Shown here: positions 1 to 64,000 of the stretch, piece after piece
Layout of the letters: each line of letters begins with the position of its first letter
How positions within the stretch are numbered: the first letter of the stretch is position 1
Assembly (NCBI RefSeq): GCF_030144855.1
Contig: NC_082730.1
Coordinates: 14,198,001 to 14,262,000, forward strand
DNA: 64,000 nt
Reading direction: 5' to 3'
Source: Hypanus sabinus
Lineage: Eukaryota
The notes under the pieces: model-generated
The model's input: the letters and a program-made list of their open reading frames with translations, nothing else
Database searches by the model: none
What the model was told of the DNA's origin: nothing
Made by a program: the position numbers and the translations under genes

Positions 1-463
1 TGGGATAGATAGCGCTACTCTACATGGAGATTTGTGAGGGTATGGTTCGGTTCTCTCCATGATGCCGATGTCCTGACTTCCTCCTCACTTATGACAAGTT
101 TATTAGCTGCAGAAAGAAACTCCTCATGAACTCTGAAACTGTGCCCTCTGGTTCTGATGGAAATGTTATATTTCTATCTGTCAGATATTTCTATGGGTAC
201 TTAGAAGGTGGTGCAACAGTGGTCGTTACCACTTTAGTGTCTAGAAATCCAGGTGTGTTTTCAATTTCTGCTGGGATATACTGTGTGTTTAAATCTAATT
301 TATTATTTCTGGAATTAAAAACCACATATCCATATATTTAATCCTGTCTTTTGTAAATAAGGGCTCCAAATTTTCAAAAATGTTTCAGGGGAAAGAAATA
401 AATATACATTTAAAACTATTACGAATTCCATGGAGCATGTGGAGATCTTCCAATAACCAGGCA

Positions 464-502
464 TTCTTTCTTTCTTTCTTTCTTTCTTTCTTTTTTTTTT
501 CT
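464..502. repeat. (TTTC)n microsatellite
   Basis: Direct reading. Confidence 0.9.
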
Positions 503-1299
503 ATAGGGCAGTTAGGGGGGAGGGGTTAAGGGGAGGGGGTATGGGTTATATACATTGTTTTTTCATACTTTGTAATCATTTAAAAATGCAATAAAAAAGT
601 TAAAAAAAAACATATCCATAATGATAGTGATCAACTACAAGATTGTCAAAAGCCCATCTGGATCAGTAAGGCCTTTAAGGACAGAAATCTCTCATCCCTC
701 CCCACCCTGGTTTACCTGTGACTCCACATCTAGTAATGTTCTTTACTAATTGCCCCACTGGAATGGCCCAGGAAAGACATTGATATCAATAGAATAAAGT
801 CCATTTACGTAGTGATCCCTGCAGAGTGAGATCAGTTTCCAATAAACCTGATGTTCCCACTTAACACCCTCTAGATTCCATCAGCAGAATATATATATAT
901 TCTTCCCTCACCTGACTCCACACTATATCCTTTTTCTTCTTATCTGCTTCCTCCTCTTATGCATCTCCAAAGTCCACCCCTTTTCCTCTCCATTCCAGTT
1001 GCATGTCATGCTTCACCCCTCCTAAGTCCCCGACCCCCTAGTGGATCCAACCTCACACTTCCCCCTCTCCTACTTATACTCTCCACTCACATTTGAGGCA
1101 GTGTCACAGAAAAATCTTAGCCAATTCCCCTCCCCCTAACAGACGCTGCTTGAGCCGTTGAGTTCCTCCAGGGTGCACTCTGAACTCCAATTTCTCATAT
1201 CTTCTGTGTCTACGGGTTTTCAAGTACTGTTCTGTAAATGGTGTATGACACCCAAACCAACACTGATTATGCAAACGTCCAGCAAAATTTGTCACTTAC

Positions 1300-1336
1300 C
1301 GGGTAGGAAACCAATCAGGACAATTGAAGTCCACAT
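1300..1336 (-). CDS. Leader exon MWTSIVLIGFLP(G-phase1) of a - strand paralog
   Basis: Reverse complement aaaATGTGGACTTCAATTGTCCTGATTGGTTTCCTACCCG|gtaagt. Same length and phase as leader 28774. Confidence 0.75.
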
Positions 1337-1724
1337 TTTTTTTATTCACAGAGACCCAGCCAGGACCTGTCTGTCCTCAGAGAGAAATAACTGTGAAATA
1401 AAAATGAGGAAGAAGACAGCAGGAAGTTAGGTCAAAAAATTAAGAGTGACACAACTGATACGTGACAATCTGGAAAGCTTTTTGGTATATTTAGCAAAAC
1501 AGAAATACTTAAATAATTGCTAAAAATTGAACAAAATTGTGAAAAGAGTTGAAATATTTGACACAATCTACAGTAGATGTTCTACTCTGAATGAACAGTA
1601 AATAGCTGAGGGTGTCCTGAAACAGGGGATTAATCTGAAATGTTGACCACTCTGCCTCCACAGATCCCACATGATTCCAGAAGTTCATCCAGAAGTTTTA
1701 TTTTTTCCTTGACTTAAAATATAC

Positions 1725-1935
1725 TCACTGGAGTTTAGAATAATGAGATGGAATCTCGTAGAAACCTATTGAATATTGAAAGGCCTCAAGTGAGTGGATA
1801 TGGAGAGAATATTTCCTGCAGTAAGTGTGTCTACAAGCAGATGGCACAGCCTCAGAGTACATGAGGTTGATAGGTTCTTGATTTGTAAAGGCATCAAGGG
1901 TTATGGGGAAAACAGGAGAATAGGGTTGAGAAGGC
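1725..1935 (+). mobile_element. CR1-like LINE 3' fragment
   Basis: ggagtttagaataatgagatggaatctc...aagggttatgggg, the typical CR1 ORF2 end seen many times in this window. Confidence 0.7.
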
Positions 1936-4124
1936 CTAATTCTTCTTCAATGCCTTTTGTGTCTTCTGGGCTTCTAATACGGGCACCAATCTTGTGAATC
2001 TCTTCTGCAACATGAATTCTTGAATGCTCATTGCTCATCCAATGCCAGAAGCTTTCTTTAACACCTACTTTACCATCTCCCTCTGTTCCAAATCTCCGGG
2101 AGTTATGGACTTGCAATCCAAGATTTTTTACATCTTTGTGGACCTACCTTGATGATAATTCAATCAAACACAGCACATGAAGAAGACATGACATGAGTCT
2201 TGATGAAGGGTCTCAGCCTGAAAGGTTGATTGTTGACACTTTTCTATAGATTCTGCCTGGTCGTCTGAGTTCCACCAGCTTTTTGCCTGTGATACGATAA
2301 TTTTTGGGAACTTGCTACTGAGCAGGGAGCAAAGTGGGAAATAAGTGAGGTGTAGAAGGGGCTTTTCCTGCAAACTCTGCAAACATACTTGGCTTCATTC
2401 TCTCTTCCCTTTGAACCTCAAAAGCTCACCTATTCTGAATTCTATTCCATCTGTCAGCACAATTTTGTGACCTCTGATGGGATTTCACTTTGCTTCAGTT
2501 GGATTTGAGAGGAAAGCTTCTTAATGGATTTACACATTCACAATGGTGTAAAATCCATATCAGATCCTTTCTTAAAGTAAATTAACTCCACTTGACAGTA
2601 AATGATCTGTGTGAGTAGACAACCCCTGTAGTTTCTATTTCCCACAGAATAATAGAGCACAGAAAAATGGAGAGTTCACACTTGTCAAAGGAGAGAACAT
2701 TTCTATCTTTCCTATCTCACTCCCATGGTCTCCCTGATCCCTGAAACTGCACACCTTTGCTCACCTTCTCTGTAGCTAGCTTCCCAATATCTCTGTTCAC
2801 CTGGTCAGAGATTTCAATGTTACTCAAAGTGTAATCTATCCAGATTTATGCTGTGTGATTCCCTGGGACAAATGAAGTCTGAGGAGAGCTTCAGTACAAG
2901 TGATAACAGTTCTCATGTGTCAGACATATTGGAGAAGTAATAGAGAATCAGCATCAAAACCAGGTTTCATATCACCGGCATACTGTGTATCGCAAAATTA
3001 GCTGTAGATGTATGAAACCTTGACTATCTGTTCACTTCCATAGACGCTGCCTCAGCTGCTGAGTTCCTCCAGCATTTTGTGTGTGTTGCTTTTGATTTCA
3101 TTGTCATGTGAGGGCTGTGCTGATGCAAGAATGTGGCTGATTTACATTTTCCTGAATTTTACCTGCTGACTTTGCAATTGTTTATAAACACTAAATTTCA
3201 CATTGATAAATAGATAAAAGATAAAATAATTCAGTATACACGGAGAGCTTTTGTTACATTGGGTTTGTCTGAGAGGTAAACAGTGCAGTATATTAATCTT
3301 GATTGTGTGTCTGCTTAAATTCTGTACATTGTATAGTATGAGTGCTGACTCTATTGCATCAGTCACTGCTGTCATCAGTGTAATGTTCAGCCTCAGTGAA
3401 GGATGTGGTCAGAACTTCTGTTTTCTTTATTTGTCTTAGCAAACAGAATATCGAGAAGTAACAACAGATGCTACACATTGAGAGATCATTCCTGTCACCA
3501 TGTTCAGATATGACCAATCTGAAGCCGGTTGATAGTTAACTGACCTTCATGTGAACAACGACAGAGGAATAAAACAATAAATGCTAAGCCAAACTAAATT
3601 CATTTCCACAGACGACTGTGGAGGCCAAGTCTTTGGGTATATTTAAAATGGAGTTTGATAGGTTATTGAGTGGTAAGGGTGTCAAAAGTTACTAGCTAAA
3701 TGTGGTTGAGGGTGGTAATAAAACAGCCATTATAGCATGGCAAATCATACTAAATGGGCTGAATGGCCTGATACTATTTCTATGTCATTTTGTCTTACAG
3801 TTTTCTGTTCTTTTGATCTTAAAAGATGGAACAATGCAGGTAGAGGATGGAACAATTAGACATCATGAGGCGTCTACTGGTTTTTCCCTAAATTCTGTTT
3901 TGTAAGAGAAGTAAAGGGAACGCAGGTTCCAACCATCCACTTTGTGAATTGTTTTGGGATGTTCTTAGAAAGGGAAAAGGTCCCTTTCAGAATCAGAATC
4001 TGGTTACTCTCACTGTCTTCTGATGTGAAATGTCGTTTTTGCAGCAGAAAATGTTCAGATTTACAAGTCGGACCAGTGCATCTAGAATTATCTCCGGGTA
4101 ATCACCACCATCAGGTAACACCGG

Positions 4125-5112
4125 GTGAACTCAGCAGGTCAGACAACATCCGTGGAAATGAGCAGTCAACGTTTCGGGCCAAGATCCTTCATCAGGACTG
4201 AAGGAGGAGGAGGCAGGGGCCCTATAAAGAAGGTGGGGGGAGGGTGGAAGGTGCCAGGTGAAAAACCAATCAGAGGAAAGATCAAGGGGTGGGGGAGGGA
4301 AAGCAGAGAGAGGATAGGCTGGAGAGGTGAAGAAGGAATGTAAGGGGAAAGCATTATGGGTAGTAGAAAAAGGCAGAATCATGAGAGAGGTGATAGGCAG
4401 CTAGAAGAGGAGGCAAGGTGAAAGTGGGATGGGGGAAGGGAGAGGGAGGGAATTACCGAAAATTGGAGAATTCGATGTTCATACCAAGGGGCTGGAGACT
4501 ACCCAGACGCTATATGAGGTGTTGCTCCTCCAACCTGAGTTTGGCCTCATCATGGCAGTAGAGGAGGCCATGTACGGACATATCTGAATGGGAATGTGAA
4601 GCAGCGTTGAAGTGGGTGGCAACCGGGAGATCCTGTCTGTTGTGGCAGACAGAGCGGAGGTGCTGAACAAAATGGTCCCCCAATCTGTGTCGCGTCTCAC
4701 TGATGTAGAGGAGGCCACACGGGGAGCACGGGATGCAATAGATGACCCCAACAGACTCATAAGTGAAGTGTTGCATCACCTGGAAGGACAGTTTGGGACC
4801 CTGAATGGTAGTGAGAGAGGAGTTGTAGGGACAGGTGTAGCACTTATGCTTTCAGTAATAAGTACCAGGTGGGAGATCTGTGGGCAGGGATGTGTGGACA
4901 ATGCAGTCGCAGAGGGAATGATCCCTGCAAAAAGCAGAGAGGGGTAAAGAAGAAAAGATGTGCTTAGTGGTGGGGTCCTGTTGAAGGTTGTGTAAGTTGC
5001 GGAGGATAATATGCTGGATCCAGAGGCTGGTGGGGTGGTATGTGAGGACAAGGGGAACACGGTCCATGTAGTGGTGATGGGAGGATGGGGTAAGGGCCGA
5101 AGTGTGGGACAT
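4125..5112 (-). mobile_element. Penelope-like element, 3' part (RT tail + GIY-YIG)
   Basis: ORF 4510-4779 GVIYCIPCSPCGLLYISETRHRLGDHFVQHL; DRVPLVLTYHP; pseudo-LTR gaactcagcaggtc...gtttcgggcc. Confidence 0.9.
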
Positions 5113-5469
5113 CGTTGTGATGTCCTCCAAGTATGATTGAACCAGAGTTTTATAGAGTGTAACATTACCTTCTGGCTCTTGAACTCAGTCCCTCAACTAG
5201 TGATGTCCAATACATCATACACTTGCTTTAACACCTTTACAACTTGTGCAGCAACTTTGAAGAATCTACAGACTTGGAGACCAATATCATTCTGTACCTC
5301 CATATTGCTCAGAAACCTACTATTAACCAGCCTTCAGGCTCGATCCTCCAAAGTGTATCACATCCCATTTTTCAGTGTTAAACCCCATCAATCATTCTCC
5401 ATCCAGCACGCCATCCTGTCTTTACCCTGTTGTAACTTCAAACAATCTTTGTATCACATGCAAACTTAT

Positions 5470-5720
5470 GTACATATGGTACCGTGCAAACGCTATAGGC
5501 ATATGTAAAAATATTCTGTAAAGCCAAGATGCTTTAAAAGAAAACCTACCAGAAATTTGTCTGGCAGATTGCCACAGTTCTTCTCCAGACTTTGGCTGCA
5601 CACTTGCTTCTGATTCTCCAGGTAATCCCAGACAGCCTCAGTGATGTTGAGATCATGGCTCTGTGGAGGCCATACCATCAGAAACCATATAAAACTCTTG
5701 TGTACCTAAATCTGTACACT
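5470..5720 (-). mobile_element. Tc1-like transposase fragment
   Basis: WPPQSHDLNITEAVWDYL resembles the Tc1 WPxQSPDLNPIE motif; decayed TIR near 5470. Confidence 0.75.
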
Positions 5721-6779
5721 GGAATTTTAAATTAAGTAACATTACAGAAGCTTGTTCATATGCAGAAGTATCCTTAAGTCAGGAATTCATAACCTGGGAA
5801 TGAACTGCATAGTCTTTTATCCTACACATCACACCAGATCTGCTTTGTAAACTGACACTCTTCCACTTTTCTGAGGAGGGTTCCTGACCTGAAAGATGAT
5901 TAAGTGGCCATTGAGTGTTTAAAGGCAGAAACTTGTGAGTAATCCATCATCTGTTTGGTGCCTTTCAGAAGGAAGTGAAATTGTGACTGAGTTTAATGAC
6001 TTGCAGAAGCATTTGGCATTGAATTTGCAAAAAGTTTTGGTAATCCATGCTGAGGCTGAGTAAGAGAAGGAGTTTGATGTTTTTCAGACACATCCACAAG
6101 ATGGGCATTTCTATGTTCAACAAACTTAACCGGGGTCATCTAATGCACAGACCCTTCTCAGTGGAAGCATGGATGAGACAGAAATTTCTCATCCCTACCC
6201 ACCTTTGACTCCAGATCTCATAATATTCTTTCCTAATTGCCCCACTGAAAACGACCCAGGATTGACACCGATTTCAAGACAATAGCATCAAAAGTCATAG
6301 GGATCCCTGCAGTGTGAGATCAGATTCCAGCAATGGGAGACCTGATATTTCTGCTTAACTGCCTCCAGGAGATTTCTCCAGCTGGGCGTAATCTCCCCCC
6401 AAGCTGGCTCCACTCTATTACCCTTTTCTTGTTATATTCTTCCACCAGTCACCAAGCTCCAAACTCCAACAATTTTCCTCCCCATTCCATTTGCTTGCCA
6501 TGCTTCACCCATCCTCAGTTTCCAACTACCAAGAGAATTCAGTCTCAGACCTCTCCCTCTCCACTCTGACTTCCCGCAGATTCTTGACCCAAAGCTTTGT
6601 CAAGTCCCTCCCCACTGACAGACATTTTTGACTCATTGAATTCCTCCAGGAGTTTTCACTGAACACCAGATTCCGACAACTTCACTGACTACATTTACTG
6701 CTCTGCACTGCTCTGGAAACTATGCATGACCCCAAACCAACACTGCTTACGCAGATGTCCAGTGTTGTTTGTTACTCAC

Positions 6780-6819
6780 AGGTTAGGAACCCAATCAGAA
6801 GAATCAAAGTCCACAACAT
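6780..6819 (-). CDS. Second leader exon MLWTLILLIGFLT (- strand)
   Basis: Reverse complement aaaATGTTGTGGACTTTGATTCTTCTGATTGGGTTCCTAACCT|gtgagt, within a duplicate of the 1300 cassette. Confidence 0.72.
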
Positions 6820-8276
6820 TTTATTGACAGAGACCTAGCTAGGACCTGTCTATCCTCAGAAAAAAAATGACTACAATTAAAATGAGGAAGGCGGCAGTGG
6901 GATGTTTGATCAAAAAACAACAGTGACCCAAGTGGTGTGTGATACGTGAATATCTGAAAGGCTTTTAGTTATGCTTAGCAAGACAGAAACATTTCAACAA
7001 TTCCCAAAGACTAAGTGAAAGGTGAGAAGTGTTAATATATTGGACACAAGCCACAGTAAATGTTCAAATCTGAAGGAAAAATAAACAGCTGGAGGTGTCC
7101 TGATTAACCTGAAATGTTGACAACTCTGGCTTTGAAGATCCCACCAGACTTCTGAAGGCAGGAGAATGTGGTTGAGAGAGGAGATAAATCAGCCATGATG
7201 GAATGGTGGAATAGACTCAATGGGAAGAGTGGCTGAATTCTCCTGCTATGTTTTTTTCATTTTCCCTTCCTCTGATACAGGCAACAATCTGATGTATCTC
7301 TTCAGCAGTCACTCTGATATTCTCACATCCTTCCTGCTATGCAGCAAACACAACTGCACACCTGCCCCAAGTGTCTCCTAAGCATATTTTTATCCATTTG
7401 CGACATGTATTCTTGAATGCTCTATGCTGTCCTCATGCCATAAGCTCTCTTTACCACCTGCTTTACCATCTCCCTCTGTTCCAGATTTTGGGGAGTTATG
7501 AACTTAACTCCAAGATTTGGACATCATTCTGCATCTGCCTTGGTTATAATTGAAGCAAATATGTCCTGGGAAAGTTGCTGCTGTGAAAGGAGCAAAGTAG
7601 GAAATAGCTGTGATGATGAAGTGCTTTTCATGCAAAGTAACCATGTGATACATCTATTCATTTCCATGGATTCTGAATTCCTCCAGCATTTTGTGTTGTT
7701 GCTTTTGGTTTTATTATAGTTCGAGGATTGAGGTGATCCAAGAATGTACATTGTATCACATGAGTGCTGACATTCTGTACATTGTACAATATGAATGCTG
7801 ACTGTTGCATCAGTCACTGCTGTCATCTGTGTAATGTTCACCCTCAGTGAAGGATGTGGTCAGAACTTCTGTTTTCTTTGTTTGTCTTACCAAACTGAAT
7901 ATAGAGAAGTGCCAATGGTTGCTACACACTGACAGCTTATTCTGGTCTCTTCCACTATTGCCTCATCACTTCTTGGAAAACATTTCAACAGCCATGGTTC
8001 TCTTTGCTGATGGGAACAAGTGCAGAGATACAAAGCATCTTCAGCAAAGCATTATGTTTCAGCAACTAGATCACTGACTAGCAATAACAATTTGGCCATT
8101 TTACCACTGTGTTAATCCTAATAGCAGTCATGCACACACTTTTAAATACAATGGTGGGATTGTAAAACATTTACCACTGTTGTTGATAAATTATCCAAGA
8201 ACTAGAGCTTTATAAGTTATTGGTCCAACTGCACTTGGAATATAGTGAACAGTATTGGGCCTCTTATCTTCAAAAG

Positions 8277-9222
8277 TTTCATATGGTCAGCACTGTGAGC
8301 AGACCCAAATGCAAGATACAGACACTGAAGTACTACGAACTGGACTGGACTAGTGTTAGGGATGGGACAGGACATCAACTAGGAGATGGGACAGGAACAC
8401 AGACTTGGGCTAGGACTTTGGCCAGGAAAGCAGGACCAGGACAAGGAACTGGGAACTAGGAGCCTAGGCTTGGACTCCAAGCCAGAGACTCGGCAAGGAC
8501 CCAGAACCTGGGTCTTGACTCAAGCTCAGACCCCAGAACTAGGTAAAGACATGACTTGGCTACAGGCCTGTATGTGGCTTGGTTTCTTCAAGGTTTGGCT
8601 ACAGGACAAGGTGAGGCTTGGGGTCTTGGCAGATCCGAAACACAGGGCCATGGTCTTGGAAGAACCGGAACACAGGAACATGGAACACAGGGCCAGGACC
8701 TCTCCTTAGGAATAGGACGTGGGGCCAGGGTCTACACAGAGTCAGGACCCCTCTTTGGGAGCAGGATGTAGGGCCAGGACTCATACACAGAACACAAAGA
8801 AACAGTTCCCAAAAGAAGGTAGCAGCAATTGGCCTGACCTACCTAGTGAATGCATGGACACAGAGACAATTCCCAACACAAGGTAGCAGCAAACAGCCAG
8901 ACCTACATAGCAATGGCATGGACACAGAGGCAGTTCCAAACAACAATAGACAGTTCCTTATCTAGACATAGCAAGGCTCCAGTCTTGCTCCAGCAGTAGA
9001 ACTTGTCAGCAAAACAGACAAAGGCTTCAGGAGGAAGGTGAAGGGAACAGTCCAGCAAATGAAGGTGACCCCAGGAGCTATTTATGTAGCCAGCCAAAAA
9101 TGAGAATCAGGTGCCTCAATTAGAGCACCCAACAGGACAAGGGAAAAGTGGAAAACCTGGAAAAAGGAAGACTGGACCGGACCATGAACCGGAATGCGGA
9201 CTTGATGGACCAGATCTTGACA
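8277..9222. mobile_element. Solo-LTR-like element with internal short repeats, inserted in a CR1 fragment (about 8200-9640)
   Basis: Ends t(t)tcat...ttgaca. Shares gacccaaatgca.ga.acagacac with 62295-63338. CR1 sequence resumes on both sides. Confidence 0.6.
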
Positions 9223-9879
9223 GAGTGTGCTGTAGTGGGAAAGGTGTTCAGAGGAGGTTCCCCAAAGTGATCCCAGCAGTGAGAAGATAAATGTATGAGG
9301 AGTGTTTGATGGCTATGGATCTGTACTTGCTGGAGATTAGAAGAATAATGGGTGTGGTGGGAGGGGTTTTCATTAAAATCTCTTGTTTTGTAAAGGGCCA
9401 AGAAGCTAGATGGAGTGTATGTGGAGAGGATGTTTCCTGTGGTGGGAGAGTGCCTGACCAGAAGGTGCTGATCCTTTTGAATTCATTGTCACAGAATTAC
9501 TTTGGAGGACAAATCATTGGATATATGTAAAGCAGAGAATGATATGTTTTTGATTTGTAAAGGTGTTAAAGGTTATGGGGAGAATAGGGTTGAGGGGGAT
9601 AATAACTCAGCCACTAAAGAATTAGGAACAGACCCAATGGGCTGAATGGACTCAGGTTTAACAGGTCCAGATTCACAAGTGGGAACACTGCATCTGGAAT
9701 TATCTTTAGCTCACCAACATCCATCAGAGCTGAAGAGGTCAAGAGCTCCAAACAGACTCTGGTGTTACAGCTTCATGTCTTCACATAGGAGGTAAAGGAT
9801 ATTATGTCATTTTCCTCCTTGTCAGTGAGGCATTTTAAAGTTCAAAATTCAAATTAAATTTATTGCTAAATATGTGCTT

Positions 9880-11430
9880 GTCACCATATATGATACTGAT
9901 TAGAAAGGACATACAACAAAACAAAATTAATGGGAAGATAGAGGATTGGGAGGCTTTTAAAAACCTACAGAAAGCAGCTAAAAAAATTATTAGAAGGGAA
10001 AAGATGAAATACGAAAGTAAGCTAGCAAATAATATCAAAGTGGATAGTAAAAATTTTTTCTAGTATATTAAAAATAAAAGAGAAATGAGAGTGCATATAG
10101 GACCACTGGAAAATGAGGTAGGAGAAATGATAACAGGAGACAAGGAGATGGCTGGTGAACTATATGAGTACTTTGCATCAGTCTTCTCTGTGGAAAACAC
10201 TAGCAGTATGCCTGACTTTGAGGTTTCTGAAGGAAGAGAAGTGGGTGCAGTTACTATTACAAGTGAGAATGTCCTCAAAAAGCTGAACGACCTAAAGGTA
10301 CAGAAGTCTCCTGGATCAGATGAACTGCACTCTAGGGTTCTGAAAGGGCTAATGTTAGAGATTGTAGTGGCATTAGAAATAATCTTTCAAAAATCATTGG
10401 ACTCTGGCATAGAGGACTAGAAAATGACAAAATTCACTCTACTCTTTAAGAAAGGAGAAAGTCAACAGAAAGGAAATTACAGACCAGTTAGTCTGACCTC
10501 AGTGATTGGGAAGATGTTAGAGTCAGTTGTTAAAAATGTGGTGATGGATTGCTTGGTGACACGTGACAAGATAGGATAAAGTCAGCATGGTTTCTTACAG
10601 GGAAAAACTTGCTTGACGAACTATTGGAATACTTTGAGGAGATTCCATGTAAGATAGATAAAGGGGATGCAGTGGATTTTCAGAAGGCCTTTAACAAGGT
10701 GCCACACATGAGGCTGCTTACCAAGGTAAGAGTCCATGGTTTTACAGGAAAGGTACTGACATGGTTAGAGCATGGGCTGATTGGAAGAGGGCAGCGAGTA
10801 GAAATAAAAGGATCCTTGTCTGGTTGGCTGCCAGTGACTAGTGGTGTTCCGCAGGGGTCAGTTTTGGGACCACTTCTTTTTATGCTTTATATAAATGATT
10901 TAGATGATGGAATCATTTGTTGCCAAGTTTGCCAAGGATACAAAGATTGCTGGAGGGGCAGGTGGTGTTGCCGAAACAGGTAGGATGCAGATGGACTTAC
11001 ACAGATTGGGAGAATGGGCAAGAAAGTGGAAGTTGAAATACAGTGTTAGAAAATGCATGGTCATACACTTTGGTAGTAGAAGTAAATGTGCGGTCTAAGG
11101 ATGTTTCCCATGGTGGGAGAGTCTAGGACAACAGGGCACAACCTCAGGATAGAGGTAACCTTTCAAAACAGAGATGCGGAGAAATTTCTTTAGCCAAAGG
11201 GTGGTGCATTTGTGGAATCTATTGCCACCTGCAGCTGTGGAGATCAGGTCATTGGGTGTATTGAAGAAAGAGATTGATATGTTCTTGATTGGACATGGCA
11301 TCAAAGGTTACGGGGGAAGGCTGTGAATATGCTATGGAGGAGAGAAAAAAAGGATCAGCAATGATTGCATGGCAGAGCAGACTCGATAGGCCAGATGGCC
11401 TAATTCTGCACCTATGTCTTATGGATTATG
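9880..11430 (+). mobile_element. CR1-like LINE ORF2 (RT), frameshifted, 5' truncated
   Basis: [47 protein letters not shown]; 3' tail cctatgtcttatgg. Confidence 0.93.
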
Positions 11431-12499
11431 ACAAAAATGCAATTCACTTTCTTTCATTTTCAAGACCCTTTATTGTGCGTTCAAAGGTTACAGTCACAGA
11501 TCAGTACTGAGAAAGGTCACACATTTCATTAGCAGATTCACAGCTTGATGACCACTGCAAGCTGCAATAATTTGCAGCTCACTCATTTTATTCAGGACTC
11601 AAGTTTACTTCCATTGTTCATTCTCCTTTAAGATCTATGTATAGTGATCAGAAATATCAATGATGTGTGCCTTTCTCAGTCCATTTCTACAAAATGTATC
11701 ATGAAAGGTCAGCAATCATGCACATTATCAAATTTGAAAGTACATTTGCTAACTTTGTATTCAAAGTTTGTTTTTGTCACCATAACCTACCTTGAGATTC
11801 ATTTTCTTGCAGTAGATCAAATAAATACAACAGATCAGATACTGATCAAGTAATGGCGACAGGGTTCATACCCGGGAGTGGTCTGAGAGTGAGAAATGGG
11901 CTGAAGTTGGACCATTTAAGCGCTGAGTCAGATGGAAGATGTCAGAGTGTCAGGGCTAGAAGTGGGGCAAGTACAAGTCTGCAATGCCATCTACAGTGAT
12001 GCTTGACTTTGTGATTATAGTCTTGCACTGTTTACTAGGCTTTGGGATGAACTGTGGCAGTTGCCTGCCCCGGCAGCTTTGATGTATGGCTTTGTGTCGT
12101 TCAAAAGACCTTGGTTATTTACTTATTATTAACTTATTAATACTGTAGTATTAGTAGTATTATTTACTTATTATTATTTAATTATTTATGGTTTCATATT
12201 GCTATATTCCTACACTATTCTTGGTTGGTGCGACTGTAATAAAACCTAATTTCCCTCGGGATCAATAAAGTATGTCTGTCTGTCTGTTCTGAATGCTATT
12301 TGATTTCTTTTCTTTTTAATTTGTGAGATATATTTTGTGCATTGGGTGTTTGATGGTCTTTTTTTAGTGGGTTCTTTTGGGGTTTCTTTGTGTTGTGGCT
12401 GCCAGTAAGGTGACGAATCTCAAGGTTGTATAGCATACACATGCCTCTATAATAAATGTGATTTTTACATTGAACTTTGCATATGGTTACTATTAGAAT

Positions 12500-13210
12500 A
12501 CCCCTGAGCTTTGGGGGCATTTTTTTGCCTGACCTTTAGGAGTGGGGCATGTAGTCCAGGAGTGCTGCTCCCCTCTTTGCAGGATCTCGACTGGGATCCC
12601 ATCAAGTCGAATGGCCTCATTGCTTGTCAGGCTTCTGATGGCATCATGCACCTCTTTCATACTGGAAGCTTCCCCCATCTCTTCTTGCACAGGTCTCTCT
12701 TGCTTAGCATTTAAAGACAGAGATGCTTGGTAGCATTTGCTTAGTAATTTCTGGTTCAGCAGTACTGTCTTGAAGGTGCTCTCTCCATTGTTCATTGATA
12801 TTCTTCCATTACTTTAGCAATTTCTATCGATCCTTTGAGTGCAGGGGTTTTAATCTGCAGTAACTTGGTCTATAGACTGCTTTGGTGGTAATGAAGACAC
12901 CTCTCGTGTCACTAGAGTCTGACAGTCTCAGGATTTCCAGGGCTTTCTCAGTCCACCAAGAATTCTTTCACTCCCTCACCTTGTGCTGAACATTGGCTTT
13001 GACTCGGGAGTAGCTTCCCCTTTAGCCTTGACGATGGGGAATGACGATGTCATTCTGCTTGGCACAAAATGCTTTCCACTTCTTGGAGATAAGTTGTTCT
13101 ATATCCATGTTGTCACCAACAACCCAACCCTGATATTTTCTGGACTTTTCCCACGGATATTTTTGCAGGTATTGAGGATGCTGGATTTAGTCTTGGAATG
13201 ATCTACTTCT
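12500..13210 (-). mobile_element. RTE-clade LINE fragment
   Basis: EVHDAIRSLTSNEAIRLDGIPVEIL and WWTEKALEI...DTRGVF..TKAVY on the - strand. Confidence 0.75.
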
Positions 13211-13349
13211 TATGAACCCTAGTCATTTTCATGAGTCAGAAGCACATCAGAATTTTTCATGAGTCTGATGATGAGTATTGTAGGAAAAGCAGTTGAGCTC
13301 AGGGTATCGATCAACACCTGGAATAATGTTATTGCAGCCATTAGTGAGC

Positions 13350-14600
13350 CTGGGGTAGGACTGGCAGCTCAATATTCTGGAGTTCCATTGTTTTCATTCC
13401 TTCAGAGCAGTAGGGATTAAATGAGGAGGTGTGACATTACATGTCAAGGAAAATGTCACGGCAGTCCTAACAAAGTCCTAACGAGAGACGATGCAATACT
13501 TGATCTGCTGTTAGAGAATGATGCAGGGGAGGACACCAATTAATGTAGGGGAATAGTTTGCATCTAGTGATAACAATGTCATCAGTTTCAAAGAAAATAT
13601 ACAGAAAGATGGTCTAGTACGCAGACTGAGTTTCTAAATCAGAAAAAGGCCATTTTTGTTGGTATCAGAGGATGCAAGGATAGCCAAAGTTGTTATGATA
13701 TTTAAACAGTGCTGTAAAAATAATCCAAGAAATTAGAGGTCAATGATCCTGACACCAATAGTAGGAAAGTAATTAGAAGATATTCTAAAGAACTGGAAGC
13801 ATGAGTATTTGGTTAGATGTGGACTGATTAGATTTAGTCAGTGTGGGCTCGTGCATGGTAGGTCATGTCTAACCAATCTTATAGAATTTTGCTAGGAAGT
13901 TACCAGGAAAGTTGATGAAGGCAAGGCAGACAATGTTGCTACATGGACTTTAGCAAAGCATTTGACAAGGTCCCACATGGGAAGTTCATCAAAAAGTTTC
14001 ATTTGATTGGCATTCAAGATGAGGTAGTAAACTGTATTAGTTCTTGGCTTTGTGGGAGAAGTGAGAGAGTGATATTGATGGTTGCGTCTCTTACTGAAGG
14101 TCTATGACTCATGGAATGGCACAGGTTTCAGTGCTGGGTGGTTTATGTTTGTCTTTTCTATCAAAAATCTGGATGACAGTGTGGTTCACTGGATCAACAA
14201 ATTTGCGGATGACACCAAGATTGGGGGGGGGGGATTGGTAGTGGATACCTGGGAAGACTATCCTGGCTTGGAGCAGGTTGTGAAACAGCTGGATAAATCG
14301 GTTGAAAAATGGAAGATGGAATTTAATGCAGACAAGTGTGAGGTGTTGCATTTTGGTAGAACCAACCAGAGTAGGTCTTACACAGTGAAAGGTAGGGCAC
14401 TGAGGGATGTGGTAGAACAAAAAGAGCAAAGGTCCATAACTCATTGAAAATGCCATCACAGTTAGATAGGGTCATAATAAAGCTTTCGGCACATTCACCA
14501 TTATAAGTTAAAAAATTCAAAATATTGAGTACAGGAGATGGGATGCTATGTTGAAGTTGAATAAGAAATTGCTAAGGCCTAATTTGGAGTATTGTGTACT
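13350..14600 (+). mobile_element. Degenerate CR1 ORF2 fragment
   Basis: INKFADDTKIGG...WKMEFNADKCEVLHFGRTN. Confidence 0.88.
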
Positions 14601-16039
14601 CATGATGATAAGATTGTGCTCAGCACATATGGTGAATAGTCATCCATTTGATATTATTTAGTACCTGACATTACTTTCCATTGGTCAGTGTCCTTATGAT
14701 CTTCGTGCAGTGACAGCAATTGTGCTCAAAGCGAATAACATTGCGGTATTTTTCTGTGTAATAATATTCCTGAATACAAAAGGAAAGATATGTGTCTATC
14801 CAAAATGAATTCCGCAAATGATAGAAATGCTCAACAGGTCAGCCAACAACTACAGTACAAGGAGAATAACAAAGCTATCAATTCAGGTCAACGTTTTTCA
14901 ATAAAATCATTCCAGTGGAATGTCTTCGTCTGAAGATTATTTGATACCTTTTCCAAAATATTTCCAGCTATTGACACCTTAAGGAGAATCTTGGACCCTG
15001 AACTCACGAGTGAAGTAATATTCTAAATAGAACGAATGGATGCATTTTTCATTGAAACCTGAACTTTATGAAGAAGAATTTTCATTAATATGTTTATAAT
15101 TGTTTATTGAAATAATCAACAGTGAAGGCAGTAATTTGAATCGAACAGAACAGATTTACTGTTTCCTGGTGTATATGAGAAATAAACTATTCTCGGGCTT
15201 CAAGTGGGCACACATATTGATTATAACCAATGCTTCAATGACAAAATCTGTCATCTTCTTCAGAGATGTTGATCCCAGTACCTGAATGGGAGCCCAAGAG
15301 GAGATGTCATCTTGATAAAAGAATTTTGACCAGTTTATGATCATAAAAAGGTAAAAAAATTGATGCTGGGTTTATGCAAGATAACTAGAGAAGATGTCAC
15401 AATATTAAGATCAGTATGGGTGAAGGGTTGAATGTGGATTTCTATTAAACAAAGCCAATATCTTGAAGCATGACAAGATTGTTTTTGATTTCAACTTCAT
15501 TAACTCAATGTCTTAATGACAAGATATTAATTCTGTATGAAAGTTCTACAAAGGGTGATGAACAATGACACTTAATCTTGGTGCAATACTCCCCCAAGGT
15601 CAGTGTGATCTGGGATCATTCTCTTTTTCTCATGGACCAGGCTGTGAGGATCTGATTGATCATGTCTCTGCAAAGGCAAAACTAAAATTACCAGATTGAT
15701 TTACATAAAGAACCATGCAATACTGTCTGATTCTATGTGACTGTGATGTTCACTCACTGCACTGATGCATACACAAGGCTGACCCCTGATATTTTGGGCT
15801 TGGCTTTTCAGTATCCAGTAGATCGGAGGGAGACCTGCAAGGGACTGACTCACTCATGAGGTACCATCAGCTTCACTGATGAGTGGTCAGATGGATGGTT
15901 GACGGTACTATGATGAACAAGGGATTCCACTGATCCTCACACCCAAATGTCATCTGAAAAAATCAAGGCCAGTGTTGTTTAAATAAAAAATGTGGCCAAT
16001 ATAGCTGGGAGTTCTCTTAATGAAACGTTAGTGATTGAT

Positions 16040-16320
16040 CATGAGGAAATCTGCAGATGCTGGAAATTCAAACAACAACACACACAAACTGCTGGTGGAA
16101 CACGTTTTGGGCCAAGACCCTTCATCAGGACTAACCGAAAGAAAAGATAGTAAGAGATTTTGCATTTCCCCTTCCCCCCCACTACTTTCAAATCTCTTAC
16201 TCTCTTTCCTTTCGGTTAGCCCTGACGAAGGGTCTCGGCCTGAAACGTCAACAGCGCTTCTCCCTATAGATGCTGCTTGGCCTGCTGTGTTCCACCAGCA
16301 TTTTGTGTGTGTTGTCATTA
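16040..16320. mobile_element. Inverted pair of Penelope pseudo-LTR fragments
   Basis: ctgcagatgctggaaattc...cccttcatcagg opposite cctgacgaagggtctcggcc...cagcattttgtgtg. Confidence 0.75.
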
Positions 16321-16389
16321 GTGAGTGATCATTGTGTGCATTTGTGTAGTTGGAAGGCATCTGATTTGAAAGCAGTATCTCCATTACTT

Positions 16390-16860
16390 CAAAGTTTAAA
16401 GTATATTTATTGTCAAAGTAGGTATGTCTTCATATATTGCCTGGAGTTTCATTTTAATGTGGGCATTCACAGTAGAACAAGGAAATACAGTAGAATCAAT
16501 GAAAAAAATGCACCCAATCAAAAGACTGACCAACAACCAATGTGCAAAGAAGACAGAGTGCAAAAAAATTTCAATATTTTTCATATATTATTTATCCTGA
16601 AAATGAGTTGTAAAATCCTTCAAAGTGAGTCTGAGTCCATGGGTTGTTGAATCAGTTCAGAGCAGAGGTGAATGAAGTTATCCACCTCAGTCCAGGAATC
16701 TGACGACTGAAGGGCATTAACTAATCCTGAACCTGGATGAGTGGGACCTAAGGTGACTGCACCTCCGATGCAACGGTATTCGTGAGAAGTGAGCCTGGAT
16801 CGTGGGGGTCCCTGATGATGGGTGTTGCTTTCTTGTGGCAGCTTTCCTTGTAAATGTGTT
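16390..16860 (-). mobile_element. Rex1/Babar-like LINE 3' fragment; similar pieces at about 26720-27170 and about 50630-51000
   Basis: Decayed IIxDPxHPG...RF-type C-terminus; LLSLLPSVGRCRSPGAHTTRF at 50873-51136; recurrent aaagttcaaagt tail. Confidence 0.55.
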
Positions 16861-16879
16861 TTTAAGAATTATGCTTTAA

Positions 16880-19800
16880 CATTTGGTTTTCTCATAATAG
16901 ACCCTATCGTATCCACCTCCTCCACCATTGCTGGCACCCCATTCCACACATTCCCCACTTTCTGAGTAAAAAACTAAGCCCTGACATCTCCTCTGCACCT
17001 ACTCCCCAGCACCTTAAACCTGTGTACTCTTGTGGCAACCATTTCAGCCCTGGGAAAAAGCCTCTGACTAACCACATGATCAATGCCTCTCATCATCTTA
17101 TATATCTCTATCAGGTCACCTCTCATCCTCCTTCACTCCAAGGAGGAAAGGCCAAGTTCACTCAACTTATTCTCATTAGGCATGCTCCCCAATCCAGGCA
17201 ACATCCTTGTAAATCTCCTCTGCACCCTTTCTATGGCTTCCACATCCTTCCAGTAGTGAGGTGAACAGAACTGAGCACGATACTCCAAGTGGGGTTTGGC
17301 CAGGGTCCTATATAACTGCAAAATTACCTCTTGGCTCCTAAATTCAATTCTATGATTGATGAAGGACAATACACCGTACGCCTTCTTAACCACATAGTCA
17401 ACCTGCGCAGCTGCTTTAAGAGTCCTATGGACTCAGACCCCAAGATCCCTCTGATCCTCTACACTGCCAAGAGTCTGACCATTAATACTATATTCTGCTA
17501 TCATACTAGATCTACCAAAATGAATTACTTCACATTTCTCTGGGTTGAACTCCATCTGCCACTTCTCATCTTATCGATGTCCTGCCCTATCCTTTGGCAG
17601 CCCTCCACACTATCCACAACACCTCCTACCTTTGTGTCATCAGCAAAATTGCTAATCCATCCCTCAACTTCCTCATCCAGGTCATATATAAAAAGCAGGA
17701 TGAGTAAGGATCCCAGAACAGATCCCTGAGGCACCCCACTGGTGACAAACTTCCATGCAGAGTCTGACCCTTCTACAACCACTCTTTGCCTTCTGTGGGC
17801 AAGTCAGTTCTAGATCCACAAAGCAATGTGCCTTTGGATCCCATGCCTCCTTATTTTCTCAATAAGCCTTGAATGTGGTATCTGATCAAATGCCTTGCTG
17901 AAATCCATATACGCTACATCTACTATTCTTCCTTCATCAATGTTTTTAATAACATCCTCAGAAATTTCAATCAGGATGGTAAGGCATAACCTGCATTTGA
18001 CAAAGCCATGCTGACTATTCCTAATTATATAATGCCTCTCCAAATGTTCATAAATCCTGCCTCTCAGGATCTTCTCCTTCAACTTACCAACCACTGAGAT
18101 AAGACTCACTGGTCAAAAATTTCCTGGGCTAACTCTGCTCCCTTTCTTGAATAAAGGAACAACATCCGCAAACACCAATCCTCCAGAACCGCTCCCATCC
18201 ATATTGATGATGTGAAAATTATCGCCAGAGGCTCAGCAATCTCCTCCCTCACCTCCCACAGTATCTTGGGGTACATTTCTTCCACTCCCAGCGAACTACC
18301 CAACTTGATGTTTTCCCTAAGCTCCAGCACATCCTCTTTCTTAATATCTACATGCTCAATCTTTTCAGTCTGCTGCAAGTCAACACTACAATCACCAAAC
18401 AGGAGGAAATCTGCAGATGCTGGAAATTCAAACAAGAACACACACAAAATGCTGGTGGAAAACAGCAGACCACAGCATCTACAAGAAGAAGCACTGTTGA
18501 TGTTTTGGGCCGAGACCCTTCATCAAGACACTATCACTACAATCACCAAGAACCTTTTCCATAGGGAATACTGAAGTAAAGCATTCATTAAGTACCTCTG
18601 CTATTTCCTCCAGTTCCATACACACTTTCCCACTGTCACATTTGTTAGGTCCTACTCTTTCACATCTTAACCTCTTGCTCATTACATAATTATAGAATGC
18701 CTTGGTGTTTTCATTAATCCTGCCCGCCAAGGCCTTCTCATGGCCCCTTCTGGCTCTCCTCATTTCCTTCTTAACCTACTTCCTGGTAGCCTCATAATCT
18801 TCTAGATCTCTAACATTACCTAGATTTTGTAAGCTTTATTTTTCTTCTTGACTAGATTTATTACAGCCTTTGTACACCATGGTTCCTGTACCCTGCCATA
18901 ACTACACTGTCTCATTGGAACGTACCTATAGAGATCTCTACACAAATATTCCCTGAATATTTGCCACATTTCTTCCGTACTTTTCCCTGAGAACATCTGT
19001 TTCCAAATTAAGCCTCCAATTTCTTGTCTGATAGCCTCATAATTCCCCTTACTCCAATTAAACACTTTTCTAACGTCTGTTCCTATCTCTCTCCAATACT
19101 ATTGTAATGAAGATAGAATTATGATCACTATCTCTAAAATGCTCTCCCACTGCGAGATCTGACACCTGACCAGGTTCATTTCTCAATACCAAATCAAGTA
19201 CAGCCTCTCCTCTTGTAGGCTTATTTACATACTGTGTCACGGAACCTCCCTGAACACACATAACAAACTCCACCCCATCTAAACCCCTTGCTCTCGGGAG
19301 ATGCCAATCGATATTTGGGAAATTAAAGTCTCCCATCACGACAACTCTGTTATTAATATACATTTCCAGGATCTGTTTCCCTATCTGCTTCTCGCTATCC
19401 CTGTTACTACTGGGCGGCTGATAAACAACACAGAGTAAACTTATTGACCCCTTCCTGTTCCTACCCTCCACCCACAGAGACTCGGTAGACAATCCTTCCA
19501 TGGCGTCCACCATTTCTGCGGCCGTGACACTATTTCTGATCAACAGTGCCACGCCCCCACCTAATTTGCTTTTTTTTCCTGTCCATTCTGAAACTTCTAA
19601 AACCAGGCACTTGAACTAGCCATTCCTGTCCCTGAGCCATCTAAGTCTCTAAAATGGCCACCACATCATATCTCCAAGTACTGATCCATGCTTTAAGCTC
19701 ATCTGCTTTGTTCACAACACTCCTTGTGTTAAAATAGATGCATCTCAAACCTTCGGTCTGAGCACATCCATTCTCTATCACCTGCCTATCCTCCCTCTTA

Positions 19801-20400
19801 CACTGTCTAAAAGTGTTCTCTATTTGTGAGCCAACCTCCTCTTCCACATTCTCTTCAATTTGGTTCCCACCCCCCAACAATTCTAGTTTGAACTCTTCCC
19901 AGTAGCCTTAGCAAATTTCCCCACCACGATATTGGACCCCTGGGATTCCAGTGCAACCCGTTCTTTCTGTACAGGTCACACCTGCCCCAAAAGAGGTCCC
20001 AATGATACAGAAATCTGAATCCCTGCCCCTACTCCAATCCCTCAGTCAGACATTTATCCTCCACCTCATTCTAATCCTATTCTCGCTGTTGTTTGGCACA
20101 GGCAGCAATCCCAAGATTATTACCTTTGCGATCCTGCTTCTCAACTTCCTTCCTAACTCTTTGTAGGCTCTTTTCAGGACCTCTTCCCTTTTCCTACCTA
20201 TGTCATTGATATCAATGTTTACCACAATCTCTAGCTGTTCTCCCTCCCTCTGCAGGATAATCTGGACCCTGGCACCTAGGAGCCAAACTACCATGCAAGT
20301 TTCTTTCCTGCATCCACAGTTCATGTACAGTTTATGTTTGTTGTCCGAACTGTTTCCTGTAGAAAGGAATTCAGCAGTTTTTTTCAAAGACCTTCCCACT
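16880..20400 (-). mobile_element. Long CR1 LINE (ORF1 SGNH esterase remnant, APE, RT), degenerate
   Basis: EIVVNIDINDIGRK (ORF1); VVMGDFNFPNIDW and LDLVLRNEPGQV (APE); [28 protein letters not shown] (RT). Confidence 0.93.
18399..18534 (+). mobile_element. Short Penelope-derived insertion within CR1
   Basis: Flanked by a 15-bp direct repeat cactacaatcaccaa (18384-18398, 18535-18549). Confidence 0.8.
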
Positions 20401-20699
20401 CTGCTGAACCTGCTCAAACAGTGGGACATCCCAATTGCTGCAGGGACCTGCCCAAAACCAGAAACTCAGTCGACCAGGCGACCAGAAAACCAGATCAGCA
20501 GACCAGAAAAATAGCCAGTTGACATTTTGGATGCGACCCTTCAATGGGAAGGTTCAAAACCACCAGTTGGACTTCTAATGTCTGAAGCGTCACTGCCCAC
20601 TCTCACCTGAATAACTTTAATTTTAAATTTAATTTTATTCAGAAATATAGCACATTAAGAGGCCCATCTGTCCGAACACGAATCAACTGCCTAATTAAC

Positions 20700-23600
20700 C
20701 TTTCTTTTCTCTTCTCAATCATTTTATTGATTTAAAAAGAAGTGTGTATACAAACTGGAGAAGAATATCTCTGGTATTTATGTCAATAACAGTACATACA
20801 GAAGGTGAAATAAATAATATCAGCATCACACATAGTGTTTACCTACAAAGTATAAATTTGACATAGGATGTGCAATTCTCCTCTTATCAATTTATGAAGA
20901 AAGGAAGGACTATTCAAAATTTTTATATAAAAGAAAAGAGAAAAAAACTATTCTACAGAGTGAAAAAAAGGACTGGTCAGTCCATCCTGAGAGAAAAACC
21001 AAGAGAATAGAGACTCTCTGATCAAATCCAAGGTTCTGAAAAAATAGCTGGAAGAGAATCAGTACGAAAATCAGATCATATGAAAATACTGAATATAAGG
21101 TCACCAGATTTCTTCAAATTTAAAAGATGTATCCAATGTCTGACTTCTTATTCTCTCTAGACTTAAACAGGACATGATAGATGAAAGCCAATAAAAGGCG
21201 GTAGAAGGGTTAGGGTCCTTCCATTTAAGTAAAATGGCTTTCCTAGCAAATAAGGTTGAAAAGGCTATCATCCGCTGAGTGGAAGCAGGAACATATCTAG
21301 CTTCCGATGAAGTAATCCCAAAACCAGCTGTAAATAAGTTTGGTTGTAAATCCAGATCCAGCACTTTAGATAAGGTTTTAAAAACATCTTTCCAAAAAAT
21401 CTCCAACTTTATGCAAGACCAAAGCATGTGAGTTAAGGTGGCCACCTGAGTATTACATCTACCACAGATAGGATTAATATTGGAAAAAATATGTGCAAAT
21501 TTATTGTTTGACATATGTGCCCAATACACTACCCTGAACTGTATCAATGAATGATGGGCACAAATAGATGAAGTATTTACCAGATGAAAAATTTTACTCC
21601 ATTGATTATCTGAAAGTAACTCCTGAAATTCCACAAGTACAAACAAGCTGCATGAACTCAGCAGGTCGGGCAGCATCCACTGAAACAAGCAGTCAACGTT
21701 TCGGGCCGAGACCCTTTGTCAGGACTGAAGAAAGAGGGGGCAGGGGCGAGGCTTTAATTTTACTGTTAGATATCATTTGTAAATTCAATGACCATTTATA
21801 AATTGTAGCTATTGATCCTTTTTGGAGTGGTTTAACCTGGAAGAGGATATCTATTATTTTAGATGGATAAGTGGTTGGATAACTTGGAAGCAAGGTGCGT
21901 AAAAAATTCCTAATTTGTAAATATCTAAAAAAGTGTACATTGGATAAATCAAATGTATCTGCTAGCTAAGTAAAGACATCAAACAATCCCCTATAAACAA
22001 ATCCAAAAAAGTTATTATTCCTTTGGTTTTCCAAATTAAAAAAGCCTGATCTGAAATTGATGGCTTAAAAATAGTTACGATATATTTTAATAGAAAGGAC
22101 AAAATTATTTAATTCAAAAAATCTGTGAAACTGAAACCAAATTCTTAATGTATGTTTAATAATAGGATTGAGGTCTTGTCTACCAAACTTAGAGAGCAGG
22201 AAAGGAAGAGGGTCTCCCAGCAAAGAGGCCAATGAATACCCCTTCACCGAGTTTTTCTCCAATTCCACCCGTAAAGGACAGTCATATATGTCTGAATAAT
22301 GAATCCAACAGGGAATATATTGATTATTAATTGCCCAATAGTACAGTCTAAGATTTGGCAAAGCCATACCACTATCCTTTTTTAAATTTCTGCAATAAAG
22401 CTTTACTCAATCTAGGATTTTTATTGTTCCAAATATAGGATAAAATTTTAGAGTCTATTCTGTCAAAAAAAAACATTTAGGAACAAATGAAGGAACAGCT
22501 TGAAATATGCATAAGAATTTTGGTAGAACTATCATTTTAAAAGCATTAATTTGACCACTTAATTATAGCATCATAGGAGGCCATTTAGAAAGTGTTTGCT
22601 GGGTAAATCAATTAATGGGAGTAAATTATATTTATACATATCTTTAAAATTCTTAGTAACTTTAATACAAAGATAAGTAAATTGATTTTTAGCAACACTT
22701 AAAGGTAATTGCTTATACCCATTCAGATGATTATCAATAGGAAATAACTCACTTTTGTATAAATTTAACCAATATCCAGAAAAAAACACTAAATTCAGAG
22801 AATATGGATAACATAGAAGGAATAGATTTCTTAGGATCCATAATGTAGACTAACAAGTCATCTGCATGCAACGAAACCTTATGCATTTTATCCCCTTTCT
22901 TAATACCCTGAATACTATTGGAATTCTGAAGAGCAATAGCAAGAGGTTCTAGAGCCAAGTTAAATTACAAAGGACTAAGAGGACAGCCCTGCCGGGTACC
23001 TCTGTATAGTCTAAAATAGGGAGATTTTTGATTGTTAGTTATAGCCACAGCCATAGAAGCTTGATAGATCAATTTGATCCAGGAAATGAAACCCAGACCA
23101 AAATTAAAGTTTTCTAAAATTTCAAATGAATAAAACCCATTTCACCCTATTAAAGGCTTTCTCTGCATCAAGGAAAACAATACATTTAGGTTCTTTGGAT
23201 GGAGAGGAATAAATAATGTTCCATAGTCTCTGAATATTAAAGTATGAATATCTATTCTTGTTAAATCCAGTTTGATCATTAGAGATAATTTCAGGTTAAA
23301 TATTCTCAATCCTAATAGTCAAATTTTTAGAAAGAATTTTAGAATCCACATTTAGTAAAGAAGTTGGTCTGTAAGAGGCACATTCAGATAAATCTTCTCC
23401 TTTTTTAGGAATTAGTGAAATTAATGCCTCATAAAAAGTTTTTGGGAGAGTCCCAGAGGATATAGAATCAATGAAAACTTGACATAAATGAGGTGTAAGT
23501 ATCTCAATAAACGTCTTAAAAAATTCCACTGTATATCCATCTGGTCCCGGAACCTTACCTGATTGAAGAGAGGATATAACCCTTGTTATTTCCTCCTGTT

Positions 23601-26540
23601 TAATAGGCACATCTAATGTATTCATATCTTGAGTAGAAATTTTAGGTATATTCAGCTTTTGCAAAAATCTATTCATTGAAGTAGTATTGTCTGAAAAGTC
23701 AGATTTGTAAAGGTTAAGAGTAGAAATCCAGAAATACATTATTAATTTCCTGACCATCTGACGTTTCAATTCTATCAGCTCTTCATATTTTCAAAATCTG
23801 TCTTCTGGCCATATCTGCTTTTAATTGAGCTGCCAACAATTTGCCAGATTTATCTCCATGTATATAAAATGACTTTTAGGTTTAAGAAGTTGCTGCTCAA
23901 CAGGAAAAGTCAAAAGCAGATCAAGCTGTGTTTGAAGTCACATCCTTTCCTTATAAAGGTCTTCACTAGGCATTACTGAATAAACTTTATCTATTTCTTT
24001 TATCCTGTTAGTAATCACTAAAAATTCCATTTTGATTTTCCTTCTTAAACCTACTGCATGTGAAAGTATCTGTCCCCTGAGAAAACATTTCAACGTATCC
24101 CAAATATCCAAATTTGCCATTCCCTCAGTTGTACTTAATTCAAAAAATAAAGGAATTTGTTCTTTAATAAAACTTACAAAAGCCAAGTCCTGTAATAATG
24201 TAGTACTAAATCTCAACTGAGAAGAATTTAAGATGTTTTCAGGAAATCTAAATGTTAATTTCATGGGTGCACAGTCTGACAATGTGATGACATCATATGT
24301 CAGCAACAAAGGGAACTAATTGTGTGCCTGGCAAAAAATAATCAATTCTTGAGTATTTATGATAGACACGTGAAAAGAAAGAAAAGTCCCTATCTTTAGG
24401 ATGTATAAATCTCCAGATATCAACCAAACCGTATTCCAATAAAAAAGAGTTAATACAAGTAGCAGCTTTATTAGGAAGCAGCGGATTGGTTGATGACCTT
24501 TCAATCAAAGGATTTAAACAACAATTGAAGTCACTGCTCATAATCGACTTGTGTTCATTAAAATTTGGCAATGCAGAAAATAGTTTTTTAAAGAATTCAG
24601 GACTATCTATAATTAGGTACATAAACACACACTAGAACCACCTTTTGACCACACAACAGACCAGCAACAATTAAATATCTTCCAATTTAATCAGGAACAG
24701 TATTAAAATATATGAAAGGGATTTTAGATTTAATGAAAATAGATACCACTCTATTTTAGTTACTGACAAAAAATGAAATTGATAAATTCTTCGAAATTAA
24801 AAAAAATGATTTTCATCTTCCCTATGAATATGGGTGTCCCGCGCAAAAATAATATTACCCTGAAATGTTTTTAATTTCTTAAAGATCTTTTTCCGCTTAA
24901 TAGGTTGGTTCATATTGTTCAAATTTCAAGATACTATATTAATTTTATTAACATCCGTACTTATATTTCAATATAAGATTTTGGAATGTAAGTTATTGCA
25001 TAAGCACAAATCAAATCTTCCAGGTAAAACAGAGCATGAACTTGATCAAACATTTTTAAAAAAATGTAACATGATTGTCAGAAAAACCTCTCAAGATTGC
25101 CCAGTCAGAAAACAGCTAATCTAGTAAACTCACCCCCTCGCCCCAAAGCATGAAATCCGTCCAATAGGCGGACATCATGCTAAACAATTATCCCCTAACC
25201 CCTGTCTCCGATTGGCAGGCTCTTCTCAGACAGTTATGTATTAATACCACTAGCTCAAGACAAAACAGAAAATAAATGAAGTAAACAATTTCAAATATTT
25301 TGATATTATGTCTAACAAAGGTTAGAACCTAACTAACATCAGCCTTCTTAAATTCATTTAAAACAAGTTATTCTTATATTCAAGAAAAAATAAATCCAAC
25401 CAATTAACGTGTTGTGGCTAGTGCTAGCCACTTACAAGTCAATAAAAAAGTAAGTAAATATGTGTATATTAAATCCAAAACTATATTAAGTATTAAAGTA
25501 TTTCTCATTTCAACAACTCCCAGCTAAGGATTAATTGTTCAAGTTACTTGCAAGATGGATTGAACTCCTTTATGAAAGTCCAACCCTCTTCTGGAGAATC
25601 AATCCATTTGGGGCGATCATTAGGTGGAGAGGTTATTCGACAAGCCGGGAAGTGCATAGAAGGACAACAATTATTTTTATACAGTTCAGCCATCACTTCC
25701 CAATATTTAACTCTTTCAGCATAAACCTCTTGAGCAAAATCTTCAATTATATGAATGGCTGCCCCATTAAAGATTAGCTTCCCTCGCTTCCTTGCATCTT
25801 GGAGAAAATTCTTCTTTGGCTGTAAAATAATGTGGGCATAGTATCAGATGGCAATGTTTCATCCCAGGTGAAGGCTTTGGATGGAGAGAATGATGAGCCC
25901 TATCTCTCATCAAAGGGGCTTCAAGTATCTCACTAAAAAGTGAATGTAACATATCTGTAAAATATTTTAATGGCTCACCGGATTCTGTATTTTCAGGCAA
26001 ACCCAGTATGCATAAATTCATCCTGTGTTTTCTACTTTCCAGATCAACTGTTTTCTACTTAATTCTCAATATTTCCGAAGTAGCATCAATCACTTTCTTT
26101 TCCATAGTTGATACCTTTAATTCTTGATCTTTACTAACTTCATTCATTGCCCCCTGTTCTCTTTTAATTCTGCTGGTAGTCTTCTTGAGCACCTCAAATT
26201 GGATTTCCAGATTGCCACAAGATTCCTGGCTAACAGAAATAATTTTTTCAAAATTTTCATTTGCCTTCACCAGGCTATCAATCTTGGTATTGATATCTTT
26301 CATTAAAGAGAGCATTCTGTCTGACGTAAGGACTTCTGCTGATTGCTCTGTTGGGTCAGTTTCAGCAACGGTTTTTCCAGCTTTTATTTTGATCCCTGCC
26401 AGCATAATTAAATCACAAAACCTTCAGTAAAAGTAATAGATCTTCAAACCTTAAATGGATCTAGCAGTCTGAAGTAGGTTATCAAAGTTACAAGCAGTGC
26501 ACACGCATCCTACTCCATGGACTGTCAATGGGAGTCTCCC
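20700..26540 (-). mobile_element. Near full-length decayed L1-clade LINE (ORF1, spacer, ORF2 APE-RT-Cys)
   Basis: ORF1 coiled coil plus NLCILGLPE...DRAHHSL; APE DFNC...LVDIWR...SRIDYFL; RT KVPGPDG, RQGCPLSP, LHADDLL; C-terminal CGRC...HMLWSC; AATAAA near 20725; many frameshifts. Confidence 0.93.
21630..21755 (+). mobile_element. Penelope pseudo-LTR fragment inserted in L1 ORF2
   Basis: gaactcagcaggtcgggcagcatc...gtttcgggccgagaccc. Confidence 0.8.
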
Positions 26541-26544
26541 GTAA

Positions 26545-26710
26545 TTAGCCTACTAACCTGTGGGTCCTGGGAATGTGGGAGGAAACTGGAGTACCCAGAG
26601 GAAACCCACATGTTCATGAAGAGATTGTATCAGCTCCTTACAGACAATAATGGGACTTGAACATGGATCACTGGTTCAGTCATAGTGTTACGCTAATTGC
26701 TACATGCCAA
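26545..26710 (-). mobile_element. HE1/V-SINE-like tRNA-derived SINE
   Basis: Reverse complement contains gggtttcctctgggtactccagtttcctcccaca, the V-SINE core. Confidence 0.7.
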
Positions 26711-28189
26711 AAGAAACATCAGCAGAGCACAGACTGTTCAAACCCATCAGGTGCTTCCCTGATGTTGACCATTCCTGATGTTGGCTCTGCCACTTGTATG
26801 CTGCATGTTGGCTACAGAGATCCCCATGGCAGACTGCACAGACACACACCCGCCTCTCTGATGGGCAGGGTACAGAGCACCGGTGGGACTTATAATGGGA
26901 GAAAACTGTAGACATGAGTGGGGCCTAGGTCCTGCTTGTGAGTAGGGCTTGGTCGCATTGTCCAGGTTTGTTCTGGTGGCTGGGGTTTCTGAGCCTTGGA
27001 TATCAGAGGTGTTCCCATGGGCAGGTCTTGTTCGAATGGGATGGATTTCAAAGTTCAAAATAAATATAGTATCAAAGTACATATATGTCACCACACACAA
27101 CCCTGAGCTTAATTTTCTCATAGCTATTCTGTAAGAATCACTAGTGAATTCAAGTGCTGAAAACACAGTGACTTCAGCAACTCAACCAAAACAAAAGTTT
27201 TATTATAGAAATTAAACAGCAAAACTACCAAGAATTTGAAGAACTGAATTCACTCACAATACACACAAGAACTCAGTTTGAGTTTCATCAGCCAAGGATC
27301 CACAATGACAGAGCAAAGAGAGATTGGCATTCACCCCAAAAATACACCCTGAGCACACTGGAACTCAGTGCCAATCGAACAACATAGGTGTCCAGATGAA
27401 ACAATAATCCCCAAAGACAAAAAGTACAATGCAAAATATTCACAATACCATTCTACTTAAATTATCTCAAATTTAATAAAAGTGATGAATACAAAGAAAG
27501 CTTAAAAATCCCCATGATGCTAAATGAGACACCTGGATAACAAAGTAAAAAATGCGGAACAAGTCCAAAGACAAACAATTAGTCATAAAGGTAAACAATC
27601 AAAGGACACCCCACATCCACGAGGTTAAACCCAGAAAACACAGTCCACATTACAAATGAAAAAAAAACTCTTCCTCTTCTTCATAAAAAACTCCTGGTCA
27701 TGACACATTCACAGTAAATACAAAGAAACACCACACAGTCAATGCAAAATCATACCCAACGTAGACAAACAACCAAAGTGCAAAATGCAACAAGCTGAGA
27801 CAATAGAAAAACAAATAATAACAATAAATAAGTCAGCGATAAATATCGAGAAAATGAGACGAAGTATCCTTGAACATATCTCCATCAGTTGTGGGAGCAG
27901 TTCATTGTTGGGATGAGTAAAACTGAGTGAAATTTCCCCATGTCAATTTACTTAATCAGTCTGCAACTGAACGAGTTCCAAGTTAAGTTACGGACTTTAC
28001 TTCAGCCCCATGCAGCACCCTGGTGTGTGTGTGAGCTTGGAGACACCTAAGCACAACTGCCTGACATTGCCCCAGCGGAGAGGCTCAGGAAAGCCTGGCA
28101 AGGCAGAACATGTCCTGAATTTTGTGTAAACTGCAAGTAAGTTCTTTGGACGATTGCCAATTGAAGCAATCCCCATCCATTGAACATAG

Positions 28190-28530
28190 TACCTTTCACC
28201 AAGGATCGTAACTCTGTCGTGGTGGCCTGGCTTGTGAGTTACTGAGATCCTGGGAATGTTGCTGTCTGAGCTTAACTCCTGGTAGGTCACCCATGGTGGT
28301 ATGGTCAAATGGGAGCCTGCAGACAAAGATCGATCCAACAAAGTCCTCAAAGGTATATCTGGCAGAACATGGTGATACATCAGAATAGTAGTAAAGATGG
28401 AGGAAGCCTGCAGCAGAGAAGGTCCACAGATGGCTTGCACTCCATGCCACAGGACGTTGACCCTGATCTGTCAAGGACTTTCTGCATCTGATTCCCCATG
28501 TTAAACAAAGATATGCACAGGCATTTTGCC
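28190..28530 (+). mobile_element. Probable RTE LINE 5' region abutting the receptor promoter
   Basis: Recognised from memory as a dispersed elasmobranch repeat (ggtcacccatg...caacaaagtcctc...gcactccatgccac); an inverse copy lies near 37100-37650. Confidence 0.4.
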
Positions 28531-28658
28531 ATAAAGAGAGTAAGGAGAGCATCGTACTTGACTGGAGTGATAGCAGTATTTTTATCACAGTCACTACTGA
28601 CTTCTCAGTCAGGCTGTTATTAATAATTTGCTGACAGTAACTAATCTCCACCATTTCC

Positions 28659-28690
28659 ATCCTGCTGCCTCCTTCCTCATTCAACTTCCT
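28659..28690 (+). promoter_or_regulatory. Ets/PU.1-type promoter motif (cctgctgcctccttcctcatt...acttcct)
   Basis: Conserved at 1403-1428 and 6881-6903 on the - strand, about 60-100 nt upstream of each leader ATG. Contains GAGGAA and AGGAAGT cores. Confidence 0.55.
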
Positions 28691-28773
28691 ATTTGTCAGC
28701 GTCAGCTATTTAGATCTTCGAGCTGCGAAATAAGCGATCAACTACTGTTAACAGATTCACTACAGGTTGAACA

Positions 28774-28810
28774 ATGTGGATTCTGGTTCTTTTCACCTGT
28801 TCCCTGCCCG
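28774..28810 (+). CDS. Leader exon MWILVLFTCSLP(G)
   Basis: acaATG context, hydrophobic 12-mer, phase-1 donor G|gtgagt. Joins V1 as ...LPG-ALWA. Homologous to the two - strand leaders. Confidence 0.8.
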
Positions 28811-30609
28811 GTGAGTGACGACCAGTGCTGGACATTGCAGAGAATGGTAAATGCAGGAAATACTCAACAGGTCAGGCTGCACCCATGGGAAAGAAAACAG
28901 TGAAAGTTTTGGACCCAAGACCCTTTGACTCTGTTTCACTTCCCAGAGATTCAGCCTGACATACGAGGTATTTCCAGCATGTTCTGTTTTTGTCTCAAAT
29001 TGCCAACATCTGCTGTTTACTTGTTCATTCAAATGATCTGTGTTAATTTGCATCTGGTGCACCATTTCTGTAGCAGAGATGGTAAAGTATGTGCAGATAT
29101 GTAAAGATAGAAAATACTCCATAAATAGATTCAACAGTACTGTGGTGTGGAACCACAGACACAATGCTGGAAGAATTGTATCGGTCCAGCAGCATCTATA
29201 GAGGCAAAAGGTATTCCAGTTGTATACCCTGTATCGGGGCTGGGGGCGGTGGTGTGGGTTGGCGGGGGGGGGGGGGAGAAACAAAACCCAGCCTGCAGTT
29301 GTGAGTGTGCACGGAGGAGAGAAGGAAGCTGAGGACACATCTTGGTCTCCGGCACCAGTGTTTTGAATAATCTTGGCAGAGAGTGATCCTGCCCAGGGAA
29401 TATTAATTTGGAAAGGTTTGCAGATGTAAGTGCAAAAGCTCCCCTTCCATCCATGAAAGATCATTTTCATGCTGCCTTGTACTCACTAAAATCTGCATAG
29501 GAATTATACATGAAAAGTAAGAGGTCTCCGATAGACAGCTGTTCCTGTTATTGAAATGTCTTGTTCTTCAGTTGTTTGTGGTTTGAGGGCTAATCTTGTA
29601 CTCAGAATCCATTTCCTTCTCATTCTCTTCCTCGAACTGTGAACATTTGATTTACTCATCAGCATCCAGTATTAGAAATAATTTGGAAAACGTTTAGCAC
29701 GCTTGCAGAAGAGACGGGATGGAATAAGAGATCTCTCATCACTGCCTTCCAATGTGGACTGAACACAGGGGTCCAGCAGAACATTGTGACAAGCAGGATA
29801 GTCTGGATAACCTGATTAATTTGGCTATTTGAGTTGACGACCCGGTAAACAAGTGACGCAGAGAAAAAAATGTCTCAAGTTTCTTACGGTCTGATCATTC
29901 TCTTTCCTCACCCTTTCCCTCATCGTCCACAGTCTCTTACAATGAAAGAACATTTATCATATACAATGTCACAGAATAAGTCTGTTTGATTCATATTCAC
30001 CCAGAAACAATGAATGTGTTCACAAGAACAGAATCAACAATCAGACTTTAATTGACTTTAATTGATATATGGACAAGTTGACGAAATTGACCAATTCCGT
30101 GATGTCTTTTGACAGACCAATAAACAGTAACTCTGTGGGAAGGACAACTCCCCACCTGTAAGCTTTTAGGAGAATCCAGCTTGATAATATTTCACTGGTT
30201 TTCTGGTCCGTTCTGATCAGCGCAATCCAGAAACTCCAGGATCAAGTACTGGTCCAGATTTGGTGCTTTCAAATGGGGAGTCCACTGTGAAAGGTTGTGG
30301 GGTTAACCTGTTGGGGCTGTTACATACCCCGTAACTGGGTGTCTAACCAGCAGAGAAAGAAGAATCCATTGGAGTCTGGTGGTACCAAACTAAAGGTGTT
30401 TATTAATAAAAATAAGCAAAACCATATCAATAATGCAAATATACACATAAAACCAATTAGCAATAATAAACCTAAAAGTGTAGGAATAATAATAATAAGC
30501 AATAATAAACAAGCTCTATTGATGTCTAGGAGTAAATAAATTGTCATAGAAAAGTATAAAGCTCAGTTCAGTTCATGAGTGCTGATGTAGTTATGGTTGT
30601 ATTGTAATC

Positions 30610-30683
<74 letters not shown>

Positions 30684-33600
30684 AAGATGTAACAGCTACA
30701 GCAGCCAAACCTTCCTTTCATTTCTTAAACTGTTGTATTGTTGTTATGATGGTCATTCAGTTATGACCCCTCTGGTCTTCAGCCAGACCGTTCTTCTGTG
30801 GTGGACTCGTCACTCTGGCATGAGTGGACACACATACAAGTCCCCACCGGCCCTGCTGTAACACTGTGAGTTTTACTGACTGATCCCCGGTTCAGTCTCC
30901 AAAGCCCCCACCTTTCTGTGGGTTCCAACCCTCAATCAGTGTCCACTGGCGTCTCTGGCGGGTGTCTCTCCAGACCTGTTATTTTATCCCTACTAACGAG
31001 GACTCAGCTATCCATCAATCCTGAATGACTGTGTCCATCAAATAAGGCCACTCCTTCAGTCCACTGAGGAATGTTTATGAGCAAACTATTGTCCTTGCAG
31101 TGAAACATTAAATAATTCAAAAAGGAGTCACAATACAGTTAATCAGCAATTTCTCCCTCTCTCTTATCTGTCGCCGATGCTCTTGCCTGTTTTTCGTCTC
31201 TCTTTCTCGTGGTCAGCATAGCAACAGTAATAGTTTGTGGTTCTCAGGAGGGGGGGTTGGGAATGGTTAACCCTTCATCCCATTGTCCATCAGGTCTATT
31301 CATCACTCATAACACCCCCATCTTTCTGGGAATTTTCACCAGGGGGAAAATTAACTAATAAAGCACTGAATTATGGAGTTTTCACAGATAAACAATCAGC
31401 AATTACATTGTCACTCCCCTTTACATGTTGTATCTTAATATCAAATTCCTGTAACAACAGACTCCAATTTAATAACCACCTAATTTATTAAATGTTAGCA
31501 AAAAAATACGAACGGGGTTGTGTTCTTAGCTTAGGTGTATATTACAAAGCATGAACCAATACATGTGTGATTATAACATAGTACATTACAAAAGTTTGTG
31601 CAAATACTAATCTCTATTTTACTTTTAAACTTAACATTCAAACAGCCAATCTTTCATGGTGTTTTTAGCTTTCACATGCTTTGTCAAAATCCCTCAAAAC
31701 TAGATCCTGTTATTCAAAGTGGCAGTTGGTCAACAGTTGTCCCTTTTCCACTTAACTCTCATGTGGTCAGCTTGCGCACCTGTGCGGAATAGACCTTCAC
31801 AGATTCCTTTCACAGGAGCTATCTTATCACCAATATTTTCCAAACTAAGCCCATTTGCTGAACTTCAACATAATTCGTTAATTTTAAGCAAGTCATTAAT
31901 TTTATCTTCAGTATCTTTCATTCTATTTGTTTCCCTTCACATCACCAGCTTTCATTTCATCATTAACTTTTAACACACCTTCTAACACAAACAACTGAGA
32001 ATTCTAATTTTCCACTGGTACCAAGGTTAACCCTTTCTTCACTGAACCAAGTCCATCTGACCCAAAAGGACTGCATTCTTTTTCAACTAAACCCGATACC
32101 TCAGACTTTTCCCGAGTTTCAATACTAGGTTCAGTACCCTGTGCATCCACACCCTTCACATCCGGAACACACTCAAACGGGACATCTACTTCTTCCATGC
32201 TTTCAATACCAGTCCGCTTTTCAAATTCTAAGTTCCCCTGATCGTCCCAGTTACTCTCTGGGCAACACCCCTTCGGAGTAAACTCAACCCTGCGGGTTAA
32301 AACAACCTCGTCTGCTAACCCAGCAGACTCCCTCAAGGTAGCGGCATCCATTTCATCTTGGACAGCACTTACATCATTATCGGGAACACATTTAAATTCT
32401 TCAACTGCAAATTGCTCTGTCAAGCCAGACAAATCATCCGTGTCCAAACCTGGACCTTTTAACTGCCATATCTGTTTCTTTATAAATTCCGTCCTTGTTA
32501 ATGGTAGATCTACCTCCTCTCCTTTACTCTCCTTAGATCCACTATCCTTTTCCCTCTCATCCAGTAACCCCTTTTCATACAAGGTCGGCAAAAATGTCTC
32601 CACTAAATCAAAACTGGACTCATTTAAACTGGCTCCTTTCTTAGCCGCCTTTCTAGACATGCTGCGAGTTATTGCACATGTGGGGTAAATCTTAGAATCT
32701 ATGTGCGGGTCAGTTTCACTGCTGAACACATGTCACCACCTGCCAGATCGTTAACAAGTAGGACGTCCACGCCGTCCATCGGTAGTTTTGACGTCACCCC
32801 TATTTCGACTGGTCCAGATACCAGGTCACATTTCAAAAATATCCTGTGCAAAGGTACGGCCTCGGTTCCTTTTCTGATACCTCTCAACACAGCCTCCCCA
32901 GTCTGGGTCTCAGAACCTTCCTTAAAATCAATGACTGACCAGCCCCAGTATCTCTCCAGATCCACACTGGAACTGGGGTTTCTCCTTCCTTCACAGACAC
33001 CGTCCCTTCCGAGATAAACTTCTCACGCCCCTCATGTGTTCTATCTACCTTTGCCTTCCTCATCGATCTACTGACTGACTCAATGCAACCAGTAGGGATT
33101 GCTGTTTCCCCTTTTCCCGTCTCCTTCTTCGGAGAAAAAACACTTAGATGTTATATGACCAGCGTTCCCACAATTATAACAGGTAAAGCTAGGAACCTTC
33201 CTGCCAGCTTGCTTTTCCTCCTCCTCACCTTTTCCACTAGCTCCCGGCTTATTCTGTGAGATAGCCAGTGGGCTTTCTCTACTGTCCCTACTGCCTCTCT
33301 GGTAACTCTTGTTTGAGGAGAACTTTGACTTGTGGGTCAAGGTGTACTCGTCTGCTAACTTGGCAGTTGCAGACAGAGTCTCTGTCTCCTGCTCATCCAA
33401 GTACATCTTCATACCCTCAGGGATACAACTTTTGAACTGCTCTATCAGTATTACCTGTAACAGGTTATCATAATCGTCATCAACCCCTTTAGAGGCACAC
33501 CAACGCTCACAATATATTTGCATCTCACAGGCAAATTCTAAATACATGTGGTTCCACAGCTTTCTCAGGTTCCGGAACTTCTACCGGTATGCCTCTGGCA

Positions 33601-36600
33601 CCAACTCGTAACTCCTCAGTACAGCCTTTTTTACTTCCCCATAATCCTTAGGTGCATCCATAGACAATGCCGAATACGCTTGCTGAGCCTTCCCCCTAAG
33701 TATGCTCTGTACCAGAACAGCCCATTTTCTCTCAGGCCAGTTGTGATTCACATCCACTTTCTCAAAATGAAGGAAGAAGTTATCGACATCCATCTCCTCG
33801 AACGGAGGTACCAACTGGAACTCCCGACCAATCTTGAACCCCTCATTTGGGTCTGCCACCCGGTCTCTTCCCTGCTGTGCCTTTATTTCCAGCGCATGCT
33901 GCCTCTCTTTCTTCCTTTCCTCCATCTGCCTTTCAGCTTCTTCCTTCTTCCTTTCAGCCTCCTTTTTCCTCCTTTCAGCATCCACTCATCGCCCTGCAGC
34001 TTCTCACTCTGCTTCCAGCTGCCTTATCTGAAGTTCATGCTTCCTCTTCTCCTTTTCTTCAGCCAGCCTTAATTTTTCCATCTCTAACTGAACATCCCCC
34101 TCGGCTGGTTTCCTCTCAGGGAACAGGTCCAATACATCTGGTGTGAACACACCCTTAGATACATAATGTATAGCTATTTCTCTCTGTATATCCACCTTTC
34201 TCATAGACAATTTCACCTCTGGGAGATCTAATCGTTTCACAACATTCACCAATTCAGCCTTCCTGCCCCCAGAGTCAGGTCTTTTAAAAATTTAACAATG
34301 TCCGTCCCTGATCGTTTCCCATCTCACAACCAGATCAGATAAGGGACTTTTATCCCGAATCACTGGCCCTATTTACTAATCAAATCCCGGTCGAGCCCCC
34401 AATTTGTTACGTACCCCGTAACTGGGTGTCCGTTGGAGAAGAATCCGTTGGAGTGTGGTGGTACCAAACTAAAGGTGTTTATTAATAAAAATAAACAAAA
34501 CCATATCAATAATGCAAATATACATATAGAACCAGTTAGCAGTAATAAACCTAAAAGTGTAGGAATAATAATAATAAGTAATAATAAACAAGCTCTATCG
34601 ATGTCTAGGGGTAAATAAATTGTCATAGAAATGTATAAAGTTCAGTTCAGTTCATGAGTGCTGATGTAGTTATGGTTGTTGTATTTTAATCATTGGAGAG
34701 AGAGAGAGAGTGAGAGAGCGAGCGAGATGTAACAGCTACAGCAGCCAAATCTTCCTTTCATTTCGTAAACTGTTGTATCATTGTTATGATGGTCATTCAG
34801 CTATGACCCCTCTGGTCTTCAGCCAGACTGTTCTTCTCTGGTAGACTCGTCACTCTGGCATGAGTGGACACACATACAAGTCCCCACCGGCCCTGCTGTA
34901 ACACTGTGAGTTTTACTGACTGATCCCCGGTTCAGTCTCCAAAGCCCCCACCTTTCTGTGGGTTCCAACCCTCAATCAGTGTCCACTGGCGTCTCTGGCG
35001 GGTGTCTCTCCAGACCTGTTATTTTATCCCTACTAACGAGGACTCAGCTATCCATCAATCCTGAATGACTGTGTCCATCAAATAAGGCCACTCCTTCAGT
35101 CCACTGAGGAATGTTTATGAGCAAATTATTGTCCTTGCAGCGAAACAGTAAATAATTCAAAAAGGAGTCACAATACAGTTAATCAGCAATTTCCCCCTCT
35201 CTCTTATCTGTTGCCGATGTTCTTGCCTGTTTTTCGTCTCTCTTTCTCATGGTCAACATAGCAACAGTAATAGTTCGTGGTTCTCAGGAGGGGGGGGGGG
35301 TTGGGAATGGTTAACCCATTGTCCATCAGGTCTGTTCATCACTCCTAACAGGTCTAACTCATCTTGCTCACAAGCTTGTTCAGCAACAAGTGATATACTT
35401 GCTTTCCGCATGTGATCTAGATGTTGGTGGCATACACTACCATCCTCAAGCGCTCAGGTAAACTATTGGCACTCTTACACCACAACTTCTTCTTTCATCC
35501 ATGTTCAGCTCTCAGGAGTTGGGTGAACATAAACTGGCACTCCCTCCTCAAAGTTATGATGTTCTGTATTTGAATCATACCACACTTTCCTTCTGTTGTC
35601 TGTGTCTTACTCAGTTTTCCACATCAAGGCACAACAAATCCAATTGGGACTGCAACCTGTGACCTATCAATAGCCCAGATGAAACATCTGGTGGTTTGTA
35701 GAGTTATCAGGTACCTGCAAAAAACTGTTGATGCTGGTGTGTATTCAACTTTTGTATCCCTTGCTTGACAGTCTGAACAGCTCTCTCAGCCATACCGTTT
35801 GATGCTGGGTGACGGGGGGGGGGGGCGAACGTTGCAATCAAATTCCATTGTTCTGTAAAAAATAGTTCGAATTCCTCACTTGTGAACATGGGACCATTGT
35901 CATAGACCACAGTATAGAGGATTATATGTGTACCTAATAGTAGCATAAAATGTTTATCGTTGTGCCTGATCGAAGTCATCACCGCTTTGGCATCATTCCA
36001 TTTAGAATGCGCATCGAAGACTACCAATGGCATCTGACTGTCCAATGGACCTGCGCAGTCTACGTTTGAACATGTCCAAGGTTTGGTAAGACTTGCCTGA
36101 GAAAGTGGAGTAATCAGATGCTGGAGACAAACAATATTCATTTTATATTTAGATATTCCATTCAGCCGTGATGTTGGCATCTAGTTTACTGCTTCAGAGT
36201 TTCAGTAGATGGCGCTGTTTGGCCTCGTGTTTTTGTTTTATTTTCCCTTAAGATGTTTGTGTTAAAGTCTGCAAACTATTGGCATGCTTCAGTCTCTCTC
36301 TCTCTCTCTCCACACTTGTGTGATATCTGAATGCAGTCACACCCCAAACACAGTTGGTCTGATTGGTGTCAGTGGTTGCATAATCAGGATTTATGATATG
36401 TTCTAGCTGCTGATATGACCATCTACCACCTGCTCCCATTGCTTCACATGACTCTGACTGAGGGTTGCTAAGCCGGTGTTACACCTTGCCCAAGGGTGAC
36501 CTTCACAAGGTGTCAGAGGTAAGGAGCATCTTACACTTCCTTTAGTGGAGAGGTATCTCCACCCCAGCACCAGTGTAGTAATAGATAAGCAAACACAAGG

Positions 36601-39600
36601 ATACTGAGGAATGTGAGGATCATGGGGACCTTGTTGAGTATGATCACTGATCATTGAGTGTGACTGAAGATGTAAATAAGTTGATTAGAAAGGCAGACAT
36701 AACAGTTTCCTTTATTTGCAGATTCCAAGGATATAGAGACAGTGCAGTTCTGCCCATGGCTTGAACACTGTGGTCATTTGTGATCACCACATTACCAGAA
36801 AGACAAGAAAGTACTGGGGAGACTGCTGCCTGGGACTGAGTGATTCACTCGTTGGATTGACTGGATGGGCTGGGGTTAATTTATCTGAAACTAAACAGGC
36901 AAAGAGGAGACTTAATTGAGTTGTGAAAAATTATAAAGGGCATCAAAAGTATGAACAGGAATAATTTTGATCACTTAGATGAGGTGTTAAAAATAGGGGT
37001 CTTGGGTTAAAAGTTAACAGTTGTTAGGATTAGAGGGGGATTGAGGAGAACACTTTTCTCCCAGGTAGGAGTAGTAACTCGACTCAAGTGTGTCTGTTGG
37101 TGGGTCCTCAGGTGACTGCAGTATCCACATCATCACAATTCTGACCCCTACACCACTTGCTGTGACCATCTGGCATGGTGTGCTGGATTGCCTTAATGGA
37201 GGACACCTGTGCAGGATTTTGTTTAATGTAGGGAGGTTGATGAATGGGCAGCCACAACTTGGTCCTTGACAGATTTTGGTTTGGGTCCAATAGCATGGAA
37301 TGCAAGATGACTGGGGGACCCTTCACTGCTTCATCCTTCCTCTGCCTTCTCTGCCATTGTGATGTCTAATCTTCCATTAGTTAAGCTGAGGTCTTACTTG
37401 GATTGTTTTGTTGTCTGGATCCCCCCATTGATCCTTCCACCAATGGAGCTACAGTCTGGACAACATCACTCACAGGTCTCTCCACCATGAAAAGGTGATA
37501 ATCCACGGAGAAGTGAGGAAGTGGTGCAGTTCTGGATCTCACTTCCTGAAGGGTTTGTAGAGGCTGGAACTCTCGGCGCAACAAGGGAGGCTGGAAGGTG
37601 TATTTGAGGAGGCTTCACCTGCTAGGCAGAGGACCCAGGGAAGACCAGAACAGTTAGAGCTTTTTCAACCAGTAATGAATGAAGGGCTGAACAGCCTCCT
37701 ATGTTGTAAATTCTATGACCCTGACATGGAAAACAGAAGTGGAATTGGATATTTTATTTTTATTGACAGGAAATTCTGATGACATATGTCAGATTCCTTT
37801 TTTGCGAAGTTACGAAACAAGAATGTGTGAGGATTATTGTGGGGTTTAACATTTTCTGCATATATAGTACTTTCACATTGCCCTCAAATTTCAAGTGAAT
37901 ATAAATAAACTATTTTTCAGATCACATCAACTTTCATACTACAATGAAATCATCATGAAACAGTTGGACAGAATGCATTACTTCTACAATATGAGTAAAT
38001 TTAAGTAAATCCCTTGTACTGAGATTTTATCTGCTGTAGAGAATCACACAGCACTAACTGGATAGATCCACTTCAAATAACATCTAAAGTTCTAACCAGG
38101 TTAACAATGATATTGTGGATTTAAAACCCCAGGGAATCTATAGATGCTGGAAATTCAGAACAACAAACAAAAATGCTGAAGGAATTCAGCCAGTCACACA
38201 GTATCTATGGAAATGAAAAAGCAGTTAAGGTTTCAGGCAGAGACACTTTTACAGAACTGGATTATAATGAAATATTGTGATATATTGTGAAAAACTTCCT
38301 CAACTTCATCACTTCTTCTCTTCCGCGATATTACCTTTTACTTCTTCTCAGTTGCTTATCACCTCCCCCTGGGTTCTCTCCCACCCCCTTTCTCCTATGG
38401 GTCCACTCTCTTCTCCAATCAGATTCTTTCCTCTCCAGTCCTCTGTCTTTACAACCCTCCTGGTTTCACCTATCATCTTCGAGATATCCTTCTTTCCCTC
38501 CCCACCCCACATTTTTTTCTGGTGTCTTTCCTCCTTCCTGCCGTCCTGAAGAAATGTCTTGCCCCAAAACATTGACTGTTAATTCAATTCCATAGATTCT
38601 CTCACCTGCTGAGCTCCTCCAATGTTTTGTGTATGTTGTTTTGGAATTCCAGTATCTGCAGAATTTCCTGTGTTCATGTATTGTGGAAGTGGTAACTTCC
38701 GTTAGCTGAGAAGGTGAGTGAAGGGATGCAGGTTAGAGGTAATGGAGCCCATAAGGGGAGATATATGTGACCTGTTCAAATTTTGTCTGATATAATTCTA
38801 TAAGAATACTTGAGCAAATCACACAGACCATATGCTGTCAAAATGGATTTGACTTCAGTCAAGAACAGAGCTGACATGGATTTTATCACTGTGATAAACT
38901 CCATATCACCACAGTGCATGAATGTGTCATTCCAATCAGCTGTTGTTCCCCCCTTTAATATTGAACTGTTGTAAAGTGAAATCCCATCATAGCTCTTGAA
39001 ATTGCACTGACCAATGGAATGTATTGCAGAAGAGGTGAGTTTTAAATTTTGCTTCAAGGAACTGACACAGACTTCAGAGGGAATGAAGCCATGTTTTGGA
39101 TGCTGAGTTTGCATGAAAATCCCCTTTTTACATCACATCTGTTCCCTGCTTTGTTATTTCCTCAGTGGCAGGTTCTCCAAAACAGATTTGTCTGACTTAA
39201 CACCAAGACAGATCCAGAAGGATGTACAAATCCATGAAGGCAGCAACACCTACAGATGTAATATCAGTGGTAAAACAGGTTTCAGTGTGGACTTCAGACT
39301 GAAAAATGTCAGAAAAGCATCTAGTATAAAACTTTGCTTAATCCACTTTTGGAGGATGTGGGTAGTTCTGGTTGCTGCATAACAGGAAGTATGTGGAGCC
39401 TTTGGAGTTGCTGAAGAAGAGATTCATCTGCTTATATTCTAGGTGATAGATTTATAGGGTGGGCACAGAGTAGAGGGAGATGGAGTAGGAGGGCTTTGGC
39501 TCAGTGGGCTTAGGCGATAAGGAGTCGAAGCGAGGTAAGTTACTTGGGAGGAATAAGAAGTATGTCTGTGTGGCTGGTGTTCTGTACTGGGTGTCAGTTG

Positions 39601-42600
39601 TAGGATATCCAGTAGACTCCCAGCCTCCTGCACGGCTACATTTGTTGAGCTGCAGCTCCTTAGGGAGTGCGTAATGGAACTGGAGGTGCAGCTCAATGAC
39701 CTTCTCCTGTTCAGGGAAAGTGAGGAGGTGTTAGAGTGGAGATATAGGCAGGTAGTCACACTGGGGCCTCGGGAGACATATAAGTGTGTAACAGTCATGA
39801 AAGGAAAGGGCAAGAGTCAGATACTAGGGAGACCCCAGTGGCTGTCACTCTTAACAATAAGTGCTCCTGTTTGAGTACTGTTGGCGGGGAAGATGACCAA
39901 ACTGCAGGAAGCAACAGGGGCAATGCCTCTGACACAGTGTCTGGCCCTTTGGCTCAGAAGGGAAGGGAAAGAAAGTGGATGGCAGCAGTGATAGGGAACT
40001 CTATAGTTAGGGGGTCAGACAGGCGATTCTCTGGATGCAGGAAAGACACACGAATGGTAGTTTGCCTCCCAGATGCCAGGGTCCGGGATGTTTCTGATTG
40101 CATCCACCATATCCTGGTGGGAAGGTGATTAGCCACAGGTCGTGGTACACACTGGTACCAACAACAGAGGTAGAAGGGAGGTGGTCCTGAAAACAGACCA
40201 CAGGGAGTTAGGAAAGAAGCTGAGAATCAGGACCTCAAAAGTAGTAATCTTGGAATTACTGCCTGTGCCACGTGCCACTGGACATGACCTGGTTCTATTT
40301 TCACTGTTATGTTCAAAAATATTTGTTTGCATTGAATTGTTCCTTTCATCTCAAATCTGAAAATGCCTCCCTCAGTTTCAGGTGCATTGTGGGCAGAGCA
40401 GTATGTAAGAGGAGTTGTGGGAAGAGCGATCAGAATTGATTGTCACCATGAAGCGAATTACCGCTCACACGCAAAGTACTGGTGCCATGGATGGACTGTC
40501 CAATGTTCAGTTTTAGTGAAAACAAATTGGCAACATGGATGGAGTGGACGAGTGTCAATCACAGATAACCCGGAACGGGGAATATTTACTGTTACTATGA
40601 AGGATCTTCATTCTGGAGATACAGGATGGTACAGCTGTGGAATTTCAACACAAGGGACCGATCCGATGTTTAATGTACATCTACAAGTATCTGATGGTAG
40701 GTTTCTCAGTGATTGACTTTGTCCCTTCCATAAAGTAAGTGTCCAGAGTCTGTCCAACCCTCAATATCTCTGCATTCATATCAGTGCCAAATGCTCCCTG
40801 CGATATGGTAGGTCATTGGATCCAGTCACATATTAATTATCTCCTGAAAACCACCAAACAGATATCTCACATTACTGTAGAATTATAAGACCAGTTTTCA
40901 TTAGGAGATTTAATTTACATCTCCAAGTAAAGTAAATATTTCATGATCTTGGTACCCACCCTGTTCATCCCTCACTATCTCTGCATTAACATCAATGCCA
41001 CATGTTTCCTTCACTAAACCCAGTCACAATATCATTTTATCCTGAAAGGCAGCAAACACGTGACAGATATCTCACATTACTGTCTTTAAACAAGCAGGGA
41101 CCGCTTTATTTGGTACCTCCTGTACCTAATAAAGTGGCCAATGATTGGATATTCCTGGTCTTCTGCTTCTGTGGCCCATCCTCTTGAAGGTTCGATATGT
41201 TGTATTTCCAGATGCTCTTCTACATACCACTGTCATAACACATGGTTATTTGAATTCCTGTCAACTTTCTGTCAGCTTGAACCAATCTGGCCTTTCTCCT
41301 CTGATCTCTCTCTTTAACAAGGTATCTTGTTCACAGAATTGCCGCTCACTGGATTTTTTTATGTTGTTCACATCATTCTCTGTAAACTCTAGAGACCTTT
41401 GTGGGTGAAAAATCCCAGAAGATTAGTAGTTTCTGAGATTATCTAATGACAGCATCTGGCCCCAACAATTATTTCATGGTCAAAGTCACTTAGATTACCT
41501 TCCTTCCTCATTCTCATGTCTGGCCTAAACAAAGACAGAACCTCTTGCCTACGTCTACATCCTTATATGGACTGTATTGCTGCCACATGATTGACTAATT
41601 AGATATTTGCATTAATGAGCAGGTGAACAGGTGTATGTAATAAAGTGGCAGAAGAGTGTTTGATTTTCAGATGTTCATTCAGTGTCTGAATGTTTAATTG
41701 TTTCCTGCAGAACCCGTATCTGTTCCTGTGCTTCGATACCTGTCACCAGCAAGTGTCTCACGTCTCGGGGGCTCAGTGTCAGTTTCCTGTGAGTCCCTCC
41801 AGGGATCCCTTCCCATTCAGTACAGCTGGTATGAACAAACCTCATCTGGGTATTACAAGATCTCAGACACCAATGAACTGGCTCTGCATTGTCAATCATT
41901 CAACCACAAGCACCATCAATATTACTGCAGTGCCTCGAATCAGCTTGGAGCAAGATCCAGTGGAATAGTTAAAGTGACAGTCTTCAACAACAGAGAAATC
42001 TGCAGTTATGTGACAGAAATCAATGACACCAGTAAGTCCTCCTTTCAAAGGAGGAAACATTTAAATGTTTCTTTTTGTAACTCTGTTACTGCTGCTCTTA
42101 TACTTCTAGTGTGGGTACAGAACTTCTTTACATTTGTAGAAGCTACTCATTGCAGCCTCCATGGGGTAGAAATAAAGTGCAGTGAACAGTTAAGTCCATC
42201 ACTTCCTCAATGAAGATGTGGATCATCTCGAACAAATTTGGAATTGCACATTCAGACAAATTGATAGCATTCCCTTCATACTTCTGGCTTCCGCTTTGAA
42301 AAGGCCAGAATCAGTTTTGAGTTGTGAGACAATGACACCCATAAAAACAAAAGGAAGGACAGGTCTGCAGGTAGATTGTGACCAGGACCAGATGGACTGC
42401 ACCCCGCCATACTGAAAGACTTTGTGGTGGCATTAGTGATAAGAACTAGATTCTGGAATGTTCTGGAGGACTGCAAATTTGAAAGTGTCATTCCACTCTT
42501 TAAGCAGGAAGGGAGGCAAAAAAAAAATTATAGACCAATTAGCATGACATCAGTGGTTGGGAAGATGTTGGAGTCCATTATTAAGAACACGTTTTTTCTT

Positions 42601-45600
42601 CACAAATATCCATGAAAACAGAGGGGTGGCCCAAAGAATGAATGATAATTAAACACTGGAACCCCAAAGTCCCACCCCCCATCTCCCCACTCCGATACAC
42701 AAGCAGTGGCAAGGCAATGACCCCCTACCCCACACAAGTTAAAAAAAGCACCAGCAGCCTCCACCGGGCACTCAAGCACGCAGCAAAGTATCAATAAAGA
42801 CACAGACTTGCAGAACCCCAAAGACTACTCGTTCACCTAGCTATTCAATTCACTGCAGGGTCTCTCTCTCGCTAATAAGGGAAAAAGAGGTGTCCCCATA
42901 TGTCAGTGAAAGGGGACACACAAGGAACAAGTCGTTGATTTACAATGTTAAATGTAAATGTAAATGTCACTAGTTCCGAGCTCTGTGCCCAGAGAGTCGG
43001 CCCCAGGGCTCAGGTCTCAGGACACACAGCCAGCAGCTAACCTACTGCTCCCGATGTTCCGTGTTCTCCAGTGATGCCTCAGTCGGGGGCACCGGCCTAG
43101 AAACAGCCTGTCACCAGAGCCATGAAATTCCAGCACCCTGAATGCACACTCGTCTTCCAGGCCGCGTCCTTGGGTATCAAGGCCGCTCGTGAGGCTCCGA
43201 TAGCGGGTCCCATTCCCACAGATATACAAAGTCAGAGTCAGAGCCTTCAAAAGAACCTTGATAAGGAAATAAAGCATATAGCACAAAAAGAAACAGAGCC
43301 ATTTCAGAAGGTGCAAGTAAACTGGTAATGTTACAGCTATATAGGACCCAGTTCAGACCCCACTTGGAGTACTGTGCTCAGATCTGGTCACCACACTACA
43401 GGAAGCATGTGGACACCATAGAAAGCGTGTAGAGGAGACTTACATGGATGTTGCCTGGATTGGGAGCATGCATTATGAGAATAGGTTGAGTGAACTCGAT
43501 CTTTTCTCCTTGGAGTGGCGGAGGATGAGAGGTGACCTGATAGAGGTGTATAAGATGATGAGAGGCATTGATCTTGTGGATAGTTGGAGGCTTTTTCCTA
43601 GGTCTGAAATGGCTACCATGAGAGGGGACAGTTCTAAGTTTCTTGGAAGCAGGTACAAAGGCGATATCAGGGCAGAGAGTAGTGAGTGAGTGGAATGGGC
43701 TGCTGGTGACAGTGATGGATAGGGTCTTTTAAGAGACTCCTGGACAGGTGCATGTAACCCTAGGTAATTTCTAAAGTATGTACATGTTCAGCATAGCATT
43801 GTGGGCCAAAGGGCCTGTACTATGCTGTAGGTTTTCTATGTTTCCATGTTTCAAAGCAGTTGCTGTTTAGCACCATCTTGACTTTGTTCCATCCTCCGAG
43901 TCCATTGTTAAGAACAAGATTTTGAATTACTTGGAGGTACTTGATAAAACATGGTTTCCATATGGGGGAATCTTGTCTGAGAAATCATCCTCAGAAAGCA
44001 AGGACGTCCTTTTACTTATTTACCGATAGAGTGCAGAGCAGGTCCTTCTGACCGTTCAAGCCACACAGGCCCAGCAACCCTTGACAAACCTGATTAACGA
44101 TATCCAAATCACAGCACAATCTACAAAGACCAATTAATCTTTCTGACAGCTTTAAATAAAACATTTTTAATTTTAGACTATTCTTTATATTGTATTTTCA
44201 TTGTTGTCCATCAGATCCAGAGTAACAATGATTTTGTTCTCCTTTACACTTGTGTACAGGAAATATGATGAAACAATCTTGAATCTTGAATCTGCTTGTG
44301 TAAATTTGATTTTACCTGTCCATTTTCTGAAGAATTTCTCTCTCAGTTTCAGGTGCTTTATGGGCAGAAGATCAAGTGAGAGGAGTTGTGGGAAGAGCGG
44401 TCACAATCGATTGTCACTATGCACCAATGTACCGCTCACACACAAAGTACTGGTATCCAACGTGGGATCGCCAACAGATATTGTCAGTGAATGCAAATGG
44501 GCAAAATGAGCTTCATGGAAGAATGACAATCAGAGATAACACATCCCTGGGAATATTTACTGTTACTATGGAGAATCTTGTCTATCAAGATAGAGGATAT
44601 TACAAATGTGGAATTACAACATCTGTAAATCATCCAACCTTTGACATTTTAGTACAAATTTCTAGCGGTAAGTTTCTCGTATATTGACTTAATGTCTCCA
44701 CTGAAATGTCTGATTCATGTTTTCCCTGGTTGGAGTGAGGGCAACATGGATATCCGGAGTCTCCACAGTGGGGCAGAGTCCTGTGTGTTGTGGGCTAGGA
44801 ATGGGGAATCCCCTCTCATGATGCTCTTATTCAGTGCGGGGTCTGATCCACTGATGGGACACCGATTTCCAGTGGGAGGTTCAACACATTTTCCTGCCTC
44901 TGAACTGTGTAAAATTTCACCCTGTCAGAGGTTTCAATTCAGACCAAAACAAATAGTCTGATGTTAATAAGTCGATGGAAACAAGTGTTTCTCATGGTGT
45001 GAACACCTTGAAATTCATAAAAAGGGAATCAGTTCCAGAGCTATCCAGACTGCATTCAGTTCTCCCACAGCAGGCTTTCCCACTACCCATCCCTGCTTCA
45101 TAGATCAGTCACTTCCCCCTCTACCACACGTTGACTCTCTTTGCCTCTGTCTATCTGCTCTAGGAATCCACTCCCCACCACCCACTGACCATCTACTTCC
45201 CAGCAGCCAGCCTCTACACCAGCCCAGTCCCGGTGAGAAATAGAGCAATGGAATTAAGAGAACATGGGACACAGTCCAGCACAAGAATAGACTCTTTGGT
45301 TCACTGACCATGATTCCATTTTATTGCATTGGTCCATATCCATTCACTCCCTCCCTTTTCATGTCCTTGTACAAAAACCTCTTAAATATTGTGATAATAT
45401 CCCTTTCCACCAGTCAGTCTGACTATATGTTCCATACAGTCGGCACCCTCAGTGTAAAAAAAACTTGTCTCACAAATGTCCTTTAAAATTTCCCCTGATC
45501 ACCTTAAAACTATACTCACTATTATTTGATATTTTAACCCTGAGAAAAAAAGGTCCAGACTATCTTCCCTATCTCTGACTTCTATAATTTTATAAACTTC

Positions 45601-48600
45601 TATCAGGAATCCCCTCAGCCTCCGACACTCCAGCAAAAAGAATCCAAGTTTTTCCAACTTCTGTCCATGGCTAATACACACCAATCCAGGTAACTATGTA
45701 TTTATTGATCAATTGATTGAATGAGATATACCGTGGATTATGCCCTTCAAGCATTGCTGTCCAACAATATCCAGATTTAGTCCTAGACTAATCATGAGAC
45801 AATTTACAGTGATCATTTAACCTACCACTGGTAGGTCTTTGGACTGTGTAACGAAACTGGAATTTAAATTCCAGGTGAAGTCAATCTTCCCTAATGTATC
45901 AGGAGTATCTGAGGGCACTGGGCCTGTATTCGTTGGTGTTTAGAAGATTGAAGGAGGATCTTGTGGAAAGTTATCAAGCATTGAAAAGCCCAGTGGATGT
46001 GGAGAGGAGGTTTCCTACAGTGCGAGCATCTAGGACAGGAGGGCATAGACTCAGAATCGAAGGATGTCCTTGAACAGAGAGATGAGGGGGACTTTCTTTA
46101 ACCAAAAGCTGGTGAATCTGTGGAATTCATTACCACAGGCAGTTATGGAGGCCAAATCATTGGGTATATTTAAAGCAGAGGTTGATTCTTAATGGCATCA
46201 AATTCTACAAAGAGAAGGCAGGAAAATAGATAAAGAGGGCTAATAAAGCAGACATGATTGAATGGTGAAGCAGACCTAATGGACAGATTGGTCTAATTCT
46301 GCTTCTATATCTTATGGTCTTATGGCCTATGGTCTTTCTAGTTCTCGAGGCACATATGATTTCTTATTGGCTTCACATAGATATCAATATTCATGGGTCC
46401 CCTTGTCACTGTCAGTCACTGAAACCAATAACAATTATACTCTGTCCCAAAAGTCATCATTCATTTTGTACATATCTGACAATTGCCTGCTTTATCATGA
46501 TGGGGAGATTTCCAGGACACACACAAATGTTGCCATTCCAACGTCAAACAGTTAGGTGACTCTGGACTGTCTCCTTGATGCTGAGAGAGATGGTAACTCT
46601 GATTTCCACACTGACACATACACAGTGTCATCACTGCTGTCCTGATCTGGAGTCCTGCAGAAATGGCAGTTCAGGCAGATGCGAGGCTGCAGAGTCACAG
46701 AGAGGTAAATGAGCTGCTGAGATTCCAAACTGGTTGCTCCTTGTCAAGATACAGAACTGCTGAAATCGTTAGTGTGTTTGATTTTCAGATGTTCACTGAT
46801 TCTTTTCCACAGAACACATGTCTGTTCCTTTGCTTCAATTTTTACCACCAACAAGTGGGTCAAGTTGTGGGGACTCCGTGTCAGTGTCTTGTGAGTCTGG
46901 TTTGCACATCACAGGGCAGAGAGAGTGTAACTATGATTCAGACTGATGTCTATGCATTTGTACCGAACTGTAACCATCTACTCATCATCTAAGTGATTTA
47001 GATGAAGGGATTAAAAGTAACATTAGCAAATTTGCTGATGACACAAAGCTAGGTGGCAGTGTGAAATGTCAGGAGGATGTTATGAGAATGCAGGGTGACT
47101 TCGACAGGTTGGGCGAGAGGGCAAATGTATTGCAGATGTAGTTTAATGTGGATAAATGTGAGGTTATCCACTTTGTTGGCAAGAACAGGAAGGCAGATTA
47201 CTATCTAAATGGAGTCAAATTAGGAAAAGGGGAAGTACAATGAGATCTAGGTGTTCTTGTACATCAGTTAAAGAAAGCAAGCATGCAAGTACAGCAGGCA
47301 GTGAAGAAAGCTAATGGCATGCTGGCCCTTATAACAAGAGAAATTAAGTGTTGGAGTAAAGAGATCTTTCTGCAGCTGTACAGGGCCCTGGTGAGACCCC
47401 ACCTGGAGTATTGTGTGCAGTTTTGGTCTCCAAATTTGAGGTAGGACATTCTTGCTATTGAGGGAGTGCAGTGTAGGTTCACAAGGTTAATTCCCAGAAT
47501 GGCGGGACTGTTATATGGTGAAAGATTGGAGCGACTGGGCTTGTATACACTGGAATTTAGAAGGATGAGAGGGGATCTGATTGAAAAATATAAGATTATT
47601 AAGGGATTGGACACGCTGGAGGCAAGGATGTATGTTCCCGCTGATGGGTGAGTCCAGAACTAGAGGCCAAAGTTTAAGAATAAGAGGTAGGACATTAAGA
47701 ACAAAGATGCAGAACAACTTTTTCACCCAGAGAGTGGTGGATATGTGGAATGCCCTGCCCCGGAAGGCAGTGGAGGCCAAGTCTCTAGATGCATTCAAGA
47801 GAGAGTTAGATAGAGCTCTTATAGATAGTGGGGTCAAGGGATATGGGGAGAGGGCAGGAACGGGGTACTGATTGTGTATGATCAGCCATGATCACAGTGA
47901 ATGGCGGTACTGGCTAGAAAGGCCGAATGGCCTACTCCTGCACCTACTGTCTATTGTCTATTGTCTACTCCAGACCATTAAAGAATGTCAGATGATCAGA
48001 CTGAAAAATAGAAAATCTACACCATCTGCACCCAACAATTATTTCATGGTCAAGGTCACTTAGATCACCTTTTTTCCTCATTCTCATGTCTGGCCTAAAC
48101 AAAGACAGAACTTCTTGCCTATGTCTGCATCTTTATATGGACTGTATTGCTGCCGCATGATTGACTAATTAGATATTTGCATTAATGAGCAGGTGAACTG
48201 GGGTACCTAATAAAATGGCAGAAGAGTGTTTGATTTTCAGATGTTCAATCAGTGTCTGAATGTTTAATTCTTTCCCACAGAACCCGTGTCTGTTCCTGTG
48301 CTTCAATATCTGTCACCAGCAAATGTCTCACGTCTCGGGGGCTCAGTGTCAGTTTCCTGTGAGTCCCTCCAGGGATCCCTTCCCATTCAGTACAGCTGGT
48401 ATGAACAAACCTCATCTGGGTATCGAAAGGTATCAGGCACCAATGAACTGGCTCTGCATTGTCAATCATTCAACCAGCAGCACCATCAATATTACTGCAG
48501 AGCCTCGAATCAGCATGGAGCAAAATTCAGCAGAATAGTTAAAGTGACAGTTTTCAACAACGGAGAGATCTGCAGTTACGTGACCGAAATCAATGGCACC

Positions 48601-51600
48601 AGTAAGTCCTCCTTTCAAGGGAGGATACATTTAACTATGTCTTTTTGTTACTGCTGCTCTTATACTTCTATTGAGGGTGAGGAATTTCTTTACAGGGTAG
48701 ACAGGGTAGATCTTGTCAACATCATTTATAGTTGTAACATATCATTCCAACTGTAGTTAATGCCCCATCCAGAGAAGGCAAGCTAGTCTTATTCCTTGTT
48801 CAACACTTTGGACAATCAACAAAGACCGATTAATCTTTCCAGTATGTCTTTAGAATGTGGGCGGAAACGGGGCTACCCCGGGGAAACACCACACATTCCA
48901 CATGTACAACGAACAGAGTCCGTTCATTAAAACGGAGATGAGGAGGAATTTATTTAGCCAGAGGGTGTTGAATCTGTGGAATTACTTATCACAGACGGCT
49001 TTTGAGGCCAAGTCATTGGGTATATTGAAAATGGAGCACAATAGTTTCATGTTTAGTAAATACATCACAGATTATGGAGAGAAATCAGGAGAATGGGATT
49101 GAGTGGGATAATAATTCAGCCATGATGGACTGGTGGGGCAGACTCTATGGGAAAAATGGTTTAATTCTGCTCCTGTGTCTTATGGTTATCACTAGCTTTA
49201 GAATTCCGTGAACAGTCCAAGTAAATTATTGACCACTGAAACGGAGTTTCAGACAGCTGATTGAAATACCTCACTCACTTTGAGATATGGGAAGGGAAAT
49301 TGAGTCTATGTACAGATATGAACAAGTCTGCTGCATTTCATGGCTGTGAACAGGATAATAAAATTTCAAAATTCATGCAAAACTGTGTAAGAATGTTAGT
49401 CCTATGCGAAGGATGGACAAGTCTTCTGCTTGCTGCTCCACGAAGTTAACCTGTCTCTGTGCTGAACTGAGCCAATGGCCTGTACAGTAATTAACGGCTC
49501 CTTCACTGGCTGCTGTGATGACTGGCTTTGTGGCTGTGGGCTCACATTTATGAATTTCAGTTAAGAATCTACTTACTCACTTTAATTTTTTGCATGATTT
49601 ATTTTTTACTACACATTGTGCATTTGACAGTGTTTATTAATGGATTCTACAGTTTTTTTTGTTTTGCAGCTGCTTGTAAAGAGAAAATCTGAAGGCTGAA
49701 TATAGTATTCATACTTTGTCATTAAATGTACTTACAATTTTGAAATTGAACTGCAATATGATTGGCTGTGATCCAATAAGCTGTCACACCAATGCAATAA
49801 AATAGAATTCTGATTCTAACCTTTCAGAAGTGTGTTACAATTTAGAGAGGATGCAGCAGAGTCATAGAGATATTGGTTGAGGAAACAGGTGCTTCGGCCC
49901 AAATCGTCCATGCTGACCCCAGTGTCTTCCTGAGCTTCTCCCATTTCCTCTCAATTGGCTGGTATCCTTCTAAAGCTTTCCTGTCCATGAACTTGTCCAA
50001 ATCTATTTGAAACGTTGTATGTGTTCCCACCTCTGGCACTTCCTCTGGCAGCCTTTTCCACATACACACTGCTCTGTGTGGAAAACTCCGCCCCTCCAAG
50101 ACTATCCCCTCTCACTTTAAACCGAGGCTCTTTAGTTTCCGACTCCGCTAACCTGGGATAAAGTCCGTGATTATCCACCATACCATTGCCTCTTAATTTG
50201 CAAACCTTTATCAAGTCACCCCTCAGCTGTGTTCACTTCAGGGAAAACTGTCCCAGCCTATTGATAACCCAAACCCTCCAATCACAGTAGCATCTTTGTG
50301 AATGTTTTCTGTACCTTGTCTAATTTAATCACACTCTTCCTCTGGAACTACACAGAGTAGACAAGGTGAGATCTGGTTAACATCCTTTATAGTCGTAACA
50401 TCTCATTCCAACTGTACTTAATGCCCCATCCAAAGAATGCAAGCCGGTCTTATTCCTTGTTCAACACTTCCCCACCTGTGTTGTCACTTTCAGGGCCCAA
50501 TGTAGTTGCACTTCTTTTTCCCTGCAGTGTAAGTTGTGCCTTTGCTTAATTTCCCAAAATGCATCACGTCACTCTGCATGAGTTCAATTCCATCACCTGT
50601 TCCATTGGCCACTTTCCTAGTTCAAAGTTCAAAGTAATTTTATTACCAAACTATGTATACCATAAACAATCTAGAGATTCATCTTTTCGCAGATACCCAC
50701 AAGACAAAGTAACACAATAGAATCCATGACAAACCACGCACAACAATGACTGACAAATATCTACTGTGCAAAAGAGGATGAATGGAACAAATAATAAAAA
50801 TATGTAAACAATTAATACGTGGAACATGAGACGCAGAGTCGCCGAAAGTGAGTCCCGAGCTGCGGAGTCAGTTCAGCACTGAGATGAGTGAAGCCAATCC
50901 AGGAACCCGATAGCTGCAGATCGCCAAGTGCTGACAAACCTGGTGGTGTGGGCCCCAGGACTCCGGCACCTCCCAACTGATGGTAGTAACGACAAGAGAG
51001 GGAGACGGGTCAAATGCAGGCAGATGGAACAGGCCCAACTGATGGTCGTTGCTGGCACAGAGTAACGGGCTGAACACTGGATCATTTTCCAGGTCACTTT
51101 GAAAACTTTGACAAGATTTGCCATGCACAAAATCATGTTGACTATCCCAGATCAGATCTTACCTTTTCAAATTCAGTTAGATCCTGTCTCACACAATTGC
51201 CTCCAGTAAGTTATCCACCACTGACCTTGGGCTCACCTTATTAGAATGGGACTGGATCAGGAATCTATTGACTCAGAAATGTGGAAACACACTGAGACAT
51301 TAGTGGGCACTGACAATGATCACTCCAATCAAATCTAAATCATTACTTGTGAAGAGCTGTGAGTTTGTGATGAGGGATGATGCTGTTGTCTTCTCAGTCT
51401 ATGTGGAATTCAATTATACCAATCGATAGTGTAACAGATTCCTTAGTACACAGCGACAGCTTTAAATAAAACATCCTTAGATTTACTCTATGTAGTGTTT
51501 TTTTTTGTTCTTCATTGGATCCAGAGTAATAATGATTTTGTTCTCCTTTACACTTGTGTACAGGAAATAAGATTAAACAATCTTGAATCTTGAATCTGCT

Positions 51601-52845
51601 TGTGTAAATTTAATTTTACCTGTCCATTTAATGAAGAATTTCTCTCTCAGTTTCAGGTGCTTTATGGGCAGAAGATCAAGTAAGAGGAGTTGTGGGAAGA
51701 GCGGTCACAATCAATTGTCACTATGCACCAATGTACCGTTCACACACAAAGTACTGGTATCCAACGTGGGATCGCAAACAGACATTGTCAGTGAATGCAA
51801 ATGGGCAAAATGAGCTTCATGGAAGAATGACGATCAGAGATAACACATCCCTGGGAATATTTACTGTTACTATGGAGAATCTTGTCTCTGAAGAGAGAGG
51901 AAATTACAGATGTGGAATTACAACATCTGGCAATCATCCAACCTTTGACATTTTTGTAGAAATTTCTAACGGTAGGTTTTTCATATATTGACTTGATGTC
52001 TCCACTGAAATGCCTGATTCATGTTCTCCCTGCTCGGAGTTAGGGCAACACGGATATCCGGATGGTCCACAGTGGGGCAGAGTCCTGTGGGTTGTGGGCT
52101 AGGAATGGGGAATCCCCTCTCATGATGCTCTCATTCAGTGCGGGGTCTGATCCACTGATGGGACACCTATTGCCAGTGGGAGGCTCAGCGCATTTCCCTG
52201 CCTCTGATCTGCATGAAATTTCAACCTGTCAGAGATTCAGACTTAAACTAGTAATCTGATGTTAATGGGTCGAAGAGAAACAAGTGCTTCTCTTAGTATA
52301 AATACCTGGAAATTTATAAACAGGGAATCAGTTCCAGAGCTAAACAGACTTCATTCAGTTCTCCCACAGCAGGCTTTTCCACTACCCATCCCTGCTTCAT
52401 GGATCAGTCACTCCCCCCTCTACCACACGCTGACTCTCTTTGTCTCTGTCAATGTGCTCCAGGAATCCTCTCCCCAGCACCCACTGACCATCTACTTCCC
52501 AGCAACCCGCCTCTACACCAGCCCAGTCCTGATGAGAAATAGAGCAATGGAATTAGAGAGAACTTGGGACACAGTTCAGCACAAGAATAGACTCTTTGGT
52601 TCTCTGGCCATGATTCTGTTGTATTGCATTGGTCCATATCCCTTCACTCCCTCCCTTTTCATGTCCTTGTACAAAAACCTCTTAAATATTGTGATAATAT
52701 CCTTTTCCTCCAGCCGGTCTGACTGAATGTTCCATGCAGTCACCACCCTCAGTGTAAAAATCCCCTCAGCTTCCTATACTCCAGCAAAAAAATGTTTTTC
52801 CTACTTCTGTCCATGGCTAATACACTCCAGTCCAGGTAGCTATGT

Positions 52846-52877
<32 letters not shown>

Positions 52878-55800
52878 GTGAGATATACCGTGGATATTGC
52901 CCTTCAAACATTGCCGTCCAGCGATACCCAGATTTAGCCCTAGACTAATCATGAGACAATTTATAGTGATCAATTAATCTACCAACTGGTAGGTCTTTGG
53001 ACAGTGTAACAAAACTGTAAATTAAATTCCAGTTGAAGTCAATCTTCCTTAATGTATCAGGAGTATTTGAAGGCACTGGGCCTGTACTCGTTGATGTTTA
53101 GAAGAATGAGGGTGGATCTCGTGGAAAGCTATCGAGCATTGCAAAGCCCAATGAATGTGGAGAGGAGTTTTCCTACAGTGTGAGCATCTAGTACTAGAGG
53201 GCACACAGAATCGAAGGATGTCCTTGAACAGAGAGATGAGAGGAAATTTCATGTAAAAGTTGGTGAATCTGTGAAATGCATTGCCACAGCTTGCTGTGGA
53301 GGCCAAATCATTGGGTATTCTTAAAGCAGAGGGTGATTCTTAAGGGCATCAAAGGTTACAAAGAGAAGGCAGGAGAATAGATAAAGATGGATAATAAAGC
53401 AGCCATGACTGAATGGTGGAGCAGACCCAATGGACAGATTGGCCTAATTCAGCTCCTGTATCTTATGGCCTATGATCTTTCTAGTTCTCCAGTCACATAT
53501 GATTTCTTATTGGCTTCATATTGATATCAGTACTCATGGGTCCCCTTGCTGCTTTCAGTCGCTGAAACCAATAACAATTATACTCTTGTCCCAAAAGTCA
53601 CCATTCATTTTGTACATATCTGACAATATCCTACTTTTACATGATGGGGAGTTTTCCAGGACACACACAAATGTTGCTATTCCAACGTCAAACAGTTAGG
53701 TGACACTCTGGACTGTCTCCTTATGCTGAGAGAGATTGTAACTCTGATTTTCACACTGACACATACTCAGTGTCATCACTGCTGTCCTGATCTGGAGTCC
53801 TGCAGACACGGTAGTTCAGGCAGATGCGATGATGCAGAGACACAGAGAGGTAAATGAGCTGCTGAGATTCCAAACTGGTTGCTCCTGATCGAGATACAAA
53901 ACTACTGCAATCCTTAGTGTGTTTGCTTTTCAGATGTTCACTGATTCTCTTCCACAGAGCCCCCGTCTGTTCCTTTCCTTCAACTGTCACCAGCAACAAA
54001 TGGCTCAAGTTGTGGGGACTCCATATCAGTGTCCTGTGAGTCTGTCCATGGATCCCTTCCCATTCAGTACTTATGGTATAAAAAGAACACATCTGTGGAT
54101 TCAAAGATCTCTGATACCAATGAACTGGATCTACATTGTCAATCCTTAAAATACATAAACTATCTGTATTATTGCAAAGCTTCAAACAGACAAGGAGAAA
54201 TATCCAGTGACATGGTCAGTGTGTCCATCTCCAACAGTGTCAGCACCTGCAGAAATGTGATTGAAGTCAACAGCACAGGTAAGTGGTGCAGGGTTTGATT
54301 CTTTATGATGTTTGATGGAGTACTACTGAATGATTGATGTGTACTGGATATTGTGTCGTTGGAACCACTCAAGAGCATAGACTGTATGTTGTCACTACCT
54401 TTCAGAGAATGAAAAGCCTTTTGGTACAGCAGTTCAAACGTGAGTTTCTCAGCACAGGGTCTCCTGTCTCTGATCTGCTCTCACATGCTGGGTGTGAATA
54501 TGTTGCATCTGGCAATATTTCTGGCCATTTATTAAGATAGTCCTTCTGAGATAAACTACTTCAAAGTTTGAAGTAAATTTATTATCAAAGTACATATTTG
54601 TCACCACATACTACCCTGAGATCCATTTTCTTGCAGGCATTCAGAATAGATACAAATAAATAAAACAGAATCAATGAAAAACCACACACCATCAAAAATG
54701 TACGAACAGCCTTTGTCAAAAAGAAGAAAAACGGTGATCAGAGGGTATATTGAAAGGTAGAAAGTCAGTGTTCACCAATAACATCAGAATGGTGATTGGA
54801 AAACTGATGTGATTGAAAACCAATAAATCTTCAGGTTATGATACTCTACATCACAGAGAATGTGAGGAATTTTCACGAAAAATAATAGATGCACTGCTGG
54901 CCATTTTTAATTCCATTGAATTGGAGAGAAGCTAACCATTCTATTTTAAAAAGGAGGTAGAGAGAAAAGAGGAAATTATAGAACAATTGGCCTGACATTG
55001 GTATAAGGAAATGTGGTGAAGAAGCACAATAGAAAAAAAATCAATGTATTGAGTTGGTCTTGTGTTTTTTGTGCACAATATAAATTCCTCCATTTCAGTC
55101 TGTTAGTTATCCTCTATTTGTTTTAATTAATCTTCTCTCACATACCAACTGAAGTTTTCAGGGAGGTATATATGAAACATCCTGGTTTCCTTGGCTGCAT
55201 AAATCTTGGAAAGACAACCTCCGGCCCCGGCAAAATCATGAGATTGAGGTGCACTTGATCCCACCCCAAACCCCGGTTTGTGTGGATTCTGTGCCATTTA
55301 CTACCCTGTTACAAATCTATGCCACGAAATAACAGACAGTACACTGCATACGATTAAAGGAATTATGTTTATGAATCTTAACTAAAGGGTTAGTGAAGAA
55401 TAACAAAAACAAAAGGGCCCATTCTAATTAAACAATCAGATGTGTACAAGTTGGAGCTCACCTTTTACTTCACCTTCACTCACGCGCTGGGCCCTCGGTC
55501 AACGTGAAAGCTCACACCACCTTCCAAATGTCGCTCACAATCCATCTCAAACAGTCTCCCACCGGATCGTATGCTACGACTGGTTCTCCCCAGCGTCTTC
55601 CCTCCTCATCTCCTCTCCAACAAAAAAAGCCCCAAACCCAACCTTAGTGTCCCTCACCAGATAAACCTCCCTTTCAACACGACCATCCTAATTGGATGGC
55701 ACAGGTTTCACCTCATCTCTTATCTTGAACAATAACCTAAATATAAGCTGAAAAGAAGCAGCTCCCACAGAACAGCAGAAAATGAAATACAAACAGATAA

Positions 55801-58800
55801 CAGTAAAAAATATGAAACAGGTCTTTACATATATATTCCTAGCAACTTTGCTCATGTTCTATATTTTCAATGTTTAAATCGATTGTTTTATTTTGAATTC
55901 TATACTACTTCTAATACTCAGCTTTGCTGCTTTTACTGAACACGACACACTTCCTTGGATTTAGTAGATTCACAAATTTCTTTTCAAAGTCATGCTTGAT
56001 GGTGGGCCTTTCCCTTATGATTACGCATGCTTAAATAGGATTACGGTTCCCTCATTCCAAGTCCTTCCACTTCCCCAGCAGTATCTTCACACCTCCGGCA
56101 CCTGCACATGGGAAGGAATCCAAATATAAACGTAATTGGGTGCACAATTAGCGTAACATTATTACTCTGCCAGCGATCAGTGATCAGGGTCCAATTCCCT
56201 CCACTGTTTGCAAGCATTGATCCACCATGATCAAGTACCTATTGGTCTAACATTTGTGCATTCTTGCTTTTGCAAAACAAAGCAGATAATATTGGATTTT
56301 ATTTTCTTATAACAGAGCCAATTGATTTCTGTGAAAATACTGTGATAGAAACCACGACAACTGCAAAAGGGGAAGAATCTTCATCAACTAAAATGTAAAG
56401 TATATGTTTCTCTCTATGGGTGATTTCAGATCTACTCCTTCCAAATAGAGCTAGTTGGGAGAGAAATTTGTTTACCTTTAACTGGTTAACTGCAGTGAAA
56501 TAATGTATTGGAAATCATTGTATTCCTGGTTTTCTTGTACAGGTGTCAAGCCTGAGGACAAAGATAGAACATAGAAAACAGAAAATCCTACAACACAGTA
56601 GAGGCCCTTTGACCCACAAAGCTGTGCCAAAAGTGTACTTAGTTTAGAAATAACCTGGTGTTAACCATAGCCCTCTATTTTTCTAAACTTCATGTATGTA
56701 TCCAGGAGTCTTTTGAAGGACCATATTGCATCCGCCTCCACCACCATCACCAGCAGCCCATTCCATGCACTCACCACTCTCTGCCTAAAAAATTTACCCC
56801 TGACATTTCCTCTATTCCTACTTCCAAGCTCTTTAAAACTGTTTTTTCCTTGTGTTAGTCATTTCATGCCTGGGAAAAAGCCTCTGACTATCTACACATT
56901 CAATGCCTTTCATCATCTCATACACCTCTATCAGGTCACCTCAAATCTTAGACTGCTGCAAGGAGAAAAGGCTGAGTTCACTCAACCTATTCTCATAAGA
57001 CAAGCTCACCAATCCAGGTACTATCCTTGTAAATCTCCTGTGAACCTTTTCTATAGTTTCCATGTCCTTCCTGTAGTGAGGTGACCAGAACTGAGCACAG
57101 TACTCCAAATGGTGTCTAACCAGTGTCCTATGTAGCTGTAACGTTATCGCTCAGCTCTTGAACTCAATCCCATGGTTGATGAAGGCTAATACATCGTATG
57201 CCTTCTTAACCAATCTATGCAGTCAATCTGTGCAGCAACTTTGAGTGTCTTATGGACTTGGACACTAAGATCCCTCTGGTCCTCCACCTCACATTTACCT
57301 GGGTTGAACTCTATCTTCCATTTCTCAGCCCAGTTTTCATCCTATCAATGTCTCGCTGTAACCTCTGACAGCCCTCCGCCCTATCCACAACACCCCCAAA
57401 CTTTGTGTCATCAACAAATTACTAATCTATCTTTTCACTTCCTCATTCAGGTCACTTAAAAAAATCATGCACAGAAGGGATCCCAGAACAGATCCCTGAG
57501 GCACACTACTGGTCACCAGCCTCCATGCAGAATATGACCCATCTACAACCACTCTTTGCCTTCCGTGTGCAAGCCATTTCTGGATCTGCAAAGCAATGTC
57601 CCCTTGGACCCCGTTCCTCCTTACTTTCTCAATAAGCCTTGCATGGGGAACCTAATCAAATGCATTACTGAAATCCATATACACTACATCTACTGCTCTG
57701 ACTTCGTCAATGTGCTTAGTCATATCCTCAAAAAATTCAATTAGGCTCGTAAGGCACAGCCTGCCTTTGACAAAGCTATGCTGACTATTCCTAATCATAT
57801 TACGCCTATCCAAATGATCATAAATCTTGACTCTCAGGATCTTCTCCATTAATTTACCAACCACTGAAGTAAGACTCGCTGGTCTATAATTTCCTGGGCT
57901 ATCTCTACTTTCTTTCTTGAATAGGGGAATAACATCTGCAACTCTCCAATCCTCTGGAATGTTCCTGTTCCCATTGATGATGCAAAGATCATTGCCAGAG
58001 GCTCAGCAATGTCCTCCCTCGCTTCCCACAGTAGCCTGGGTTATATCTCGTCCAGTCCCGGTAGCTTATCCAACTTGGAGCTTTTCAGAAGTTCCAGCAC
58101 ATTCTCTTCCTTAATGTCTATATGCTTAAGCTTTTCAGTCCTCTGTAAGTTATTCCTACAATCACCAAGTCCTTTTCCATCATAAATACTGAAACAAATT
58201 ATTCATTAATTGACACTGCTACCTTCTCTGGTTTCATACACACATTTCCACTATCACACTTGATTGGTCCAATTCTCTCATGTCTTATCCTCTTGCTCTT
58301 CAGATACTTGTAGAAAGCCTTGGGGTTTTCCTTAATCCAGGTCACCGCCTTCTCATGGCCCCTTCTGACTCTCTTAAGTTCATTCTTAAGCTCCTTCCTG
58401 CTGGCCTTATAATTTTCTAGATCTCTATCACTACCTAGGTTTTTGAACCATTTGTAAGCTTTTCTTTTCTTCTTGGCTAGATTTTCAACTGCCTTTGTAT
58501 ACCACAGTTCCTGTACCCTACCATCCTTTCCCTGTCTCATTGGAACATACCTGTGCAGAATGTCACACAAATATCCCCTGAACATTTGCCACATTTCTGC
58601 TGTACATTTCCCTGAGAACATCTGCTCCCAATTTATGCTTCCAAGTTCCAGTCTGATGGCTTCATATTTCCCCTTACTCCAATTAACCACATTTCTAACA
58701 GACTGGGAGACCGTTTCGCTGAACACCTACGTTCTGTCCAGCAGAGAAAGCAGGATCTCCCAGTGGCCACACATTTTAATTCCATGTCCCATTCCCATTC

Positions 58801-61800
58801 TGATATGTCTATCCATGGCCTCCTCTACTGTCAAAATGAATCCAAACTCAGGTTGGAGGAACAACACCTTATAAACCGGCTGGGTAGCCTCCAACCTGAT
58901 GGCATGAACATTGACTTCTCTAACTTCCATTAACACCCCTCCCCTTCTTACTCCATCCCTGACAAATTTAGTTTTTTTTCTTTCTTGCCCATCACTCTGC
59001 CTGTTCTCCATCTCCCTCTGGTGCTCCCTTTCCCCCTTTCTTTCTCCGTAGGCCTCCCATCCCATGATCCTTTCCCTTCTCTAGCTCTGTATCCCTTTTA
59101 CCAATCACCTGTCTGGTTCTCTGCTTCACCCCACCCCCTCCAGTCTTCTCCTATCATTTCACATTTTCCCCTCCCCCTCCTACTTTCAAATTTCTTACTA
59201 TCTTTCCTTTCAGTTAGTCCTGACGAAGGGTCTCGGCCTGAAATGTTGACATCGCTTCTCCCTATAGATGCTGCTTGGCCTGCTGCGTTCCACCACCATT
59301 TTGTGTGTTGCTTGAATTTCCAGCATCTTCAGATTTCCTCGTGTTTGACATTCCTAACCTGTCTGTTCCTATCCCTCTCCAATGCTATGGAAAAGGAGAT
59401 AGAATTATGATCACTATCTTCAAAATGCTCTCCCTCTGAGAGATCTGACACCTGACCAGGTTCATTTCCTAATGCCAGATCAAGTACAGCCTCTCCCATT
59501 GTGGACTTACCTGCACATTGTGTCAGACAACTTTCCTGAACACACGTAACAAACTTCACCGCATCTAAAATGCTTGCTCCAGGGAGATGCTGATCAATAT
59601 TTAGAAAAGTTAAATCTCCCACCACGGCACCCTGTTATACTACACCGTTCCAGAATCTCTCTCCCTATCCACTCCTCAATGTCCCTGTTACTATTGAGTG
59701 TTCTATAAAAAACACCCAATACAGTTATTGTCCCCTTCCTGTTTCTAACTTCCACCCACAGCAACTCAGTGGACAATCCATTCTTGACTTCTTACTTTTC
59801 TGCAGCCGTGACACTATCTCTAATCAGCAGTGCCAAACTCCCACCTCTTTTGCCTCCCTCCCTGATCTTTCTGAAATATCTAAAGTCTGGCACTCTAAGT
59901 AACCATTCTTGCCCCTGAGCCTTCCAATTCTCTGTAATGGCCAGAATATCATATCTCCAAGTACTGATGCATGCACTAAGCTCATCCTCTTTGTTCATAA
60001 TACTCCTTGTGGTAAAATAGACACATCTCAAACCATTGGTCTGAGTGCACCCCTTCTCTATCACCTGCTTATCCTCCCTTTCAAACTGTCTACAAGCTTT
60101 TTCTATTTGTGAGCCAACCTCCCCTTCCTCGTTCTCTTCAATTTGGTTCCCACCCCCAGCAATTCTAGTTTAAACTCTCCCAAACAGCCCCAGCAAACCT
60201 CCCTTCCAGGATGTTGGTCCCCCTCACATTCAAGTGCAGCTCGTACTTTTTGTACAGGTCACGCCTGCCTGAAAAGAGGTCCCAATGATCCAGAAATCTG
60301 AATCCCTGCCTTCTGCTCCAATCACTCAGCCATGCATTTATCCTCCACCTCTCTCTATTCCTACATCCCGAGATGACTACCTTTGAGGTCCTGCTTCTCA
60401 GTTTCTTTCCTATGTCTCTATAGTCTGTTTTCAGTACTTCCTCCCTTTTCCTACCTATGTCTTTGGTACCAATATGTACTACAACCTCTGGCTGTTCAGC
60501 TTCCCACTTCAGGATATCGTGGACGTGACCAGAAACATCCCAGACCCTGGCACCTGGGAGGCAAACTATCATCCGTGTTTCTTTCCTGCATCCACAGAAT
60601 CGCCTATCTGCTCTCCTAACTGTAGAGTCCCTTATCACTGATGCCATCCTCTTCCTTTTCCAACCCTTCTGAGCCACAGGGCCAGTTTCTGTGCCAGTGG
60701 TGCAGCCACTGTTGCTCCCGCAACAGTACTCAAACAGAAGTACTTATTGTTAAGGGGGGCAGCCATAGGGGTACCCTCTAGTATCTGACTCTTGCCCTTT
60801 CCTCTCCTGACTGTTACCCACTTATCTGTCTCCTGAGGCCCCGGTGTGTCTACTTGCCTATAGCTCCTCTTTATCACCTCCTCACTTTACCTAACTAGAC
60901 ACAGATCATTGAGGTGCATCTCCAGTTCCCTAATCTGGTCCCTAAGGAGCTGCAGCTTGACGCACCTGGTGAGCATGTGGCCATCCGGGAGGCTGGGAGT
61001 ATTCCACATCTGACACCCAGTACAGAACACTGACATCACAGTCATACCTCCTATTCCTATTTATCACAAGTAACTTACCTGCTCCCAACCCACTATTTAC
61101 GATGCCCCATTGAGCCAAAGCCCTCCTACTCTGACTCCCTCTACACCACCCGCTCCTCTGGCGCACGCTCTATAAAGGTGTCTTCTTTTTAAATTCTTCC
61201 CACCGGTCTAACTTGCTGGTACCCATGCACCTGCAGTCGTGCCTCGATCAAACCGCTGAAAAAAAAACTCTCTTCTACCCGCTGGTCTAACTCGCTGATG
61301 TCTACGTACCTGTGCAGTCATGTCTTGATTAAAAAAAGATAATTTTCTTACCCAAGATAATAAATAATTTAAGTTATGCAGTTGAAGCTCATATTCTGAG
61401 TTATAAAGTCATTGTTATATATTAGAAAAACAAGCCCCTCAGCCTGACTCATCCCAATCAAACAAGAGTCCTGACAGCCACGAAATAAAGAAAACCATGG
61501 AGGCCTTTCAAAGAATCGATATGGCTACCTGGTCAGCAATGCTGTCCGTCAGAGGTGAAGCCACCAATCAATCTTCCAATGCAACAGTTCTGATGAAATG
61601 TTTGAAAAGAACATGGGAGGGTTCCCAGGTGGCTTGGACAATAGTTACTCTTCAACCAACATCACTATCATTGGCCATGATCACGTTTCTACTTGGAGAC
61701 TTTGCTGTGAGCAGATTGGCTTTATCAAGTTCCCACACTGTCAACAGGGTCTAATGTTCATTTTCTGAGCTGCAGACATCCTGAGCTCATGAAAGATGCT

Positions 61801-63915
61801 GTGTAAATGTCAGAGTTTACAAATGGCCAAGAATAAGTGGTGAACCAGGACTAACCCTTTCCTATTCTTTACCACAGGCTCATTTACATAATTGTGCTCA
61901 GTGTCATTGGAATTCCTCTCATACTAGTTGTTGTTTGTCTACATTTCTGCCTGAAGAAAAAAAACAGGGGTAGGTTTCTTCTTTCCTTTAATTATTTCAT
62001 GATGAATATGATAGCTGGCTGCTGAATCTTAAGGAACTTGATTTGTTTGCAGTCAACAAAAAGCCAGGATTAGAGTGCCAATGTGTTGGTTTAAAATACA
62101 GGAATGAATCGTGTTGTTTCCACTTTAACCTGGTGACTCCATTGTTCCTGAAACATCAGGTGATGGAATATCATGTCAACTGTGTAATGGCAGAGAACCA
62201 AGAGGTTGGGTGGAAGAAAGATTCACATGGTCTCACCTGTACTAATCAGTTTTGGGGTATTATCTGCTGTATTTGAAAGTGTATTCAATAAGCTTGTCAT
62301 GGGGTAGGGACAAGGGTGCTGGGAGAGGACCCACATGCAGGACACAAACACGTCTTTCTTAGGTTCAATAAAATAGCATTTATTACTCGCTACACAGAAA
62401 ACCGGGAAATCAAGGAGGACAAAGAGGAACACGAACCTTGGTCTAGGGGACTAGGGTCTTGAAAACTGGGAACTTGGACAGCCATGGACCTTGGACTTGG
62501 ACAGTGGGAACATGGACATCCTCAGCCCTTGGACCCTGGGGACTGGGACCACCGTGGCCCTTGGACTTTTCCCCTGTGGACTGGGACCGCCGCAGACCTT
62601 GGACTCAGAGACTAGGACCTTGATTCACTGCAGCCAGAAAACATGGATACCATGGATCGCCTCAGCCAGAAACGTGGACACCAAAACACAGGACAAGGAA
62701 CCTTGAGCCAGGACCCCTCCCTCAGATCAGGCATTGAGCTGGGACTCTTCTTCGGGGGATAGACACAGACACTGGGCATGAACATCGAGCCAGAACTCCG
62801 CCTTCCACTCAGGCACCGAGCCAGGACTCTTCTAGGGGTAGACACGGACAATGGGCATGAGCATGAAGCCAGGACTCCATCTTCCACTCAGGCACCAAGC
62901 CGAGATTCTTCAAGGGGTAGACATAGACAATGGGCATGAACGTCGAGCCAGAACTCTGCCTTCCACAGGCACTGAGCTGGGACTCTTCGAGGGTAGACAC
63001 GGACAATGGGCATGAACGTTGAGTCAGGACTCTGCCTTCAACTCACCCCTGGCAGATTGACCTTGCTCGGACCCACTCTGATGAAGGAAGGCGAATTGCT
63101 GGTACTCCGATGCGGGCTTGTTGTAGTGATGGCAACTTGCTACGGCTCCTTAACACCCTTGCCCTGAACGGCGAAAGCCAGGGGATTATAAGCTGCCGGA
63201 TTGGGTCGACAGTAGATCACCTTAATTGCCAAGTTCAAGGGATGCATGAAACGGAATTAGAAGGGAACAAAGAGTCAATGGTCAGGATCATAATGCAACC
63301 TAACTAAATTTAAAGGGGAACCGATCCAGACCATGACAAAGCTGTTCCTCAGTATAACCACCAATTAAAAGCAATTATTTAGGCAATGTATGTGTAAAGT
63401 TGTACCCTTGTGTAATTCTTTAAAAAATGATCAAGTGTATGTTCTACCAATCTATAACTCACTGCATGTCATTAGAAAAATTTCCCTGCTTTGATTGGAA
63501 AATGTTACTGTAGATTAAGTTAGTGATCTGCTTTATTGAGATGACCCAGAGATGGGCCCCATCCATAGCGTAGAGGTTAGTGTGACAAGATTACTCCGAA
63601 GGACATGTTGGAGGTTGGAGCTCAGAGGTCAATTCTGGTGAAATTCTGTAGAGTCTCTACGTGTTCCACATTGAATGTGTGGGTATTTCTCGGGTGCTCC
63701 AGTTTCCTCCCAAAGTCCAAAGACACACCCGGTATGTTATTTGGTCATTATAAATTGTCCCATGATTAGGTTCAGGTTAATCAGACTTGTCGGGGCTGCT
63801 GTGTCAGTGTGTCTTGAAGGGCTTGAATGGCTTACTCTGTAGTGTATCACTAAATAAATACAGAAATAAATCATCTTGTCTCTTAAATAGACTTTGTAAA
63901 CCAGAGAAGAGAACT
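28774..63915 (+). CDS. Multi-exon CD300/pIgR-like (MDIR-type) receptor: signal peptide-(V-C2)x3-stalk-TM-cytoplasmic; 3' end outside the window
   Basis: join(28774..28810,40382..40696,41711..42031,44353..44667,48281..48601,51657..51971,53958..54278,56316..56394,61878..61969,63891..63915). All introns are GT-AG, phases match (1,1,1,1,1,1,1,2,1), and the 2141 nt read open with no stop. Confidence 0.85.
29693..29845 (+). mobile_element. Ty3/Gypsy gag fragment
   Basis: FSTLAEETGWNKRSLITAFQCGLN...SLDNLINLAI, a retrotransposon gag signature. Confidence 0.6.
30614..30682. repeat. (GA)n microsatellite within the LTR
   Basis: About 34 units; much shorter and interrupted in the other LTR. Confidence 0.95.
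34384..34401 (-). other. Primer-binding site complementary to tRNA-Pro
   Basis: The + strand atcccggtcgagccccca matches the tRNA-Pro 3' end ATCCCGGACGAGCCCCCA at 17 of 18 nt, 3 nt from the 5' LTR. Confidence 0.88.
35355..36120 (-). mobile_element. Older Gypsy integrase fragment, continuing at about 30146-30317
   Basis: VDCAGP...DAHSKW...DNGPMFTSEEF...HPASNGMAERAVQTVK; Y-V-LEDG...HLDHMRK; the left flank gives SERTRKPVKYY then ggtggggag. Confidence 0.85.
38130..38675. mobile_element. Penelope remnant with inverted pseudo-LTR ends
   Basis: gatgctggaaattcag...aatgctgaaggaattcagc opposite ctgctgagctcctccaatgttttg...ggaattccagtatctgcag. Confidence 0.7.
39470..40285 (+). mobile_element. CR1 ORF1 fragment (SGNH esterase-like) about 100 nt upstream of V1
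   Basis: MELEVQLNDL; AVIGNSIVRGSDRRFSGCRKDTRMVVCLPDARVRDV; VVHTGTN. Confidence 0.88.
40382..40696 (+). CDS. IgV exon V1, CD300/pIgR type
   Basis: tttcag| acceptor, G|gtaggt donor, 315 nt. IDCHH...KYWCHGWTVQC...RVSITD...DTGWYSCG has the canonical C-W-C plus the extra C-C' Cys pair of CD300/pIgR V domains. Confidence 0.93.
41090..41659. mobile_element. Non-autonomous Tc1-derived element; partial copy at about 48020-48229
   Basis: Terminal ctttatt.ggtac / gtac..aataaagtggc TIR-like ends, including a nested palindrome at about 41101-41140. Confidence 0.65.
41711..42031 (+). CDS. Ig C2-type exon (type A, copy 1)
   Basis: tttcctgcag| acceptor, A|gtaagt donor, 321 nt. VSVSCESLQGSLPIQYSWY...YYCSASN resembles the FcRL/PECAM-like CExxxGSxPIxYxW motif. 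Confidence 0.9.
42200..43850 (+). mobile_element. Cluster of CR1 fragments with an intervening LINE tail
   Basis: NYRPISMTSVVGKMLES (42424-42615); YENRLSELDLFSLEWRRMRGDLIEVYK (43444-43689). Confidence 0.8.
44353..44667 (+). CDS. IgV exon V2
   Basis: tttcag|, G|gtaagt, 315 nt. GALWAEDQVRGVVGRAVTIDCHY...KYWY...DRGYYKCG. Confidence 0.92.
46813..46946 (+). pseudogene. 5'-truncated remnant of the type-B C2 exon; reads to TGA at 46944-46946
   Basis: ttccacag| then EHMSVPLLQFLPPTSGSSCGDSVSVSCES, matching exon 53958 up to about 46899, then unrelated sequence (GLHITGQRECNYDSD*). Confidence 0.85.
46990..47960 (+). mobile_element. CR1 3' fragment at the duplication junction
   Basis: FADDTKLGG...LERLGLYTLEFRRMRGDLIE; tail (tgtctat)n at about 47947-47966; absent from the second duplicate. 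Confidence 0.92.
48281..48601 (+). CDS. Ig C2-type exon (type A, copy 2)
   Basis: tttcccacag|, A|gtaagt, 321 nt. 14 amino-acid differences from 41711-42031. Confidence 0.9.
51657..51971 (+). CDS. IgV exon V3 (duplicate of V2)
   Basis: tttcag|, G|gtaggt, 315 nt. About 16 nt and 12 amino-acid differences from V2. Confidence 0.92.
52849..52876. repeat. (ATTG)n microsatellite, expanded in duplicate 2 only
   Basis: About 7 units; the paralogous site near 45700 is short and interrupted. Confidence 0.9.
53958..54278 (+). CDS. Ig C2-type exon (type B)
   Basis: ttccacag|, G|gtaagt, 321 nt. EPPSVPFLQLSPATNGSSCGDSISVSCESVHGSLPIQYLWY...YYCKASN...STCRNVIEVNST. Confidence 0.9.
55171..55829. mobile_element. 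Probable solo LTR
   Basis: T(a)TGAA...TTTACA ends, tata on both flanks (possible 4-bp TSD), no coding sequence. Confidence 0.5.
56316..56394 (+). CDS. Thr/Ser-rich stalk exon EPIDFCENTVIETTTTAKGEESSSTK(M)
   Basis: ttttcttataacag| acceptor, AT|gtaaag donor. Phase 1-2 fits both neighbours; AT+G gives Met. Confidence 0.75.
56560..61100 (-). mobile_element. Long CR1 LINE (ORF1, APE, RT), degenerate, in the stalk-TM intron
   Basis: VIRDSTVRRADRRFCGCRKE...VVHIGTKDIG (ORF1); LDLALGNEPGQV (APE); YMDFSNAFD (RT); 3' end near 56560. Confidence 0.92.
58700..59347 (+). mobile_element. Penelope 3' fragment (GIY-YIG tail + pseudo-LTR) inserted in CR1
   Basis: RLGDRFAEHLRSV...LPVATHFN; flanking acatt(t/c)ctaac repeats (58689-58699, 59348-59358). 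Confidence 0.88.
61878..61969 (+). CDS. Transmembrane exon (M)LIYIIVLSVIGIPLILVVVCLHFCLKKKNR
   Basis: accacag| acceptor, G|gtaggt donor. About 25 hydrophobic residues followed by a basic stop-transfer sequence. Confidence 0.88.
62295..63338. mobile_element. Solo LTR-type element with an internal 79-bp minisatellite
   Basis: TGTCATGG...CCATGACA termini and a perfect 5-bp TSD AAGCT. Confidence 0.85.
63560..63860 (+). mobile_element. HE1/V-SINE-like element
   Basis: tagcgtagaggttag head, gggtgctccagtttcctcccaaagtccaaagac core, taaataaata tail. Confidence 0.75.
63891..63915 (+). CDS. Cytoplasmic micro-exon (D)FVNQRRE(L)
   Basis: cttgtctcttaaatag| acceptor, strong |gtgagt donor, in frame with the TM exon. 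Confidence 0.6.
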
Positions 63916-64000
63916 GTGAGTATCATGATCATCTGTGAGTTATTATCAGGTGGGGTATAAAACAACGTGATCCTTTCTGAATATTGTGTAGTAACCAGAG

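Follow-up and report, generated by a model that had tools for sequence, protein, structure and literature searches.

A stingray gene of the MDIR family predicted to encode six alternating V and C2 immunoglobulin domains, with a tandem duplication of its C2-V module

The 64 kb of DNA of the Atlantic stingray Hypanus sabinus analysed here (the window) contain exons for V-type and C2-type immunoglobulin (Ig) domains in regular alternation, which raises the questions whether these exons belong to one gene or to several neighbouring genes, to which receptor family the product belongs and how it came by so many domains. We read the stretch from position 28774 onward as most of one protein-coding stingray gene of the MDIR (modular domain immune-type receptor) family. 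It would encode a type I membrane protein with six alternating V/C2 domains and an ITIM-bearing tail, probably an inhibitory receptor, and we give this reading a probability of roughly 0.85.

Each of the six Ig exons is 321 nt long and flanked by phase-1 introns with canonical AG/GT sites, in the order V-C2-V-C2-V-C2 (see table). All V exons have an alternative acceptor 6 nt downstream of the first one, and the internal V exons open with SGALWAE, the motif that also follows the signal peptide in V1. By Pfam, all three V exons are V-set, with E values between 1e-8 and 4e-11, and the three C exons fall under Ig_3, Ig_2 or Ig_C17orf99. The membrane-proximal C2c shares only ~54% identical aa with C2a and C2b. 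Nine of the ten exons proposed in the earlier note (leader, six Ig, stalk, TM) proved right, whereas the tenth, a 'cytoplasmic' exon at 63891-63915, is found in neither RefSeq isoform of the gene. The ITIM-bearing cytoplasmic exons lie past the window end and the tail was read from the RefSeq models only; residues 712 onward of the RefSeq protein P0178 have no coding match anywhere in 61970-64000. Another leader candidate (29174-29209) was rejected, as it has no ATG and matches the dubious N-terminus of another model. Matches to the 'tails' of family proteins at 16956, 43602 and 56857 were likewise discarded as receptor exons; they correspond to tails that had been mis-predicted (P0205) and probably stem from retroelements.

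Table. Features of the six-Ig gene and of the duplication within it; positions refer to the window.
Feature	Position	Strand	P0178 residues (100% identity)	Remarks
Leader (signal peptide) exon	28774-28810	+	1-12	MWILVLFTCSLP plus 1 nt; ATG start; phase-1 donor G|GTGAGT
V1 exon (Va)	40376-40696	+	13-119	alternative acceptor 40382
C2a exon (Cb)	41711-42031	+	120-226	FcRL-like C2/I-type Ig
V2 exon (Vc)	44347-44667	+		left copy of duplicated V; alternative acceptor 44353
C2b exon (Cb)	48281-48601	+	335-440	right copy of C2a
V3 exon (Vc)	51651-51971	+	444-547	alternative acceptor 51657
C2c exon (Cd), membrane-proximal C2	53958-54278	+	549-654	
Stalk exon	56316-56394	+		EPIDFCENTVIETTTTAKGEESSSTK...; phase 1 in, phase 2 out
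TM exon	61878-61969	+		LIYIIVLSVIGIPLILVVVCLHFCL KKKNR; TM residues uncharged; phase 2 in, phase 1 out
Truncated Cd-type C2 pseudo-exon	46813-46899	+		first 86-87 nt; acceptor ttttccacag intact; skipped by RefSeq models
Left duplication copy	41449-46899	+		C2a, V2, 5' part of Cd exon; later ~2 kb insertion 42133-44115 (self-BLAST)
Right duplication copy	48019-54044	+		C2b, V3, 5' part of C2c; later ~2.6 kb insertion 48840-51454 (self-BLAST)

Two RefSeq isoforms of Hypanus sabinus, XP_059806121.1 (P0178, 795 aa) and XP_059806120.1, both labelled "polymeric immunoglobulin receptor-like", match all six Ig domains of the window with 100% identity and in the same order. As annotated in GCA_030144855.1, the gene extends over 49.8 kb and ends ~14.6 kb beyond the window end. 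A tblastn search of the plus strand downstream of 28 kb detected one leader and one TM exon and no second exon of either kind, and in the whole 64 kb no further Ig exon was found except for one truncated pseudo-exon. The single leader, the single TM exon and the lack of extra Ig exons imply one gene and not three. A leader exon of the type used in this family was also seen at position 1336 on the opposite strand.

The SGALWAE start that the internal V domains share with V1 could nevertheless suggest that an annotation or reading artefact had joined neighbouring V-C2 genes or fragments of genes, two or three in number, and some RefSeq models of the family are indeed clear fusions, such as P0009, in which TRIM and MDIR are combined. 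However, no leader, TM or cytoplasmic exons lie between the modules, every junction is phase-compatible, and the duplication breakpoints described below fall inside one transcription unit. The SGALWAE start, moreover, is seen in internal V domains across the family, those of the cloned MDIR3 and MDIR5 cDNAs included. A merger of genes therefore seems hardly credible to us, and with internal leader, TM or tail exons absent the three-gene reading was rejected.

In the RefSeq tails we counted one ITIM in isoform X2 and four in isoform X1 (IVYAEL, VVYTDL, IVYASV and VTYADI). MDIRs are type I membrane receptors whose inhibitory forms have an ITIM tail and whose activating forms have a charged TM residue; the stingray gene has an uncharged TM helix and, in the RefSeq models, an ITIM tail. 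Its most likely function, judged by analogy, would be that of an ITIM-signalling inhibitory receptor. Such a receptor would be expected on leukocytes and may bind its ligand mainly via the membrane-distal V domain. Phosphorylation of the ITIM tyrosines would then recruit SHP-type phosphatases and dampen activation, as in the ITIM-bearing CD300a, CD300f and FCRL receptors; CD300a and CD300f signal via ITIMs.

The assignment of the V domains to the CD300/pIgR type and of the C2 domains to the FcRL type, both made in the earlier note from the letters of the DNA, held in comparisons with mammalian proteins. The V domains matched CD300lf with 68 bits (E 1e-17, 36% identity) and a fold similarity of TM 0.88-0.90 (rmsd 2.0), and they also matched pIgR D1 (48 bits) and FAIM3 (E 1e-4). 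V1 has kept the extra C-C' disulfide (KYWC...QC), also common to CD300 and pIgR, whereas V2 and V3 have lost this second disulfide. The C2 domains showed ~30% identity to FCRL5 D4-D9 with 18-30 bits per domain (E 5e-38 summed), and FCRL5 and CD22-like proteins were their best non-chondrichthyan library matches; this likeness to FcRL is at superfamily level only. None of these families shares the domain layout of the stingray gene, which has three V and three C2 domains in its ectodomain. CD300 proteins have a single V domain followed by stalk and TM, whereas all domains of pIgR are V-type and in tandem, numbering two in teleosts and four or five in tetrapods, with no C2 domains in between. A pIgR also binds polymeric Ig and has a transcytosis tail; the RefSeq tails of the stingray gene carry ITIMs. 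In FcRL proteins C2/I-type domains follow one another and a CD300-type V is absent.

The closest described family, as the earlier note had suggested, is that of the MDIRs, first cloned from the clearnose skate (Raja/Rostroraja eglanteria) as MDIR1-5 by Cannon et al. (2006, Immunogenetics 58:362; cited in PMC3031540). P0178 aligned with skate MDIR5 (ABC86800.1) at 59% identity over 439 aa and four domains (520 bits). A search with the skate relative P0002 retrieved MDIR3 (ABC86797.1) as well as MDIR5, and family searches also retrieved MDIR2 but not MDIR4. Significant homology to cloned skate MDIR cDNAs over several domains places the stingray gene in the MDIR family. More than ten paralogs of Hypanus sabinus lie on the same 53.9-Mb record, so that the gene, like the MDIRs, belongs to a cluster of related genes. 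Trees built from 95 V and 95 C2 domains resolved batoid Va, Vc, Cb and Cd groups (local support of the batoid clades 0.93 for Cb, 0.89 for Cd and 0.83 for Vc) and gave the subtype order Va-Cb-Vc-Cb-Vc-Cd for the stingray gene. The same four Ig subtypes are found in MDIRs. MDIR5 has the layout V-C2-V-C2 (Va-Cb-Vc-Cd), MDIR2 is V-C2 and MDIR3 has five domains (V-V-C-V-C). In contrast to these retrieved cloned MDIRs with two, four or five domains, the stingray gene has six, its Cb-Vc module being repeated. The abstract of the 2006 skate study is said to speak of 'one to six' ectodomains and reportedly names four Ig-domain subfamilies and ITIMs in MDIR2 and MDIR3.

The suggestion that strict alternation of V and C2 domains might be an undescribed chondrichthyan architecture did not hold. 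Alternation was already present in MDIR5, the gene itself is a six-Ig gene in RefSeq, and RefSeq-type predictions of a contiguous (V-C2)x3 exist for ten or more elasmobranch species, with examples from Rhinoraja, Leucoraja, Pristis, Mobula (two species), Hemitrygon, Hypanus (a second paralog), Mustelus, Heptranchias and Chiloscyllium. In Mustelus the predicted repeats reach (V-C2)x6. RefSeq proteins carrying the identical contiguous (V-C2)x3 go under the generic names 'polymeric immunoglobulin receptor-like' or 'Fc receptor-like protein 5' (XP_078277138.1 of Rhinoraja, P0153 of Leucoraja, XP_059806132.1 of the Hypanus paralog). These paralogs, or orthologs from other species, are all automated predictions, and the batoid ones have the order Va-Cb-Vc-Cb-Vc-Cd in common with the stingray gene. 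Proteins of this same layout being known, the gene stands and its novelty is lost. With its six-Ig layout annotated in RefSeq and its family known since 2006, the gene is largely ordinary.

Outside the cartilaginous fish, a comparable alternation is found in the DICPs of teleosts, holosteans and coelacanth, which have two alternating Ig types (D1-D2 or D1a-D2a-D1b-D2b), occur in multigene clusters and include inhibitory (ITIM), activating and secreted forms (bioRxiv 10.1101/2021.06.11.448072). Compared by description only, their alternating Ig layout is like that of the stingray gene, but DICPs have at most four Ig domains. Our sequence searches recovered no DICP sequences, and among the top 150 C2 matches there was no V+C2 protein from non-chondrichthyans. 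An ESM Atlas feature search with V1-C2a revealed generic Ig clusters only (scores <=0.89). A search of AlphaFold DB clusters with a V1-C2a model gave generic two-Ig matches (teleost pIgR, A33, JAM) with TM <0.5 and no DICP label.

To trace the origin of the six-domain form, we compared the window with itself by BLAST. The segment 41449-42132 is 90.6% identical in DNA to 48019-48694, and 44145-46899 is 87-90% identical to 51455-54044, with 90.4% for the surroundings of V2 (44145-45460 versus 51455-52760). A bridge of 28 nt (44116-44143 matching 48812-48839) was also detected. At the protein level V2 and V3 share 88% and C2a and C2b 86.8% identical aa. The introns of the two copies are ~90% identical and both copies are intact. 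The pseudo-exon corresponds to residues 3-28 of the third C2 domain (77% identity, tblastn), and DNA homology stops at its last nucleotide, equivalent to position 54044 and thus the right breakpoint of the tandem duplication. These comparisons indicate that a tandem duplication of ~3.6 kb copied a C2 exon, a V exon and the first 86 nt of the following C2 exon. The ancestor was a four-domain Va-Cb-Vc-Cd gene of the MDIR5 type. The duplicated unit began ~260 nt upstream of its Cb exon and ended 86 nt inside its Cd exon, and each copy later acquired a retroelement insertion of its own. C2b has a slightly closer match in the paralog P0177, with whose first C2 domain it shares 91.5% identity, than in C2a, so gene conversion or inter-paralog exchange may blur a purely intragenic history. 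In the domain trees, duplicated modules of the relatives tend to group within protein or lineage, which suggests independent, recurrent duplications or homogenisation.

As all Ig exons run from phase 1 to phase 1, the reading frame survives both the duplication and the skipping of modules, which would account for the variable number of domains in the MDIR family. The same property permits a different view of the locus, in which the main product is something other than the six-Ig protein: skipping of any module would give mostly shorter V-C2 or V-C2-V-C2 isoforms, or the duplicated module (C2b-V3 or V2-C2b) would be a drifting passenger. One gene of the little skate does have, in RefSeq, an isoform X1 with six Ig domains (P0153) and an isoform X2 with four (P0169), the shared domains being identical, and the pseudo-exon between V2 and C2b with its intact acceptor could act as a frame-breaking decoy. 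Both RefSeq isoforms of the stingray gene, however, contain the six domains and differ in the tail only. For a passenger speaks the dN/dS of 0.5-0.8 between the duplicated exons, which rests on few changes and does not by itself demonstrate constraint on the extra module. Against it, each of the six exons has kept an open frame, its canonical cysteines and splice sites that fit the consensus despite ~10% intron divergence, and the exons have diverged less (~5% for V2 versus V3) than the flanking introns. We therefore regard this view as unlikely and retain the six-domain receptor, whose mRNA is predicted from an automated RefSeq model together with splice-site and phase logic.

What such a receptor might bind is suggested by its relatives. 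It could do in elasmobranchs what an Ig receptor (pIgR, Fc-alpha/mu-R, Fc-mu-R or FcRL-like) does elsewhere and bind IgM, IgW or IgNAR, since the nearest relatives of its V domains are pIgR D1 and CD300, a fold used by pIgR, Fc-alpha/mu-R and Fc-mu-R, and its C2 domains resemble FCRL5. In alignments the CDR1-like stretch YRSH[AT]KYW resembles NRHTRKYWC of pIgR D1. The KYWC motif, however, is common to the entire CD300/pIgR/TREM superfamily, and an ITIM tail in a large, rapidly turning-over multigene family is more in keeping with paired receptors or innate recognition than with one conserved transport receptor. CD300 members, moreover, bind lipids, as do teleost DICPs. The word 'lipid' is absent from the DICP paper (bioRxiv 10.1101/2021.06.11.448072). 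The role of an Ig receptor would be vacant in these animals, as a published survey (PMC4016189) saw homologs of neither pIgR nor FcRL in sharks. We consider an Ig receptor quite improbable, and the proposal of the earlier note that the gene encodes a receptor for Ig or lipid is speculation.

Contrary to that survey, V domains of the pIgR/CD300 type and C2 domains of the FcRL type are both present in cartilaginous fish. There is a slim chance that the chondrichthyan V-C2 module represents the ancestral linked state of lineages that were later split in bony vertebrates into CD300/pIgR/Fc-mu-R (V only) and FcRL/CD22-like (C2 only) receptors, in which case some members could be the IgM/IgW/IgNAR receptors of sharks and rays. 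The stingray gene opens no new category, being annotated already and belonging to a receptor family that is known. The window nevertheless holds a clean genomic record of domain gain in "modular" receptors, an in-frame C2-V tandem duplication with mapped breakpoints and a leftover truncated exon, and the six-domain pattern recurs in skates, mantas and stingrays. Intact and ITIM-bearing, the gene would be a sensible choice for work on expression and on the ligands that MDIRs bind.

C2a, the first C2 domain of the gene, was the query of an exhaustive HMMER search that returned 674 proteins; the best matches hold between two and six domains of this type. Going by cluster names, the top matches are elasmobranch RefSeq predictions named "polymeric immunoglobulin receptor-like", "Fc receptor-like protein 5" or "uncharacterized". 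A second search with an 809-aa six-Ig skate protein from Rhinoraja (P0002) recovered the Hypanus sabinus "polymeric immunoglobulin receptor-like isoform X2" (XP_059806121.1, here P0178; 795 aa). BLASTP of the six translated Ig exons against all retrieved proteins showed 100% identity to P0178 in the same order (residues 16-119, 121-226, 230-333, 335-440, 444-547 and 549-654). By tblastn, residues 1-711 of P0178 map to nine exons of the window, the stalk and transmembrane (TM) exons among them, and no coding sequence for residues 712-795 was found within the window. The gene recorded for isoform X1 (P0225, 863 aa) covers 49.8 kb in GCA_030144855.1, so its end lies about 14.6 kb beyond the window. 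The earlier note had proposed ten exons; nine of these are confirmed, as the tenth, presumably aaatag/ACTTTG...GAACT/gtgagt at 63891-63915, is absent from both RefSeq isoforms. The gene is already annotated automatically, and it is a new member of the known family of modular domain immune-type receptors (MDIR) cloned from clearnose skate.

Exons and exon-like features of the window (a slash marks a splice site)
Feature	Strand	Position	Remarks
Leader exon	+	28774-28810	ATG TGG ATT ... CCC G/GTGAGT, phase 1
V1 exon	+	40376-40696	second acceptor 40382
C2a exon	+	41711-42031	
V2 exon	+	44347-44667	second acceptor 44353
Truncated Cd-type C2 pseudo-exon	+	46813-46899	acceptor and first ~29 codons intact, frame open (…HMSVPLLQFLPPTSGSSCGDSVSVSCES)
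C2b exon	+	48281-48601	
V3 exon	+	51651-51971	second acceptor 51657
C2c exon	+	53958-54278	
Stalk exon	+	56316-56394	tblastn of P0178
TM exon	+	61878-61969	tblastn of P0178
Family-type leader exon	-	6819-6780	intact; MLWTLILLIGFLT/gtgagt
Family-type leader exon	-	1336-1298	intact; MWTSIVLIGFLP/G gtaagt
Isolated family cytoplasmic-tail exon matches	-	15670-15575, 16850-16794	75% over 32 aa to P0004 tail, E 2e-12

Six reading frames, three resembling V and three resembling C2 domains, lie within stop-free segments of the + strand, each with a polypyrimidine-AG acceptor 5' and a GTAAGT or GTAGGT donor 3'. The introns on either side of all six Ig exons are phase 1, and every Ig exon is exactly 321 nt long, counted from the upstream acceptor. 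All three V exons matched Pfam V-set (E 4e-11 to 1e-8), and all three C exons Ig_3, Ig_2 or Ig_C17orf99; matches of the C2 domains to PF17736, the Ig domain of C17orf99, were near or at threshold. Tandem acceptors 6 nt apart (cag/tttcag/GT) are present in all three V exons, where RefSeq chooses the upstream one, adding two residues (VS or IS); use of the downstream acceptor would give forms 2 aa shorter per V domain.

An alternative reading of the gene model is an artefact merging adjacent genes. Within the + strand beyond 28 kb, leader, stalk and TM queries from the gene and about 100 relatives matched a single place each, and tblastn with all six domains detected no extra Ig exon in the 64 kb except a 26-residue fragment at 46821-46898, which makes such merging unlikely. 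The RefSeq model P0009 (XP_078277019.1, Rhinoraja longicauda) has a TRIM N-terminus (RING/B-box/PRY) joined to MDIR domains in the order C2-V-C2; it is probably a gene-merging artefact, and some RefSeq models of the MDIR family are therefore unreliable.

The minus strand carries two intact family-type leader exons with no Ig exon between them. The leader at 1336 presumably starts a neighbouring gene running off the window, and that at 6819 seems to be either an alternative leader or an orphan. No Ig exons were found upstream of the two minus-strand tail matches, which are therefore probably remnants of a defunct family gene. Within the 11.6-kb leader-V1 intron, two direct repeats of 1 kb (30318-31314 and 34405-35350; 89% identity) enclose gag-like minus-strand ORFs (32004-34252) with SCAN and CCHC zinc knuckle, an arrangement that looks like an LTR retrotransposon remnant; the minus-strand ORF at 35707-36180 gave no Pfam match. 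The stalk-TM intron contains LINE-type debris (57652-60877, minus strand) comprising an ORF1 that has a GDSL-esterase-like domain, an AP endonuclease and RT fragments, and an inverted, 77% identical copy lies just upstream of V1 (39470-40256 versus 61144-60365).

The assignment of the V domains to the CD300/pIgR type, made from the sequence in the earlier note, was confirmed by the matches of V1 to mouse CD300lf (68 bits, E 1e-17) and pIgR D1 (48 bits), which were accompanied by human CD300a, NKp44, TREM2 and FAIM3. An AlphaFold2 model of V1-C2a, computed from an 82-sequence family alignment, reached a mean pLDDT of 89 and a pTM of 0.76. Its V domain superposes on CD300lf with a TM of about 0.88-0.90 (rmsd 2.0 Å, 36% identity), and the closest two-domain structure is the teleost pIgR ectodomain (5f1s). 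The second (C-C') disulfide typical of CD300 and pIgR is present in V1. V2 and V3 have lost it, with Y and Q in place of the cysteines, as have the internal V domains of P0194 and P0205 (Hypanus) and P0207 (Hemitrygon), which together form a small dasyatid subclade; of the 95 V domains surveyed across the family, 81 keep both cysteines. The proposed FcRL character of the C2 domains was likewise borne out: C2a matched six consecutive domains of human FCRL5 (D4-D9, 18-30 bits each), followed by titin, VSIG4, CAR and CD22 d6-d7, and the best library matches outside chondrichthyans were mammalian FCRL5 and paddlefish CD22-like proteins.

The TM helix contains no charged residue. One ITIM (IVYAEL) is found in isoform X2 and four in isoform X1 (IVYAEL, VVYTDL, IVYASV, VTYADI), and the tail gave a sub-threshold Pfam match to the SHP2-interacting adaptor SIT. 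From these features we infer a putative inhibitory receptor signalling via SHP-type phosphatases. A role as an Ig receptor is conceivable, though of low probability. Akula et al. (PMC4016189) reported neither pIgR nor FcRL homologs in sharks.

Cloned skate cDNAs among the family matches are MDIR3 (ABC86797.1, 701 aa), MDIR5 (ABC86800.1, 501 aa) and MDIR2 (416 aa). Over 439 residues, P0178 and MDIR5 share 59% identity, which bears out the suspected link to skate MDIR. HMMs were built from the V and C2 domains of the window itself, and parsing of every retrieved protein with them gave V-C for MDIR2, V-C-V-C for MDIR5 and V-V-C-V-C for MDIR3. Contiguous V-C-V-C-V-C was found in the skates Rhinoraja (P0002) and Leucoraja (P0153), in Pristis (P0171, P0174), Mobula birostris and M. 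hypostoma (P0172, P0175), Hemitrygon (P0173), a second Hypanus sabinus gene (P0177), Mustelus (P0181), Heptranchias (P0184) and Chiloscyllium (P0189), and four, five and six V-C units in P0159, P0152 and P0151, respectively. The V/C2 alternation, earlier proposed to be an undescribed chondrichthyan architecture, is thus the usual build of the family and not new, as it occurs in MDIR5 and many relatives. The original skate MDIR paper reportedly distinguishes, in its abstract, four subfamilies of domains, with ectodomain numbers from one to six.

V and C2 domains, 95 of each, were placed in FastTree trees, which separated batoid clades of C2 domains in first position (Cb, local support 0.93), C2 domains in last position (Cd, 0.89) and internal V domains (Vc, 0.83), the latter apart from the N-terminal V domains. 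The gene has the order Va-Cb-Vc-Cb-Vc-Cd, shared with P0002, P0153, P0175 and P0177, and MDIR5 has Va-Cb-Vc-Cd. Duplicated modules frequently pair within the same protein (domains d3/d5 of P0178; d3/d5 and d2/d4 of P0002), which suggests independent duplications or homogenisation; in sharks, the domain copies of one protein are nearly identical throughout.

Self-BLAST of the window matched 41449-42132 with 48019-48694 (90.6%), 44145-45460 with 51455-52760 (90.4%) and 45608-46899 with 52759-54044 (87.1%). A 28-nt bridge (44116-44143 = 48812-48839) links these blocks, so that the unmatched segments of 2.0 kb (42133-44115) and 2.6 kb (48840-51454), both with reverse-transcriptase-like debris, are copy-specific insertions. 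Homology of the left copy ends at 46899, 86 nt into a Cd-type exon. The resulting pseudo-exon is left out of the RefSeq models; it contains a GTGAGT at 46890, splicing at which would break the frame, and it is possibly a decoy or poison exon. The six-domain form would most simply have arisen when about 3.6 kb of a four-domain Va-Cb-Vc-Cd gene was duplicated once in tandem. The copied segment would start 262 nt or more upstream of the Cb exon and end inside the Cd exon, yielding Va-Cb-Vc-(truncated Cd)-Cb-Vc-Cd. The introns beside the duplicated exons show about 90% identity; the exon pairs themselves differ at 16 of 312 sites for V2/V3 (dN/dS 0.83) and at 24 of 318 for C2a/C2b (dN/dS 0.53). 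C2b shares 91.5% identity with the paralog P0177 in that protein's first C2 domain, against only 86.8% with C2a of its own gene, and some gene conversion between these cluster members is therefore possible. The main value of the gene is that it records, clearly and at the genomic level, how a module was duplicated in frame.
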